Part shown: positions 1-64,000 of the stretch, piece by piece
How positions within the stretch are numbered: position 1 is the stretch's first letter
Layout: every line of letters starts with the position of its first letter
From: Dimorphilus gyrociliatus
Lineage: Eukaryota; Animalia; Annelida
Length of the DNA stretch: 64,000 nt
Reading direction: 5' to 3'
NCBI GenBank assembly: GCA_904063045.1
Contig: CAJFCJ010000015.1
Location: 1,309,034-1,373,033, forward strand
Position numbers and translations under genes: made by a program
The notes under the pieces: model-generated
Seen by the model: the letters and a program-made list of their open reading frames with translations, nothing else
Databases searched by the model: none
What the model was told of the DNA's origin: nothing

Positions 1-447
1 TCAATTATATATGTAAATATTAATTTTATATATCTGCTAAGTACCAAACGCGATCCTATTCAGATTGCTCTCCATATTGGTTTGAGGAAGCGTAAAGAAT
101 GACTTTTGAGAAAAATAAGGGCTCGGTTTTATCTATCTAGAAACATTATTAATAAAAATTTTGAGGGTGAAATAAAACTTTTACCTTAAGATTTGATCAG
201 GCTTAGTAACATTTCACTGGAACGAGGAAAATAATACAAAATTATGATTTATTAATTGACATACGAAATTCGAAATTCGCTATTACATATCAATTTATAC
301 ATTTCATTTAATCACTAATTTTTGACCTCCCGTCTCTTAGAAAAATCATTCAGTCCGATTCCTAAACCATACAGGTTGTAACCTGTCCAAGGCCGCGTTT
401 GTTAGTAACATCCAACAAAACATCTAGAAAACTCACTTTGATTTTGT

Positions 448-489
448 TTAAGAAGCTTTAGGAAACAGCGATAGCACTGGTGGTGACGA
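448..489 (-). CDS. Candidate alternative terminal exon of PPM1A/B (SSPPVLSLFPKAS*)
   Basis: Strong acceptor TTTTCTTGCAG at 491-490 followed by a phase-0 frame of 13 codons and TAA. It matches the phase-0 donor at 852. Confidence 0.35.
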   Translation of the reverse strand, partial: SSPPVLSLFPKAS

Positions 490-774
490 CTGCAAGAAAA
501 ATATTAAAAGACTTCTAAAAGAACTAAAAGACAAATCGACATTTTAATATGAGTAAATAATGTAATAGTTTTTAAACCTCGCCTATTTATAATATAACGG
601 CAAACTGAGACTAGTTTAATTTTTATATTGGAAGTTTATCGACGATTTACGTATATTAAAGACAAAATTAGAAAACGTAAAAACCGTCTGAAATATAAAG
701 TCCTTCTTTATGATACTAAAACACTAAAACAAAGATAGACATCTTGGTGCGCAAAGTTTATCATGCAAGCAATT

Positions 775-2224
775 TCAAACAAGTGACTTTACGCCCTTTC
801 TTGTCTACAAAAGCAAAAAACCGAATAAAATTCTTTAGTCTACGACATTTACCTCACTATCAGAGTTATTATTAGGCACTAATTCACGCACGAGTTCTTC
901 AACTAGATGCCGTCTGAAATAGTTAGATTTTGAAATTTTCAACTAGAAAAATTATAATATTAAATCTCCTTACTTGCTTTGCAATCCTCCACCCGGCGGT
1001 AATTCCAGTCTTACACTGTCGAGACAATTCATGACGTGGTTCACAAGGCTCGGTCCAGCTTCGTTCAATGTACCATCATCGGCACACAATTCTGCCATTC
1101 ATGAAGGTTTAATAGTTTAATGAAACGTAACTGTGTTTACAATCTACCAGTAACTTTTTTTCTGATGATTTCGTTTAGCTGTTCGTCTCTTTCCTTCGCA
1201 GCTTCGGAGAATTTTGGGGCACCCTCAAAAGCGACGATGACTACACTCATGTTGTCCCTGCTTCCCTGATTTTTGAAAATCACCAAAGGTTATCACTTAT
1301 TTTTGTTTTTCTATCATTGTTAATTGAAAATCGACGAACTTACCTTATGCAAGCATGTGTCCAATAATTGGTTGCACACATCGGTTAAATGTTCACATGC
1401 AGCCATGCGATCACGAACAAAATCGCAGACTTCATCATTTGTCATCACATCCCATACACCATCGCAGGCTAAAACCATGAATTCGTCATCACTTTTTCGT
1501 TCAATCACGGTTACATCAGGTTCAGGGGATACCATTTGTTCGCAAGGTCCTATTTTTCGAGGTAATATGCTTAAGAAAGAAAAAAAGGTTTTAGAAATTT
1601 ACCTAATTCCGGTTTGCACTTATATTCGTAATCTCCCAATGCCCTAGACACGGCTAAACTTCCGTTAACTCTTTGAATAAGTACAGATCCACCGGCATTT
1701 TCAATTCTTGCTCTTTCGTTCGGATTTGTAGGTTTATGATCTTCAGTTGCAAAAAGTACTGAATTATTCCGACTTAATACCCCTCTAGAATCACCGCAAT
1801 TAGCAAAATAATAATATTTAGGGGATACAAAACACGATATCGCCGTTGTACCACTCTTATCTGAATTTTGTACTACGTCAGGTAAACTTCTCATAGCTTC
1901 ATCTAGTTCTAAAAATCCTTCACGAATGCCTTTTTGTATTACTACGTTTTCGCAAGAAGTAATACCCAGGGTAAAATCTTGGTTCGCTTGTATGCAGTTC
2001 AGCAAATGTGCAGATGAATGAATGGATATTCCTGTGCCGGCATGACCATCAAAAACAGCAAAGAAAGCCCAGTCCTTATGATTGTCAAGGCCAATTTTCG
2101 CTGAATGAGCATCTTCCATTTCTACGCGCCATCCTTGCATAGAACCTATACCGTAGCGTATATTATTACCGGAATCCTCGGAATTATGCTTTTCTGTCTT
2201 TGGTTTATCCAAAAATGCTCCCAT
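775..2224 (-). CDS. PPM1A: Protein phosphatase 1A/1B (PP2C alpha/beta), 6 coding exons
   Basis: Starts [14 protein letters not shown] and carries PP2C motifs [56 protein letters not shown] and the C-terminal LPPGGGL. Exons on minus strand: 2224-1603, 1549-1344, 1265-1148, 1091-974, 913-853, 804-775, all GT-AG and in phase. The last exon (TRKGVKSLV*) is the least certain. The 1A vs 1B paralogue cannot be distinguished. Confidence 0.92.
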
Positions 2225-2785
2225 TCTTAATTTTTTTACAATATACTTGAAAAATGTTTTGCTAAATATCGCTTGGACTAATAGATAAACGAGTATGGTG
2301 ACTATTACTGTTACTAAGTCCACTTTGACGGTCGTTAACTGGACGGACTTTCAAAATATTTCGTCACAGAAAGAGCGGCAACATGAATCAATATCAGAAA
2401 AGTATCATTTTCCAGAACCTCTATAAAAGTAATGCTGATAAAAGAGTAAATATTTTACATAATATTACACAATTTATATTATATAGTCAAATTTTTCTCA
2501 CTTGTTAGTAATATATACAGGATTGACCAATGAATAGACTTTCCAGTACTGATCTGAAAAAGAAATTCCTGTCAAAGCATGCTCGCCCTTAGAATTTAAA
2601 TCAAAACGCCTTAAGTTCTTAAAATATTACCTAGGTTATTTTGAAGTCCAGTCGCTACGTGGATAAGACTAGCTCTTTTCAGTATTATGATAATTAAGAT
2701 CTGTACACTAATTAGAAAAACGCACACATGAACACATAATGTCAATGTCCAGCTTGTTTTCGTTATCGTTAAATTCGTTTGAAAG

Positions 2786-2832
2786 TGCGCATGCGCAACC
2801 TAGACGGCATAGTGACGTCATTTTTAACCAAT
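2786..2832. promoter_or_regulatory. Divergent PPM1A/RAB14 promoter core: NRF1 palindrome, CRE, CCAAT box
   Basis: TGCGCATGCGCA at 2786-2797, TGACGTCA at 2813-2820 and CCAAT at 2828-2832 cluster within 47 bp between two head-to-head genes. An ETS/GABP-type CCGGAAGT lies at 3045-3052. Confidence 0.6.
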
Positions 2833-3508
2833 CAGCATGTGTGTTTCATAATTAAGGTCACTATTAGGGAATCGTAAAATATAATAACGTGTCTGAAACT
2901 ACGAAATATAAATACGATAAAAGCAATATCTGTCTATAGATTCCCCGTTGAGTCGTTTGCAGAGGTTAATAATTTTAAAATTTTACTTTTTTCATAGAAA
3001 TTTGTCAATTTTAATATTAATTGTATTGTTTACGATTTGGCCATCCGGAAGTTGAATTTTGGGTATCTTTACAGACATCTTGCTAGATCATTTCTTGTAA
3101 ATAAATAAAAAATTCCTCTAAAGAAACTTAATTCATTTAATGTGCATTGTGTGACACTTCGTCTTCGGATAATCAGGTAACGAAGCAATTGTTTAAGCCT
3201 TGTAACTGCTTGTCTTCTTTTTAAACCTCTGCAACGTGTAATGTGAAAAATGATTCACGATCAGTTTTCTTTGTGCTCAATCAGTTGTGTTCCTTTTAAG
3301 TTAATCGAAATGATAAAATAGTTAGATTTTATTTATAAATAATTTTTAAATTTAAAAGAATAGAAATAGCAGTTTTGTAGTATTTAGTATGGGAAGACGC
3401 CCACTAGTTGTTCCATATTCATAGTACCTTATGATCGTATATTTAATATTTAAACAACAGTTTTTGATAAATAAAAAACCATTTAACCGATTAATCTTTT
3501 TTCTTTAG

Positions 3509-4453
<945 letters not shown>

Positions 4454-4586
4454 CGTATTTTATTGAGAAATTAAAACATTCCCATTGACAGAAATAATTA
4501 TCCTATCACGTGTATAAAATTCAAATGCGTAGATTTTTTTATAATAAATGTCAAAATTCGTTGCTATCGACGAATTAATTGTCTAG

Positions 4587-4612
4587 TATGATATATATGT
4601 ATATATATACTA

Positions 4613-4647
<35 letters not shown>

Positions 4648-4690
4648 TACAGTATATATATATTATATTACATATATATATATTTATATT
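4587..4690. repeat. Imperfect (TA)n microsatellite in the RAB14 3' region
   Basis: About 100 bp of interrupted ATATAT runs. Confidence 0.9.
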
Positions 4691-5199
4691 TACATTTGTA
4701 TTTTTTTTGTTTTAAAGCAATGGGGGAATTCAATTTTATTGTAGAAAATATAAAAAAATAAAATCTATATGATGTATGTATTTGTAGCAGAGTGTGTGAT
4801 GTACAGTATATGAAGTGACATATTTTTACAACGAATGGATACCGCATATACTTTATGAAAGCCAATATTATGTTTCTTTTTATCTAATTATTAGAAATAT
4901 TCCTCTGATTGTGTATATAATTTCAGTGGACTTGTGTCAAACTGTTTTACGGCTTCGATTATAAAATAAACTGTTTCTTATTGTTGAGGCGCCATCTATT
5001 GATTTATTTTCTGTCTGAACACGATTATATGCTGAACATACAAAATTTAGTCTCGTTTATTTCCACATTTTCTAGGTTCATAACTGATTCATTATTTGTG
5101 ATTTTGAACAAAATTCTAATAAACATCAAAACAAGTAATTCAGACTGGCCAACATTTTATTCATGATGACAAAGTATAAAATTACAGGTTATGTAACAT

Positions 5200-5334
5200 T
5201 TAAGAGTCTTTCTTTTTCATGTGCTTCACTCTCCAAGTCTTGAGTCTCCATCCAACGTAGATTCCGCCTACGAAGGCAACTGATACACATACAAAGAAGG
5301 CGGAAGTCGGCATTTCGATATCACTACTTCCCAT
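5200..5334 (-). CDS. MTLN: Mitoregulin-like single-pass microprotein (44 aa)
   Basis: ORF MGSSDIEMPTSAFFVCVSVAFVGGIYVGWRLKTWRVKHMKKKDS* in a locally GC-richer patch. It has the VAFxxGxxxGW + basic tail pattern I recall from vertebrate mitoregulin (VLVAFASGVLLGWQANRLRRRY), Kozak-like AAAATGG and AATAAA at 5161-5156. It falls below the ORF-track length cutoff. Confidence 0.72.
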   Translation of the reverse strand: MGSSDIEMPTSAFFVCVSVAFVGGIYVGWRLKTWRVKHMKKKDS

Positions 5335-5537
5335 TTTCGTTGATTTATACTCGCTATAGCTGGCCGCTGGTGTAGACGAAATAAGTTGCCTAGAGGTCTG
5401 AGTCTAGTATAAAAAGCAATCAATACACGTTCGTCCTGACATCTACTGATAAGTTGCGAAACAGCGATATTTTATGAATAAGCTTTTTGTATTTTACACA
5501 GTCATATTACAAAACAGGATTTACTAAGAGATAACAC

Positions 5538-7951
5538 TTAATTTTGACCATGACGTCTTTTATAGTCTTCTAAATTAAGCGATTTCTTCTGACTGCTGGG
5601 CTTTCCTTGCTGCTTAGCATTTGATTTCACACCCATATCTTATCGATGAGAAAAAAAGCTGACTTGAAAATTTGATAATTGTAAGTCAACACCTACCAAC
5701 GTGAGGGAGATCTATATTGATATTGACATTAAAATTATGAGCGTCGTATAAATTCATGGACGAATCATTCTGAAAATAAGTTTTGCTTTAACAAAATATT
5801 TATTCTACAGCGGAACACTGATACCTTATCTTCTGAGGTCTTTGACCGACCATCCTTTCCTTGTTTTATAGAAAATTCAGCTGCGACGTCTTCTGTAGAA
5901 ATTGGTTTATAAGCATCCATATAGCGTTGTTTTATTTGCGCATCAATTTCTGGATTCTTCGATTTTGTAACAAGAGTAGGTTTGCCTCGAGTACGCGTAA
6001 ACGGATCGGCTTTTGCCTTTTTCCTTTCAGCCGTTTCAGCTTTGAAAGCATCTTCGGCTCTTTTGACATTATCTTGTCTGTTTCGTTGGTTAATGGTTGA
6101 AACATTTCGAATGTTACTCGTCCTTAAACGATCAATCTCTTTAGCACGAGTTTCGAGTTCCTCTAACTGCCTTTTAATCTATTTACACATCAATTTTAAT
6201 ATTTATCACAAAAGAGAAAGCAAAAATACCTCTGATTCTTTTTCTCTATCATCATTTTCCATGGCGATATCTCTCTCCTTAAGAAGCTCAGTTTTCTTAA
6301 GAGCAAAATTATGCGGTGTCTTTTTAAAACGTTCCTTTTCTTTCAGGATAACATCTATATCTTTTTCTGCGAATTGATAATTAAGTGCACTTTTAATATG
6401 CTTAGTTTTGAGTTCAACATGTTCAGTTGATGGAAATGTTTTATATTTTTCATCCATTTGTTTTTTCCAAAAATTAAATTCAGAATCAGTGAAATCTTGG
6501 TTCGATATAAATTCAAGTCTGTTGATTCAGTGAAGGTTATTATCTTGCATGTAGCGATAGCGATTTTATACCTGTAAACTCTCTCAGAACCTGCACTTTT
6601 TAAGCGTAAGCCTTTGTTTGTGCGAGTCGACCCCAAGTTGTATATTTTACCCGTCTCAACCACATCGATAACTTCAGCAATTCTATAGACTGTGCTTCCA
6701 TTGTGGTTTCCTATGCCTAATATCATTATATCATAGATAAACGGCTTATCCCTTTGTTTATCCCTTACCTATTCGAACAAAACATCCAATGACAGTTTCT
6801 TTGAAGAATGGCATATGACACCACTTTTCCATTTTATGACGAGACAGTCTGATTTTGGACAATTCAGCCCGTGTTTGAATGTATTTAGGGGTATCCCTCC
6901 TTGGCGATAAGCTCTCTGCATCCGAATGTGAATCAGAACCTGAGTCGCTACTTGACGTTATGGTTGGAGTGAAATATGGAGATGATTTGTGTACTTTAAC
7001 TTTGTCTCTTGTAGAATCATCTGATGCTTCTCCTTCTTCGGAAGAGTCATCATCAGATTCATAAATATCTGAAACACGTAGCTTTTTTTCCTGAGCTTTC
7101 TTCCTTTCTTCTCTTTGAGCGTCTAAAAAAAAACTGTTTATTTTCTCAGCTCCCTTGGAGTCGCTATAGATTTACCTTGCTGAAGTTTTTTTTGACGTGT
7201 AGCCTTAAAATCGTCGAATATTGAATATTTATCACTTTTTTTCTCTTCAATCACTTTAAATTAAAAATAGTTTAAAGAAACGTTTTAATAGATATCAATA
7301 TTCAATCAACCTAACTGTCGCTCTGTCTGTTTTGCAGCTGGAGTAGGTCGAGATCGTTTTTTGGTTTGTGAGCTAGAAGCGGAATCATTTTTCGCCTTCC
7401 TCTCTTTCATGCTTCCTTGTTTCCTAGCTTTTCGCAATTTAACTTTAATTTCATGCTGGGTTTTCAAGCGTTCGCGTTCTTGCATACGACGATAAATTTC
7501 AGCCTCCCTTTCCCTTTGATTCAAAGAATTTAAAAATTCTTGATCTTTTTCATCTCCGACACAGGATTCATTAAAACCATCATCAAATTCACTATTAAAG
7601 TCAGATGAGGATGAACTAACTTCACCTATAAAGAAATAACTTTAGTCTCATGTTTGCGATAATAGGTGTATTTTGTACCCTCTTCATGGTCTGAGCCTTT
7701 GTTAGAAGACCCGTCTTCAAGTTCTGAATCAGAGTCTGAAGAAGATGATGAAGAACTAGAGGATGGCTCATCCACTTTGACTTTCTTGATATCTCTGGAG
7801 CTTGTATTTTCCTGTCATATTGAAAACCACGATGAAACCTAGTGGATTACACTTAAGGCTTAAGTGAAGTTTTCACCTGATCACTTCCAGCTAAGGAATC
7901 GCTGTCATCACTATCGCTACTGAAAACTACTTGCCCTTTACGTTTAGACAT
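5538..7951 (-). CDS. RTF1: RNA polymerase-associated protein RTF1 (PAF1 complex, Plus3 domain), 10 exons
   Basis: Exons 7951-7877, 7811-7679, 7625-7311, 7253-7176, 7122-6769, 6716-6572, 6518-6230, 6178-5825, 5769-5697, 5638-5538. Motifs: EFDDG..., Plus3 [32 protein letters not shown]...VYRIAEV, DPFTR, C-terminal [12 protein letters not shown]. Confidence 0.96.
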
Positions 7952-8777
7952 AACCCAGCGATTCTTAGAAAATTGTGAACTGATTTAAATTCCGGCCTAT
8001 ACAAAATACAGCTTCCGGTACGAAAAATCACATTAATTCAAAATTTAAAAATAAACATAACGGGGATTTAATAAGATCTGATATAGTATAAAGTATTTAA
8101 TATCGGCAAATTTGAAAAGTACGAAGATACGAAAAATACTACATGACGTCAATAGGGGAATTCCCGCAGTAAGGGAATCTCTGGCATTTGGAAGGAGTAG
8201 GCGCAGAGTCGCAGATATTAGGTGTAAAGGTTTGTTTTGGACATATTCTGACTGTTTCAAATGTACTTTCTTATTGTATCCATCAAATATTACATTGATG
8301 AGTAGATTAAGCAAAAAAACGATCGTAAATTTTAAAGCTTTTAGAGTAAAAAACATTTGGAATGATCGCGTTCCTTTTAATCACCATCATGGCATTCCGA
8401 ACCACCATGGACCAAAAGCGTTTATATGGTTTCTACTAATGCCTTTTTAGTATTCCACCTATATTTTACACATTACATGTTTGAATTTTTGAATACTACT
8501 TTGATGTAATACGTAGTTTGTCCATTAAATGTTTCATGGCCATCGACTACCTCTTATTGATCGATAGGCGGCGCTTCAATCGAAAGCTGTCAAAAACCCG
8601 CGCTTTTCACCGAGCGTTTGAACTCAAACAGTAGGTCGCGGGAGTTCGAAGGTTGCCTTAGGTACAACCGCCATTCACTTCTATATCGCCTACTCACTTT
8701 TACTTTTGATGCATTAGTTTATAGCATATATCAATAGTATGAATAACGATGACTGATAGGGTCTGACTGTACAGGAC

Positions 8778-11208
8778 ATGAGGGTGAATTCGAACAATCG
8801 ATTAACTGCAGAAGATGCTGCTCGACTTGCATCTCTACTACCAAAATCTCCGGCGGCGTCTGAAAATTCCGTTACCTCCATGGTTGAAAGCACGAATTCC
8901 GATGGCGGTTCTTATGACTTTTTCAGCACTAACAGTCCACCTGTCCTCAACCTCAGTCCAGCCCCATCTTTATCGCCGCCCGCCGCTGGTGCCTCTCTTA
9001 ATGCTACAACTTCCAATAACACGACGATTTGCGATAGACTTAGGATTTCGGCAAGACGTCGAACCGCAGACTCTGGTTCAACCTCCTCTACATTCCATTC
9101 AGGTAAGAACCCGTCAATGCATGCTTTGTGTTCGTATTTTAGGTATGCATGCACGTTGCTACCGCTACGTTCTTTTGTGCGTGTGTCGGGCAATGTGCAT
9201 TTTAAACAGGTGTTATAAATTGTCTTTATAATTTGCATAATTTATGCCCGCGCCGTGCTGAACCAAAGAATTCTTTTACGAGTTTTTACATTTTTATGCA
9301 GACGTGTCTTCCTCGTCTAACACCCCGTCCCCGTTTTGGAATGTATATGAAGAGAATGTGACCACTAGGCGAAGGGTAAATGATTTAACGAGCGTCGGCA
9401 AGATAATTCGACTTTAACGGCTTCTCTTGACAGGCTAACTCGAACGGAAGGGAAGATGCCATTCCGGCCGGTAAACGTCGTAAATTGTCGCAGGTTGTGC
9501 TGGATATTGCCCGCCAAACTGAAACGCCCACACCGCCAACTGAAGCGCCTACGGAAACGGAAATGAGGGCGCCCAGAGTGTCCCGCAGGATACAGCCCGC
9601 TCGTAGAGCGTCGGCTCTCAATCGAACAAACGCTTCTAGCACACAAACTAATAACAGGTATTTTATTTATATCCACTTGAAAAATATTCGCCATGCATAA
9701 CCTACTTTTGCTGTGCTAATTACTCGGTGTTTGTACTGTGAAGGCTGTATAGGCTGAGTGTATTGATTAGGCAATGACTGTACGTTATACAGCGGTTCAG
9801 TGCACTTGCACACATGCACTTTTTCCATATATCCAGAATGTTTACCTGCTTTCATCAGCCTGTTTGTTATAAAATTACTTAAAAGCGAACGAACAAAACT
9901 TAACAAGGTTAAAAATCTCTTTTCATTTTCAATAGCCTTCAGCTGTTAATGTAGGAGATGTTAAATTTGGATAGAAAACCAAATCTATCAGGCTTTTTGC
10001 TAATGAAAAGTGATTTATAGTGGTAAAGAATTTCTGATAAGCTGAAACGGATAAAAAGAATACGATAAAGCTGATAGCGTCTACTGACTGGTAGCAACTG
10101 TTCACAGTACTGAATTACCCTGCGAAATCGATATGCGCAATAAATTTAAAGCGTGTGCATCTACACAATATGTATACATGTTGTACATTTTAAATATAAA
10201 TCCTTTTTTCAGCCCTAACCGAGGAGCTGCTTCAAGTCGAAGAGTTCATATATCGAGAAGAAACCGTCAACAAGAGGCAACTCCTATTGACCGACATTCA
10301 GCATCAAATCAGCAACAATTTGGAAATCAGCATTTTCCACCTCAAGACCTAGGGCCCTTTGGAAACGCTTCCTCTAGCGTAGCTGCGCCACATTCATTAC
10401 ATAATGGTTGCAGCCATAACCATCAGCCACATTACGTGACTGCCGGTCACTTTCGGCACTGGTCGGCGGCACCGTATAATGATGCCTATGTAAATCCAAT
10501 GCATCATGCTATGCACATGACGTCGATGAGACACGCCATGGCACAAACCCCAACTCCTCCTGCCGCCCACTTTGCCCCAAGAAATCGCCGAGAAGATGTT
10601 TATGTTCATTCTCCTTTACATCCCATCTATATTCCACCGACAGACCATCACTTTGAGTCATATAGTCGGGCATCTATGAATAGTTGGAACTTTCCCATGC
10701 GTCGTCAACCACCGCCACCGTTATCGACACGTACTCTCTATCCCCCTTATTATCTTCTTAATTTACTTGGGGCTGTGATGGGCAATGGTGGTTCCTCAAG
10801 AGGTTCGACAACGCTAGATTACATCGATAGTAATGATGTTGGTCTCGAGAACTATGAGGCCCTACTTTCTTTGGCTGAACGCTTAGGTGATGCTAAACCA
10901 AGAGGGTTGCATAAATCAGATATTGAACGATTGCAAAGTTACCGATTCGAAACGACTGATCGTGAAGAAGGCGTTGATCAATCATCCTGTGTGGTATGCA
11001 TGTGCGATTTTGAACCACGACAGGTGCTTCGAGTGCTTCCTTGCCAGCACGAATTTCACTCGAAGTGCGTTGACAAATGGTTGAAGGTAGATATTTATAA
11101 AGAATTGATTTTGAAAATATTTTAAATATTTTTCTTTTTAAGACGAATCGAACCTGTCCAATCTGCCGTGCGGATTCGTCGAAAGGTCTGCTGGAAAAGT
11201 GTAAATAG
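8778..11208 (+). CDS. RNF38: RING-H2 E3 ubiquitin ligase, RNF38/RNF44 family
   Basis: Exons 8778-9102, 9302-9375, 9434-9657, 10213-11086, 11143-11208. Low-complexity N-terminus, then ENYEALLSLAERLGDAKPRGL and RING-H2 CVVCMCDF...[26 protein letters not shown]. The 5' exons are less certain. RNF38 vs RNF44 is not distinguishable. Confidence 0.87.
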
Positions 11209-11723
11209 ATGGAAGACGAGTGTGTTCTTGCTGGTGCTAAAGTGGTTCCTTTCGGCTACGCGCGCAATGTCTTCGTTTCGACTGCCAAATAATGTCATGT
11301 TGTAAAAATTGTGATACTAATTTTTTTAAAGAAACACATGGCGCATGGTTTTGTATAACGTAAGAAAGCTAATATTTTCTTGTGCAGCTCATTTAACAGT
11401 TTTCATTCGAAAAATGCACGAACGCTTCTTTTACCATGAGATGCATATGCATGTTACACTTTTCGTAGCTTTAAATTGTAGTTCAATGTACCGATTGTGA
11501 ATACTGGTTATACTATAAACCAATTATGTTAACGTCGATGGAAAACAATGCCGTTGTCAAATTTCTATTCGTTTTCAAATACAGAATGCAAAACGCCTTT
11601 TATTCGGTAAGAATTTTTAGAATCTTATTTCAAAATGCTTTGGACAGACTCTTCATCAACATCAGCAGGAGGAACACAGCAAATTGAATTCATGACGTCT
11701 GCAGGAATTATTTGTGGTGCAGG

Positions 11724-13582
11724 TTATTGGCAATCACGTATTATTATTGATGATCTCGACTGGCCCACACCGATCCAGCGGACTAAAAATAAATAATGTA
11801 TAGAAATTTGTATCTTAAAATAAATATGTTGTAATTTACCCTTTACGCCAACTAAGTCTTCGATTAAATAGATATATTTTTGTGCGTTGACAGGCAAATC
11901 TTCAAATTTTTTTACATCTTGTGTTTTTTCTTTCCATCCTTCAATATCTACGTATTCAACTTCTACTTCAGATAGCTCATCGCAAGAGGCGGGGAAAGAT
12001 TTCAACGTTTTACCGTTTCGTTTATAACTCTTTCCCACTCTTAGCTTATCAAAGCCATCCAAAATATCTAACTTCGTAATGGCAACGTGGGTGAATCCAT
12101 TCACCATTGTTGAATAACGTAGTTGAACAGTATCCAACCAGCCGCAACGTCGTTTTCTTCCAGTTGTTACTCCAAATTCTTTGCCCTCAGTTTGTAGTCG
12201 GTTTCCAATTTCGTTATTTTGCTCAGTAGGAAAAGGTCCAGTTCCAACACGGGTAGTATAAGCTTTAATAACACCGTAAACTTCCCCTATGCTTTGAGGG
12301 GGAATGCCAAGGCCAGTACAAACACCCCCAATGGAACAATTAGAAGAAGTTACCTATAAAAGTGAAGTAATGAAATACGTAACGCAAGAGAAAGATATTA
12401 TACAGACGTTTGGATAAGTTCCGAAATCAATATCCAACATAATTGCATTGGCACCTTCTATTAAGATTCTCGACCCATTAGTAATTTTTGAGTTTAACCA
12501 CAAAACAGAGTCGACTACCATATCCATATCTCGCAATTTCTCTCTGAGCTTAAAGTATTTTTTCAAATCCTCGTCAACATTAACGTTTAATTTTTTATAT
12601 CGTTCAGTCTGATAAGCAACCAAGTTTCGATACCTGTAAAAAAAAATTCTAAGTAAAATTCAGTACTTATTGAACTCGTACTTTTCGCTAAACAATTCGA
12701 AATTTTCGTGCACTAAATCCGCAATGCGTATGCCATTTCTCGTAGCCTTGTAGGAGAAAAGTTTTAAAGACAAGGATAATAGATTTTAAACCACTGTATG
12801 ATTAAATTATTTTCTCACCTTGGAGGAGTAAGTTGGACCAATGCCTTTTTTTGTAGTTCCGAAGCTGTAAAGTTATACAAGATTGTTAAACTATATGGTT
12901 GAGTACCTTGACCTACCTTTTGTTGCCACGAACTTCTTCTTGGTTTGCATCGGCCATTTTATGCAAATCGAAAACTAGAACATTGAAAATATAAAATTAA
13001 TAAAAAATTAGATAAATTATTAAGGTAATTATCAAAATGTAGACAAATATATTTCAGAAAGCATTAATATAATTTACCGATATGGGCTCTATCAGATATT
13101 AGTAAATTTTTGCTAATCCTACGAAGACCTTTACTTTCATTCTTCTCTATTTCATGGAATAAATCCTCCAAATGAATTACCGTGCCATTTCCTGTAGTTG
13201 TCGTAGAGGATTATGAATAAAATAAACTTACAGAATGTAATATCATACCTATAAGAGACTTACAGTTCTCATGACCAACTCCGCTCGGTAGAAGATGAAA
13301 ATCGTATTCCTTTTCGCCAACCACTACAGTATGGCCAGCGTTATTACCACCCTATATTATAAAAATATGAATTAGCAGACGTTGGTTGACATTGTCACAT
13401 GGTAAGACGCTTACTTGGCACCTACACACCACGTCGACTTCCTCTGACAACAAATCGACAATTTTTCCTTTTCCTTCGTCACCCCATTGAGCACCCAGTA
13501 CCACTTTCACCTGAGATTCCTTGCGATTGGACGCAGAATTTGAATAGGAAAGATTTGGCGCCTCGTTTTCCGTAGTCGCCAT
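11724..13582 (-). CDS. ADSS: Adenylosuccinate synthetase, 9 exons
   Basis: Exons 13582-13415, 13351-13249, 13191-13078, 12974-12917, 12864-12819, 12746-12682, 12633-12409, 12353-11840, 11782-11724. Signature motifs: [67 protein letters not shown]. Confidence 0.97.
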
Positions 13583-13670
13583 ATTGATTTTAATAAAGGT
13601 CGAAAATATAACCTACAGATGGCGTTGATATAGGCCATCTATTAGATTCACCCGAGGCTTCAATATGGCG
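13577..13670. promoter_or_regulatory. Cluster of YY1-like (ATGGCG/CGCCAT) sites at the divergent ADSS/nesprin promoter
   Basis: CGCCATATT 13577-13585 (overlaps the ADSS start), AGATGGCG 13617-13624, GCCATCT 13634-13640, AATATGGCG 13662-13670. Confidence 0.35.
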
Positions 13671-14291
13671 CACAAGCAGTAGACTTGTAGGGAAGACCGC
13701 GAGAGCACACGATTTTAAACTTCGAAAAAGTGAATTTAAAGGATTATTTCGCTGGAGGTTAGTTATTTTTTAAATTTATATAATAAACCTAATAGGAGTG
13801 TTCAATATTCTTCAAACAATTTATTTAAAAGAGTTGGTATTCGCAGAAATCTTCACTTTATTCTGTGACAAACACGTTACGACCCGTCTGATATTACTTT
13901 GTATAGGCTTTGTTACTGCCTTTATACTGTTTTAATCACTTATAACTAATTGGAAAAAAATCATTTGACCTTATTAAAATTGACGTGTATAATTTGGATT
14001 GCATAAGAATATTTGACATGTTTCTAGAACACTTGACGGTTTTCGAAAACTATTCAACGGCTTTGAAATATGTTTTTTTTTTTAAGTCACTCATACTATT
14101 AATGGAACTCTTCAGACGATAACTGTCATAGAAACTTGACTTTAGGCGCAATTAAAAAAATTATTGGAATATACATTTTAGACTGTCAGACGTCATGTGC
14201 TATATTTTCTGCTAAAAGATTTCGAACACCGTTCCAGACAATAACGATTTTCCTAAAAAAGATTACCTCTACAGCATGACATTTTGATATT

Positions 14292-17200
14292 ATGGATAAG
14301 GAAGAAAACCGCTCATCATCGCAAAGACTCTCTTCCAGAGGCTCGACCCCTTTGCAAGATTACCCATACAATCGCGCAAGCCCTGCTGGTAGTGATCAAA
14401 TTGGAAATGTATCTATGGGAGGAGAAATTCAGATAACGATTCAGCATCTTGCAAGTTTGTATCATTTTTTAAAAATTTATTTTTGAATTGTACTGATTAC
14501 TCAGACTGCTAAATACTTAAATCGTTATCAAGTTAGAGATAGCTGATTGTTAGTTAATTGCAACTGATTTATCTAGTTCGGTTCACAACATAAGACTTCG
14601 TGCATTGGTGATTTTCGTTGTTGTCTTTCATAGGAATTTTGTTAAATGAAGGCGTAGGGCTAAATATCCAAAAGAATTTTGTTTTCTTTTAGTTTGACGT
14701 ATAGATTACGCATACTAGGAAGATTGTTTGAGCTAACCTCATTGAACGTCTGAGTGCACTAAATAGACTTTAAGCTCTTTTGAGCCCCTTGTTTAGGTCA
14801 GATTGCCTATGCTTGTTTATTGATAGTTAAAAATTCTTGCCTGTAAACTTATAATTAAGCAAGAAACAACCTTTAGTCACTTTGTGAGCCAAAAACATAA
14901 AATATTGGATCAGACTTATTTGCTTAACTTAGAAATAAAAAATATTAAACCAAACTATTACAAAGCGCTGTTGCACAGATATGAAAACAGTTAACTAGAG
15001 TTGTACATATAGAAATACTAAGTTTTTTATGGAATTTCGTCGTAATCATTTTACAATGTAATCAAAAAATTCATTAGATTCTTTACAAAAAGTCAATAGC
15101 TATACGCTTTTAAAATTGCTCTAATTGATAATCTTTTTATTCAACGAAATCAATACAATCACACAGTTCACTCATTATAACGTACTTTTCGGCATTTTTC
15201 TTTTTGTTCGGAATTGAACGAGATATTTGCTGGTTTTCGAAAACCTTAACAGTGTTTGTGGCCTCTAATAAGGCGAAGAAATTTTGGTATGGCGCAAAAT
15301 TGTGTTAAGTGAACTTATCAAACAATCTCAAATTTCTAAATAGTTAAATTATCTGTTATTGTATTGATGATAGGATTAAAAAGTTGCGGTAATAGTTCCG
15401 ATAGAGTTTTAACAGTTCATTCACGATAGATTTAATTGAATCCAATTGATAAAATTTTCTAAATCGTACAAGGTTTCTTATATTACCTGATCAATATAAA
15501 CAGTAGTAGCGCATTAAGGTAAAATTCGAGTGTGGAGAGGATTCTATTTCAAGTTTTCAAATTAGTTATTATTTGTACAGTATATTTTACCATTATGAGC
15601 TTCTCGGTCACTATAGTATTAGAAAAGCGTACATTTTTCAATTGTAATATTTAATTTGTTAAAACAATAACTGATTTAAGATGCATCAGTTTTGTGGTTT
15701 TCTACTGTTCTTTTTTCAGATTATTTTTTTTTTGAGTTTTATTTACTTTGTAGTGATCAGTTTGTACCAGATGGCGATTGATTTAATATGTTGATGACAT
15801 CTATTGTAAAGTTAAAAATCTCTCAGTACACACGTAGAAATCACTTCAAAATAACCAAAATCAACATCTTTTTTATCAAATATTGATAACAAATGCGATA
15901 TGAGTTAAATTTTGAAATTTTTATAAAATTTTATCTGTCCTTCTATATTTTCGTATATCTTGGAATACAGAAAAGTATTTTTTGAAGAGAATATAAATTA
16001 AAAAGCAAATACATAAAATATTTTCGGCAAAGCGTACAGTCGTTCTTGAGGGCAACCATGCAACTTACATGTTTGATCAACGTGTCAACAAAATTTTATT
16101 GAACGATATTGATTCCTTAATACTTGTATCAAGGCATATGAGATAAGACAGTTCATTTTAATAATTTCTCTGTTATATCAAATGATCCGATTGGCGTGGG
16201 ACTATCCTTAAATATAGGCACGTTCGACGTAATAAATCTGGTCGGAATTCAATTTGATCTAGTCGTTTTGGGCGTTTCATCATCCCCACAAAGGATATGA
16301 TATATATCGGTTATGGTTGACATCGTCTGTAAATACGGAAAGTATTACCGATCTCTTGGTAGGCTTCATGTAGACTATGACCCCGGTAAGTTAAAAAAAC
16401 GGAAGAAAATTTAAAAGGTTTAGCTTACAAAAAAATGTAACGATAATTTATTGAATTTTTTTACAATTATTAAAGTTTTCAAGATATATTTTGATTACTA
16501 TAATATTTGCAAAGTTGAAAATTAGCGTCAGACAAATATACACGAAATAATCGGCCTAACAGGTCATATGTTTCGGACATTTTTAGAGAGTTTTAATAAG
16601 TTTAGTTTAATTGCTTTATTTTTCAATAAGTCTAGTGGAGATTTTTTTGAATTAATTAAATTTTCAACTTTTATTTAAGAATATAAATCTTGATTTCATA
16701 GGTTACTTCTCATGTAGCTTGCAAAAATTCCACAAAAGCTTTAGGTATTTATTCTTAAAAAATAATAGATGACGTTTTAGAGGGAATTATGCTACTTAAT
16801 CACTTAATATTTAACATTGTTCAGATTTTGATGATAATCTGAAGCATTACGTAGTCCGATCTACTTTTCAATTGAACATGTCGAAGCAAGCTATATTTAT
16901 CCATTCTATTGCTTAAAAACGCCCTCTAGACGCCTCTAGTATGACGTATTGATAGTTAAGCAGACGATGTTTCAGTAACGCCGTTCTGCAATGTGTATCT
17001 TTTTTTTGGATAATATACCTGGTTAACAGCTATGAATTTTTGGAAAGTGCCATATCCTCCCTATCCTAGGAAGCCAGGGCCATATTCTGAACACGTCAGA
17101 AGTTTACATGGTGTGTTAATTGCTTCTAAATGAAGTGATTTTTTAAAGGAGCATTAGAAGTATCATTAGCTAGCTCAAAAAGTATATTTTGTTTATTAAG

Positions 17201-20200
17201 AGAATTCACAAAAGCAAGAGGAAATGCTTAAAAGATATTCTCACCTTTCTCGGACGTTAGAGTACACTAATCAATATTTGCGGACAATTTATTGTTTTAC
17301 TGTGCACAATCACTTTCTGTTGTAGTTTGTGCTTTTATTTTCCACAATATTGTTTACTAAATATTTAATTTTGCTTTTCCTGCTAATATTAAAAATTTAA
17401 TTTGGGAAAGAATTATAGTAATATGGTTCTTAAGTTTGGATGTTGGGAAAAATTTAAATAGCTGGTGCACGGAGATAAATCTAATATCTTTGCTTTAAAT
17501 GGGAGAGGCTTTTATAAGCCTTCTTTTTCTAATCAATTGACTTTTTGAACATTCTTGTGTAATACCTAGTTTTTGTTTTGTCTATTTATTTGAAGCTATA
17601 GAATTGAAAAATGCTTTTACGATATTTGTACACCTTACTGTTATGAAACAATAATACTTTATCAATAATAGAAACTTTTTACTTATTTTCAAAGCTATTT
17701 TTAAAATTTATTTTGATTTTCATAGATGAGCAAGAACGTGTTCAAAAGAAGACATTCACCAATTGGGTAAATGCATTTCTTACAAAATGCCAACCGCCTA
17801 TGCAGATTTCGGACCTCTTCCATGACTTGAAAGATGGAGTTGGATTATGTAAATTGCTTCAAGTATTGTCCGGTGAGCGTATCAATTTCGAACAGGGTCG
17901 AAGAATGCAAAGAATTCACTACGTTACCAATGTAACTAAAGCCATTGACTTTTTAAAGAGCAAAAATATTCGTTTGGTCAACATAAATGCAACTGACGTA
18001 GTTGATGGTAAACCCGCTATTGTCTTAGGATTAATATGGACAGTAATTCTGTATTTTCAGGTATTAAAAAATAAATTTTTACACATATGCTAAATATATT
18101 GCTACTTTAGATTGAAGAAAATACGAAAGCCTTAGCAAGTCAACAAGCTATTGCAAATGACGAAATTTTGCATGCTACTGCAGTTACAGCCCTTAATAAT
18201 GCCACAGACACCAAAGGTATCAGTCCTCAAAAGAAAAAAAAGAAAGAACTAGAGTCAGGAAGGTTTCGAACTGGTGCCAAAAAGGCCATGCTTGTTTGGG
18301 CTCAAAAATCCGTCACTCAGTAAGTTTACTTTTACCTGAAATTTAAAAATACTTTATAAACATTGAGCGATGAGAGTTAGATTATAAATTTTAGTAGAAA
18401 ATGGTTGAAATCATTTTAGAGCTTTCAAGAGATTATTACTGAGCTAGATTTCTTATCAACTTATATTTTTTTCAAAACAACAAAACTTATTATATTTTAG
18501 TAGGTTATTATGCTGTTGTGTCTTTTTTATCATCAGAAGTTCAAATGTTTATGGTTGAATTTTTATAATCAACTAAGCTCTTATTCTCCTGTTTAAGGAA
18601 CAACTAGTAATATTTAAAATATGAATAACATTGACTTGTTGTAAGAAGCCGTGTATACATAATAGATTAAGTGGATTGAGTAAGATTTTTCTCAACGATA
18701 GACAGTATCTGTACTATATATGATCATTTTTACCTAAAAATTACTAATTTTCTTTACTTCTACGATTTCATAGACTTCTTTATGAACTTACTCAGTAGTT
18801 TCTTATTCGTTGTTGGTTACGTTACAATCGACCCTAGCGAGTATTGCGGTATTGATCTGTATTGGAATGCTGCCAAGATATCAGGCGCTTTGTTCAAACT
18901 TGTCTTTACTGCTGAGATATTACCGTCCTGTCTGCAAAAATTTTGTTATTAGGAACTTTTTCGGCATGTTATTGAAAGAGTAGAGTGGAGAAAAGGAGTA
19001 GTGTGTAGATGGTCGTATTGCGTGCGTGAAAACAAATAACTATCCATCTAGTAACGACTGTTCTACATACTTTTCCCTTATATCCCTCAAATTATTGTGA
19101 CAATGGAAAGAGAACCGAAACGACATTCTTTTAGAAGTAGCAGAAGTGAAAAAGTACAGAAAAGTAAACGTCTCAAACCATCAATAGAAACTTCTTCAGT
19201 TCATTCTGAACCTGCACATAGGATAAGAAAATCACAGTCTCCTGATTCAACGTGTTCCTCAAAGTCTGACGGTAGTAAAAAGGATATGCTAAAATTTATG
19301 ATACATGAAGTTCAAGATCTTCAAAAGCAAATACATGAGGAACTTGGAACAAAAGGAACACCAAGTAAAATTCCAAGAAAGGGAAAAGGATATAGAAAGG
19401 CTGCCTCTCCAATCAGTTTGAATGATTCGATAAAAATTATGACCGCTAAATCTTCGGCACTTTCAGAAGAGAAAAATGATATCTTTTTTTTTGACAAACT
19501 CAAAATAAAGCGAATTTTAAAAGTGTTTGTGTTGAAAATTGTAACTTAGCTTATTATTATATTAATCAAGCAATTTTACTTAACTTTGACCATAATAAAA
19601 CTGTTTGATGTATTTCAGGCGATTTGGTATACCTGTTAATGATTTTGGGCCTTCGTGGAGAGATGGGCATGCCTTTAACGCAATGATTCATAACATAAGA
19701 CCAGAGCTCGTTGACATGAGGCTAATTGAAGACCGCAAGAATGCTGAGAATTTGAAATCTGCCTTTGACACCGCTGAAAATTATCTAGGCATTCCAAAAC
19801 TCTTAGATCCTGAAGATGTTGACGTTGACCGACCTGATGAAAAATCAATCATGACCTATGTTGCTCAATTTTTGCAAAATTATCCTGACCCAGATACAAT
19901 CTTGGATACTGAGACTGAGGTGAAAATTATTTTTCAACGAAATATCTGTATAAATTTTCTTGATCAGTAAGATTCAAGATATTTAATTTTTACTCGCGAC
20001 AATTTAAGGGTACACAGCAGGCACAAAAAGAAAGACCAAGGGATTATATTAGTTCTTATACTTGGTGTATACAGACTAAAATATCTTCTATAAATCAGGT
20101 TTTTTAAATCTCATTGTCCCTCTTCTTTATTATAGAAATGTTCTGGTGTTTGTGCCCAATACATATTATACATATTAGATATGTATATATAATTATTATG

Positions 20201-23200
20201 TATTTTTTTTGAATCCCGTTTAAATTGTTAGCTATATTTATTTTACCCATTTTGCATGTGCCGTTGCGAATGGTTGCCTATAAATGCTTATTGACTTAAT
20301 GGTAAGATTCACATATTTACTGTGCAATTGTCAACTAAGCTATTTAATATACTATGTAATCTATCTTATAGCTTACTAACTCGGTATTGTCTTTTTTCTT
20401 CTTTCGAATTTTCATTGACATCTTATTATAGTTGAAGCACTGGATTTTTGTCATTTATAAGAAAAATTAAAAAATAATTTTATTTCCTAGCTTATGCTAC
20501 AGCAGTCCTCAAATCCTCTAGAAATTGAGAAAGGAGAATATCGCTTGTTGCTGCGGTGGTTGAATGATGCAGATAAACGATTAGAAGTAGTGGACAATCC
20601 CATTCAAGATCCTGTTAAAGAATATCAAGTTTGTATTCTTAAATGATTGCTAAAGATTTAGTTGAATTAGTTTTTATAGCGATAGGTAATATTTATGTTT
20701 ACCAAATCATAGCAACTTATAGGCACGTAGTACAAACATTTAAGTTGCAGATGGAGCTTTTTTACATAGGCCTAAAAAGCAATACTGTGGAAGGCACAGC
20801 CTTCACCTTGAAAGTAGGAACACTCTTACTTTAGAGATGTATAGCGTTTTATCTTCTATAATATTAAGATGGAATAAACGCAAATAGCTGTCTAATTTAC
20901 TTTTTCTATTCATCCCGTTCAAGATGAACGTTGATAAAGATCGTAGCCGAGTTGTTAGAAAGGTCGTTAAATCTTAAAGGGTTACTTATACTTAGAATAT
21001 ATGCTATTTTGCAGTTATTGTCTTTAATACAGTATAACATAATTCTGAAATTCTAAAAATTTTTCAGACGTATCTTAGATTAAGAGAGGAGCACAGAATT
21101 AAAGAGGGAGTTTATGAACGTCTGATAACTCGTTCAGAGTCTAGTGAACTTGTTGTTCTCAATGAAAATGACATAGCTGTAATGAGACAAAGATGGTCAA
21201 ATACAACGGCTAGACTTAATTTATGGAGATGGAAGCTAGATAGCGCTCTTCCCGGTGAAATTGGCCGTTACGGAGATTGGCTTCATAGAGCTGAAGAAAC
21301 ATTGAAGGATCCAGAGTTAATAAAAAAAGTATCGGATTTGATGACGTTAAAAAGTGAATTGAGCAAAAGAAGTGCTATTCTCGATGGTGCTAACCGAGGC
21401 AAAGCTGTTCCAGAAGCACAATTAAATGACATGATATCTCGAACGGAAGTTATGTCACGAAAAATTAATGCACACATTCCGTTGTTAGAATTTGAAGAAG
21501 CAAAATCTAAACTACTTGAATACTTAAATCAAATAGAAAACTCTCTTAAAGAGTGCGAAAAAAAGCATGGTGAAGTCTCTGAGGTTGAACTAGCAATGCA
21601 GCAATATAAAAAATCTATAGGTGATGAAAAGTCCCTAAGCGAAAATTTCGAATCTCTGAAAAACAATATGAAAGAGAAAGAGCTTGTTGCAATATCAGCC
21701 GGCGTAATAAAAGAGAAGGATGCTGAGGATTTCATATGCTCTACTGACGAGAGATGGAGACAGTTACAAGTTGAATTAGGTTCCGTCCAAACTATGCTAC
21801 AAGAAATTATTAAAAATTGGAAACGTTACAATGCCTTACGAGACCTATTTGCTGTTTGGTTAAAAGAGGCTGAAGATATGGTTCATAGGTCAAGCTTAGA
21901 GGATGAAAAAACAGCGGTATGTACTAATATAAGGTTTTTAGAGGCTAAGGAAATATGTTATATTACTATAAACACACTTTAGATTGAGTATAAAAAATTT
22001 CTTCGAAAATGGAGTATTGTAAGTCTAACGTAGACCTTTATCAAGTCCTTTGTTTTTAAGCATTCATTATGTGTTATGCCTATTCTAAACAAATATCAAA
22101 GAACATTTTTGAATTTTGAGAAAATGTTTTTTTTGCATGTCTGTTAACAGTCTTTTTTAAGTGCTATGACTGTTGCTGTAAACGTGTTTGTCTTTACCCA
22201 ACTATTCCGAAAACTTCGCGGTAGTTTTCTACAAACACTACCTTTACGGGTTAAATCCATAACCCATTTTATTTTGCTAATTTACTGATAGTTCTTTTAA
22301 TTAAATTACCCTCTAACAATAATTGTTTTATTCAGGAATTTCTCTCTAATTTACCTCAATGGAAAGATAAACATGAAAAGTTAAATGAAGCAGCTAATTT
22401 CCTAATCGAGACAGTTCAAGAGACTGTTGGAACTGATATTAAGAGAATGGTTTTATCTATTAATAGGAGATGGAAAGATATATATGACCAAGCGTCGCGT
22501 TTATCATCAACAGCCAGCGTTCGATCTGGCTACAACAATAGAATGAAATCACTTGAGGAGATTTTGCAGCTCCTCGAAAGTTTAACAAAAGACTGTGGCT
22601 TGGAATGTAGGGGTGAAGTTCTTAGGCCATATGTACAAAGTCTACAAGAAGGGGTCGACAGAGAGGAGAAACTAGAAAGTGACTTTAAAGATCTATCCCA
22701 AATCGCAAAAGGCTTGGTTAAAGAAACATCTAGTCAACAAGTGAATGAAATGCTCAGCTTCTTAAAAAGTATAAAAGAGCGAATTGTGATAGTGAGGAGA
22801 GCTCTTCCAGTAAAACTCAATGATTGCAAATCATTACTATCTCTAGTTAATAATTTCGAAGGAGATGTTAATAACCTACAAAAATGGGTTACAGATGGCG
22901 AGAAAATCATACTTTCTCATAGGATTGATCCGAACATAAATGACGTAGAAGAAAGACTAGAAAAGCACAAACGTTACTTTGGGGCCAATATGCAAAAAAT
23001 GAAAAGTTATTTATTGGAACAAACGAAGTCTTATAAGAAGATTTCCACGGAAGCTCATGCTATAGGTCTTGTATCACATTTTATTGAGGCTTCATTGATA
23101 TCGTTGAATGAACGTTTTCAAAAGCTTGAGAAAAATTGTGAAAAGTGGGAACAGAATTTACGTGATTCATTAAATAAATGGCAGCGTCTACAGCAAAGAG

Positions 23201-26200
23201 CCGAGCCTCTTGAAAACTGGATTAAACTGGCAGATACTGCTTTAACTTCCGATGCGTCTGATTCTATTTCAACAGAAGTAATTCTCGAACAATATAACAA
23301 CTTGTTAAATCAAGCTGATCAATGCTATCTTCAAGATTTCCAAACGGCTGCGTCTGATTTACTTAATACTCTCCACCCCAATGACACTCAGGAACTAAAA
23401 GAAAGTGTAGATATATTATGTGAAAGATGGTATGATGATAAAGAAGCACTATTAGAGAAATTATCTCTTGTAAAATTTGCTAAATGTGAAGAAGACTTAA
23501 CGCAGAATTTTCACGTTGCCGAGGAAACATTAAAGCAGTTAGTAAACCATCAACAATCAGGTGTCGACTGCAAGCAACTACAGCATAAACATAGTGTTAT
23601 TTTTCAAGATTCCCAGCTCGCACCGTCATGCAAATTATCATTGGAAGAGCTCCAACAATTAGCACATAATGTCCCTTCTCATAAAGAAAAACTTTTATTA
23701 AGGTTTCAACATCATAGCGACCATTGGGCAAAATTGCAAAAGAGCATTGATCATGTTGGAATTCAGTTACAAGATTCGGAAAGACGCTGGAACATTTATC
23801 ACAAGAGACTTGACGACTTTGTGGATTGGATGAATTGTGTTGAAAAAGTTATAGAAGGATTGGAACACTCATCAACTACCTCTGAATACAAAGATACTTT
23901 AGCAAAATTCAATGTAAGTGTAAATTCACACTTGTTTTTAAACATTATTCTGACACTTGAAAGCTTCTATAATGCTGTCATCTAAACCTGACGTATTTCC
24001 ATTATATAACTCAATCACATTTTTCAAACATTTAAGCCCCTAATTTTTCAAATGTTTCTTTTTACAAGAAATTTTTATACATCTTCATACTTTGGAGGAA
24101 TGACATGTTTAATAATTTTTTACAAAATAAACTTTCATTTCAGGATATTGCTCAGAATATCGATCAGCACCACGTTGACGTTGATTGGCTGGAGGAAGAA
24201 TTTAACAGTTTGTCTCAGTTGGGTGGTCATTCAAATATAGAAAAGGAAAGATATCGTTTACAGCAAATCTTAGAAAAATATGTCAAATTATCACCCATTA
24301 TTGAAGTTACGACGACTAAAAGCTCAACTGTCGTTAAATGTATTGAATATCGTGAAATTATTGAACAAGATCAGCTAAACTGGCTTCGAGAAGCAGAAGA
24401 AGTATCAGAACGGTCCGTGGATTTAGATGATTTAACTGCAGTTCAAGTTCTTCTTGGAGAACAAGAGAATATATTAAAACGCTTAGAAAATGAAGAGGAA
24501 GCAATAGAAGAACAAATTCGTGAGGGTCGAAGGCTAGAGAATGAAAAACATGCTCCAGAATTTGTGAAAGCCACTGTTGATGAGCTGGAAAATCGTTGGA
24601 GAGAAACTGCTCAATCAGCAAAGGCAAAATATGATAGGCTCAGAAATGCTAAACAAAACTGGCTGGAATTTGAAGAAGCATCTAAAATTGTTAATGAGTT
24701 TGTTAAGAAAGTTGACTCTGAAATGCAAAAGTCATTACCAGCCAGCTCTGGCTATCAGGCAATAAATTCTCATATACAAGCGAAAAAGGAGCTGTTAGAA
24801 GAATACTGTAAAATCCATCCAATTATTGAGAATATGGAGAAGTTAAAATCTGAGCTTGGTCTACAGGCAAGTCCTCAAAAGAAGAATGAAATAGAAGAGG
24901 AGATAGTTGACTTAAAATTGAAATTAAAAAATGTAAATGCCAATCTAGGCGATAAAGTTGGTGAGCTGGAAACTTCAGAGAGAGAATGGAAAGAATTGAT
25001 TGGACGAATGGATGCCTTAGACTCTTGGCTTGAAGAGCATGAGGCCTCCTTTGAACGAATTCAACAAATGGCTCTACCGTCTCCTGAGGAACGTCTCGGC
25101 AGAATGAAGGCCCTAGGTGACGATATTACACAGCATGAAAGCCATATTAATCATATGGAAGATGACGCAAAGACTTTAGCCAATGGATTTCGTTCCCGTG
25201 AAACAGCAAATGTAAAATCAAGAATTTCTAGTCAAAAAGCCAAGTGGAGAGCATTAAGAGATCGAATAGAGAGAGCCGGAAATGTCCTCGGTGGAGAAGT
25301 TGATCATTGGAATGAATATCAGAAAGCCCTCTATCAACTTATGCCTTGGCTAGAGAGTGCAGAAAAGAGTCTCATTTCACCTTCTACCCGATTTGTATCG
25401 CTGGAGGACTGTTTGGAGCAAAGTTCTCTTCATGATCAGTTAAAAAATGAGCTAACAACACATGAAGTATTATTCGAACAATTCATAAATGAAGGATCTC
25501 ATGTTGGAAATGAACCAGGAGTTAATTCTCGACTAGAGGAGCTAAAAAATCGGTGGAATAAAATAGCCAATAAAATTTCCGATAGAGATGCAGTTTTTCA
25601 AAAAGCTAAAAAAGCATGGGAAGTGTTTGACACTGTATCTAAAGAGCTTGAAAATAGTCATTCGAATATTCAAGGATCAGTAGTATGTCAAACAACATTA
25701 CCTTCAGTGAAATCAGCCGTACTTGAAAGAGAATTGAAGGCCCATAAAGAGTTGGAAGAAAAATTACATGATAGTAATGCTAAAGTTGCAGATTTACAGG
25801 CGATGCATTCTGCTATTGAAGAATTTATTGATCCTGTTGCAGCAACATCACTTTCAGCCAGAACTGAAAATCAAGTTCAGTTATGGAAAGAATTACAGGA
25901 GGAGGCTAAGAGGAAAGAAGCTATATTATTCGACGAACTTAAACATGTTAAAACTGTGGAAGAAAAAGTAAATACTTTTGAAGGCTGGTTGAAACAAAAT
26001 AAAGAAAATCTAAAGCAAACTTGTAAAACAAGTACTGATGATATTGAGGAAGGATTGTCAACAATCAGGGTTGGTATAAATATATATAAGATATTTGTTG
26101 CTTAGGTTGACTTATTTATTTTAGAATGCTCATCAAAATATTTTGGATGAGAAAGCTACTTTGGATGTCATTGAAGACCAAATTAATTCTCTATGTACCA

Positions 26201-29200
26201 AAGCCACTCCCGAAGATGCTGAAATTTTAAGGGAAAAGTTACATAAATTAAAAAATACTTACACAGAAGTAAATAACACGGTAGAGGCAAGGGAGGATTT
26301 GCTTTTACAATGGCAAGCTTGGACAGAAGCTCACAGGGAAATGCAGGCTCGCACACAAGCAATTACAGAAAAGTTGGACAATGAGGATATGAGTCAAACA
26401 CAGTTAGACCGAGCTGCTACAAATTTAGATACCATTAGAGGGGAATTGCAACAATGGGAAACGTTAAGACCCAATGTTGAAGAGCTTGAAAATATTTCTG
26501 GAATAGTAATAAAAGAAGGATCTTCTCGTAGAACTCTATCGATGCAAACTATGCTAGATGAAGCTCGTGTCAGTGCTGTTAGAGCTTCTAAGCTGCTTGA
26601 TGATAAGCAAAAAAGAATGAATGAAATAGCAACACTGTGGCAAGAATTTGATCAGTTGCGTAAACACCTTGTTAATGTTGCTGAGACTGTGGAAAACACG
26701 TCAAATGGAATTCATGTAAAGCAGTCTGACCAGGAAGGAGTTAGACAAATACAAAATGAATTAGAAGATTTGAACAACAGGTTACATGATCATGACCAAG
26801 ACTATCAACATTTACGAAATATGGTTAGGAGAATAGCCCGAGAAGACATTGAACATGCTACAAGGGCTAATGAAGAATTAGAAAATATTCAGACTGCGTG
26901 GGATGCTGCAAATAAGGCAGTTGTTCAGAAACGATTTGAGGTTGATGATATTTTGAAACACTGGAAACAATATAATGAAGCCAAGAGTGCCTTAGGGGAA
27001 ACATTACTCGACATTGAACCTTTTATACAAGAACCGATATATTGTGTAAGCGCTGATGAAGTAAAGAGCAAGCTGGAAAGAATGCAAATGTCGGAGAGGG
27101 ATTTACGCACTGCCTGTGCCCAGTTGGAAAATGTCGTTACTCGTGGGAACAGTATTATAAATTCAGTTTCTCTGTTGCCCCTATTTGATTCAACCTTACT
27201 TAGGGATGAAGTGAGCGGGGCATCTGAAAATTTTGATTCTTTAAACAAAGATTTAGTTAATAGAAAACAAATTTTAGAAAAACAATTAGCCTTGTGGAGC
27301 AGTATTACCAGTGAAGCTGATGAAGTAAAAGTATGGTTGAATGGAATGACCGAAAAATTTAACAATCTACAGGAAAGGATGCCAGAACCCAGCTCTGCTA
27401 ATGCTTCTCTCTCAAAATACGAACACGAAAGAGGACATTATGAACATTTGTTGGATGACTTAAGTCTAAAATTAAACCAGCTACAACAATTAAATGAAAA
27501 TATGAGTATTCCATCTATTCAAGTACTCATTCAGACTTTGGAAGGACAAATTGTTGAACTTGGTCAAATACATGAAAATCTGAGAGCTACCGTTGAGAAT
27601 TTAAACAGCGAAACAAGTGCTCTAGAAGACGAAGTTGATACTTATAGTAATTGGGTTGAAGACGTAAGGGAAAAGCTGACACAGTTAGATGATATTCAAG
27701 AAGACGGTGATCAACTAGTTAAGAAGGTTAGAGAAGCTAAGACACTACAAGGAGAGCTTAATAATCAGGAAAAAAAGTTAGGAGAACTACACTCGAAACA
27801 AAGCGAATTGGCTAAACGCTTTGAAACAAATTCACCAATTACTATAGCCTCAGCCGATGTAACTGTTGTCAAGAAAAAGCATTCTGCAGCATTAGCCAGA
27901 GCAACTGTTTTGGAGAAAAATTTGAAACGGGTCTTAGAAGAGAGAGCTATTGAAGCAAAACGAGATCAACAAGTTTGGATGTGCAATGCTTCAGATAAAG
28001 TTAATTGGTGTCTAGATAGTGCAGGAGATAGATTTAGTGTCGAAGCAAAATTAGCAACAATCAACGAACTTTTTAAAACTTTACCAGATGGAAAAGACAA
28101 AACTGACAATGCTTTAAAAAATCTACGCCATTTAGAAGCAATCCATGACAGGCCAGAGAATATTCAAGGAGAGGCCACAAAAATAAAGGAAGAATGGCAA
28201 AGATATGTAACAAATGTCGAAAGAGCCAAACTAGATCTAGACAGCCTCATAGGAAAATGGAGAGATTATGAAGAAACTCACGAGACTTTGAACAGTTGGC
28301 TTAAATCTGTGGATGTTTCTGTACGTAAAGAAACGGCTTTGATGTTACCTTCCTTAATAACGAAACAGGGCCATGTGGAAACGCTTCAAGATATTGAACA
28401 AGAAATATTAAAAAAGGAACCATCAGTTGACCAGCTTAAAATTCTAGCGAAAGAGTTGTCTGAAAAAGGTGGAGATGACGTTAGAGTTATGTCATATGCT
28501 AATCAAATTGCTACAAAATTTGAATCGCTTTCTCAAAGTATAAACTCGTCCCTTGAAAAAAGTATAGAAAATAAGAAAAGTCACGAAGCTTATTCTAATT
28601 GTTTGCAAGATGCGAAAGATTGGTTAGATTCGACGAAAGATAAACTTAACAGAATTTCAAATCGACCATGTACTGATCAGAATGCTGCGGCAGTGGAACA
28701 AGAAAGCCTACAACAATTGTCTCTATCAGCAGAAAATGGAGAAAGGAAAATAAAAGATGCCATCAACTTAGGAGAAAATGTTTTACCTAACACTGCTGCT
28801 AATGGAAGAGATTCGATACGAAGAGAGTTAAGAGAATTGAAGGATGAATGGAATAAACTACAAGAAGATATGAATAAAAGCGAAAAAAAGACAGAAAGTG
28901 TAGTTGATTGCTGGAAAATATTTGAAGCCGACCATAATCAATTAGTGGCGTGGTTGGCAGAGGTCGAGCAGGATGTTTATCAAAAGACTCCTATTGAATA
29001 CTGCTCTTCTCTATCAGAAAAACGAGGCTTTTATGAACGACTAAATCATATATCTGATGATATTGATGCGCACAGTCGGCTTATTGATTCTTTAGAAGAG
29101 AAGCGCTTGTCTTTGTCTAGTTATCAAGCTAACTCCAAGGCTGCTGCAGCAAAACAACGATATGAAAGACTAGTTAGCAGCGTCTCAGATAAAAAGCAAG

Positions 29201-32200
29201 AAATAGAAAAATGCGTAAAAGAAAATGAAAAATTTGTAGAAAACACAAAAAAATTGAAAGAGTGGATCAAGGCTCTTTCAGAAAAAACTTCATCCTGCTT
29301 GAAAACATGTAACGATAAATTTGCTGTTAAAAACAACTTAGAAAAACTACTTTCGGTTGAAAGTGAAAAAGCCGATGGAGAGATCCGTTTAAAGGAATTA
29401 AGTAAAGCTTGCGAAAATGTTGTTAGTCATACAGCTATTGCAGGCCATCAACAATTGCGAAACGAATTGGACGCAGTTCAATTTGAATGGGACCGGCTAA
29501 ACCAAAAATATCATGAAATTAAATCGACTTTAGATATTTGCCTAAAAGCTTGGACTGATTTTGACTCGGAACACGATAGTTTACTTCGTTGGATAAAAGT
29601 TGCAGAGGCTGAAGTGAGAGAAAGGCCTCTACGAGCAACACTTTCTGATAAAAAGGAACGAGTCTTAGAGCTCAAGGTTTGTTATGCCTTATGTATTTTT
29701 CGAATTACAACACTCGTCTTAATGATAATGTTCACAATGTCTCTATAACAAAGATTAAGTTTAACGATTTAAGTTTCATAATTTAAATCTATCAAATAAC
29801 GTAGGTTCTTGAAAGGGAAATCCACGACAGGAGTAAAAAAGTTGAAGGATTAAAAACTTATATAGACGCTGTTGTTGCTCTAAAAGCAAGTAGTTCGTCA
29901 CTAGATTCAACAAGTAATAGGTTGCAGCAGTTGGTGCAAATTCGGGTTGGTTATAAGATATTTCAGCATAAATTGCTTTTTGATCACATCAGTCCGATTC
30001 GTATGATTAATGAATAAATTTAGATATAATTGCCATCAATCAAATCACCATGCATTTTCACAAGCAAACACGTTAATTTTTCAGGCAAAACAGGCTGAAT
30101 TAGCTGCTAAACAACCTGAACTAGATGCTCTTGCAGCTCGTCTACATGCCATTGAACTTGGAGATAGAGTTATGTTGAATTCTCTTCAATCTCTAGACTC
30201 AAACATGAAAAATCTTAAGGCAAAAGTTTTCGACAATTTAGAACAAGCAGAATTGAATTTACAAGAACATGAAAACTTTTTGTCTGAGGAACAAGGCATA
30301 TCAAAGTGGCTGAATGAACTCGAAAAACAAGCTTCAAAATGCAAGCAAAGTGCTACCTCTTCATCTGACACAGTATCACTTGATGAACAAGAGTCAAGAC
30401 TTATTGAAGTTGTATTTGAAAGGGATAGTAAATCTGAAAAATTGCAAAATGTTTTAAGAGATGGAGAGCGTTTATATACATCAACATCTCCTGAAGGAAG
30501 AGAACTTATTCGTCAGCAGCTTCGTAACGTTAATGATCAATGGGAAAATATTAATTCAACTTTAACAGATGTTCAACGGAGGCTGGATGGTGCAAGAGTT
30601 CAAGTTACGTCTTATGATGAATCAGCCTCTCAAAGTGCTCAATGGCTTCAAGAATCAGAGGCTGCTATTCGCAAAATAATACAGGAGAAGTATACTACTC
30701 TAGACGAGAAAAAAGAATCTCTTTCAAATTATCGTTCCCGTTTTGCTGATATTGTAGCAAGGCAGCATGTATTTGATTCATTAGCTGAGAAGGCAGAATC
30801 TATCGCTGGCCCGCAATCTAAAGCAGTTAAGCAAGTTCACAGTCTTAAAAAACAATACGATCATTTATTGAATTTAAATGACAAGACATTAAATGGTCTG
30901 GCTGATGTTGTGTCATTACATGAAGAATATGAAGAAAAACACAGAGGGGGAAATGAATGGCTTAAAAATTGCTTCGATAAAATAGGCTCTTGTAAAGATG
31001 TTTCTGGTGACAAGTTTGCTGTTCAGCATAAAATAGAGAAAATAAAGGAAATAGATGAACGTAAACACGAAGGAAGTACATTGGTTCAAGCAGCTATAAC
31101 CGCTTCAAAGGCAGTGTTAGACACCACGACTGTCAATGGTCAAGATATAATAATGCGAGAAGTTAATGATATGAAGCATAGCTGGGAAGACTTGAATGAT
31201 ACAATTGAACTAATATCGGACAAGCTACATCGAGCTTTAGCAAATTGGCAAGTTTATGATGAAACTTATCAGATTCTCATGGATTGGTTAAGATCATGTG
31301 AAAATCAAATTAAAAACCAACAATTAGGTTCAACTTTGGAAGAAAAGGAAAAGCAACTTGAAGCTTATAAAAATATTCATCAAGACTTGCTGTCACGTAG
31401 AAGTGAAATGGATGAAATTATAGCTAGCAGTGAAAGGCTAAAGGGTGTTTCAGGAGAAAGTAGAATTTTACAGTCAACTTCCATCTTAAGAAATAAATAT
31501 GATAACTTACGTGATGAAGTTGAAGACATTTGTGAGAAATATAAGAAAATTGTATCTGATCACTCTTCGTACAGGGAAAAATATTTTAATTTAACAGACT
31601 GGTTAAAAACGTCCAAGGCCAAGCTAGATAAAGCTAAATCTCAGGGCGAAACAGATGATGTCAAACTAAGATCACAGAATTTGGATCTACTTTTGAAGGA
31701 GAGTGAGGTTACAGGTCAAAGTTTACTTCAAAATGCCCTTTCTGCTGGAGAGCTCTTATATTCAGATACATCTCATGAAGGTCGAAATAAGATACGCCAA
31801 CAATTACGTACTGCCCAAGAAACTTGGGATGCCTATCGGTCTGAGTTAATCTCTTCGCAAAGATCTCTAACAGCCGTCCAACAAGAATTAAAAGAATTAC
31901 GAGATTTACAAAAAGAACTTGATGTATGGTTTGCAGAAGTATACAAAGCTTTAGACGGATTTAAAAAAGGTGCTACTTTACCTGAAAAAAAGCAAATTGT
32001 GGATGATTACAAAATAGTTATGCATGACGTTGATAGCCATGGCAAAGCTCTTATGAAGATTATGGAAAAAAGTAGATCTTCAGCAGTTTCGTCCCATGAC
32101 TATGAATTAACAAATTTTGTCAAGTTAGCAACGGAAAGATACGAAAACCTTCTTATTAAAGCAAGATCAGCAGTAGAACTGGCAGGGAAAGCCGTTGAAG

Positions 32201-35200
32201 ATCATATAAAGTTTGAAGAAGCTAAGCAAACTGTTGAAGAGTGGCTGAAAGCTGCAAATGAAACACTGCAATCTTGTGAACACTTTTCGACTGATAAATT
32301 GAGTATAATCGGAAAGCTGGAAAAAGTTAATAACTTATTTAATTCCAAACACGAAGGGGAAAATCAGATTCACGCTTTGAAAAATATGTTGCAAACAGTT
32401 CAGAGTTCAACTGATCAATCAGGCAAGTCTATATTTAAAGAGGAGGTAGAAACCGTTGAAAATTCTTGGATACAATTTTTGTGTCATCTTGAGGATATAT
32501 TAAACAAACTCAAAGAACATAAAGAAGATTGGGATAAATTTTCTTTTATTAATGAACAATTAGAAAAAGAACTTAGAGATATTGAAAGACAAATCAGAGA
32601 TATTTCTGTCAGCAACACTTTGGAAGAAAAAATCAAATTGAAAAACACTATATCGGTAATATAAAATAAGTACAAAAAACCTATTAGTATATTAAAACTC
32701 TTTTCCATATTTAAAGGACCTTTTAGCACAAACCAAACGGCTACAGCCATCAGTGGATGAGGTGAAGCAACGTGCTAGGACTTTATCGGAAGGGTCTCTC
32801 AGTACGACTGATGCTAGAATAACTACCAGCATTGAGCAATTAGGAGATAGGTATACAAACCTTAAAGCTAGAATTGAAGATGAAGTGAAAAGATCTCATG
32901 AAAATGTCATTGATCATGAACTATTCGAAGTTAAAATGTCTGACTTTGAGAAATGGATAAAGGAAATAAAGACAAAGTTGATAAGGCCCGTTTCTGCTGG
33001 TTCTTCTCATCGTTATGATTTAGCTGCGAGGCAGAATATGCTTAAGGACTTAGTATCTCAAATACAAAGTGGTTCAAGCCGTATGGCTGATGTTATTGAA
33101 GCTGGAGAAAAGTTATATCCACATACAGCACCTGAGGGAAGAGAATCGATTAGACAAAAAATACGCGCTTTACGAAGTTCGTATGAGGATGTGTATGATG
33201 AAATTCATAAACAACAACGTTCTCTCGAAGCATCTTTTATTCAATGGACCTCACTAGAGGAAAGTATTGAAAAAATAACTTCCACCCTCAAGAAGATTGA
33301 ACAACAAATGGGCGAGGAGTCCCCTCTCTTTGCAACTCTACATGAAAAGAGAAGTGAGTTAGTAAATTTAAGAAGTACAAATCATGACCTGACTTCGTTG
33401 ATGCGAGTTTTGGATACATTAGAAGAAAAAGCTCAATCTCTACTAGAAACAGATCCCACGCCCGCAGAAAATATAGCCCAACTGCGGAACAAGCATGAAA
33501 GACTTTCTTCTGTTGTGAAGGAAAGACTTAATTTATGTGAAAATTACGTTGAAGACGACGAAAAATTTCAAAACGCATTAGCTGAAGCTAATCAATGGTT
33601 AGCCTCACTAAGGCAAAGATTAACACTTTGTTCAAATCCAACTGGTGATTCTCACGTCATAAAGAATAAATTGGATAGATTGCAGGTAATTTGTTTCATG
33701 AATTTCGAATGAGTATTGTTTTAATTTTCAAAATTTAAAACATGTCAATCCAGGCTCGTTTTGTAAGTCATAAAACTAATTTTGTGTGTGTTTTTAACTC
33801 TCTGTTAGTTAGAAATTAAGCTGTCACAAAAAATATTCTGATTTCTCCTTTCAATATCTATATTCTTAAACTACATATCGATTTTCTTACTTACTTATTG
33901 TTTATTAATAGGAAACTGAAACTTTCAAGGACGAGGGTCTGAAACGAGTTAACAATATTTCTCTCGTTGCTGAAAGAGTCATTGCTGGATCGACTGCAAG
34001 TGGTATTAGTGCAATTAGGCAGCAAGTATCAGCATTAAAGAATGAGTGGGATTCCATACAGTCAGATATTGTAAAAGCTAAATCCGAATTAGAACGCTGT
34101 CTTCAACATTGGACTGTTTATGAACAAATTCGAGATGACTGTAGTCAAACCCTCAGGAAAACGGAAAATCAGTTGTCTCAAAGTATGGACCTCGCAGATA
34201 AACGTATCGAAAAAGAGGAAATAAGTGAAAAATTACGAAATCTACAACAAGATTTAAGGTCAAAGCAAATGGATATGGATAAGCTAAGTGATCAAGCTCA
34301 AATTATAGCTCGACAATGTCAAGAAAAATCTGTTACAAATTCTACTTCTCGAACAATGTCAGCTTATCAAACTTTATGCCAAAAAGTAAATGAGTCCTGT
34401 GCAAGGTGGAAGCAGTATGCAAAAGACCATTGCGATCTAGATGAGAAGATAACAGAGTTTTCATCTTGGTTATCAGAAATTGACGAACAGCTCAGAGATT
34501 GCTCATCTCCGACTGCTGATAAATACTCTGTTCAGAGAAAATTAGATAAATTAGGTCAATTAGTTGCTCTTAAAACTGAGGGATCAACTCTTATTGGTTC
34601 ACTACACGATACTGCTCATTCAGTTTTACCAAATACTTCTGGGACAGGTAAAGAGGAAATTCGTGCCTCCGTTCAAAAATTACAGAAATCTTGGGATATA
34701 ATATTAAATACTTTAAATGAAACAAGAACTCGAATGGAAAATGCATCTTCATTTTGGCTGCTTTATGATGAATCCGCATCGACTGTTAGAAGATATTTAA
34801 GGGAAACAGATAATAGCTTTAAGCAACTTATGTCTCACCTACCCTCAAATTTACACGAAAAGAGAGCTTTAGTTGATCGTGTTAGACTTGCTCAGGCCAA
34901 TGCCATAGCTCAGCAAAGTAATGTAGATACATTAATCTCAAGGGGTCGTCTCGTGTCAGAATGTGTTCAAGATGACACAATTTTAAATGAAGCTGAAAAA
35001 TTGGCTAAAGAATATGATATGATTTTAGATACCTTGAGGGAATACTCTTCAAAGTCTGAAAGGTTTGTTAACGATCATGAGAAATTTGAACAATCACTAA
35101 CAGACGCTCATTCCTGGATTCAATCCACCTCTCAACAACTATCAGAATGTCGGGACTTGTGCACTGATAGATTAACTCTGCATACAAGATTTAATAAAGC

Positions 35201-38200
35201 CAAGGAATTAACTCAAATGAAGAGCATAGGACATGAAAAAGTAACTAAAGTTGAGGACACGGCAGCTGCTGTTCTCCAAAATACATCTCAATCTGGAAAG
35301 GATGCAGTAGAACAGCAATTAACAGAGCTTAAAAATTTACTCAATAGGTTGGATAAAGACGTAGAAGAAACTGCAATAAAAACAGAGCAAGCAGCAAATA
35401 GTTGGACAGAGGTTAGTGACGACCTAGAAAATATGTCCACTTGGTTGAACGAAGCCGATACTAAATTAAAAAGCGAACAGCAAAGCAAAACAACATTGAA
35501 CGAAAAATCTTCTTCAGTTAACCGCCTCAGTGATCTACTAGCAGATGTAGAAGGCAAACAAGTCAATATTGAACAAATTTCAGAGAAAGCACACTCAGAA
35601 CTAGCTGGAGATACAAAGCTAACTTCGAAAGTTTCACACTTAGCTGCAAGACATTCTATTTTACAAACGCATGTGACAGATGCATTGAAGCGATCCCAAC
35701 AGCATGTTTCTGATCACGAACAGTTTGAGAAAGCTCTTAAGGAGGCTCAAGCAAGTCTTTCACATGTTGAAAATAAACTAGACTCAATAGAGAAGAATTT
35801 AGAAACAGACGATAGGGCTTTCATAGCTGCTCAGTTGGATCGTTTAACACATTTGCAAAATAATGAACGAGATGTCTCAGGAAAGATACGTTGCGTTCAT
35901 ACTTGGGCAGACAAAACTATGGCAACTACAGCGCCTCATGGTAAGTTTAAAAAAAGTCCAATTTTGATATATTAATTTTATCTTTAAATAGGGCGTGAGG
36001 ATATCAGATCAAAAATTGACCTACTGCAAAAAAATTGGGATGTTGTAACTGAGAGGTTATCAGACATTAGGGTTTCTTTAGATAATCGACATTCTCAATG
36101 GACAAGCTATGAAGACTCAAAAGCAGCTATAATAAAATGGATAAAAGAGACTGAGCGTCGGCTTCTTCAAATAGGGGATGATACAAAGCCAGAAGTTGGA
36201 GAAAAGAAGAGCCATATTCATTCCATTAAGGTAAACACAAATATTTGATATTCAACTTCTATGTATTTCTTTAACAGTCTGTTCAACATGATATAACGGC
36301 TTATAGTCCAGTCTTAGAGTCTTTTTCTCAAAAATGCTCAAATTTATCAAAAATTGAAACAACCTTAGATCCTCAATCAGACTATGAATCTCTAAAAGAT
36401 CGTGTTACGGTAAGTCAACATAAATAGTAGTATAAACCTTGGATTTTTTAAATAACGGAGATATTTCGTTTTCGCACAACCAGAATATTTTAAATCGACT
36501 CGAGAATGAACTTCAAGATCATGAGGCATTTGAAGAATGCTCCGCTCGTTATAGATTATGGATTAGAACTGCCAGAGAGCATTTAGCTGCTTGTGTGGAT
36601 TGTTTCGGAGATCGTGCATCTATATTGTCTAAACAAGAAAAAGTCCGGGTAAATAAAACTTAAAATTCATTACTTTAGATTTGAAATGTCTAAATTTCCA
36701 TCGTTGTTAAAAACAGAGTATTTCTGTCTCTCTTGAAGAAGGAAGGTGTCTATTACTTAAAGCCGATGAGGCATGTAGGAATGTTAAACCTAAAAATTCC
36801 ATAACTGTTAAACACGAAGTTGAGACAATGAAAAGAGAATTTGAAGATCTGGAAGAAAATGTTCGATCAGCAGCAGCAGAACTCGAAGCCTGCTGGAATA
36901 AATGGGAACAATTTGAAAGTTCACACCAATCTCTTTCGGCTTGGTTGTCTGATAAACACAATGAAATGCAAGATTTAGATTCTGCTTCAGGTTCTGACCT
37001 ACAGGAGAAGGAGAAAATATCTGAAGAAAAGTCAAAACTACGAGAGGATGTACTGCATTATCAGTCAGAGCTGGATAAACTTAATTCGGCTGCAGCAAGT
37101 CTTCTTGCTTCTTCATCTGATACAAGAGCTTCACATGTTAGCACTCAATTCACTTCCAGATATCAAAATCTACTTGCAGCTACTACAGAAAGAGCTAGAA
37201 TTTCTCAAATGCAAACTGAAAATCACAGACGCTATGATGAATACTTATCAGAGGCCCGGAACTGGGTTGATAATGGATTAGTAAAATTGGAAAGTGTCAC
37301 GCTTCATGAAAGTCGTCGTAATTTAGAAAATCAGACAGCTATCTTGAGAGAATTAGTAGCGAACATGGAACAAGGAAGCAGAAAATTAAGAAATGCTTTG
37401 GAGCAAGGAGAGAAAATTATGTCTGAAACCAGCGTACCTGGACAGGCTATTATCAAGGAAAAAATCAGTAACTTACAGTCAGATTTCGAAACACTTAGAC
37501 AAAACGTTTCTTCAACCAAATCTGAAATTGAGACCAAAGCCAGCCATTGGATAAGTTTTGAAAAATCTATCGATCAACTTCAAATTTCGTTGCGAGATGC
37601 TCACAAAAGGAGTTCAATGATATCCTTACCAATTGACTTAGATAATATGAAAATAGAATTAGAAAAAGTGAAAACCCTTCAACATGATGTTGATGTCTAT
37701 TCTCGCCAAGCTGAAACCCTTAGAAATAAAATAGATAATCTAGGCAAAGTGCCAGAGGAAATCGAAAGTATGATTGAAGAATTTAACCAAGTTAGGGATG
37801 ATGTTGGGGAGAAACTAACTATCATTACGGAAATGGTAAACATGCATAAAGCTTATAAAAATGAATTCAAAACTATTCTAGAATGGGTAACTAATGTGAA
37901 ACTAGAACTTCAAAGACTCGATACCCCTTCAGCCACGACTCTAGGTGAAATCGAGACACGGCAACAGGAACTGGAAAGCCTCAGAGATAATTTAGAAGAG
38001 GGAGACAAACGTTACACTAAAATTATATCATTGAGTGAGGATGTTTTTGGAAGAACATCAAAAGAAGGACAGAAAAGGTTAACAAATGAACTCAATTCAT
38101 TGAAAGATGAAATAGATTCTCTTCATGTTTTATCTAAGAGAATTGACGAAAATCTAATAACTTGTCGAGGATACTATGAAGCATTTAAGGATGCAAACTT

Positions 38201-41200
38201 AGATTTTGACACTTGGCTTTGCGACTCTGAAGATAAAGTAAAAACTATAGCTCCTTCCTCTCCGAATTTATCCATTGATCAACAAAGAGACTTAGATAGT
38301 GTGCTGGAGGATATTTGCAACCACGAGAATCAATTAGATGATTTACGGGAGAAATGTGAAACTATAATTGCAGAAGGAGCTGATCCCAGTCAATTAAATG
38401 GGGTTCTTCAGCTAGCTGCTCGATATCATTCTTTAAAAACAACTGTTAAGGTATGTACGAATATTTTTATTCTTTCTTTATCATTGCAAATTCAAAGAAC
38501 TACATCATTTAAACAGTGGCTGGTTTATGTAAGTTTGCATGCACAAAAAGTTTTAAGATGTCACTTAAATCACTTTTTTCATTAAAAATCATATATTTTA
38601 GAGGTAAATTTTAACTTTTTTGTAGGATGGTGCCCGAAAGGCTCATGATGCTCTTCGAGACGAAAAGTCTTTTAGAGTAGCCGTGGAAGAATGCAAAGCT
38701 TGGCTCCAATTAGAATTGGACAAAATACGAAAGATACGCAATACAACTGATGGATCTTGGGACGAACTAGACTCCAAGCTTCAAATTACCACCAGAGTAA
38801 TGAGTGAACAAGATGAAGGACTGCGGAAAGTACAATATGTTGTGGAAAATGGTCAAAAGTTATTATCTTACTTGCCAATTGGTCAACAAAAGGCTAGAAT
38901 AGAAAGAGAAATGGCTGATATTTCAGATACTTGGGATGAACTACAAACTGAATTGAAGACAACTACCGAGAATCTAAAGCTAGCTCGATCCAAATGGAGC
39001 ACTTACGACGATGAACATGCTCAACTTTTAGATTGGTTACCTAAAGCTGAAAAGGAAATCGAGCTATTGTCGCAACCCGCAGCAGATTTATCGGAAAAGA
39101 AGACTCAAGTAGAGCGCTCTAAAGTATTTATAAAAGAAATCGAGGATCAAGAAATTCGATTAGCAAAGATAAAAGCTACGACACATTCTCTTAATGAGAA
39201 CGAAAACGTAAGACAAAATGTATTAGATATGGCAGACAAATTACAACGTGTTCGGACACAAGCCTCTTCAATTTCCGAAGGACTACTTAAAGCTTATGAA
39301 ACTCACCTAGAGTACAGAAATGAGTTGAATGACTTTCAACGCTGGTTACTAAATATATCGGGAAGAATTGGGGAAATTAATACTTTAGGCGCTGCAACAT
39401 CCTTACCTAAAGCCGAACAACAGTTAAATAGGCAAGATGTTATTTCCACAGAAATTTCTGCACAAGCTGATACTTTAGATTTCTTACAAGAGAAAGCGAA
39501 CAGTTTATGTGTTATTAGTACAAACCATCCCAATTTTGTCTCGTCCATTAAAACTCAGATAAATGAGATTGAGGAGAGTTTAGAAGCGTTAGATTCAACT
39601 TCTTCTGGATTAAAGGTAATATTGCTCTAATAAAATTATTTTAAGGTTTTGTAATATATTTAATAAAAAATTTTTAGAATCGCCTGAACTCATGTGTCAA
39701 GAAATGGAGAGAACATTCGTCCTTATTGGGAAACTGCAATGATTTTATTGATCAAGAAGTTCTTGTTTGGTGTGAGACTCACTCTGATGCTCTTATAACA
39801 GATGTATCAGTAATTCAAAAAGAGTTAGCTCAAGCTCAGAATTTCTACAGCAAGTTAAGAAATTACAGAGAACAACTAAATAATTTGGTTCGAGCTGCGT
39901 ATACAGCTGCTCCAGCAAATGCCATATTTAGCGAGTCTTCTTTGGAAGAAACTGGTTTAAATCGTAATCTGTTGACAGCTATGACTAAACTCGAAAACGA
40001 AATTGAAAAGCGAAAAGGTATTTTGTTGAAATGGGAAAATGCAGACGAATTCAAGAACAATTTGTTAGAGTGGTTGTCAACAAAACGAAGTGAATTGAAA
40101 GAAATTAGCTCAAAGAAAGCAAAGTTGCATAGGCACGCTGCCCAGCTTGATTTATCAAAACTTCAAGATGTCAGAAGTGAATTAGTCGATCGACGACGAG
40201 CAATAGATGACTTAACAATACAGTATGATCAAATTGAAAGCAATTCATCTGAATCAAATCAAGTGAGAGAAAAATACCATGACTTGATAGAAGATGTCGA
40301 GGCTACATTGAATGCGAGAACGAAACTAATGAATGATACAAGTTCTTATGAGGATCTTCGCAGTGATGTTGCCTGCGCTCTGGACTCAATTGTAACTGAT
40401 ACAGAAAGAATATCAAAACACTCACAACCTCTTAAAAATAGGGTAGAACATCTAGAGGTAAGTAGTTTCCGGCTTGCTCGTATAGTTAATTAGAATATAG
40501 TTGGGTGGTAAAAGATTTTCTTTCTCTATCCTTTTTCTAACAACATTGCAAGAGTATCTGAGAAACTGCACTATTTCAACAGTATGACTGTATGTCTGTT
40601 TTTATAAATCGGGTAAGAATCAAGTAATCCTTTTACCACCCACTTTCTGTATTACTTTATTTTCAAGTTTCTCTGAAATTTTTCTTTTGCCACGTGACTT
40701 TAATAAATTGCGTTTGCGCCTAGAAAGTATTCAAACTCGCATTTTAATAAACAACTCCTTGTGAACATTTTTCCTATTTACGTGCTAAATGATGCTTCGC
40801 CAGTTTTTATCATTTTTATGAAGAATGGAGCGCACAGGCTTTCTCTGACGGTAAGTGTCTTTTTTTTTGACGGTCGTGAATGGTGGATGAAAGTGTACAT
40901 ATCGGATGAGTGTCTAAAACATACACATAATTCTCAGCTTGACTAACTTTTCAAACTCGTTTTTCAACGAATGACGCTAAACACTCTCAGCTTGTTTGTC
41001 TATAGATCATCAAACTTTGGTTATATTTAATTCATTACTAAAATATATAACAATTGATCTGTATTAATTATCTTGAAAAAATGGTAGTGATTGAGATATT
41101 TTATTCAATGAATTTGAGAAAGTGTTAACATGTTTTTTTTACAGCTCTCCAGCAATAATACTCGTCCTCTAAGGCGAATCTTACCTAATGTCAACAACGC

Positions 41201-44200
41201 CTATAAAGATAGAATATCAGGAAGACATCCACAACATTGCTCTAAATTAAAAAGAAAAACAGAAAGCGATGAGAGTGGTTATGCGGAAAGTCCAACAGTT
41301 GATCAAACATTGTTAGATGATGCTCGACCAGTTACTGTACAAATAGAATGCGATGAGATTGATAATATTCTTCAAGATACTAATAATATTGATGGGGATG
41401 ATTATTTTAATTCGTCAATTGAGACTATAAAAAAGCAAACAATCGAGTTTATTAAGAAAACGAAAACTCACACAAAAAGGATACAAAAGGATGATTCTAT
41501 CTATACAGATCTTTCATTTCAATCATCCAAGCAGGGTAGTAAAATATTTGGGAAAAGTAAATCATTTGATACTTGGGATTCCCATTCTTTCCAACATGCA
41601 GATACTGAAAAGGTTACTGAAAACTATTCACGCACGCAATACGACCATCTACACACTATTCCTAGTATAAGTGTTCAAAATAACCCTTATGATTTTATAT
41701 CGAGAAACTCTTGCAATGTTGGTGTAGAAACAACTGAAGATGAAAGAATCCCAAAAAATTCTTCGACTCAAACCATCAATGAAAGCCAAGAAGCCAATAG
41801 TTCTTGCGAACAAGCCCCAACAAGTCATTATGATTTTCATGAAAGAAAAAATACGAAAAAGAAAGATCAAATAAAAGATATACCCAAAAAAGGGACTAAA
41901 AATCAAGATCCCAATAGAAAAAATCTTATGAGGCTTATGCTTTCACAAGTCAGAGATTTAAAATCTCAACTTCAACCATATATCGCCCAGAGTGAAGAAC
42001 ACACATCCCGTTTATCTACCTCAAAAACTAAAAGAAAAGTAAGGACAAGAAATCCCACGGCTCAGCGAAGAAATATTTCATTGTCACCAGTAAATAGAGA
42101 TCGCAAGAGAAGGCTACCTAACTTGCCAGAAAATGTGTTAAGTCCAAGACGTTTACCTGCTGCTCCTTTTGATCATCCCCAAAGTACTTTTAAACCAATT
42201 CGTTTGCCTCCTCAACAATTTCAACCGATGCCACCAACGTGCATCATTGTTGCAAGTCCAGCAAGAGAGGAATGCGACGATATTTGCAATAGTTTATCTA
42301 GCTCTAGTTTTTCGTGTTCTTCCTTTTAGATTTTTAGCTATTAATTTATGTATGCGATTTTTCCTGGTTTGAATTTAAATAACTCTGTATTATTTATGGA
42401 ATAAATGAATTAACATGTCTAATTTTTTATTTAATTGAATCCTAGTCACGTGGCAATTATGATCGAGATGTCCAATACTTAAATATTAATTTCCTTGTTT
42501 TTTTCAGAGAACATTTCAGTATTTATCCGAACAAGAAGCAAGTATAGATATATTAAAAGATCTAGCTGGAGTAATTAAGAATCAAGTTAGTTCTCATGAT
42601 GGCATTTTGGTAGACGAAAGAGTATCAGATTTAGATAGAAAAGCAGTGGATTGCAAAGCTAAAATTGAAAAGAACTTGAACAATTATCAGAAAATTGTTG
42701 TTGAATATGATAGTGTTACAAAGAAACTGGAGGCTTTGTGTGCTTGGCTAAATGTTACTGAAGCAACCGTTGAGTCTATGGAACCTATGGGAAGTTCTCC
42801 AAATGATGTTCAACTAGTTCTTGATGCTCTGGAAGCTTTAGAAAACGAAATTATTGAGAAAAAACAAGAGGTCATTCAAGCTGGAGAATCTCCTATTCTA
42901 TTAGAATTAGGGTCTGCCGAGAGAACAATGATACAACAGCGTTTAGACAATCAGATCACCCAGCATTCTAATTTAATGATGAGCGTGGCAGATAAGAAAC
43001 GACAGTTACTAAATGCTCTTACTTACCTCAAAGGATTTCAAATAGAAATGAAATCTTTTGAGGATTGGTTGGTCAATTCAAGAAATTTGCTGTTTAAAGC
43101 CAAAAATCCTCAATCAGTTACTGAACAGGCTAATCTAATGAAAACTATTCTAGATGATATAAAAGATCATAAAATTCTAATCGAAAAATTACAGAGAGAC
43201 ACTGCTACTATAGCATCACTCTGTTCTGTAGAAAAGCGAGAAGATTTATTGAATCGCCTGCAGCAGATGAATGATCAGTATGATGAACTTAAGTGTTTAG
43301 CTGAAGAGAGTACTCTAGAAAACAAAAAATCTCTAAACAGCCTAAAGTCTATTTCTGGAGATGTTGAAACTGTTCATAAATGGTTAGAAGAAACAAGCTC
43401 TAATTTAAAACCCCTAGTAATAGAAAACATTAACGTAGGCTCTCTTGAATCTGATAAACAATATCATGATAATCTCCTTCGTACGGCTGATGAAATGATG
43501 ACGGCTCTAGATTCTATCAGAGACAGAGCTTCCGAAATTAATGGTTCTCAAAGATTCGAGATTCTTGAAAGCATTGGAAACGAATATGAGAATGTTGAAT
43601 ATCTAAAATCCACCTTAGAGCAGAGAAAAGCAGATATTGAACGGGCTTTGCATACTCACTCTCAAACAGAAGGCAAAATTACAGAAGTGCAACAAATTTT
43701 AATTGGCAAATTAAATGAGCTAACAAAACTTTCAAAAGCTCCCATAGGGCCCAGTCAAGAAAGTGCTCGTCGACTTCTTATTCAAGCAGAGAGACTGGAA
43801 AGGGAATTAAGAGATTATAAACCTCAAGTTGAGGAGACAGTTAGTTCTTTATCGGAATTTTCGAAGGGAGGACACCAACGAACAGAACAGGAAATGACAA
43901 AACTTGTTAAACTCAGTAGCGATGTAGAAAATGCTTGCGAACAGCTTCTGTCGAAATTTAAAAGTGCGGCAGCTCTACGAAGGACATATGCCGAACATAG
44001 AGGAGAGATTGAAACAGTTATCGATCAAATGTATCAACAAATTGAGGCTGTAGAATATGAAGGTGTTCCTGTTCACACAAAATTAGATCGATATGAAGCT
44101 GTCCTTGAAACAATAGCCGCAAAAGATCCACAATTAGGAATATTACAAGATCGAGGAGAGCAAATTAAAGCTGATGGAACAGTAGCTGATAAGGATGTAA

Positions 44201-47200
44201 TATCGTCTCAAATGGAGACCTTGCAAAAGAAAATGTCTGACTTGAAAAGTAATGCCGAGGAGAGGGGTAGATCTGTCCGATTTGTTATATCAGAAAGAGA
44301 AGAGAGAGATCAGGCTCTAACCAATGATATATCTTGGCTGGAGGACAAGTTAAAACGTTTACAAAAACAAACACCATTACCAATTGATTTGGCAGAGGCA
44401 ATTGCAGACAGAGAAATATTTGAAAAACGCGTCTCTGAAATAGAATATCGATTAGAAGATGTTGTAATAAAAGGGCAAACTCAAAAGAATCATTTTGAAA
44501 ACCTTAATGAAATGGTTCCTTTAGACATTCGTGATAAATTAGAAGAAATTGAAACCATTCAGAGAGAACTGACAGATAGTGTCGCTGAAAAAAGAAAATA
44601 TTTAGACAATGCATGTCTGTTACGAAAATCATTTGAGGAAATGTTTTCAAATATAAGGGATTGGGTTAGACAATCTGAAGCTATTGTTAGATCAACAAAC
44701 AGCACTTTAGAAATGGTAAGACCTGTGATTGGAAATCAAATTGTTAAAGAAGCTGAGATAAAGTCATTAGAAGAGGTTGCTAATCAACTGACTAGGTCAT
44801 TGGACCTCAACGATTCTCAAACTATTAATGAAATGGTAGAGGGTATGCGTGACAGAATCAAATCTGCTGTTGAAAGTGCAAAGGAAAAAGAAAGACAACT
44901 CGAGACTGAGAATAAATCTAATAAGACTTTCTCAGAACTACTAAACCAAGTAAAATCAACAAATAAAGATTGTGAAGATAAATTGAAAAAGTGTTCAACT
45001 CTCCATTCCCCATCGAGTGCAGAGCATGCTAAAAATCTGGCTTTGGAATGGCAAGAAGCAGTTGACTTTATAACTCAGTATTCGCCCCTGGTAGAACGGT
45101 TAAAGTCCTCCGCAGCTGAACTACGGTCACATTTAAGCGAAAATGAGCTTCAAGATTATTTATCAGCTATTAAAACTTGGAATGCAATTCTTAATCAAGT
45201 TGGAGAGGGTAAAGATGCAGCAGATCAGTTGGCAAGCGAATGGAAAGATTGGAACAGCGATACAGACGAAATAACTACTTCACTCAAAGATATTGATTCT
45301 CTTTTAACTACAGATATTCAAAATATAGACATGAATGAATTAACTGAACAGTTTTATAAGATAAAACAGGCAGAGAGAAATATTATTAGCATGGAGCCGA
45401 AAATACGAGATTTAAAAGTGAATGCTCAATCCTTGATAGGAAAATTCTCAGATAATAATGACTCCCAAGACATATTACAAAATAAACTGATGACTGTTTT
45501 GGCTTCTTACGAGGAAAATAAGGAAAACGTTAAAGAAAATTTGAATACACTGGAAGCTGCACTGGCGGAGAGAGACAATGTGAAAAAAGCATTGTATACG
45601 ATTAAGCAATCACTAGACACCATTCAATTGAAATTGCATCAACTATCGATATCAAGAGGTTTGAAGCCAAAAGATAAACTAGAACGACAGCAAACTTTGG
45701 AAAGTGAAATGAAAGAAAAGATGAAAAATTACCATGCTGCAGTAGACAGGACCAATATTCCCATGGAACTTGTAGAAGAAGCTAAGTCAATAGAAGAAAA
45801 ATACCTAGAAGTTTGTAAAGCTATTGAAAACACTCAAAACGATTTAAAAGATGTTCAAACTATTCAAAGTGAATTTGAAACACGATTTCAAAATGTGAAA
45901 CTATGGTTAGAGAATGCCAGTAAAACCTTATCACAGCCACCATCTGATGTGTTGAAATCAGTCGATGATGTTGATGAATTAATGTCAGAATTCCCTAAAT
46001 TTGAAATTGAGTTTGAAGAATTAAACGCAAAAGCTAATATTTTACTGAAGAGTGCTTCTCCACTCGCGAAGTTACCCTTAGAGAGGTCGATGGCAGATAT
46101 TAGTGACAAGTGGAAAGTCATAAAGTCAGCAGCTGAGAAGCAGCTAAAGGAAGCAAAGGAAACGAAAGATGCATATGAAACATCAGAAAATCTAGCAAAT
46201 GAGTTTGAAATATGGCTCGCGAATGTCGAAAGTTCAACAACGCCTTTTGAAGATTGGAAAAACTCAAACGAACTACAAAATAAGTCAGCTCAAGTAAAAA
46301 GAGCAATAGTAGAAGTCAGTAATCGCTCAGAAGATATAAACAAACTTCAACTTGCTCTTGAGCGGCTGCAAAGACAACCCCAATCGTTGGATGTTATAGA
46401 AAGGCTCCAGAATATTGACAAGAAATACTCTGTCTTACAAACTACTCTCCCTGAAAAATTGTCAGCTATGGAATCATGGAAGGACTGTCAGAAAGATTTA
46501 ACAAGTGTTACGAGTGCGTTTAACGATTTACAAAAAACAATGTCAAATTCTGTTTTAGAAGAAGCTCCTGCTGTTGAAAAACTTAAAGTGAAGCAACATC
46601 AATTGATAGAAGTAAATAAGCAGCTAGATGCACTTGCTATAGCACAAAGAAAAGAAAGAGATGCGAGAAGCAAAATGAGGTGTGATAATCCATCTCCGTT
46701 ATGTGGGCCACTCATAGCAGAACTAAAGGAACTGAAGGATCAACTTAACAATGATTGCCGATCCTTAAGAACACAAAGTACAAAAGAAACGGCTAAAGTG
46801 AGAGAGATTGATGATTTGAAAACGAAACTTGCTCAAGCAGAAGCAACCCTTCGAAAGAAAACTTCTGGTGGAGAGAAAGTGCCAAAATCTCTTGATGACA
46901 TTCGCAAAGAAATTGCTGAAACTCAAGTAAGTGTTTCATACTTTATCTCCCATTTGCTTACTCTACTGTTTGGTGTTTTTTTCTCGTGTGGCATGAAGCT
47001 TTCCATATCTTACTGTCTTCTAACTATTTTCGACGGCTTCACAAAGCACCTTATCTGTTGTCTTTGCACACTCTTATCTGCACGATATAACATTTTCTGT
47101 ACAGGAACTAACACGCCAAGTGAAGGCTCTAAAAGATCGTATTTCCACTGTTAGTAATAGAATGTTGTATTTGCCCTATGGTACTAGTGCAAATTCTACC

Positions 47201-50200
47201 CCTAGAGATACCCCATATTACATGAGTAGTGAACCTTCATCTCGCAGTAGTACTCCTAGTTTGACATCTCTTGATAAGGGCAAACTTGACTATAATCATT
47301 TATTCCCTATTAAGCCTTCATATGACTTTCATGTAATCAAAGACAACCCATTATCCCTTTCTGGTACGGTGTTTGAATTAACAGAGGAAATTAATAAATC
47401 ATTTGAAAATCAAATTTCCGAACCGATTATAACTATGAGCAAACTGGATGACCCTTCTTCAATAGAAAAAGTAAATAGTGCTAAAGATATTATTTTCGAC
47501 TCTTCTGATTTGCTACCAGCAAATAATGAATTTCTGATTATAGTGGAAACTTCTAATTCAATTGATAAAGTTATTTTTGAGCAAAACGATTCAAAGTGCT
47601 CTGAAATAATTCTCGACAATAAATATCAGGGAAAAAGTGATGTTAAAGGTAACAAATTACAAAAGGAGGATAAAAATACTGAAGGTCCCAGAGAACAGCA
47701 AAACACTCAAAACTCCATAAATAACGGATATAACTTAAAATGTACTCACTCTGTATCAACAACTCATGAACATTCTTTCTCTAAGGAGGAAAGTTTACAA
47801 CCGAAACACAAATTTAGTGAAGACTCAACTGATTCCGACGATTATGAAAGCTTCTCTTCAGATTCAATATATTTTAGTCCCAACAGAAGTAGAAGAAGTA
47901 CTTTAGAGGAATTAACTTTTAGTATTAATGACAATATTACTAAAAATTCACCATCTGGAGATGAAAATATAATGTATAAAGTTCAGAATAATTCATTAAT
48001 CTTATCTTCACCACTCGATTTGTCCGAGGACATTAGTTTCCTGCCGGAAGTAGAATTTAATAAAGCAAAAGAAGAAAACATCCCCGAAATAAGATGGACT
48101 AAAGCAGTAATGAGCTTTCCAATATATGATGCCGATGATGAGTATGAAGAGAGTAGTCGTTCGTCTAGTCAAAACACTCATCTCAGTAGTAAAAGCAGCC
48201 CAGAGCTGGCTGTTTCTGAAAAATGTTCGGATTTAGCAACAGAAGAATACAAAATTGATGATGTTGAAATTTTAAATGAAAATAGTTGCGATGAAAGCAA
48301 CGACGCAAGCGGCACAACAAATACTATAAATAAAATAATAGATTTAGAAGTATTTGAATCGCCTGTTCTAACTGATACTGGTTACTTTAGCGAAAAATCT
48401 TTAAATGAATATAATGAAAAAACTACATCAAGTTTAGTAGGTGGCACAGAAATATTAAATGAAATAACAATTGAAAAAATCCTAGAATCAACCAAACTCA
48501 ATACTACAAATGAAAAGGACGAACTAACAATGTATCCAATTCAAACTGTAGTAGCAAATAGTGAACCCAATGAAAATGAACTTGCAAATGCGAGACAAAT
48601 AATTACGGATATTAATATTGAGACAGACCTTGAATCATTAACATTTCAATTAGCTGAAAAGCAATCTAAACCACTGCCTAACATTGAACTATCAGTACAC
48701 AGTAGAGCCTATCTTGAATATCCACCCAAAGAAGATGGCTTGTTTCATAAACCGGATAAAGACAGTTTATATAAGGAGTTAGAATTGTTGCAAAAAGAAC
48801 TTATAAATCGACCACAATGCATAATTGAAGTAGAAATTGAAGAAAGTTTAGAATCGAAAGTAACAAATCCAGTAGAAGATGAAAATGCTTCCAGTAGACA
48901 ACTCTTTATTCCAGTATCAAGTATGCATATAGAACTAGACAAGGATCCGCTAAAAGCTGATTCTTCTCATGAATACCAATCAATTAAATGGAATACCAAA
49001 AATGACTCTAAAGAAAATATACTCCCGGAAGACCAAAATTATACTCTGGACAATCCAAGTCTAACTGATACAATAGAATTGTTTCGAAAACAAAACTTGA
49101 CTGATATTCAGGTAGCAGCTGCACTAACAATGGAAACATTTTTAGAATCAACAATGTTCAGTTTACATGAAGGTAAAAAAAATCCAGTGAAAGAATGCCC
49201 CATTGATATATTGACCTCTAAAGGTAATTCTGAAGAAAGTGCTTCAAGCGTCATGGTATGCTATACGCCTGATGACAAAAACTATGGCAATGAAATTGAA
49301 TTGATGCAAGCACTACCTAAATCACATATAGCAAATGAGCTGAGTATTGTATCAAATCTACAATCAACAGTATTTAAGACATTAGATAACAACGTAACTT
49401 TAAAAAAAGAACACACGCCATCAGATGAGTCGTATTTTGAACTTGATAACAAGAGTTATTTGAAACAGATGGAACCAATAAGAGAAAAGGACCTAACTGA
49501 TAAATATATATCGACCGAATTAATGATAGAAACAAATTTAGAATCAACAGTATTCCATTCAATGGAATATGAGAACAACTTACTAAAGGAAGCCGCCACT
49601 AGAAAAGGTGGAAAATATGACTTAGAGTATGTCTCAACCGATGAATGTTGTGTACCAACATTTGGTATAATAAAACCAACTGATGAAATTGCATTGATAC
49701 GTGGATATCATCAATTATTCAATACACATTTGACTACTGAAGTTACTGTTGTAATACATCTAGAATCAACAATGTTTAAAGCAGAGAGTAGAGACCATAC
49801 TAGAACTCAGAATTTCGCTAAGGAATTTTCGTCTATCGAAAGTGCCCTGGAAGAAAGTATATCAAGAGACGAATTGTACTTTACACAAGATAAAGACAGC
49901 TTCTCTGGTGACAGAGAACTAATACAAATCACCCATGAAACATCTGTTTTGTCAGAGCTTGCTGTTGAAACACATTTAGAACCAACATCATTTAATACAA
50001 TAGATATTTACAATGATAGTGCAACAAAATATCTGAAAAAAGCAGCTTTGACTGACGAAGGAAATTTTGAGAAAGACAAATCTAATGAATGCAACACAAC
50101 TAAAATTAAATTTGAACAAACTCAAAAGTTATCAAAAGCCAGCATAAAGGAATTAAAATTGTTACAAAAAGAACTTTCAAATCGACCACAATGCATAATT

Positions 50201-53200
50201 GAAGTAAACATTGCAGAAAGTTTAGAATCGAGAGTAACAAATCCAGTAGAAGATGAAAATGCTTCCAGTAGACAACTCTTTATTCCAGCATCATGTATGC
50301 ACATAGAACTAGAAAAGGAAGAGTTAACTGACGAGTCGTTTTTTACACCGGATAGTCAAAGTATAATTAATGCAATAGAATTATTGCAGAGGTACCTATC
50401 TGAAACTTGTACAATAACCAAAGTCTTAATCGAATCATACCTGGAGTCAACAAGTTTTAATCAAATGGACAATTTCAATAATCTATCACAAGAAGACTTG
50501 ACACACATTAAAAGTGAAGGTGAAGGCGGGAACTTATATCTAACACCTGATAAAGAAAGTATAGCGGGAGAATTGGCAGTATTACAAAAACAAGAGTTGA
50601 ATGAAGCAAGTACAATAAATGATTTAATAATTGAAACACATCTAGAATCAAGAACTATTAATTCAGTTGATAACGGGCATGCCAGTTCAGAATTGACAGA
50701 ATTTCATGTAAATGATAATTGTGATACTACAAAAAGTGAAGTGTTCCTTACTCAAGACGATATAAAGTTGGTTGAAGAAATCGAATTGCTTAAAAACGAA
50801 TTCTCATCTGGAAATAAAATAATTAATGAGTTAACATTAAAAGTTAATTTAGAAACAACTACATTTCCTTTACTGGAAACTGAAAGTAATACACGAAAAA
50901 ACTTCCTTCCTATTTCATTGACTGAAGACACTGATAGCGAAAAAGCTACTTCAGAGAATATATACCTCTCCTTTGAGTCGAAAAAACACGGCTCCGCTGA
51001 AGATTTATCATGGATTGAAGGTGACTTAGAAAGAGAAGAAAATATTGACCATGTTGAATATTTAATCCAAACTAGGCATGGAAGCATATCACAAACTGGA
51101 GATAACAAGACACAGATATATTGTAATCCCAACCCTAATTTTTTTAATTTTGAGCTAGCTATGCTGGAATGTTTGAATAAGAAAGATGTAATTGTAAAAG
51201 CTACAATAGAAACACATTTGGAATCTATGAGATTTGTATTATCTGACGAAGAAGTAGAAATGTTAAAGGAACGAATTCGAACTGTAACGAATAATAGTCA
51301 AATGACACGCATTGAAAAGCCGTCAAAGCAGGTAATAAAAATAATTTATTAGTATGACTTCAATAAAGTTTCCATTTTTTTCAGGAAAGTAAGGAACTTT
51401 TCGTACCAGTTTACTTCGTTTCAGAAATAAATTTGGAGTCAACCAAGTTTGAGGAAGTTAGAACAAATTCTCCTATCACAGCAGAAATACTTTGTAAGAA
51501 AAGTTTTCAGTCCCCTGATATTCACTCTGAAGATCATGAGTTTTCGAAACGATATCCAACCAGCATATTTTCTCCAAAAAAGAAAATAATTTTCAATGAA
51601 AAAATGCAGCTCTTTCCTGAATTGGGAAAAAAACAAGAAGTATTACGAATTGCCACAGAAACATACCTTCAATCAACAAAATTTAAGGATTCACAGAAAA
51701 ATTTAGAAGATACAATATCTTCAAGCTCTACAAAGGAAACGAAACAAGCATCACACAACAAAAATACAGAGAAGGAGATATCAAGAGAAACAAGCTTAGA
51801 ATCTACAAAGTTGAATCCCAGTGAAGAACATACATCTATGGAGAGTTTTAATAATAACCGTAAAGAGGATAATGAATTTTTTATGCCAGAGAGTACGATC
51901 ACTAATTTTAGACACGAAAAACTTAGAGCAGTAGAAATTACTACTATTCTTGAATCAGTATGTATAACTGCCCCTAAAAATGATGGTGACAGTGACATTA
52001 CGCCAAGGAACATAGATGAAAATATATCTCAATCTCCAACTAAAATCAGTCAAAATTTAAATACATTTACATCATCATATATTGTAAATATCGAAGACGT
52101 TTTAAAAGAGACTGAAAGGAATAACGTCATTTTCTTAATCCAAACAAAAACCAATCTTGAATCTAAACATTTGGCAGTTAATATTAATATGCACGAGGAG
52201 CATTTCTCACAAAATTTATACTTCATTCAAGAAGGTGCTACACCGAAACGAGAAAATGAGATATATCTCAAATCTAAAATATCGAATATAAGCAGCAAAG
52301 AAGAAATCATTGAAAGCATTAAGCCAGTTGGATACTTACTGCAGTTATCTTTAATTGTAACCCTTGAGCCAACAAGCTTCACGATCCATGATATTGCCAA
52401 TACCTCTTTTAAACAAAAACAAGATAAAGTTCCAGAATATGAATCATCAAAAAGTGACGATTTCGAGAAAAGCGAAGTCTTTTTCACGCCATCAATGTCG
52501 AACATAAAGAGCGAATTGGAATTTATTGAAAGTCAAACAAAAACCAAAAGTCTAATAGAAATAAACCAATTTTCCAATCTTGAACCAACATGTTTTAAGA
52601 TCAATAACATTGAATATGACTACTGCAAAAACATTCACAAAGATGTTGAAAAAGATGCCAAACAATTTTCGCCGAAAACAACAAACCTACATAACGAAAT
52701 TCAGTGTTTTCAAAGCGAGCCACAATCGAGAAACTTGATACAAATCTCAGCAATTACCAATCTTCAGTCAACTCATTTCCAGACGCACACCTCAAAACAC
52801 ACAAACGATGATCATCAAAAGTACAAGTCAACAGAACTCAAAGATTCCAATAAAATTAAAACATTTCCTTCAAATCCAGACATCCATTGCAAACATAACG
52901 ATTACATCAACGAAATAACGCACGTTACTCATCTTGAATCAAAAAATTTCAAGAAAAGTGAATATCATGATATCTCATTTGTTAAGAAAGGCTATGATGT
53001 TCTGGAAGATGAAACAACAGAAACAAAAAATTGTGAAGAAAGTGAAAGGTTCTTTATACCTCGATCATCAAGTGTATTAGACGAACTTGAATGTTTCGAA
53101 AGCGTGTCAAAAACGAGTAACTTAATCGCAGTATCGAATGCCACTAATCTCGAATCTATATATTTCAAGAGTAGTGATTTCGAAAGTGAAATCTCTGAAA

Positions 53201-56200
53201 CACCAAAAGATAAGGTTATAGAAAATGAATCAAAAGATACCGAAAGTCACACAGACGAGGAAACTTTCCTTACCCCAAAATCATCAAGTGAAATTAGCGA
53301 ATTACAATTCTATCAAAGCGACATAACAAATGAAATCGTCAGAGAAATAACGCACGTTACTCAACTTGAATCAACACATTTCAAGAAAAATGATATTGAT
53401 GATATCTCATTCGTTAAGAAAAGTAATGACGTTCCGGAAGCTGAAACAACAGAAACAAAAGATTGTGATGAAAGTGAAAGGTTCTTTACACCTCGATCAT
53501 CAAGTGTATTAGACGAACTTGAATGTTTCGAAATCGAGTCAAACACGTGTATCTTAATCGAAGCTTCAAATGCCACTAATCTCGAATCGACATATTTCAA
53601 AAAGGGTGACTTCGAGAGTGAAATCTCTGAAACAGCAAAAGATGAGGTTATAGAAAATGAATCAAAAGATACCGAAGGTCACACAGACGAGGAAACTTTC
53701 CTTACCCCAAAATCATCGAGTAGAATTAGCGAAATACAATTCTATCAAAGCGAGATAACAAATAAAAACGTCACAGAAATAACGCACGTTACTCATCTTG
53801 AATCAACACATTTCATGAAAAATGACATTGATGATATCTCATTCGTTAAGAAAAGTAATGATGTTCCGGTAGCAGAAACAACACAAACAAAAGACTGTGA
53901 AGAAAGTGAAAGGTTCTTTACACCTCGATCATCAAGTGTATTAGACGACGTTGAATATTTCGAAAGCGTGTCAAAAACGAGTAACTTAATCGCAATATCG
54001 AATGCCACTAATCTCGAATCGACAAATTTCAAAAAGGGTGACTTCGAGAGTGTAATCTCTGAAACACCAAAAGATGAGGTTATAGAAAATGATTCAAAAG
54101 ATACCGAAAGTCACACAGACAAGGAAACTTTCCTTACCCCAAAATCATCAAGTGAAATTTGTGAATTACAATTCTATCAAAGCGAGATAACAAATAAAAA
54201 CGTCACAGAAATAACGCACACGACTCAACTGGAATCAACACATTTCATGAAAAATGACATTGATGATATCTCATTCGTTAAGAAGAGCAATGATGTTCCA
54301 GAAGCAGAAACAACACAAACAAAAGACTGTGAAGAAAGTGAAAGGTTCTTTACACCTCGATCATCAAGTTCATTAGACGAATTTGAATGTTTCGAAAACG
54401 TGTCAAAAACGAGTACCTTAATCGAAGCATCGAATACTACCAATTTCGAATCGAAACACTTCAAGAAAAGTGATCACGAGAGTGAAATTTGTGAAATGTC
54501 AAAACATCAGGTTCAAGAAAATCAATCGAAAGAATCTGAAAATTACACAGAAAATGAAGCTTTCATTACCCCAAAATTATCAAGCGCAATAAGCGAATTA
54601 CAATTCTATCAAAGCGAGATAACAAATGAAATCGTCAAAGAAATAATGCACACTACTCAACTTGAATCAACATATTTCAAGAAAAATGACATTGATGACA
54701 TCTCATTCTCTAGTCAAGACAATTATGTTTTGAAAGCTGAAACCACAAATACAAAACATTCAGATGAAAAGGAAGCATTTCTATCTCCTCGAGCATCAAG
54801 TCATTTTGAGAGTGAAAGCTCCAAAACACCAAAAAATGAGCTTCAAGAAAAGGAATCGAAACAAAGCGAAGGTTACACAGAAGATGAAACATTCCTCACC
54901 TCAAAATCATCAACTGAAATTAGCGAATTACAATTCTTTAAAAGCGAGATAATAACTCAAAACGTCACAGAAATAACGCACACGACTCAACTGGAATCAA
55001 CACATTTCATGAAAAATGACATTGATGATATCTCATTCGTTAAGAAGAGCAATGATGTTCCAGAAGCAGAAACAACACAAACAAAAGACTGTGAAGAAAG
55101 TGAAAGGTTCTTTACACCTCGATCATCAAGTTCATTAGACGAATTTGAATGTTTCGAAAACGTGTCAAAAACGAGTACCTTAATCGAAGCATCGAATACT
55201 ACCAATTTCGAATCGAAACACTTCAAGAAAAGTGATCACGAGAGTGAAATTTGTGAAATGTCAAAACATCAGGTTCAAGAAAATCAATCGAAAGAATCTG
55301 AAAATTACACAGAAAATGAAGCTTTCATTACCCCAAAATTATCAAGCGCAATAAGCGAATTACAATTCTATCAAAGCGACATAACAAATGAAATCGTCAG
55401 AGAAATAACGCACGTTACTCAACTTGAATCAACACATTTCAAGAAAAATGATATTGATGATATCTCATTCGTTAAGAAAAGTAATGACGTTCCGGAAGCT
55501 GAAACAACAGAAACAAAAGATTGTGATGAAAGTGAAAGGTTCTTTACACCTCGATCATCAAGTGTATTAGACGAACTTGAATGTTTCGAAATCGAGTCAA
55601 ACACATGTATCTTAATCGAAGCTTCGAATGTCACTAATCTCGAATCGACATATTTCAAAAAGGGTGACTTCGAGACTGAAATTGTTGAAACATCAAAAGA
55701 TGAGGTTATAGAAAATGATTCAAAAGATAATGAAGGTCACCGAGAAGAGGAAACTTTCCTTACCCCAAAATCATCAAGTGAAATTTGTGAATTACAATTC
55801 TATCAAAGCCAGAAAACAACTGAAAACGTCACAGAAATAACCCATACAACTCAACTGGAATCAACACATTTCAGGAAAATTGACATTGATGATATATCAT
55901 TTGTTAATAAAAGTAATGATGTTCTGGCAGCTGAAACAATAGAAACAAAAGATTGTGAAGAGGTTGAAAGTTTCTTTACATCTGGATCATCAAATGTATT
56001 AGACGACGTTGAATATTTTGAAAGCGACTCAAACACGTGTATCTTAATCGAAGCTTCGAATGCCACTAATCTCGAATCGACAAATTTCAAGAAGGGTGAC
56101 TTCGAGAGTATAATCTCTGAAACACCAAAAGATGAGGTTATAGAAAATGAATCAAAAGATACCGAAAGTCACACAGACGAGGAAACTTTCCTTACCCCAA

Positions 56201-59200
56201 AATCATCAAGTGAAATTAGCGAATTACAATTCTATCAAAGCGACATAACAAATGAAATCGTCAGAGAAATAACGCACGTTACTCAACTTGAATCAACACA
56301 TTTCAAGAAAAATGATATTGATGATATCTCATTCGTTACGAAAAGTAATGACGTTCCGGAAGCTGAAACAACAGAAACAAAAGATTGTGATGAAAGTGAA
56401 AGGTTCTTTACACCTCGATCATCAAGTGTATTAGACGACGTTGAATATTTTGAAAGCGACTCAAACACGTGTATCTTAATCGAAGCTTCGAATGCCACTA
56501 ATCTCGAATCGACAAATTTAAAAAAGGGTGACTTAGAGAGTGTAATCTCTGAAACACCAAAAGATGAGGTTATAGAAAACGAATCAAAAGCTACCGAGGG
56601 AATAGAAAGGGAAGATAAGGAAGAGACCAAAGATTCCTTTGTACCTAGAACATCAAATATCAGTGAAGAAATAAAAAAAGACTTAAGCAAAATAAAACAT
56701 GAAAACGTAACGGAACTTATACTTTCAACGAATCTTGAGTCACCATCCTTCATAATTTGTGAAATTGAGAAGAACAATGTTTATAAAGAGATGTTCAATG
56801 ACAAAGAAGAAAAGAAAGAAAACCAGAATTTCCCTTCACTTACAGTGTTCAATGATGAATTAGAATGCAAACAATACTTGGAAGATAGCGAAAATCTTCT
56901 TCAAATTATGATTACTACGCAAATGGAGTCCACAGTTTTTGAAGCAGAAGATAATATAAACCACATAGAAGAGCAACGACACGATATTCCTTTAGATGAG
57001 AAAAGTATTTCTGAAGACGATGAAATCTGCAAAGATTCGTCATATATTACTCCAGAGAATGATTCTTTCAATGATGAATTAGAATGCAAGGAATACTTGG
57101 AAGACGGGGAAAGTCTTCTTCAAATTATAGTCACTACGCAAATGGAGTCCACAGTTTTTAATACGGGAGATAGTAAAACCCACATTGAAGAGCAACAACA
57201 AGATATTCCTTCAGAGGACAAAAGAATTCCAGAAGACGATGAAATCGCCAAAGATTCGTCATATATTAATCCACAAAAAGATTCTTTCAATGATGATTTA
57301 GAATGCAAGGAATTCTTGGAAGATGGCGAAAGTCTGCTTCAAATTATGGTCACTACGAAAATGGAGCCCACAGTTTTTAATACGGGAGATAGTAAAAGCC
57401 ACATTGAAGAGCAACAACAAGATATTCCTTCAGATGAAAAAAGCATTCATAAAGACGATGAAATCGCCAAAGATTCGTCATATATTACTCCACAAAAAGA
57501 TTCTTTCAATGATGATTTAGAATGCAAGGAATTCTTGGAAGATGGCGAAAGTCTACTTCAAATTATGGTCGCTACGCAAATGGAGTCCACGGTTTTTGAA
57601 GCAGAAGATAATATAAACCACATTGCAGAACAACAACACGATATTCCTTTAGATGAGAAAAGCATTCATAAAGACGATGAAATCGCCAATGAAGCGTCAT
57701 ATATTACTCCAGATAAAGATTCTTTAAATGATGAATTTGAATGGAAGGAATACTTGGAAGATGGCGAAAGTCCTCTTCAAATTATGGTCACTACGCAAAT
57801 GGAGTCCACAGTTTTTGAAGCAGAAGATAATATAAACCACATTGCAGAACAACAACACGATATTCCTTTAGATGAGAAAAGCATTCATAAAGACGATGAA
57901 ATCGCCAATGAAGCGTCATATATTACTCCAGATAAAGATTCTTTAAATGATGAATTTGAATGGAAGGAATACTTGGAAGATGGCGAAAGTCCTCTTCAAA
58001 TTATGGTCACTACGCAAATGGAGTCCACAGTTTTTGAAGCAGAAGACAATAAAAACCACTTTGAAGAACAACAACACGTTATTCCTTTAGATAAAAAAAG
58101 CATTCATAAAGACGATGAAATCGCCAATGAAGCGTCATATATTACTCCAGATAAAGATTCTTTCAATGATGAATTAGAATGTAAGGAATACTTGGAAGAT
58201 GGCGAAAGTCTTCTCCAAATGATAGTCGTTACGCAACTGGAGTCCACAGTTTTTGAAGCAGAAGATAGTAAAAACCACATTGCCGAACAACAGCACGATA
58301 TTCCTTTAGATGAGAAAAGCATTCATAAAGACGATGAAATCGCCAATGAAGCGTCATATATTACTCCAGATAAAGATTCTTTGAATGATGAGTTAGAATG
58401 TAAGGAATACTTGGCAGATGGCGAAAATCTTCTTCAAATGATGGTCGTTACGCAACTGGAGTCCACAGTTTTTGAAGCAGAAGATAGTAAAAACCACATT
58501 GCCGAACAACAGCACGATATTCCTTTAGATGAGAAAAGCATTCATAAAGACGATGAAATCGCCAATGAAGCGTCATATATTTCTCCAGATAAAGATTCTT
58601 TAAATGATGAATTAGAATGCAAGGAATACTTGGATGACGGCGAAAGTCTTCTTCAAATTATGGTCACTACGCAAATGGAGTCCACAGTTTTTGAAGCAGA
58701 AGATAATATAAACCACATTGCAGAACAACAACACGATATTCCTTTAGATGAAAAAAGCATTCATAAAGACGATGAAATCGCCAATGAAGCGTCATATATT
58801 ACTCCAGATAAAGATTCTTTGAATGATGAGTTAGAATGTAAGGAATACTTGGCAGATGGCGAAAATCTTCTTCAAATGATGGTCGTTACGCAACTGGAGT
58901 CCACAGTTTTTGAAGCAGAAGATAGTAAAAACCACATTGCCGAACAACAGCACGATATTCCTTTAGATGAAAAAAGCATTCATAAAGACGATGATTTCAC
59001 GAAAGATTCATCATATATTACTCCACAAAAAGATTCTTTCAATGATGATTTAGAATGCAAGGAATACTTGGAAGACGGCGAAAGTCTTCTTCAAATTATG
59101 GTCACTACGCAAATGGAGTCCACAGTTTTTGAAGCAGAAGATAATATAAACCACATTGCAGAACAACATCACGATATTCCTTTAGATGAAAAAAGCATTC

Positions 59201-62200
59201 ATAAAGACGATGAAATCGCCAATGAAGCGTCATATGTTACTCCAGATAAAGATTCTTTGAATGATGAATTAGAATGTAAGGAATACTTGGCAGATGGCGA
59301 TAATCTTCTTCAAATGATAGTCGTTACGCAACTGGAGTCCACAGTTTTTGAAGCAGAAGATAATATAAACCACATTGAAGAACAACGACACGATATTCCT
59401 TTAGATGAGAAAAGCATTCATAAAGACGGTGAAATCGCCAATGAAGCGTCATATATTTCTCCAGATAAAGATTCTTTAAATGATGAATTTGAATGGAAGG
59501 AATACTTGGAAGATGGCGAAAGTCCTCTTCAAATTATGGTCACTACGCAAATGGAGTCCACAGTTTTTGAAGCAGAAGACAATAAAAACCACTTTGAAGA
59601 ACAACAACACGATATTCCTTTAGATAAAAAAAGCATTCATAAAGACGATGAAATCGCCAATGAAGCGTCATATATTACTCCAGATAAAGATTCTTTCAAT
59701 GATGAATTAGAATGTAAGGAATACTTGGAAGATGGCGAAAGTCTTCTTCAAATGATAGTCGTTACGCAACTGGAGTCCACAGTTTTTGAAGCAGAAGATA
59801 GTAAAAACCACATTGCCGAACAACAGCACGATATTCCTTTAGATGAAAAAAGCATTCATAAAGACGATGATTTCACGAAAGATTCATCATATATTACGCC
59901 ACAAAAAGATTCTTTCAATGATGATTTAGAATGCAAGGAATACTTGGAAGACGGCGAAAGTCTTCTTCAAATTATGGTCACTACGCAAATGGAGTCCACA
60001 GTTTTTGAAGCAGAAGATAATATAAACCACATTGCAGAACAACAACACGATATTCCTTTAGATGAGAAAAGCATTCATAAAGACGATGAAATCGCCAATG
60101 AAGCGTCATATATTTCTCCAGATAAAGATTCTTTAAATGATGAATTAGAATGCAAGGAATACTTGGATGACGGCGAAAGTCTTCTTCAAATTATGGTCAC
60201 TACGCAAATGGAGTCCACAGTTTTTGAAGCAGAAGATAATATAAACCACATTGCAGAACAACAACACGATATTCCTTTAGATGAGAAAAGCATTCATAAA
60301 GACGATGAAATCGCCAATGAAGCGTCATATATTACTCCAGATAAAGATTCTTTCAATGATGAATTAGAATGTAAGGAATACTTGGAAGATGGCGAAAGTC
60401 TTCTTCAAATGATAGTCGTTACGCAACTGGAGTCCACAGTTTTTGAAGCAGAAGATAGTAAAAACCACATTGCCGAACAACAGCACGATATTCCTTTAGA
60501 TGAAAAAAGCATTCATAAAGACGATGATTTCACGAAAGATTCATCATATATTACTCCACAAAAAGATTCTTTCAATGATGATTTAGAATGCAAGGAATAC
60601 TTGGAAGACGGCGAAAGTCTTCTTCAAATTATGGTCACTACGCAAATGGAGTCCACAGTTTTTGAAGCAGAAGATAATATAAACCACATTGCAGAACAAC
60701 ATCACGATATTCCTTTAGATGAAAAAAGCATTCATAAAGACGATGAAATCGCCAATGAAGCGTCATATGTTACTCCAGATAAAGATTCTTTGAATGATGA
60801 ATTAGAATGTAAGGAATACTTGGCAGATGGCGATAATCTTCTTCAAATGATAGTCGTTACGCAACTGGAGTCCACAGTTTTTGAAGCAGAAGATAATATA
60901 AACCACATTGAAGAACAACGACACGATATTCCTTTAGATGAGAAAAGCATTCATAAAGACGGTGAAATCGCCAATGAAGCGTCATATATTTCTCCAGATA
61001 AAGATTCTTTAAATGATGAATTTGAATGGAAGGAATACTTGGAAGATGGCGAAAGTCCTCTTCAAATTATGGTCACTACGCAAATGGAGTCCACAGTTTT
61101 TGAAGCAGAAGACAATAAAAACCACTTTGAAGAACAACAACACGATATTCCTTTAGATAAAAAAAGCATTCATAAAGACGATGAAATCGCCAATGAAGCG
61201 TCATATATTACTCCAGATAAAGATTCTTTCAATGATGAATTAGAATGTAAGGAATACTTGGAAGATGGCGAAAGTCTTCTTCAAATGATAGTCGTTACGC
61301 AACTGGAGTCCACAGTTTTTGAAGCAGAAGATAGTAAAAACCACATTGCCGAACAACAGCACGATATTCCTTTAGATGAAAAAAGCATTCATAAAGACGA
61401 TGATTTCACGAAAGATTCATCATATATTACGCCACAAAAAGATTCTTTCAATGATGATTTAGAATGCAAGGAATACTTGGAAGACGGCGAAAGTCTTCTT
61501 CAAATTATGGTCACTACGCAAATGGAGTCCACAGTTTTTGAAGCAGAAGATAATATAAACCACATTGCAGAACAACAACACGATATTCCTTTAGATGAGA
61601 AAAGCATTCATAAAGACGATGAAATCGCCAATGAAGCGTCATATATTTCTCCAGATAAAGATTCTTTAAATGATGAATTAGAATGCAAGGAATACTTGGA
61701 TGACGGCGAAAGTCTTCTTCAAATTATGGTCACTACGCAAATGGAGTCCACAGTTTTTGAAGCAGAAGATAATATAAACCACATTGCAGAACAACAACAC
61801 GATATTCCTTTAGATGAGAAAAGCATTCATAAAGACGATGAAATCGCCAATGAAGCGTCATATATTACTCCAGATAAAGATTCTTTCAATGATGAATTAG
61901 AATGTAAGGAATACTTGGAAGATGGCGAAAGTCTTCTTCAAATGATAGTCGTTACGCAACTGGAGTCCACAGTTTTTGAAGCAGAAGATAGTAAAAACCA
62001 CATTGCCGAACAACAGCACGATATTCCTTTAGATGAAAAAAGCATTCATAAAGACGATGATTTCACGAAAGATTCATCATATATTACGCCACAAAAAGAT
62101 TCTTTCAATGATGATTTAGAATGCAAGGAATACTTGGAAGACGGCGAAAGTCTTCTTCAAATTATGGTCACTACGCAAATGGAGTCCACAGTTTTTGAAG

Positions 62201-63912
62201 CAGAAGATAATATAAACCACATTGCAGAACAACAACACGATATTCCTGTAAATGAAAAAAGTAGAATAAAAGAATACTTGGAAGATGGCGAAAGTCTTCT
62301 TCAAATTGTTTTATCCACGCAATTAGAAACCACCTGTTTTCATGAGGAAAAGAATGTTGAACATAACATTCCAAGAAGCAAAATGGAAAATGATGTAGAA
62401 AAAATTCATAGTGTTTTCGAGGAAAATAGAGAGAATTTTGTAGGAGCGATATATTTAGAGTTTTTTAGTGAAACACCTAATATTGAAGTGAAAAAATGTT
62501 TTTTAAGCTCTCCAGTAATCTCAACGATTTCGGATTTATCGCTTTATAAAGCAAGTATTTTGCCGTCTTCTCCTTTCGTTTCTGAATGCGCTGAATTTAC
62601 AACTGGATGCGATAATTTCTTCTGTCTACAAGATACATCAATGAATTTAGAAAGTCAACTGAATTTTTATGACTCTTCCTGCATTGTTAGAGAGAATGAC
62701 TTTGACGAATCTTATGCTAGTGATTCAATTAATGAGCCGGAACAGACGTTTTCAGAATTTTATGATCGAATTTCTCAGGCAAGAGGTTTTTTTGGCGTAT
62801 ATTTTCGAAGAAAAAACATTTCTAAGGGACCTTCATATGAAATTACTGAAATAATGGAAGACGCAAAGGAATATAATGTAAACAACGAGTCAGAATCATC
62901 TTCAGTGGATTCAGAAGGACCTGATATTGAATCAAAAGGTGCAGACAGTTCAAAAGTTGAGGGGGATGTAAATGAACAAAATATGAAATTCGGAGATCTT
63001 CAAGAAAATATGCTTGAAAAAACCAAAAAACCTACTTTTGATATTGAACATGCTAGTGCTCAAATCAATAAAGAGAACAATCTGTCTAACATTAGTCAAA
63101 CAAAAGTTGAAAGAAGCTCCACAAATTTATCTTCTGAGAACCAGGAATCAGGACTAGTCGAATTGAACGAGAACGAATATGACGAAACTAAGCTTGAATC
63201 TGCCTTCAAGCCATTTAACACAGCACATTTCATCCCTAGTGTACTGTATTCGAAACTACTAGAAATTAAATGTTTAGCTGATAAATTTTCGCAAGGCGCA
63301 AATAGTCAAGAAACAGATTGTACTGAACTTTGTGCTAACAGAGAAAAGTTATTTGCGCCGGAAAATGATATTTCTGAAAATGCACGCAAGATTGAGAAAG
63401 ATAATTCGAAAAAGCTTAATGTTTCCACTAAAAGTCATGAAGAAAATAAACTTTCTGAATCTGGCCAAAAAATTAAAGAAGTAACGGAAATTCATAGTTT
63501 CTCTCCAATATTCACAGACAAAGAAACTGAAATTAATCTATATAAAAGTGTCGAATCAAGTATTGATATTGAAAATTTAATCTATAATAGTACTATTAAC
63601 AATTCTGATAAATTAAGTACTATCAGGTCACAGGACACACAATCTTATCAGATAGATAGCTCTGATGTATCACCCATAGAAATATCTGTACATTCAACTG
63701 AAAATGCGAGATCCTCTGGAACTGATCCTACTTTCTATGAGCAAAAAGAGAACATCAGAGACTTTCTACAGCAATCAAATGCCTTAAAAGTAACAAAAGA
63801 GTGCCCTAAAAGCATAGTCACAGCTGAAATATCTAATTTCGCATTGGATCAAAGTGAAACTGATATGGAAGTAGAAGAAATTATGGGTGAAGTAGGAAAT
63901 AAGAACGAGAAG
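14292..63912 (+). CDS. SYNE1: Giant nesprin-1 / MSP-300-like protein (CH-CH + spectrin repeats + giant acidic repeat insert), probably continues beyond the window
   Basis: CH1 EQERVQKKTFTNWVN...GRRMQRIHYVTNV...PAIVLGLIWTVILYFQIEE and CH2 DFGPSWRDGHAFNAMIH...LLDPEDVDVDRPDEKSIMTYVAQF, plus nesprin-1-like EFLSNLPQWKDKHEKLNEAANFLIET. Phase-consistent exon chain: 14292-14454, 17726-18060, 18111-18319, 19619-19919, 20491-20628, 21068-21916, 22336-23913, 24144-26069, 26125-29676, 30085-32655, 32717-33685, 33912-35940, 35992-36230, 36278-36409, 36484-36648, 36717-38450, 38626-39615, 39678-40457, 42508-46926, 47105-51331, 51385-63912. These sum to 39,834 nt (13,278 codons). No KASH domain (TM + PPPX) in the window. 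Confidence 0.9.
16313..16385 (+). CDS. Alternative first coding exon of the nesprin gene (MVDIVCKYGKYYRSLGRLHVDYDP)
   Basis: ATG with an upstream in-frame stop, 24 codons + G, then a perfect GTAAGT donor in phase 1. Joining to 17726 gives D-EQERVQKKTF, the canonical CH1 entry. Confidence 0.65.
19111..19549 (+). CDS. Intronic alternative terminal exon (or nested ORF from ATG 19103), basic/Ser-rich
   Basis: 150-codon same-strand ORF inside nesprin intron 18320-19618. The first AG after a pyrimidine tract (19109-19110) is in phase with the phase-2 donor at 18320. Stop at 19549, AATAAA at 19594-19599. Confidence 0.6.
21983..22018 (+). CDS. Candidate 36-nt in-frame cassette microexon (IEYKKFLRKWSI)
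   Basis: CTTTAG acceptor and GTAAGT donor, phase 0-0, inside a phase-0 intron. Confidence 0.4.
29805..29945 (+). CDS. Spectrin-repeat exon (VLEREIHDRSKKVEGLK...RLQQLVQIR), probably alternative
   Basis: TAG acceptor in phase 0, a helix-B-like sequence continuing KKERVLELK, and a GTTGGT donor (the same donor sequence is used at 26070). Confidence 0.65.
40583..40850 (+). other. Two short phase-0 exons with GTAAG donors: 40583-40612 (YDCMSVFINR) and 40818-40850 (MKNGAHRLSLT), candidate internal first exons or microexon
   Basis: CAG|TAT...CGG|GTAAGA and ATG AAG...ACG|GTAAGT. Both are in phase with the acceptors at 41145 and 42508. Confidence 0.45.
41145..42329 (+). CDS. Intronic alternative terminal exon of the nesprin gene (~394 aa disordered tail)
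   Basis: 399-codon same-strand ORF in intron 40458-42507 with a T9-ACAG acceptor in phase 0 (matching donor 40458). Stop at 42329, AATAAA at 42400-42405. Confidence 0.75.
   Translation, partial: LSSNNTRPLRRILPNVNNAYKDRISGRHPQHCSKLKRKTESDESGYAESPTVDQTLLDDARPVTVQIECDEIDNILQDTNNIDGDDYFNSSIETIKKQTIEFIKKTKTHTKRIQKDDSIYTDLSFQSSKQGSKIFGKSKSFDTWDSHSFQHADTEKVTENYSRTQYDHLHTIPSISVQNNPYDFISRNSCNVGVETTEDERIPKNSSTQTINESQEANSSCEQAPTSHYDFHERKNTKKKDQIKDIPKKGTKNQDPNRKNLMRLMLSQVRDLKSQLQPYIAQSEEHTSRLSTSKTKRKVRTRNPTAQRRNISLSPVNRDRKRRLPNLPENVLSPRRLPAAPFDHPQSTFKPIRLPPQQFQPMPPTCIIVASPAREECDDICNSLSSSSFSCSSF
47105..51331 (+). CDS. Giant exon A (4,227 nt, 1,409 codons), acidic, non-spectrin, with degenerate xTxLESTxF modules
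   Basis: CTGTACAG acceptor in phase 0, continuous ORF, CAG|GTAATA donor. Confidence 0.8.
48773..50312 (+). repeat. Dispersed 166-bp in-frame duplication (48773-48938 and 50147-50312)
   Basis: Both copies encode KELxLLQKELxNRPQCIIEVxIxESLESxVTNPVEDENASSRQLFIPxSxMHIEL, offset 1,374 bp. Confidence 0.9.
51385..63912 (+). CDS. Giant exon B (12,528 nt, 4,176 codons) containing two coding tandem arrays
   Basis: T7-CAG acceptor in phase 0 and an uninterrupted ORF. A likely donor AAG|GTAGAA lies at 63913. Otherwise the frame stops at 63919-63921. Confidence 0.8.
52912..56600 (+). repeat. Coding tandem array, 432-bp (144-aa) dimeric unit, about 8.5 copies
   Basis: Unit starts (EIT/EIM) at 52912, 53344, 53776, 54208, 54640, 54970, 55402, 55834, 56266. 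The 54640 unit is 330 bp (102-bp in-frame deletion). Confidence 0.93.
56848..62340 (+). repeat. Coding tandem array, 219-bp (73-aa) unit, 24 full copies plus a truncated 25th
   Basis: Consensus FNDELECKEYLEDGESLLQIMVTTQMESTVFEAEDNINHIAEQQHDIPLDEKSIHKDDEIANEASYITPDKDS. Unit starts are 56848 + 219n, checked at several n up to 62104. Confidence 0.96.
59038..62103 (+). repeat. Higher-order repeat: 7 x 219 bp = 1,533 bp block present twice
   Basis: The variant order A-B-C-D-E-F-G at 59038-60570 repeats at 60571-62103. Confidence 0.9.
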
Positions 63913-64000
63913 GTAGAATAAATGAAGGAAACTGATTAGCTATAAATAATTTATTGATTTACCATAAAGCAAAGATTTATTGTTTTCTTTGATAGGTTTT

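Follow-up and report, generated by a model that had tools for sequence, protein, structure and literature searches.

Capture of a retrogene or nested gene as a new terminal exon of its host is exemplified by TRIM5-CypA in owl monkeys. In nesprin-1 and nesprin-2, alternative termination produces KASH-less variants (Rajgor et al. 2012, PMC3388047). In clients of LC8 (DYNLL), the chain around the TQT anchor is disordered and a self-association helix lies nearby; TQT alone is no guarantee of LC8 binding, as many TQT peptides do not bind (PMC6607443). At the RNA level, conserved long-range complementary regions of pre-mRNA loop out exons, alternative terminal exons included (Kalmykova et al. 2021, PMC8052449).

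The nesprin locus of Dimorphilus gyrociliatus described here lies in a 64,000-nt stretch of DNA (the window), which leaves the 3' end of the gene, where a KASH domain would be encoded, outside. On balance it is probable that a captured copy of a gene family forms an alternative nesprin tail (ORF-B) and that a second frame, ORF-A, is a nested relative with the same helix. The host gene is recognized as nesprin/SYNE by two N-terminal calponin-homology domains in tandem (Pfam):

17709-18090, forward strand: CH1 exon of nesprin (Pfam CH, PF00307, E=1.6e-22; match span 17647-18090)
19619-19967, forward strand: CH2 exon of nesprin (Pfam CH, PF00307, E=1.4e-19; match span 19599-19967)

The CH2 exon acceptor reads tttcag/G. 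In a second dinophilid (species 2), the CH1 exon has its orthologue at L008:2714-3094, and orthologous exons match Pfam Spectrin_SYNE1, Spectrin, and Spectrin_Anc-1, i.e., a SYNE-type rod. The RNA evidence comes chiefly from one run (X3), treated as RNA solely because its contigs are spliced, while an independent metatranscriptome (X1) constitutes the second source. A spliced RNA contig of 17.9 kb covers the rod and ends at 40457.

ORF-B, an alternative 3'-terminal exon of nesprin

41145-42329, forward strand: ORF-B, alternative 3'-terminal exon, 394 aa and stop (RNA junction, orthologues, paralogue alignment)
41766-41774, forward strand: TQT codons, candidate LC8-type anchor (T208, Q209, and T210, invariant in 5/5 family sequences)
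41916-41972, forward strand: motif B (RKNLMRLMLSQVRDLKSQL), signature helix of the family (translation, orthologue and paralogue alignments, AlphaFold2 helix 256-287)

ORF-B is a real alternative 3'-terminal exon of nesprin, located in a 2-kb intron. In RNA, the rod donor is joined to the ORF-B acceptor (junction 40457/41145, GT..AG), and a competing junction, 40457/42508, skips the exon. The ORF-B contigs end at 42342 (X3) and 42365 (X1); X3 contigs give zero cover across 42349-42505, downstream of ORF-B, and X1 covers 42112-42365 plus spliced rod exons. A rod exon spliced into a stop-bearing exon in which transcripts end, ahead of the rest of the rod, is the arrangement of a KASH-less isoform, and the two junctions bear out the original prediction that ORF-B caps the CH-CH pair and a long rod, here of ~6,400 aa. 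With donor 40457 spliced in phase to 41145, transcripts would terminate soon after the conserved stop and yield a KASH-less CH-CH-rod protein of ~6,400 aa with the family tail at its end. An AATAAA had been placed near the stop of each frame; that of ORF-B is present at 42399, but the use of either finds no support in the RNA contigs, which end before 42399 for ORF-B and at ~19554 for ORF-A.

The ORF-B acceptor is kept in species 2, and coding similarity begins precisely there. Two orthologues, P0001 and P0002, are 41-47% identical to ORF-B over the full length, and the C-terminus (...SLSSSSFSCSSF-stop) is identical in all three proteins. Substitution rates amount to dN 0.48 and dS 1.55.

A motif profile search of the genome retrieves two further loci, both two-exon genes (annotated DgyrCDS12860 and DgyrCDS397). 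ORF-B is collinear with both over the full length at 26-32% identity, all family blocks being present, i.e., a PVQIE-type acidic block, a basic helix, TQT, the signature helix, RRL, and a C-terminal ASP.R..DD.C...CS. Judged by these alignments, ORF-B is a paralogue of the free-standing genes, complete in length and without introns. The motif is therefore a signature of this small family: it is shared, as had been noticed, yet not an isolated "unrecognised" motif. In the paralogues, an intron separates TQT from the helix and two TQTs are present, while ORF-B is a single exon with ~60 more N-terminal residues. Its tail consists of an acidic/basic N-terminal block, TQT, an amphipathic helix, an RRL(P) block, and a Cys/Ser-rich C-terminus; the TQT lies within a disordered segment (pLDDT <50), and the signature helix follows ~50 residues later. 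All family relatives found come from dinophilid-like samples, which leaves no studied homologue from which a function could be borrowed.

ORF-A and the helix shared with ORF-B

18796-18993, forward strand: conserved noncoding block, probably promoter-proximal for the ORF-A transcript (~93-94% identity between the two species)
18994-19030, forward strand: IR-A, 37 nt, reverse complement of 41627-41663 (36/37 identical)
41627-41663, forward strand: IR-B, partner of IR-A within ORF-B, encoding SRTQYDHLHTIP (repeat comparison)
19103-19549, forward strand: ORF-A, 148-aa CDS opening at its own ATG, probably a single-exon gene nested in nesprin (species-2 conservation, dN/dS, RNA)
19277-19333, forward strand: motif A (KKDMLKFMIHEVQDLQKQI; translation, shuffles, species-2 identity, AlphaFold2 helix)

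At the amino acid level, ORF-A is 68% identical to L008:4046-4549 of species 2, and conservation sets in exactly at its ATG, a codon in favourable start context here as well as in species 2. Its dN of ~0.2 and dS >2 (saturated) are as in the rod exons, and with dN/dS of ~0.1 ORF-A is, by this measure, under purifying selection. An X3 contig, the reverse complement of 19001-19554, spans ORF-A, and the expression expected of both frames is thereby found in RNA contigs. In the contig graph, records 14 and 17 feed the 30-mer 41627-41656 and record 16 exits unbranched, so no X3 contig extends upstream of 18999, i.e., of IR-A. The ends of the ORF-A transcript are read from the topology of assembled contigs, which cannot strictly give starts, ends, or strand.

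The original prediction made ORF-A, like ORF-B, an alternative terminal exon, with "CH1 only" and "CH-CH plus rod" proteins ending in the same helix cap. ORF-B behaves in RNA exactly as such a two-terminal-exon model predicts, and in the D. gyrociliatus genome AG 19109-19110 is in phase with the donor at 18319. This AG, however, has a weak tract before it (ggaaAG) and falls within the conserved beginning of ORF-A (ATG GAA AG/A); species 2 reads ATGGAGCGAGAG there, and its open stretch, from the upstream in-frame stop to ORF-A codon 5, holds no AG in the required phase. The RNA contig crosses 19110 unbranched, whereas contigs do break at the ORF-B acceptor. A CH1-only cap is hence very unlikely: of the in-phase acceptors ascribed to the two frames, that of ORF-B stands by its RNA junction, and that of ORF-A falls, being present but unconserved, with RNA giving no sign of its use. 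Since conservation starts at the ATG, an in-phase acceptor is missing in species 2, and the contig runs unbranched from ~19000, ORF-A looks like a nested single-exon gene.

As a nested gene, ORF-A would have a short transcript that is not spliced, with translation beginning at the ATG of the frame itself; this transcript would start beside the highly conserved block of the CH1-CH2 intron and end just past the stop codon (contig end at ~19554). The longest highly conserved stretch of this block (18825-18940) is 94% identical, in surroundings where the intron is unalignable and synonymous sites are saturated; an Rfam search of 18796-18993 gave no match. Alternatively, the RNA might be the tail of an intronic-polyadenylation nesprin transcript (CH1-linker, stop at 18321), with ORF-A as an untranslated passenger of its 3' UTR. 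Mammalian nesprins form many retained-intron ends of this type (PMC3388047), and contigs are the basis on which the ORF-A RNA is assigned a strand and a 5' end. Such a passenger is nevertheless highly improbable in view of the low dN/dS and the conservation from the ATG; moreover, X3 contigs stop at IR-A, the two species cannot be aligned over the initial 470 nt of the intron, and conservation begins ~200 nt before the presumed transcript start.

Both motif translations were reproduced, as was their gap-free alignment with 6 identities (BLOSUM62 score 45), and the likeness exceeds that of shuffled sequences: of 2000 residue shuffles of the open frames (19055-19546 and 41118-42326), 0.25% reached the score of the best window of 19 residues (45) and 0.3% that of the best ungapped segment (54). 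With blastp, the ORF-A frame matches the ORF-B frame at E=0.003. When the ORF-A alignment is set against the ORF-B family by profile-profile comparison (hhalign), P is 1.1e-4 and the probability 56%, the signature helix being the one family block that aligns, and an ORF-B-only profile recovers ORF-A genome-wide at 19.8 bits (E=0.084). The profile match is strong inside the locus and marginal at whole-genome scale. AlphaFold2 models agree with the earlier description of a helix in disorder, both for ORF-B (mean pLDDT 46, only helix 256-287, the motif, exceeding 70) and for ORF-A (helix 74-97, pLDDT 73-91). Each motif is the sole confident helix of its ORF. Conservation at orthologous loci, on which the proposal also depended, holds as well: the 28 aa around motif A are 100% identical in species 2, and motif B is nearly invariant in P0001 and P0002.

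Convergence or a chance likeness of unrelated amphipathic helices, in ORFs of independent origin, would fit the identity of only 6/19 residues, the modest genome-wide E value and hhalign probability, and the protein comparison, in which no similarity is left outside the helix. This explanation is improbable, however, since the motifs are reciprocal best matches (45; runners-up 27 and 33) among 46,185 stop-free 19-mers from the six frames of the window, many of them helical (~12,000 aa of spectrin repeats are included); their hydrophobic registers are identical, and the motif is the most conserved block in both ORFs. Furthermore, collinear nucleotide remnants persist on the same strand: the 37-nt inverted copy and a direct copy of 41655-41680, then a TQT match (19169-19190 against TQT-coding 41764-41784, 20/22), then the motif. 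The common helix is most likely shared by descent, as judged by these matches, and the few collinear remnants suggest that ORF-A originated by partial duplication of an ORF-B-like sequence. ORF-A would then be a shorter, strongly diverged derivative of the ORF-B module, in which the helix alone is recognizable as protein.

The helix, as modelled, may serve for docking or self-association. Within the family, it might cooperate with LC8 bound at the candidate TQT; through the helix, the small protein made from ORF-A could also join the nesprin-B tail or the free-standing paralogues.

The 37-nt inverted repeat and neighbouring elements

19040-19078, forward strand: degenerate direct copy of ORF-B sequence, folding with IR-A into a local hairpin as its 3' arm (fold, local alignment)
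40480-40660, forward strand: structured intronic element just past donor 40457 (93% identity over 108+40 nt)
40687-40699, forward strand: upstream arm of a 13-nt complementary pair flanking ORF-B, containing CACGTG (complementary to 42444-42456)
42444-42456, forward strand: downstream arm of the 13-nt pair (complementary to 40687-40699)

IR-A and IR-B are the only two copies of the repeat in the 78-Mb genome. IR-A is located just upstream of ORF-A, with at least 19001-19030 within the RNA contig, and its predicted duplex with IR-B comprises 37 bp (-71 kcal/mol). The IR-B peptide is conserved in three species and missing from the free-standing paralogues. Species 2 retains the pair over 36 positions with one mismatch, two positions being altered on both sides; as in conserved complementary (PCCR-type) regions, the arms are conserved with compensatory substitutions, here across two species. 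The flanking duplicated sequence has decayed to a similarity of z=3.3, and the repeat itself is still 36/37 identical. This complementarity suggests RNA-RNA pairing, with a covariation that rests on two species and is fitted equally by concerted evolution or a shared DNA element.

Without a long duplex, the repeat could be a small-RNA source, a protein-binding DNA site, or a functionless product of gene conversion, explanations that together have an appreciable, though minor, chance of being correct. In the small-RNA version, IR-A and the degenerate copy form a hairpin, an inverted target duplicate in the style of miRNA/siRNA precursors, whose small RNAs would be directed at the ORF-B exon. 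The local fold (18985-19090, -30.8 kcal/mol, z=-4.0) agrees with this, as does the perfect antisense arm beside a decayed sense arm, which is the expectation for guide and passenger. The species-2 hairpin, however, is weak (z=-1.2, large internal loop), the complementarity of 36-37 nt is far above the 22 nt that a guide requires, and no Rfam family was matched. Concerted changes in both copies are explained equally well by gene conversion, a shared DNA site, and RNA pairing, but 3/4 discordant positions are G.U-compatible, weakly favouring the last; besides, a DNA site of 37 nt would be long, and a sharp-edged conversion tract of this size very short.

If RNA-RNA pairing is preferred, selection for it would keep the ORF-B exon complementary to the 5' end of the ORF-A RNA, and pairing would couple both products or influence terminal-exon use. 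Since one arm lies in a CDS and a separate short transcript carries the other at its 5' end, pairing may occur in trans. In the full scheme, which is rather doubtful, the very beginning of the ORF-A mRNA would pair over 37 bp with the ORF-B exon, either in trans or within pre-mRNA over a distance of 22.6 kb, and compensatory evolution would keep the duplex to couple two products with the same helix. If true, coupling might proceed via mRNA co-localisation for co-translational assembly, or one transcript might control the terminal-exon choice or translation of the other.

Two further elements lie near ORF-B. The structured element contains an invariant 13-bp stem (40502-40514/40630-40642; fold z=-3.8), and an Rfam search of 40480-40660 gave no match. 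The 13-nt pair reads CATGTG/CACATG at both arms in species 2 and, by its sequence, could equally represent two identical E-box DNA sites.

Comparison with described systems

The motif resembles the TSC-box of TSC22-domain proteins (K.HLM......[VI]..LK.Q[IM]). Membership was rejected: ORF-A, ORF-B, and the paralogue exons gave no Pfam PF01166 match at E<=1, and a PDB profile search had no TSC22 chain among its matches. Unlike in TSC22 proteins, the helix of ORF-A and ORF-B is terminated by a proline and is not followed by a leucine zipper.

As in TRIM5-CypA, an intron-less gene copy in a host intron is spliced to upstream host exons and gives a chimeric protein; by this analogy, we infer that ORF-B may have originated by retroposition. 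ORF-B differs in its ~60 additional N-terminal residues. The TQT of the ORF-B family, like that of LC8 clients, lies in disorder ~50 residues before the only helix, and by its sequence is a candidate anchor; ORF-A has no TQT, although the TQT-coding nucleotides persist in a different reading frame.

In common with mammalian nesprin-1/-2, a giant CH-spectrin-repeat gene gives truncated KASH-less proteins via intronic 3' ends. The mammalian ends are retained-intron read-through that adds few residues, e.g., 8 aa (PMC3388047), whereas in Dimorphilus nesprin a dedicated acceptor adds a 394-aa module belonging to a free-standing gene family. The repeat shares with the regions of Kalmykova et al. 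conserved arms with compensatory change in one gene, beside an alternative terminal exon, and the 13-nt pair around ORF-B shows their loop-out geometry. Unlike these regions, the predicted 37-nt pair spans 22.6 kb, with one arm in coding sequence. Two features were not part of the original proposal: an alternative nesprin tail that is itself a full member of a separate gene family, and a unique, conserved 37-nt complementarity.

The motif pair and its gene family

The nesprin locus was compared with that of a second dinophilid (species 2), found in order on a 33-kb Logan contig (loci L008, L007, and L004). The two species have diverged to saturation at synonymous sites (pS about 0.7), so the remaining nucleotide-level likeness reflects selection. 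The published D. gyrociliatus genome is compact (median intron 66 bp) and lacks trans-splicing (PMC7854359); the introns holding ORF-A and ORF-B measure 1.3 and 2.05 kb, far over this median. Exons were searched one by one, not as a spliced protein model, and searching public contigs for the exact ORF-A and ORF-B proteins gave no match on record, though entries from this genome may have been withheld. The central features, in forward-strand coordinates, are:

19103-19549: ORF-A, in the CH1-CH2 intron, with motif A at 19277-19333
41145-42329: ORF-B, 394 aa plus stop, in a later intron, with motif B at 41916-41972
18994-19030 (IR-A) and 41627-41663 (IR-B): arms of a 37-nt complementary repeat

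The original prediction held that two distant intronic exons share a 19-residue helical motif. Both coordinates and translations of the peptides match the DNA (6/19 identical residues, BLOSUM62 score 45), and the alignment withstands shuffling: between the open frames 19055-19546 (164 codons) and 41118-42326 (403 codons), the observed best segment is reached in only 0.3% of 2000 shuffles. Blastp of the two frames gives E=0.003. When every stop-free 19-mer of the window is compared (46,185 in six frames), the motifs come out as reciprocal best matches, the next-best scores (27 and 33) coming from spectrin-repeat helices; the resemblance therefore exceeds generic helix-to-helix similarity. Profile-profile comparison of ORF-A with the ORF-B family yields P=1.1e-4 (probability 56%), and a profile built without ORF-A recovers it genome-wide at E=0.084. 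Nucleotide remnants common to both regions are collinear and on the same strand: 19040-19066 is a direct copy of 41655-41680, followed by 19169-19190, matching 41764-41784 at 20/22 nt, and then by the motif. In ORF-B the bases of 41764-41784 encode an invariant S-TQT-I, while ORF-A reads them in another frame (RLKPSIE). The two helices quite probably descend from a common ancestor via partial duplication. The predicted complex of the two helices (score 0.12) gives no answer and counts neither for nor against their association.

A motif profile from five motif segments, searched against the whole genome in six frames, retrieved two additional loci (E=1e-8 and 1e-6), both two-exon genes, annotated as DgyrCDS12860 (100% identity to the genome locus serving as query) and DgyrCDS397. 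They align with ORF-B over the whole protein; judged by sequence, the motif is thus part of a gene family, with the following blocks in order:

Block 1: acidic PVQIE block
Block 2: basic helix
Block 3: invariant TQT
Block 4: signature helix
Block 5: RRL block
Block 6: Cys/Ser-rich end, ASP.R..DD.C...CS

The paralogues, DgyrCDS397 at L013 (G000:C1:1547855-1550932) and DgyrCDS12860 at L014 (G000:C21:895797-898874), have an intron between the TQT and the helix that is absent from ORF-B, consistent with ORF-B being a retro-copied gene or one captured in another way. Free-standing family genes (P0006 and P0007) occur in species 2 too. DgyrCDS397 and DgyrCDS12860 each contain two TQT motifs (FSTQTF and VQTQT) and end in DDDCS.C.SCSCS.R, a tail that may serve in lipidation or metal binding. 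No family relatives outside these samples were found by profile, Pfam, or ESM Atlas searches: apart from the two orthologues already known, the ORF-B alignment profile retrieved just one protein, repetitive and 2081 aa long; in Pfam, ORF-A, ORF-B, and the paralogue exons matched nothing above sub-threshold noise (SPICE, DUF6880, FlxA, and GP120); and DgyrCDS397 had no usable match in the ESM Atlas. In the PDB, a motif profile produced only chance short matches; a TSC-box identity of the motif was dropped. LC8, a dimeric hub, is usually anchored by a TQT within a disordered chain, yet the TQT is insufficient for binding (PMC6607443). The combination of TQT and helix would correspond to a layout common among LC8-stabilised dimers; this unnamed family of disordered annelid proteins thereby gains a candidate function in self-association or LC8-assisted docking.

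ORF-B as an alternative 3'-terminal exon

The two orthologues of ORF-B (P0001 and P0002) are 41-47% identical to it across the full length, with motif B nearly invariant and the C-terminus ...SLSSSSFSCSSF followed by a stop identical in all three. The acceptor is kept (ttttttttacag|CTC in D. gyrociliatus, tttttttggcag|CCT in species 2); protein similarity begins right at it, and no ATG is conserved. Three forms occur in contigs of sequencing run X3: a 40457|41145 junction (GT..AG), its competitor 40457|42508, and unspliced sequence. The run represents RNA, since the 62-nt intron 39614-39675 is missing from a 17.9-kb contig. The ORF-B contigs stop at 42342, and 42349-42505 is uncovered in X3. 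Contigs from X1, a coral metatranscriptome, are 99% identical and span spliced rod exons and 42112-42365. Given the junction, the contig ends, and the conserved acceptor, ORF-B is an alternative 3'-terminal exon in use, on a rod of ~6,400 aa. The proposal that it caps the CH-CH rod is accordingly borne out by the RNA junction 40457|41145 and the conserved acceptor. In the AlphaFold2 model ORF-B is disordered, pLDDT exceeding 70 only within the motif helix (256-287). A loose contig end at 41575 is a k-mer artefact derived from a different locus (contig C9).

Two further elements accompany ORF-B (forward-strand coordinates):

40480-40660: structured intronic element, 165 nt, conserved, beginning ~20 nt past donor 40457
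40687-40699 (TTGCCACGTGACT) and 42444-42456 (AGTCACGTGGCAA): perfectly complementary 13-nt pair flanking ORF-B

The first matches no Rfam family; its invariant 13-bp stem (40502-40514 with 40630-40642) encloses a conserved loop containing a GGTAAGA pseudo-donor. In species 2 the 13-nt pair reads CATGTG/CACATG, both arms having changed. Such geometry is known to favour skipping of looped-out exons, terminal ones included (PMC8052449). The pair is either a loop-out stem favouring ORF-B skipping or, as its core is the palindromic E-box CACGTG, two identical E-box-type DNA sites. Mid-intron, upstream of ORF-B, lies a conserved GGTAAGTG (ACG|GTAAGTG, 40846-40858), which could act as a decoy or bind U1, or could be the donor for an unannotated small exon; the RNA contigs contain no junction from it.

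Elsewhere in the locus, 47069-47183 (115 nt, covering 35 nt at the end of an intron and 80 nt at the start of the giant exon) is 91% identical between species. Its exonic part encodes ELTRQVKALKDRISTVSNRM, and its nucleotide conservation is unusually strong for the nesprin gene. Upstream of the CH1 exon, several blocks within 14846-17120 reach 70-79% identity with species 2 over 200-690 nt and exceed 90% over short lengths, perhaps representing 5' exons or the promoter region of nesprin.

ORF-A and its transcript

The species-2 counterpart of ORF-A (L008:4046-4549) likewise lies between CH1 and CH2 and is 68% identical. The ATG (MEREPKRHSFRS) marks the precise start of conservation, and the 28 residues surrounding the motif, where AlphaFold2 places the most confident ORF-A helix, are identical. 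With dN about 0.2 and dS saturated, values equal to those of the rod exons, ORF-A is a protein-coding sequence. An SxIP-like SKIP (19364-19375) is NKVS in species 2 and hence unconserved.

An in-phase acceptor had been predicted for both exons; this holds for ORF-B, with its RNA junction at 41145, but finds no support for ORF-A. The site in question, ggaaAG|A (19110), is not conserved: it falls inside codons 2-3, and the species-2 open stretch lacks any in-phase AG. A 554-nt X3 contig, recovered owing to the repeat in common with ORF-B, is the reverse complement of 19001-19554 and runs unbranched across both 19110 and 19524, the sole donor able to join CH2 in frame. Two X3 contigs lead into the shared 30-mer (41627-41656) and one exits, unbranched, so no contig extends upstream of ~18999. 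From this topology, the RNA would start roughly within ~100 nt upstream of ~18999, allowing for tip clipping, and end about 5 nt past the stop. The start at its own ATG, the unconserved acceptor, and the unbranched contig make ORF-A look like a nested single-exon gene.

Directly upstream, the noncoding block 18796-18993 (L008 about 3745-3945) is 93-94% identical to species 2 and probably serves as promoter or leader of ORF-A. Within it, a frame of 37 codons, in phase with donor 18319, follows a conserved cccTAG (18837). This frame shows almost no synonymous change, indicating nucleotide-level constraint on the block; the same lack across 18838-18949 argues against simple coding. A duplicated CH2 exon at 18838-18949 was rejected (no similarity; 63% of shuffles score equally).

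The complementary repeat and known nesprins

IR-A is the reverse complement of IR-B at 36/37 positions, the sole difference pairing as G.U, and the whole 78-Mb genome holds only these two copies. The predicted duplex has 37 bp and -71 kcal/mol. Species 2 retains both arms (36 positions, one mismatch); two positions changed in its ORF-B arm (CTA to CCA and ACT to ACC) are matched by changes in the arm upstream of ORF-A, and 3/4 discordant positions are G.U-compatible. IR-B encodes SRTQYDHLHTIP, a peptide kept in three species and missing from the free-standing paralogues, consistent with a double constraint on this arm. Duplicated sequence around the repeat has decayed nearly to background. IR-A also folds locally with an adjoining degenerate copy (-30.8 kcal/mol, z=-4.0), this hairpin being weaker in species 2. 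A shared DNA site, gene conversion, or a small-RNA hairpin could each account for the repeat, but direct RNA-RNA pairing of IR-A and IR-B appears to be the best reading. In trans, the 5' end of the ORF-A mRNA would pair with ORF-B-containing transcripts; in cis, pairing would occur within the nesprin pre-mRNA. The contigs show no A>G differences indicative of A-to-I editing at the repeat, low-level editing still being possible, and bulk duplex folding among all conserved blocks was uninformative. The one match to the repeat core in a metagenome scan, a GC-rich bacterial contig (L010), is due to chance.

The repeat potentially ties a short nested transcript to the alternative terminal exon of its host. 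As its arms are short, unique, and easily mutated in a compensatory way, it offers a clean test of whether the mRNAs of one locus communicate through base pairing. ORF-B, its arrangement conserved across species with saturated synonymous sites, would illustrate concretely how a nested or retro-copied gene can be captured as the functional tail of a giant cytoskeletal rod.

KASH-less nesprins are already known; in mammals they arise by termination in retained introns, which adds few residues (PMC3388047). Such ends are mostly of this kind, whereas that of Dimorphilus is a whole gene-family member, 394 aa appended through a dedicated acceptor. Also unlike in mammalian nesprins, a truncated relative of this tail is expressed separately from another intron, and the two are linked through complementarity that is unique and covaries.

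Follow-up and report, generated by a model that had tools for sequence, protein, structure and literature searches.

The window analysed here, a stretch of 64,000 nucleotides from the annelid Dimorphilus gyrociliatus, lies in a genome of about 78 Mb assembled from PacBio reads (PMC7854359) and carries a single nesprin-1/MSP-300-type gene that holds two giant exons (Table 1). All searches were run exon by exon on the unspliced exons. Upstream of the giant exons, Pfam recognised a CH domain and spectrin repeats; the ORF preceding the CH exon (19097-19549) gave no Pfam match, and one CH of the pair is confirmed. [quoted passage not shown] Both are present on the same strand, in exons located 1.5-9 kb 3' of the giant exons and before the next gene, which encodes an unrelated tryptophan dioxygenase, and the proposed location is therefore supported. 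The product of the KASH exon contains a hydrophobic span and has the C-terminus WPNGQAPF, followed by a stop. With a CH domain, a spectrin rod and a KASH domain, the gene can be assigned by domain content to the KASH type represented by nesprin-1/2, MSP-300 and ANC-1. The nematode SL1 leader gave no match.

Table 1. Features of the nesprin gene and of its giant exons; positions are those of the window, except for the two rows that refer to the downstream piece L002.
Feature	Position	Strand	Details
CH domain (PF00307)	19605-19970	+	Pfam, E 1.4e-19
Spectrin_SYNE1 (PF25034, Nesprin-1 spectrin repeats)	21182-21982	+	Pfam, E 1.6e-21
Spectrin (PF00435), flanking upstream exon	42607-46926	+	Pfam, E 3.4e-19
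178-nt intron	46927-47104	+	GTAAGT...TACAG
Giant exon 1	47105-51331	+	4,227 nt, 1,409 codons, phase 0-0
Exon 1, pre-module part (~aa 1-546)	47105-48742	+	S/T/E-rich, fast-evolving, with conserved islands
Exon 1, module part	48743-51331	+	9-10 diverged copies; regular expression and HMM matches
53-nt intron	51332-51384	+	GTAATA...TTTTTCAG; in-frame TAG at 51350-51352
Giant exon 2	51385-63912	+	12,528 nt, 4,176 codons, phase 0-0; 3' end putative
Exon 2, diverged modules (aa 1-555)	51385-53049	+	
Exon 2, 144-aa (two-module) repeat arrays	53050-56847	+	TRF and alignment
Exon 2, 73-aa (219-nt) array	56848-62261	+	24.7 copies, 91% matches; TRF
Exon 2, non-repeat acidic tail (aa 3661-4176)	62365-63912	+	
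AATAAA overlapping the stop TAA, just beyond the putative donor	63917-63922	+	Read directly from the sequence
Spectrin (PF00435), downstream piece	L002:5509-8451	+	Pfam, E 3.2e-49
KASH (PF10541), downstream piece	L002:8888-9142	+	33.9 bits (cut-off 23), E 3.8e-8

The giant exons are bounded by GT..AG introns. The upstream exon ends at CAA/GTAAGT (46926/46927), and exon 1 runs from the acceptor TGTACAG/GAA (47104/47105) to the donor CAG/GTAATA (51331/51332). Exon 2 follows the acceptor TTTTTCAG/GAA (51384/51385) and has a putative donor, AAG/GTAGAA, at 63912/63913 as well as an alternative phase-0 donor, GAA/GTAGGA, at 63891/63892. The ORF listing contains open frames at 47120-51352 and 51433-63921 on the + strand, and the two exons together comprise 5,585 codons (1,409 + 4,176) with no stop and with every junction in phase 0. 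At this composition stops are expected at about 7-8% of codons (our own estimate), and because the 1,409 codons of the non-repetitive exon 1 are open on their own, chance is excluded. In the near-identical 219-nt array, a single open unit trivially keeps all copies open. Diverged sequence without identical copies, about 9 kb in all from exon 1 and from both the start and the tail of exon 2, is open too. Judged by splice sites, phase and reading frame, these are real coding exons of a nesprin-1/MSP-300-type gene, and the earlier description of two in-phase giant exons separated by a 53-nt intron holds. The frame of exon 2 closes at a TAA (63919-63921) two codons past the donor at 63912, where the AATAAA could mark an alternative 3' end. 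Because the GTAGAA donor is not strong, the frame stops two codons further on and an AATAAA is present, exon 2 could be the last exon of some transcripts, or even of all. An in-frame chain also leads from 63912 to a 66-nt exon and from there to the next exon, and beyond 64264 many candidate downstream junctions occur, which are ambiguous from the sequence alone.

Most of the encoded region consists of about 57 copies of a module of 72-73 aa, detected with a regular expression and an HMM, 48 of them in exon 2. The repetitive nature of the insert was absent from the first-pass annotation. Each module carries a conserved N-terminal motif, [FY]-[FLY]-[TS]-P, and a second conserved motif of hydrophobic/polar character, phi-x-phi-x3-T-x-LESTxF, and closes with a tail of about 30 residues that is acidic and variable. 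In the diverged modules, the first motif is conserved as F/Y at position 1 (81%), F/L/Y at position 2 (86%), T/S at position 3 (66%) and P at position 4 (67%), and the core motifs persist even where modules are only about 20% identical to one another. Acidic residues precede [FY]-phi-T-P, as in KDCEESER-FFTP and SHTDEET-FLTP. In the two-module stretch, TRF reported 432-nt units in 4.2 copies at 52912-54708 (89% matches) and in 4.1 copies at 54808-56597, together with a 330-nt array of 1.9 copies. The 219-nt array includes a perfect duplication of 1,533 nt, equal to seven units (59038-60570 = 60571-62103); the number of near-identical copies counted here depends on a single PacBio assembly. The dN/dS ratio among the array units is 0.67, and most of the unit is therefore under weak constraint.

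The encoded region of 5,585 residues, roughly 640 kDa, is strongly negative, with a pI of 4.36, a net charge of about -737 and an NCPR of -0.13 (E 12-14.5%, S 11%, D 6-9%, T 7-8%, K 7.5%), which agrees with the acidic, E/D/S/T/K-rich product described earlier. The absence of a spectrin pattern, also claimed before, is borne out, since neither Spectrin nor Spectrin_SYNE1 was found in the giant exons at E <= 0.1 (Pfam, three pieces), while the flanking exons match the Spectrin and Nesprin-1 spectrin models. Pfam matches to Mitofissin (1.3e-35), CHU_C (1.6e-31) and TDBD on the second half of exon 2 were rejected as artefacts, because no single stretch passes and the scores sum about 25 near-identical repeats over short pieces of the models. 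AlphaFold, given shallow, self-derived alignments, returned a pLDDT of 46.2 and a pTM of 0.11 for two modules, with no strands and no helical character. The values for four modules were 26.2 and 0.14, with no residue above 50; this model was not helical either and had weak strands on LLQIMVTTQ at residues 26-30, 99-105 and 172-178, in the first three modules. No confident fold is thus predicted for the insert. The extensible spacer proposed in the first-pass annotation is retained in part: an acidic product with such low model confidence (pLDDT 46 and 26) fits a flexible spacer, and the notion of a passive one has to share its place with the multivalent scaffold considered below.

Comparison with a distant relative, seen in runs SRR23372228/9, provides further information on the 5' side of the insert. 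The donor and the acceptor at 47105 are conserved there, as are the first ~24 codons of exon 1, and the relative's frame is open for at least 515 codons. The pre-module part aligns with the relative's ORF at 37% amino acid identity with 17% gap columns, and islands such as PIYDADDEYEESSRSSS (~48116-48166) and TDTGYFSEKS (~48365-48394) are kept between the two. The 178-nt intron is 80% identical to the corresponding intron of the relative (shuffled controls 55 +/- 2.3%), and the neighbouring exons are 69-76% identical. Four-fold degenerate sites of the adjacent exon show 32% identity, which is chance level by our own sum from base composition, and synonymous sites are therefore saturated. By this comparison the intron is a conserved non-coding element, and its conservation hints at regulated inclusion of the giant exons. 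It is about three times as long as the genome median intron, and regulatory introns are larger than others in D. gyrociliatus (PMC7854359). The intron had no match in Rfam, its folding z-score was -0.87, and 11-mers complementary to the rest of the gene were no more frequent in it than in shuffles. A two-sequence consensus fold gave conserved stems, for which two sequences cannot show covariation.

The module itself appears to be narrowly distributed. A profile of 19 modules gave no match at E <= 0.001 among 1.84e9 protein representatives, a collection that may omit records of this very genome and that is free of ORFs cut at contig ends, so that this negative result says nothing about close relatives. 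The profile had no match in the PDB, a search of the ESM Atlas with exon 1 gave no usable match, and a word-based homologue search of exon 1, with candidates limited to 8,000 and filtered by length, found none. In the genome, a search for the module returned 53 matches, all at 49040-62262 of the window. As far as these searches reach, the module is lineage-restricted and, in this genome, confined to this locus.

The closest known counterpart is found in Drosophila. Exon 28 of Msp300 encodes Type 1 (108 aa, ~20 copies) and Type 2 (101 aa, 19 copies) repeats in isoforms PE/PG/PM; it is alternative, is driven from an internal promoter and is required for nuclear anchoring and for the perinuclear MTOC of the fat body (PMC11230431; PMC8616381). 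In both animals, huge non-spectrin tandem repeats with net negative charge, several clusters of closely similar copies and a narrow lineage distribution (Drosophila only, in the case of the fly) are set in a CH-spectrin-KASH nesprin gene with a megadalton product. The annelid unit, however, measures 72-73 aa and the fly units 108 and 101 aa, no sequence relation was found with the profile among the 1.84e9 proteins, and beta sandwiches were suggested by AF3 for the fly repeats, whereas the annelid insert lacks a confident fold. The likeness is functional and architectural only, and the annelid case looks like an independent parallel. What is new is the array of 72-73-aa modules; acidic tandem-repeat exons in a nesprin were already known from the fly. 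In Caenorhabditis elegans, ANC-1 contains six tandem repeats of 903 aa each, almost 100% identical at the nucleotide level, which contribute to nuclear and ER anchorage (PMC8139857). This nesprin orthologue resembles the annelid gene in having a central rod with a recently homogenised tandem array. Its 903-aa units, predicted to be helical and spectrin-like, replace the rod, whereas the annelid units of 72 aa are acidic, non-helical in the models and added to a normal spectrin rod. Giant ankyrins (480-kDa AnkG and 440-kDa AnkB) show that one giant exon can add thousands of extended or disordered residues in a tissue-specific manner; these inserts are vertebrate and neuron-specific, and short repeated motifs within them carry binding functions. 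The PEVK spring of titin is rich in P, E, V and K and is spread over many small exons. Both are unrelated to the annelid insert in gene and sequence.

The reading that best accounts for these observations, and that we regard as probable, is that the giant exons are real module-array exons of the nesprin gene, encoding an acidic, flexible, polyanionic insert in the rod. Within the spectrin rod, the insert would form a long, self-repelling segment lying between the actin-binding and KASH ends and would add reach and compliance; the repeated motifs may offer many equivalent docking or phosphorylation sites. Indirect support for one transcript that would unite the CH, giant and KASH exons comes from their shared strand, the compatible phases of the junctions and the conserved acceptor. 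The array would have grown by repeated duplication of units and blocks, with the oldest, diverged copies at the 5' side and the youngest, including the perfect 1.5-kb duplication, at the 3' side. Inclusion of the giant exons may be regulated, because the non-coding sequence of the upstream intron is strongly conserved and every junction is in phase 0, and skipping therefore keeps the frame. About 57 copies bearing two conserved short motifs speak for a multivalent scaffold no less than for a passive spacer.

A further possibility, to which we give appreciable weight while holding it less likely than its opposite, is that the giant exons belong to special isoforms, as an alternative cassette or terminal exon and/or behind an internal promoter, giving products without CH and perhaps without KASH, in which the repeat region would have a specialised role. 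Frame-neutral skipping, the AATAAA overlapping the stop two codons past a weak donor, and an upstream intron about three times the median and conserved despite saturated silent sites are all consistent with it. So is the precedent of the fly, in which exon 28 is present only in the CH-less isoforms E, G and M, an internal promoter is used and PE lacks KASH (PMC11230431, PMC8616381). The AATAAA, however, is not a rare word in a genome of 65% A+T, and exon 1 starts in the middle of a helix, where ETQ/ELTRQVKALKDRIS continues the upstream coiled coil and is conserved; this speaks for splicing of exon 1 to the upstream exon in at least some transcripts. Such isoforms would overlap with the polyanionic rod insert and do not replace it.

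It seems rather unlikely, though worth stating, that nesprins of at least three invertebrate phyla (fly, nematode and annelid) each grew a huge, recently homogenised tandem-repeat region independently, and that the annelid array, with its conserved short motifs, is a phospho-regulated, multivalent organelle/ER tether or microtubule-organiser scaffold instead of a passive spring, its inclusion being under control of the intron. Slightly more doubtful still is the specific version in which the array is mainly a multivalent docking platform: the acidic tract with [FY]-phi-T-P would be an FFAT-like phospho-motif for MSP-domain ER proteins (VAP, MOSPD2), and about 50 copies of it would link the nesprin rod with the ER. 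Diverged modules conserve the motif, which follows acidic residues, and by inspection most modules show the pattern of an aromatic at position 2 with S/T at position 4 and an acidic flank; the Phospho-FFAT core likewise has S/T at position 4, and STARD3 has P at positions 5 and 6 (PMC7705450). VAP is also present in the genome, together with a MOSPD2-like MSP domain in which the R-F-L motif is intact, and ANC-1 is found at the ER and anchors it (PMC8139857). The likeness, however, was drawn by eye, position 7 is rarely acidic, and a simple target site of a proline-directed kinase would explain the motif equally well. The prediction of a complex between the MOSPD2-like MSP domain (L010:1477-1809, one exon, without the last strand, which the next exon encodes) and a 36-aa module peptide scored 0.02, which weighs neither for nor against binding; in the true VAP gene (L009), introns interrupt the coding sequence.

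A comparably low probability is given to joint folding of the modules into a ribbon or sandwich rich in beta structure, with loops that are acidic, which would make the region a structured rod and no random coil. The conserved segment alternates between hydrophobic and polar residues (LLQIMVTTQMESTVF), each of the first three modules carries one strand in the four-module model (26-30, 99-105 and 172-178), and AF3 suggested beta sandwiches for the unrelated Msp300-PE repeats; yet that same model has a pLDDT of 26, a pTM of 0.14 and no residue above 50, the two-module model lacks strands, and variable, acidic sequence makes up half of every module. That the stretch lies outside the nesprin message, whether as a gene of its own or as a satellite-like array that sits unexpressed in a long intron, is very improbable: an open unit in tandem does stay open without selection, the array units are near-neutral (dN/dS 0.67) and no protein with the giant exons was found in databases from which own-genome records may be omitted, but that absence is uninformative, the ~9 kb of diverged sequence is open as well, the relative keeps the acceptor, the phase, the first 24 codons and a frame of at least 515 codons, the core motifs persist at ~20% inter-module identity, and no separate start is evident in an exon that continues the upstream coiled coil.

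The positioning of nuclei and other organelles depends on nesprins, and those of the fly and the worm contain huge non-spectrin repeats. The fly repeats were described only recently, and the annelid insert, as a third and independent case, shows that inserts of this kind arise repeatedly and that very different units can serve to build them. D. gyrociliatus evolves slowly for its part, and its genome is compact and well assembled. The unit is short, and with old and young copies lying side by side its constrained positions can be read easily. The module motifs thereby become concrete targets to mutate or to use as baits, and the 178-nt intron is a candidate regulator of the inclusion of the giant exons.

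The giant exons lie within a canonical CH-spectrin-KASH nesprin gene and are not terminal to it, since CH and spectrin sequences precede them and spectrin and KASH sequences follow on the same strand. Upstream, the Nesprin-1-type repeats are succeeded by long spectrin-type open-reading-frame exons reaching position 46926. The further spectrin repeats and the KASH domain, for which the first-pass annotation had proposed to look downstream, were both found in the 40 kb of contig sequence that follow the window (L002, in which L002:24 corresponds to 64024). The KASH exon encodes a hydrophobic span and the C-terminal end ...WPNGQAPF followed by a stop, and the next gene past it is that of tryptophan 2,3-dioxygenase. 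All searches were performed exon by exon.

Features of the nesprin gene around the giant exons (window positions unless prefixed L002)
Feature	Position	Strand	Description or basis
CH domain	19605-19970		upstream of giant exons; Pfam, 1.4e-19
Nesprin-1-type spectrin repeats	21182-21982		upstream of giant exons; Pfam, 1.6e-21
Spectrin exon upstream of giant exon 1	ends at 46926/46927	+	boundary read; ...GAAACTCAA/GTAAGT
Intron before giant exon 1	46927-47104	+	boundary read; 178 nt, terminates ...TGTACAG
Giant exon 1	47105-51331	+	boundary read; 1,409 codons, 3' end ...AAGCAG/GTAATA
Intron between giant exons	closes at 51384	+	boundary read; 53 nt, in-frame TAG, closes with TTTTTCAG
Giant exon 2	from 51385	+	boundary read; 4,176 codons
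Coiled-coil-like open reading frame	L002:186-1274	same as giant exons	no Pfam match
1,215-aa exon	downstream of giant exons	same as giant exons	weak nesprin-spectrin match
980-aa exon	downstream of giant exons	same as giant exons	Spectrin, 3.2e-49
KASH exon	L002:8888-9142	same as giant exons	33.9 bits; cut-off, 23

The open-reading-frame listing gave two long frames on the + strand (47120-51352 and 51433-63921), and the boundary reading agreed with the earlier description of two in-phase giant exons separated by a 53-nt intron: both comprise whole numbers of codons with zero stops, and every junction is in phase 0. The least certain boundary is the 3' end of exon 2, for which the donor at 63912/63913 (AAG/GTAGAA) is putative and a second candidate, also in phase 0, lies at 63891/63892 (GAA/GTAGGA). 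The exon 2 frame stops two codons beyond the first of these donors, at a TAA (63919-63921) contained in AATAAA. This AATAAA, which overlaps the stop within 63913-63922, might serve as an alternative polyadenylation site, in which case the product would lack KASH and end in ...NEKVE. A candidate path that keeps the frame, in phase 0 throughout, leads from 63912 through a 66-nt exon (64024-64089, L002:24-89; 22 codons, LLYPNNSSLQELENSCSELESQ) to a further exon, from 64264 (L002:264) onward, with the sequence CLKTKFSNETYY...LAERDAELQKQ. The candidate microexon, situated between exon 2 and the following spectrin-like exon, has a good acceptor (TTTTTTTTTCAACAG) and the donor CAG/GTATAA.

A single module of 72-73 aa underlies nearly the whole insert, with non-repeat sequence limited to ~550 residues at the start of exon 1 and ~516 at the end of exon 2. 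By motif scan, exon 1 holds 8 copies (aa 460-1250) and exon 2 holds 48 (aa 17-3650), and a profile of 19 diverse modules found 9-10 and 48, respectively, with no copy elsewhere in the window or in the following 10 kb. All 53 matches obtained genome-wide fall within 49040-62262 of the window, and the module is therefore unique to this locus in the genome. At the nucleotide level, TRF reported arrays of 432-nt units (4.2 copies at 52912-54708 and 4.1 copies at 54808-56597), of 330-nt units (1.9 copies) and of 219-nt units (24.7 copies with 91% matches at 56848-62261), the copy numbers coming from one PacBio assembly. The 219-nt array is plain to see when the protein is set in rows of 73 aa, and each 144-aa unit pairs one module subtype with another.

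Constraint within the module was profiled on the 19 copies, which are pairwise less than 60% identical. Conserved residues occur at positions 1-4 ([FY] 81%, [FLY] 86%, [TS] 66%, P 67%), 12-14 (E 71%, [ILM] 88%, [EQ] 77%), 28 ([LIV] 95%), 32 ([TS] 84%), 34-37 (L 95%, [EQ] 100%, S 74%, T 74%) and 39 (F 95%), and the last ~30 residues are variable and acidic. Among the units of the 219-nt array dN/dS was 0.67, which indicates that most of the unit is weakly constrained and that selection is focused on the core motifs. The 5' copies have diverged to about 20% identity, and judging from such divergence the module copies appear old on the 5' side of the insert and young on its 3' side. In the 219-nt array, units 10-16 match units 17-23 at 100% identity, forming a perfect 1,533-nt duplication (59038-60570 = 60571-62103); this seven-unit tandem block is either a very recent event or an assembly effect.

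The beginning of exon 1 could be compared with a relative, probably another dinophilid-like annelid, in which the counterpart of the spectrin exon 42607-46926, 67% identical to it, lies on a 33-kb Logan contig (run SRR23372228). The relative's runs also carry the syntenic phosphatase-to-dioxygenase block. Its genome is present in runs SRR23372228, SRR23372229, SRR23372216 and SRR31984834, with the order BTB, phosphatase, adenylate kinase-like and Trp dioxygenase together with nesprin exons, at 67-84% protein identity, and offers useful comparative material. The two species match at 32% of four-fold degenerate sites, and about 32% is expected by chance from base composition, so silent sites are saturated. 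In the relative the donor and the acceptor are the same and the intron between them is likewise 178 nt long, and exon 1 opens with 24 codons that are identical in both (ELTRQVKALKDRISTVSNRMLYLP); this comparison thus shows conservation of the upstream intron, its acceptor and the start of the exon. The relative's frame contains no stop over at least 515 codons, to the end of its contig, which stops short of the first module, and the comparison covers the pre-module part of exon 1. Past the identical start, protein identity is 37% with 17% gap columns, and the islands SEPSSRSSTPS, PIYDADDEYEESSRSSS (about 48116-48166) and TDTGYFSEKS (about 48365-48394) are kept. The last two are candidate linear motifs. 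The start of exon 1 thus has the pattern expected of a real, fast-evolving and probably disordered coding region. No homologue of exon 1 was found by word-based search, none of the module in an exhaustive profile search of 1.84e9 representatives, and no match in PDB or Atlas; these blanks do not speak to close kin, as records of the own genome may be absent and frames cut at contig ends were excluded.

The intron preceding exon 1 shares 80% identity with its counterpart in the relative (L013:14423-14600), compared with 55 ± 2.3% (maximum 61%) for shuffled controls aligned alike, and its conservation exceeds that of the flanking spectrin exons (69-76%). Introns in the ~78-Mb PacBio assembly of D. 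gyrociliatus have a median length of 66 bp, and spliced leaders are absent; introns with open-chromatin peaks are larger than other introns in this species (PMC7854359). The intron before exon 1 is about three times the genome median. Its conserved blocks are able to pair (CGUGUGG/CUGCACG, UGAAGCU/GGCUUCA and CAAAGCA/UGUCUUUG) on either side of a loop that is itself poorly conserved, in a comparison of two sequences in which covariation is not visible; fold stability was not unusual (z = -0.87), and no Rfam match was obtained. The intron is put forward as a candidate regulatory element of exon 1, which may act in splicing control or as an internal promoter or enhancer.

The insert is acidic and non-spectrin, as originally described: E+D amount to 22% and K+R to 9%, with a pI of 4.36, a net charge of about -737 and a mass of about 639 kDa, and Pfam detected no spectrin repeat in it. 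Mitofissin and CHU_C gave strong whole-protein Pfam E-values at 57385-63912, but no single stretch passed; these matches are an artefact of summing over repeats, which could spread through automatic annotation. AlphaFold2, run with shallow alignments of the gene's own modules, gave no confident fold, either for a two-module unit (pLDDT 46.2, pTM 0.11) or for a stretch of four 73-aa array units (pLDDT 26.2, pTM 0.14). With these low-confidence models and a net charge per residue (NCPR) of -0.13 over the whole insert and -0.21 in the 73-aa array, the insert is most simply read as a disordered, expanded polyanion that carries short conserved motifs. The low pLDDT values fit a flexible spacer such as the first-pass annotation had proposed; the sole regular feature, a short low-confidence strand at LLQIMVTTQ in each of the first three modules, leaves some room for a beta-rich assembly. 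A standard polymer estimate for the 5,585 residues gives a contour length of about 2 µm and, for a denatured-like coil, an end-to-end distance of the order of 80 nm. The acidic tract followed by [FY]-phi-T-P might also suggest a phospho-FFAT-like ligand of VAP or MOSPD2 (PMC7705450), a likeness that is one of resemblance only. The genome contains a canonical VAP gene, whose MSP domain is spread across at least 3 exons, and a MOSPD2-like gene (L010:1414-1812) in which a CRAL-TRIO-like exon is followed by an MSP-domain exon retaining the R-F-L motif.

The nearest precedent is Drosophila Msp300. Its exon 28, required for nuclear anchoring, is present in isoforms E, G and M, whose transcription begins at an internal promoter and which carry no CH domains, and is absent from other isoforms (PMC8616381). 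Msp300-PE consists mostly of two novel, negatively charged tandem repeats found only in Drosophila (108 aa, ~20 copies; 101 aa, 19 copies in three clusters), has no KASH and organises the perinuclear MTOC of the fat body (PMC11230431). ANC-1 of C. elegans contains six nearly identical 903-aa helical repeats and anchors the ER and nuclei (PMC8139857). Recent homogenisation is common to both proteins and the annelid insert, and the latter resembles the fly protein in architecture and acidity; however, its unit is unrelated, shorter and without a predicted fold, and it belongs to neither repeat family. Therefore, it is classed as an invertebrate nesprin insert of lineage-specific tandem repeats.

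Taken together, the giant-exon region is coding and modular. It is rather likely that this probably regulated exon pair adds to the nesprin rod a flexible polyanionic segment in which two short conserved motifs recur about 57 times. Such a segment may serve as a spacer or compliance element, its motifs would offer multivalent docking sites, and its inclusion may be regulated.

Follow-up and report, generated by a model that had tools for sequence, protein, structure and literature searches.

A predicted giant insert of related ~72-residue units in a nesprin-type gene of the annelid Dimorphilus gyrociliatus

Two large open reading frames (47120-51352 and 51433-63921) lie next to each other in a 64,000-nt stretch of the Dimorphilus gyrociliatus genome (the window), and raise the question of what they encode and how they grew. 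All of the features that we describe are on the forward strand. The exon before them ends at 46926 (CAA|GTAAGT). Exon A runs from 47105 to 51331 (1,409 codons; acceptor AG at 47103-47104, donor GT at 51332; no Pfam family), and exon B runs from 51385 to 63912 (4,176 codons; donor AAG|GTAGAA at 63913). They are separated by a phase-0 intron of just 53 nt (51332-51384; GT at 51332, AG at 51383-51384), which is in frame with the second reading frame. From the gene sequence, we predict that the two exons encode an insert of 5,585 residues. A sequence-only reading of this DNA had proposed that one ~72-residue module of an unrecognised family underlies both exons. The motif strings that it quoted are all found in the translations of these two reading frames.

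The domains around the insert indicate that the host gene encodes a giant KASH protein, the predicted orthologue of nesprin-1/2, Msp300, and ANC-1. Upstream, two exons of the same gene (17713-19970) encode CH domains (Pfam CH at 17713-18093, 1.2e-22, and at 19605-19970, 1.4e-19). These are followed by the exons of a spectrin-repeat rod (21182-46926), and 11 of the 12 upstream ORF-exons match Spectrin or Spectrin_SYNE1 from Pfam. Downstream of the insert there are Spectrin and Spectrin_SYNE1 matches as well (Pfam; locus L009, 1533-8451). Finally, a KASH domain (PF10541, 34 bits, above the cut-off) is encoded on the same strand, 9 kb beyond the window (C15:1382002-1382169), and is the sole match to PF10541 in the genome. 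The order is two CH domains, spectrin rod, insert, further spectrin repeats, and KASH domain, and we infer that the CH, spectrin, insert, and KASH parts belong to a single transcript. The protein would thus have the three hallmarks of a giant KASH protein: paired CH domains, a nesprin-type spectrin rod (with Spectrin_SYNE1), and a C-terminal KASH domain. It shares these with nesprin-1/2 and Drosophila Msp300, whose rods are described as more than 50 spectrin-like repeats (PMC8139857). Unlike the rods as described for those proteins, its own would carry a 5,585-residue insert that is not spectrin.

To look for a shared module, we used a starting profile that was built solely from the near-identical 72/73-residue tandem units of exon B. 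This HMM found seven domains with at least 8 bits in exon A (the best two had 24.6 and 25.3 bits). When we shuffled exon A 500 times, preserving its composition, the highest score was 7.7 bits, so no domain attained 8. An HMM from the 73-residue units alone recovered both halves of the 144-residue unit, which agrees with the sequence-only reading. After iteration, the profile identified about 62 copies at 48347-62364, of which exon A has 13 and exon B has 49. The 53-nt intron splits one of the repeat units, and a partial unit (8.3 bits) opens exon B. So a single module is present in both exons as proposed, but it does not fill either of them. The first 414 residues of exon A, which are rich in serine and acidic residues (47105-48346), and the last 516 residues of exon B, which form an acidic tail (62365-63912), are non-repetitive, with no match to the module profile or to any Pfam family.

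The units share a common origin and are confined to this nesprin-type gene. The iterated profile found no copies in the 12 upstream spectrin exons, and there were no matches of at least 8 bits in ~20,900 residues of flanking forward-frame ORF pieces. When we searched the whole genome (78 Mb) with the profile, all 60 of 60 matches were within C15:1357383-1371397, which corresponds to 48350-62364 of the window. Because genome-wide protein, DNA, and profile searches match this gene only, we rejected the idea that the module is a satellite or came from a transposon, or that it has copies elsewhere. We also rejected an origin from spectrin repeats: neither exon has a match to Spectrin or Spectrin_SYNE1 (E ≤ 0.01), and the AlphaFold2 models lack a helical bundle.

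Does the module have relatives in other proteins? We searched the two exons separately and found no real family match in Pfam for either one. Exon B had apparent hits to Mitofissin (7.9e-31) and CHU_C (3.4e-24), which we rejected because the scores were summed over many repeats, with no individually significant stretch. A profile search of PDB sequences gave no match at E ≤ 1. The sequence-only reading had suggested an HMM search as a check, and our 59-column profile had no match at E ≤ 0.001 among 1.84 billion representative proteins. Word searches with residues 400-1400 of exon A, or with a 350-residue piece of exon A, found nothing either, and the latter failed to retrieve any same-species fragment. 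The best score in the ESM Atlas was 0.86, which is under the 0.9 line. These blanks are weakened by the fact that the protein libraries did not return the present protein or fragments of it, so they may lack giant proteins and its nearest relatives. A literature search found no described repeat of this kind in Msp300 or nesprin. By these searches of Pfam, the PDB, the representative library, and words, the family is indeed an unrecognised one, and it is the representative-library search and the published descriptions that set the insert apart from nesprin-1/2 and Msp300. Our reading of the sequence comparisons is that the insert is probably lineage-restricted, without detectable relatives.

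The copies fall into tiers of different age. The oldest tier (48347-52974, from profile matches) has 13 diverged copies in exon A, and the 5' end of exon B adds six full copies and remnants. They are 132-567 nt apart, with a median spacing of 217.5 nt (~72 codons). The DNA similarity of these copies is not above background: for the units at 48347-52627, identity to the best partner is 0.61-0.69, except for a duplicated pair. That pair reflects a 173-nt internal duplication, in which 48773-48945 is 92% identical to 50147-50319; the corresponding units of exon A, at 48707 and 50078, have 0.84 identity.

The next tier is a pair of arrays with a 432-nt period, at 52912-54708 (TRF: 4.2 copies, 89% matches) and 54808-56597 (TRF: 4.1 copies). 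Each 144-residue unit comprises an a-type and a b-type module, which are ~25-30% identical to each other. Within the arrays, best-partner DNA identity is 0.89-1.0. The second array is a block duplicate of the first: they have identities of 0.89-0.93 at lags of 2058, 2490, and 2922 nt, several units are identical between them, and there is a truncated unit at their junction. Past these arrays lies a unit of the old type (56599-56775; 35.1 bits), whose best DNA identity is 0.65.

The third tier is an array of about 25 units of 219 nt (73 residues) at 56791-62261 (TRF for 56848-62261: 24.7 copies, 91% matches), with best-partner identities of 0.9-1.0. Synonymous divergence (pS) is 0.12 in this array and 0.15-0.20 in the two 432-nt arrays. 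The 219-nt array has a higher-order repeat of seven units, or 1,533 nt, as identity at lag 1533 is 0.965, versus ~0.91 at other multiples of 219. It has a degenerate 5' edge, and a truncated and diverged unit terminates the series (62188-62364; 28.5 bits, profile columns 21-56). The array-edge units at 52783, 56791, and 62188 (the 3'-most) are all degenerate, with DNA identities of 0.74, 0.80, and 0.70, respectively. The sequence-only reading had described a gradient of age from 5' to 3'. The order from old to young stands, but the change is not smooth: it comes in three steps, with degenerate edges and an old-type unit at 56599.

Two consecutive copies of the 1,533-nt higher-order repeat, at 59038-62103, are 100% identical (lag-1533 identity is 1.0 over 59038-60351). 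Either this is the youngest part of the insert or it is an effect of the assembly. Long tandem arrays are often mis-assembled, and exact identity over 2 x 1,533 nt is what an artefact might produce; if so, we overstate how many copies there are and how large the youngest tier is. We consider this quite improbable, as the remaining higher-order copies show differences of 4-15% whose pattern fits real divergence. The module and the older tiers would stand regardless.

We propose that repeated tandem amplification of one ~72-residue unit built the insert. An old series of single units would have diverged until the similarity of their DNA was lost. A two-unit block of 432 nt would then have been amplified and block-duplicated. 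Finally, a single 219-nt unit would have been amplified, and may still be copied as seven-unit blocks, presumably via unequal crossing-over or replication slippage.

What has been preserved while the units diverged? Each unit has a pair of short, conserved elements: near the N-terminus, [FY]-hydrophobic-T-P within acidic surroundings, and toward the C-terminus, a hydrophobic stretch that closes with L-E-S-T-x-F. The remainder is free to vary, and only ~10 columns are conserved among the old copies. In the 19 old copies, the motif's leucine is invariant (19/19), its second position is glutamate in 16 and glutamine in three, its third is serine in 15 and proline in three, the threonine is found in 13, and the phenylalanine in 14. 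The motif was therefore retained at the amino-acid level in copies whose DNA identity is at background, and across 21 instances the leucine is encoded by five different codons. These observations support, for the old copies only, the proposal in the sequence-only reading that the core is under selection. Our repeat search also picked up the DNA that encodes the motif. Constraint on the motif at the nucleotide level can be rejected because the leucine codons vary freely. The motif's serine is always encoded by TCN, and its excess of TCA (12/17, P = 6e-4) fits descent within that codon box. We also considered an LC8 "TQT"-type reading of V-T-Q-L or T-T-Q-M, and rejected it: the old copies have N, H, Y, or S in place of the glutamine.

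In the young arrays, extra constraint on the core is not clear. Within these arrays dN/dS is 0.5-0.8. We compared 13 motif columns to the rest of the unit, and the motif is not tighter in the 219-nt family (dN/dS of 0.94 vs. 0.68) or in the a-type family (1.16 vs. 0.76). Only in the b-type family is the motif more constrained (0.15 vs. 0.56). Because dN/dS is 0.5-0.8 and the motif is no tighter in two of the three families, the recent expansion could be largely near-neutral. In that case, the young arrays (~3,500 residues) would be runaway growth that is tolerated in an optional exon, and only the old copies, if any, would be functional. The two identical higher-order copies fit this idea. So does the structure of the gene: both exons are phase 0-0, with lengths that are multiples of three, so they could be skipped in frame. 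On the other hand, the motif columns of the b-type family are strongly constrained, the frame of 5,585 codons stays open through all of the units, including the old ones, in DNA with 35% GC, and the Dimorphilus genome is otherwise highly compacted (PMC7854359). Overall, we think that neutral growth of the young arrays is fairly unlikely. If the expansion is merely tolerated, then this would be a case of ordinary tandem-repeat growth in a giant exon.

The sequence-only reading had also suggested folding a few units with AlphaFold, and this did not yield a confident fold. AlphaFold2 gave the 144-residue unit a pLDDT of 51.2 (pTM 0.11) and three 73-residue units a pLDDT of 31.8. The alignment was shallow and contained copies from the same gene only, so the low confidence does not prove disorder. 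Each unit might instead be an autonomously folded domain of ~45 residues (made of a helix and either a strand or a hairpin), arranged as beads on a string, with AlphaFold2 failing on an orphan family. The two conserved segments of each unit do show hydrophobic periodicity. Also, pLDDT peaks at 61-66 across the L-E-S-T-x-F region of the 144-residue model, and the three-unit model has strands on both conserved segments, although at pLDDT below 45. But neither model has any residue at pLDDT 90, and pTM is 0.11-0.20. The variable spacing and few conserved columns of the old copies, the very high charge, and the very low content of aromatic residues and tryptophan also argue against a folded domain, which we regard as improbable. 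Aspartate and glutamate make up 23.6% of residues and the net charge is -14.8 per 100 residues (exon B), and tryptophan is 0.1%, versus 1.6% in the spectrin exons. Given the low AlphaFold2 confidence, the acidic composition, and the scarcity of tryptophan, the insert is probably intrinsically disordered.

Putting this together, we favor, at slightly better than even odds (roughly 55%), the view that the insert is an acidic and disordered run of amplified units that forms a flexible spacer with ~60 short docking motifs. The long spacer would offer a partner ~60 copies of a putative docking motif, mainly L-E-S-T-x-F, and this would give nesprin a multivalent attachment. If L-E-S-T-x-F is a docking motif, then the 73-residue unit would be a simple reagent for finding partners of the nesprin rod.

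The other conserved element raises a more specific idea. The acidic tract and the [FY]-hydrophobic-T-P after it might be a phospho-dependent FFAT-type motif, and the insert a multivalent array for VAP (MSP-domain) proteins that ties nesprin to the ER. As in the phospho-FFAT of STARD3, the core is aromatic at position 2 and hydrophobic or aromatic at 3, and it has serine or threonine at 4 and proline at 5 (the STARD3 core itself has proline at 5 and 6; PMC7705450), and the context would be cytosolic, acidic, and probably unstructured. The pattern [FY][FYILVMC][ST]P, which has the aromatic residue at 2 and the serine or threonine at 4 of the published definition (PMC7705450), is found 41 times in the insert and not at all in 7,499 residues of the spectrin part, and the mean for shuffled sequences is 0.66. 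On average, 2.5 of the six upstream residues are acidic, the genome contains genes with MSP domains, and ANC-1 localises to the ER and positions it (PMC8139857). Against this, the combination of a flanking acidic tract with acidic residues at positions 1 and 7 of the E-F-F-D-A-x-E consensus is not seen: S, R, or T occupies position 1 and K or S occupies position 7, with neither ever acidic, and positions 6-7 are often basic. Also, the old copies conserve [FY]-hydrophobic-T-P poorly and retain L-E-S-T-x-F instead. The motif has low specificity, as scoring picks out ~10% of human proteins as phospho-FFAT (PMC7705450). In the literature that we searched, just four papers mention both FFAT and nesprin, and one that we consulted does not connect the two. 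We view the VAP array as a very long shot.

A broader version is that the insert acts as a regulated multivalent organelle tether, with about 40-60 proline-directed phosphosites in [FY]-hydrophobic-T-P elements as phospho-FFAT-like ligands for VAP proteins of the ER, or with L-E-S-T-x-F as a new cytoskeletal or organelle linear motif. This too is a long shot. If it were true, nesprin would be a phosphorylation-switchable, high-avidity cross-linker of the nucleus to the ER or other organelles, and there would be a molecular handle on how ANC-1 positions organelles independently of its KASH and CH domains, as has been reported (PMC8139857).

Returning to the flexible spacer with docking motifs, it's useful to compare the insert to other repeats in giant proteins. 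The PEVK regions of titin and sallimus have giant exons and low-complexity charged tandem repeats within a modular rod, with local amplification, and the insert resembles them in these respects. Unlike PEVK regions, it is rich in E, D, S, T, and N rather than in P, E, V, and K, and it has the distinct L-E-S-T-x-F motif. None of our searches found sequence similarity to PEVK from titin or sallimus.

A close parallel is ANC-1, the nesprin-1/2 orthologue of C. elegans, which requires its six tandem repeats of 903 residues to anchor the nucleus and the ER (PMC8139857). Giant KASH proteins control where nuclei and other organelles lie, and in C. elegans the lineage-specific repeat region matters more for this than the conserved end domains do (PMC8139857). 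As in ANC-1, the insert places lineage-specific, near-identical tandem repeats within the rod of a giant protein with CH and KASH ends. The units themselves differ: those of ANC-1 are predicted to be helical and spectrin-like, and the unit here is ~72 residues long and strongly acidic, and AlphaFold2 gave it no confident fold. The module profile matched nothing in the representative library, and no helices were predicted, so by these two tests the units are not repeats of the ANC-1 type. The insert would thus be a second, unrelated case of a private repeat array in a nesprin rod. Its 14 kb of repeat-coding DNA is conspicuous in a genome that ranks among the most compact known from animals.

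From about 17.7 kb to its end, the window is occupied by one very large forward-strand gene with short introns. Pfam identified calponin-homology (CH) domains in two of its ORF-exons (17713–18093 and 19605–19970, both +), and Spectrin and/or Spectrin_SYNE1, the family of nesprin-1 spectrin repeats, in 11 of the 12 ORF-exons from 21182 to 47154. Pfam matches to spectrin repeats resume past the window's 3' end (positions 1533–8451 of L009, the stretch that follows). The sole KASH domain in the genome lies 9 kb beyond the window's end and on the same strand as the gene (1382002–1382169 of the contig, +). Given the CH domains, the spectrin rod, and the KASH domain, the host gene encodes a giant KASH protein of the type that includes nesprin-1/2, Msp300, and ANC-1. 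Nesprin ORF-exon 39726–40493 has only a weak match to FTA4, well under the cut-off, and two sizeable ORF-exons (41130–42329 and L009 186–1274) match no Pfam families; these three may be diverged spectrin repeats or more non-spectrin inserts. The assembly (349 contigs, 77.9 Mb) has very short introns; the published genome of Dimorphilus gyrociliatus is 73.8 Mb in about 350 scaffolds, with a median intron of 66 bp (PMC7854359).

After an exon that ends at 46926 (+; donor CAA/GTAAGT) come two giant exons: exon A (47105–51331, +; 1,409 codons) and exon B (51385–63912, +; 4,176 codons; donor AAG/GTAGAA). Both are phase 0-0 and a multiple of three in length, so either could be skipped with the frame intact, and we infer that exon A, exon B, or both may be isoform-specific (optional) exons. 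The intron between them (51332–51384, +) is just 53 nt and splits one repeat unit, as the first residues of exon B finish in L-E-S-T-K-F. The module leaves the outer ends uncovered: exon A opens with 414 residues, and exon B closes with 516, of acidic/Ser-rich sequence that is non-repeat and matches no Pfam family.

The sequence-only reading had proposed that a single module of about 72 amino acids underlies both exons, and every string that it quoted is present in the translations. TRF reported two arrays of a 432-nt (144-aa) unit, which is a pair of diverged modules, a-type and b-type (52912–54708 and 54808–56597, +), and one array of a 219-nt (73-aa) unit (56848–62261, +; 24.7 copies with 91% matches). 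A profile made from the 73-aa units alone recovered both halves of the 144-aa unit. For exon A, we used a profile made from the tandem units of exon B alone and found 10 domains with at least 3 bits, with top scores of 24.6 and 25.3 bits. Seven had at least 8 bits, while the highest score among 500 shuffles of exon A was 7.7 bits, so the diverged copies in exon A are real.

Our final profile (59 columns, four iterations) came from A1, an alignment of 44 non-identical units. It found 13 copies in exon A and 49 in exon B; the twelve spectrin exons had no copy, and no match reached 8 bits in the flanking forward-frame ORF pieces (about 20,900 residues). In a six-frame search of the whole genome, all 60 matches were in the nesprin gene (window 48350–62364), and the repeat DNA unit does not occur elsewhere in the genome. 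The diverged, or old, copies (48347–52974) have a median spacing of 217.5 nt (~72 aa). At about residues 135–265 of exon B, where the full-length profile found no copies, remnant L-E-S-x-x-[IL] motifs at 51949 and 52156 are probably decayed units.

The amplification history of the insert is visible in the identity between units. The old copies (unit starts 48347–52627) have best-partner DNA identities of 0.61–0.69, which is background for such alignments, and the values are 0.89–1.0 in the 432-nt arrays and 0.9–1.0 in the 219-nt array. Mean synonymous differences (0.145 for a-type and 0.195 for b-type modules in the 432-nt arrays; 0.119 for the 219-nt units) agree with this order. Thus, the order of age classes in the previously suggested 5'-to-3' gradient is correct, but the gradient is stepwise, with three tiers, and not smooth. 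The array edges are degenerate (units at 52783 and 56791, with 0.74 and 0.80 identity, and the truncated 3'-most unit at 62188, with 0.70), as expected if arrays are homogenised from inside. An old-type unit lies between arrays at 56599.

The first 432-nt array was duplicated as a block to give the second: identity is 0.89–0.93 at lags of 2058–2922, and several units are identical. The 219-nt array has a higher-order period of 7 units (1,533 nt), with an identity of 0.965 at lag 1533 versus about 0.91 at the remaining multiples of 219. The final two of these higher-order copies are consecutive (59038–62103) and 100% identical, which reflects a duplication that happened very recently or else an effect of the assembly. 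Apart from the tandem arrays, exon A has a 173-nt internal duplication (48773–48945 and 50147–50319, 92% identity) that is far younger than the old units around it.

Among 19 old copies, the L-E-S-T-x-F motif is best retained: Leu in 19, Glu in 16 (Gln in 3), Ser in 15 (Pro in 3), Thr in 13, and Phe in 14. The next-best columns are an aromatic pair, T-P, and a few Glu/Leu positions. A pattern search of this stretch located 21 old instances, in which the Leu uses five codons (TTA, CTT, CTA, TTG, and CTG), the Ser is always TCN, and the Pro variants are CCA. This is the signature of long-term purifying selection at the amino-acid level, and the frame that stays open for 5,585 codons across both exons, in DNA of 35% GC, points the same way. 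In the young arrays, the 219-nt units have a dN/dS of 0.71, a-type modules 0.78, and b-type modules 0.50. Constraint on the 13 motif columns exceeds that on the remaining columns in b-type modules (0.15 vs. 0.56), but not in the 219-nt units (0.94 vs. 0.68) or a-type modules (1.16 vs. 0.76). The proposal that the core is selected while the linkers drift therefore holds for the old copies, where the motif is kept despite varied Leu codons, but could not be demonstrated for the recent ones.

Exon B is 23.6% Asp plus Glu and 0.1% Trp, and its net charge per 100 residues is -14.8; the spectrin exons have 1.6% Trp and a net charge of -3.8 per 100 residues. AlphaFold2, which had been suggested as a check, gave no confident fold. 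For the 144-aa unit (alignment of 40 two-unit rows), mean pLDDT was 51.2 and pTM was 0.11, with almost no secondary structure and a confidence peak of 61–66 at the L-E-S-T-x-F region. Three 73-aa units gave a pLDDT of 31.8, a pTM of 0.20, and strands at both conserved segments with very low confidence. Together with composition, these predictions point to an unfolded acidic chain. It is possible that the module is instead a small fold, because the alignment was shallow and held only self-derived copies.

We did not find any relatives of the module. Pfam hits of exon B (window 51433–63918) to Mitofissin (E = 7.9e-31) and CHU_C (E = 3.4e-24) include no individually significant stretches; they are false positives from weak scores summed over many near-identical repeats. 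The module profile had no matches in PDB sequences at E ≤ 1, the top score in the ESM Atlas (0.86) was under its own reliability line, and the 59-column profile had no matches at E ≤ 0.001 among 1.84 billion representative proteins, a scale at which significance required several copies or one well-conserved copy. Word searches with residues 400–1400 of exon A and with a 350-aa piece were also blank. These searches failed to retrieve the nesprin insert itself or any fragment of it, so this locus is evidently absent from the libraries, as may be the giant proteins of the closest relatives (Trilobodrilus and Dinophilus). As the sequence-only reading had it, the family is unrecognised, with no detectable relatives within libraries that lack this locus. 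In our searches of the literature, no account of such a repeat turned up for Msp300 or nesprins.

The evidence best supports a flexible, acidic, lineage-restricted insert, which would lengthen the nesprin rod and display a short linear motif in about 60 copies, perhaps for multivalent docking. A more specific idea is that the N-terminal element of the module, [FY]-hydrophobic-T-P preceded by mildly acidic sequence, is a putative phospho-FFAT-type motif for the MSP domains of VAP. The insert has 41 occurrences of this element (shuffle mean 0.66), and the spectrin part has none in 7,499 residues. It resembles positions 2–5 of the phospho-FFAT core of STARD3, which binds VAP MSP domains once position 4 is phosphorylated (PMC7705450; PMC7610837). 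Also, the genome has MSP-domain genes, and ANC-1 has a known role at the ER (PMC8139857). However, neither position 1 nor position 7 is ever acidic, basic residues are common at positions 6–7, old copies retain the element poorly, and about one in ten human proteins scores as phospho-FFAT (PMC7705450), so we consider this idea very unlikely.

The closest known counterpart is the set of six tandem repeats of 903 residues in C. elegans ANC-1, which are functionally required (PMC8139857). These too are a lineage-specific array within a giant KASH protein, but they are predicted to be helical and are unrelated in sequence to our module. Private tandem-repeat inserts are a familiar phenomenon in giant cytoskeletal proteins; this one has an orphan unit, and its value lies in the clean conserved motif, in its size within a highly compacted genome, and in its bearing on the question of which partners bind nesprin rods.

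Two antisense ORFs in the repeat exons (56283–56777, -, 164 aa; 50752–51132, -, 126 aa) are most likely by-products of biased repetitive sequence, not genes. Upstream of the nesprin gene are a PP2C phosphatase exon (1571–2323, -; Pfam 6.7e-49) and a RING-finger protein (10133–11125, +; zf-RING_11/zf-RING_2).
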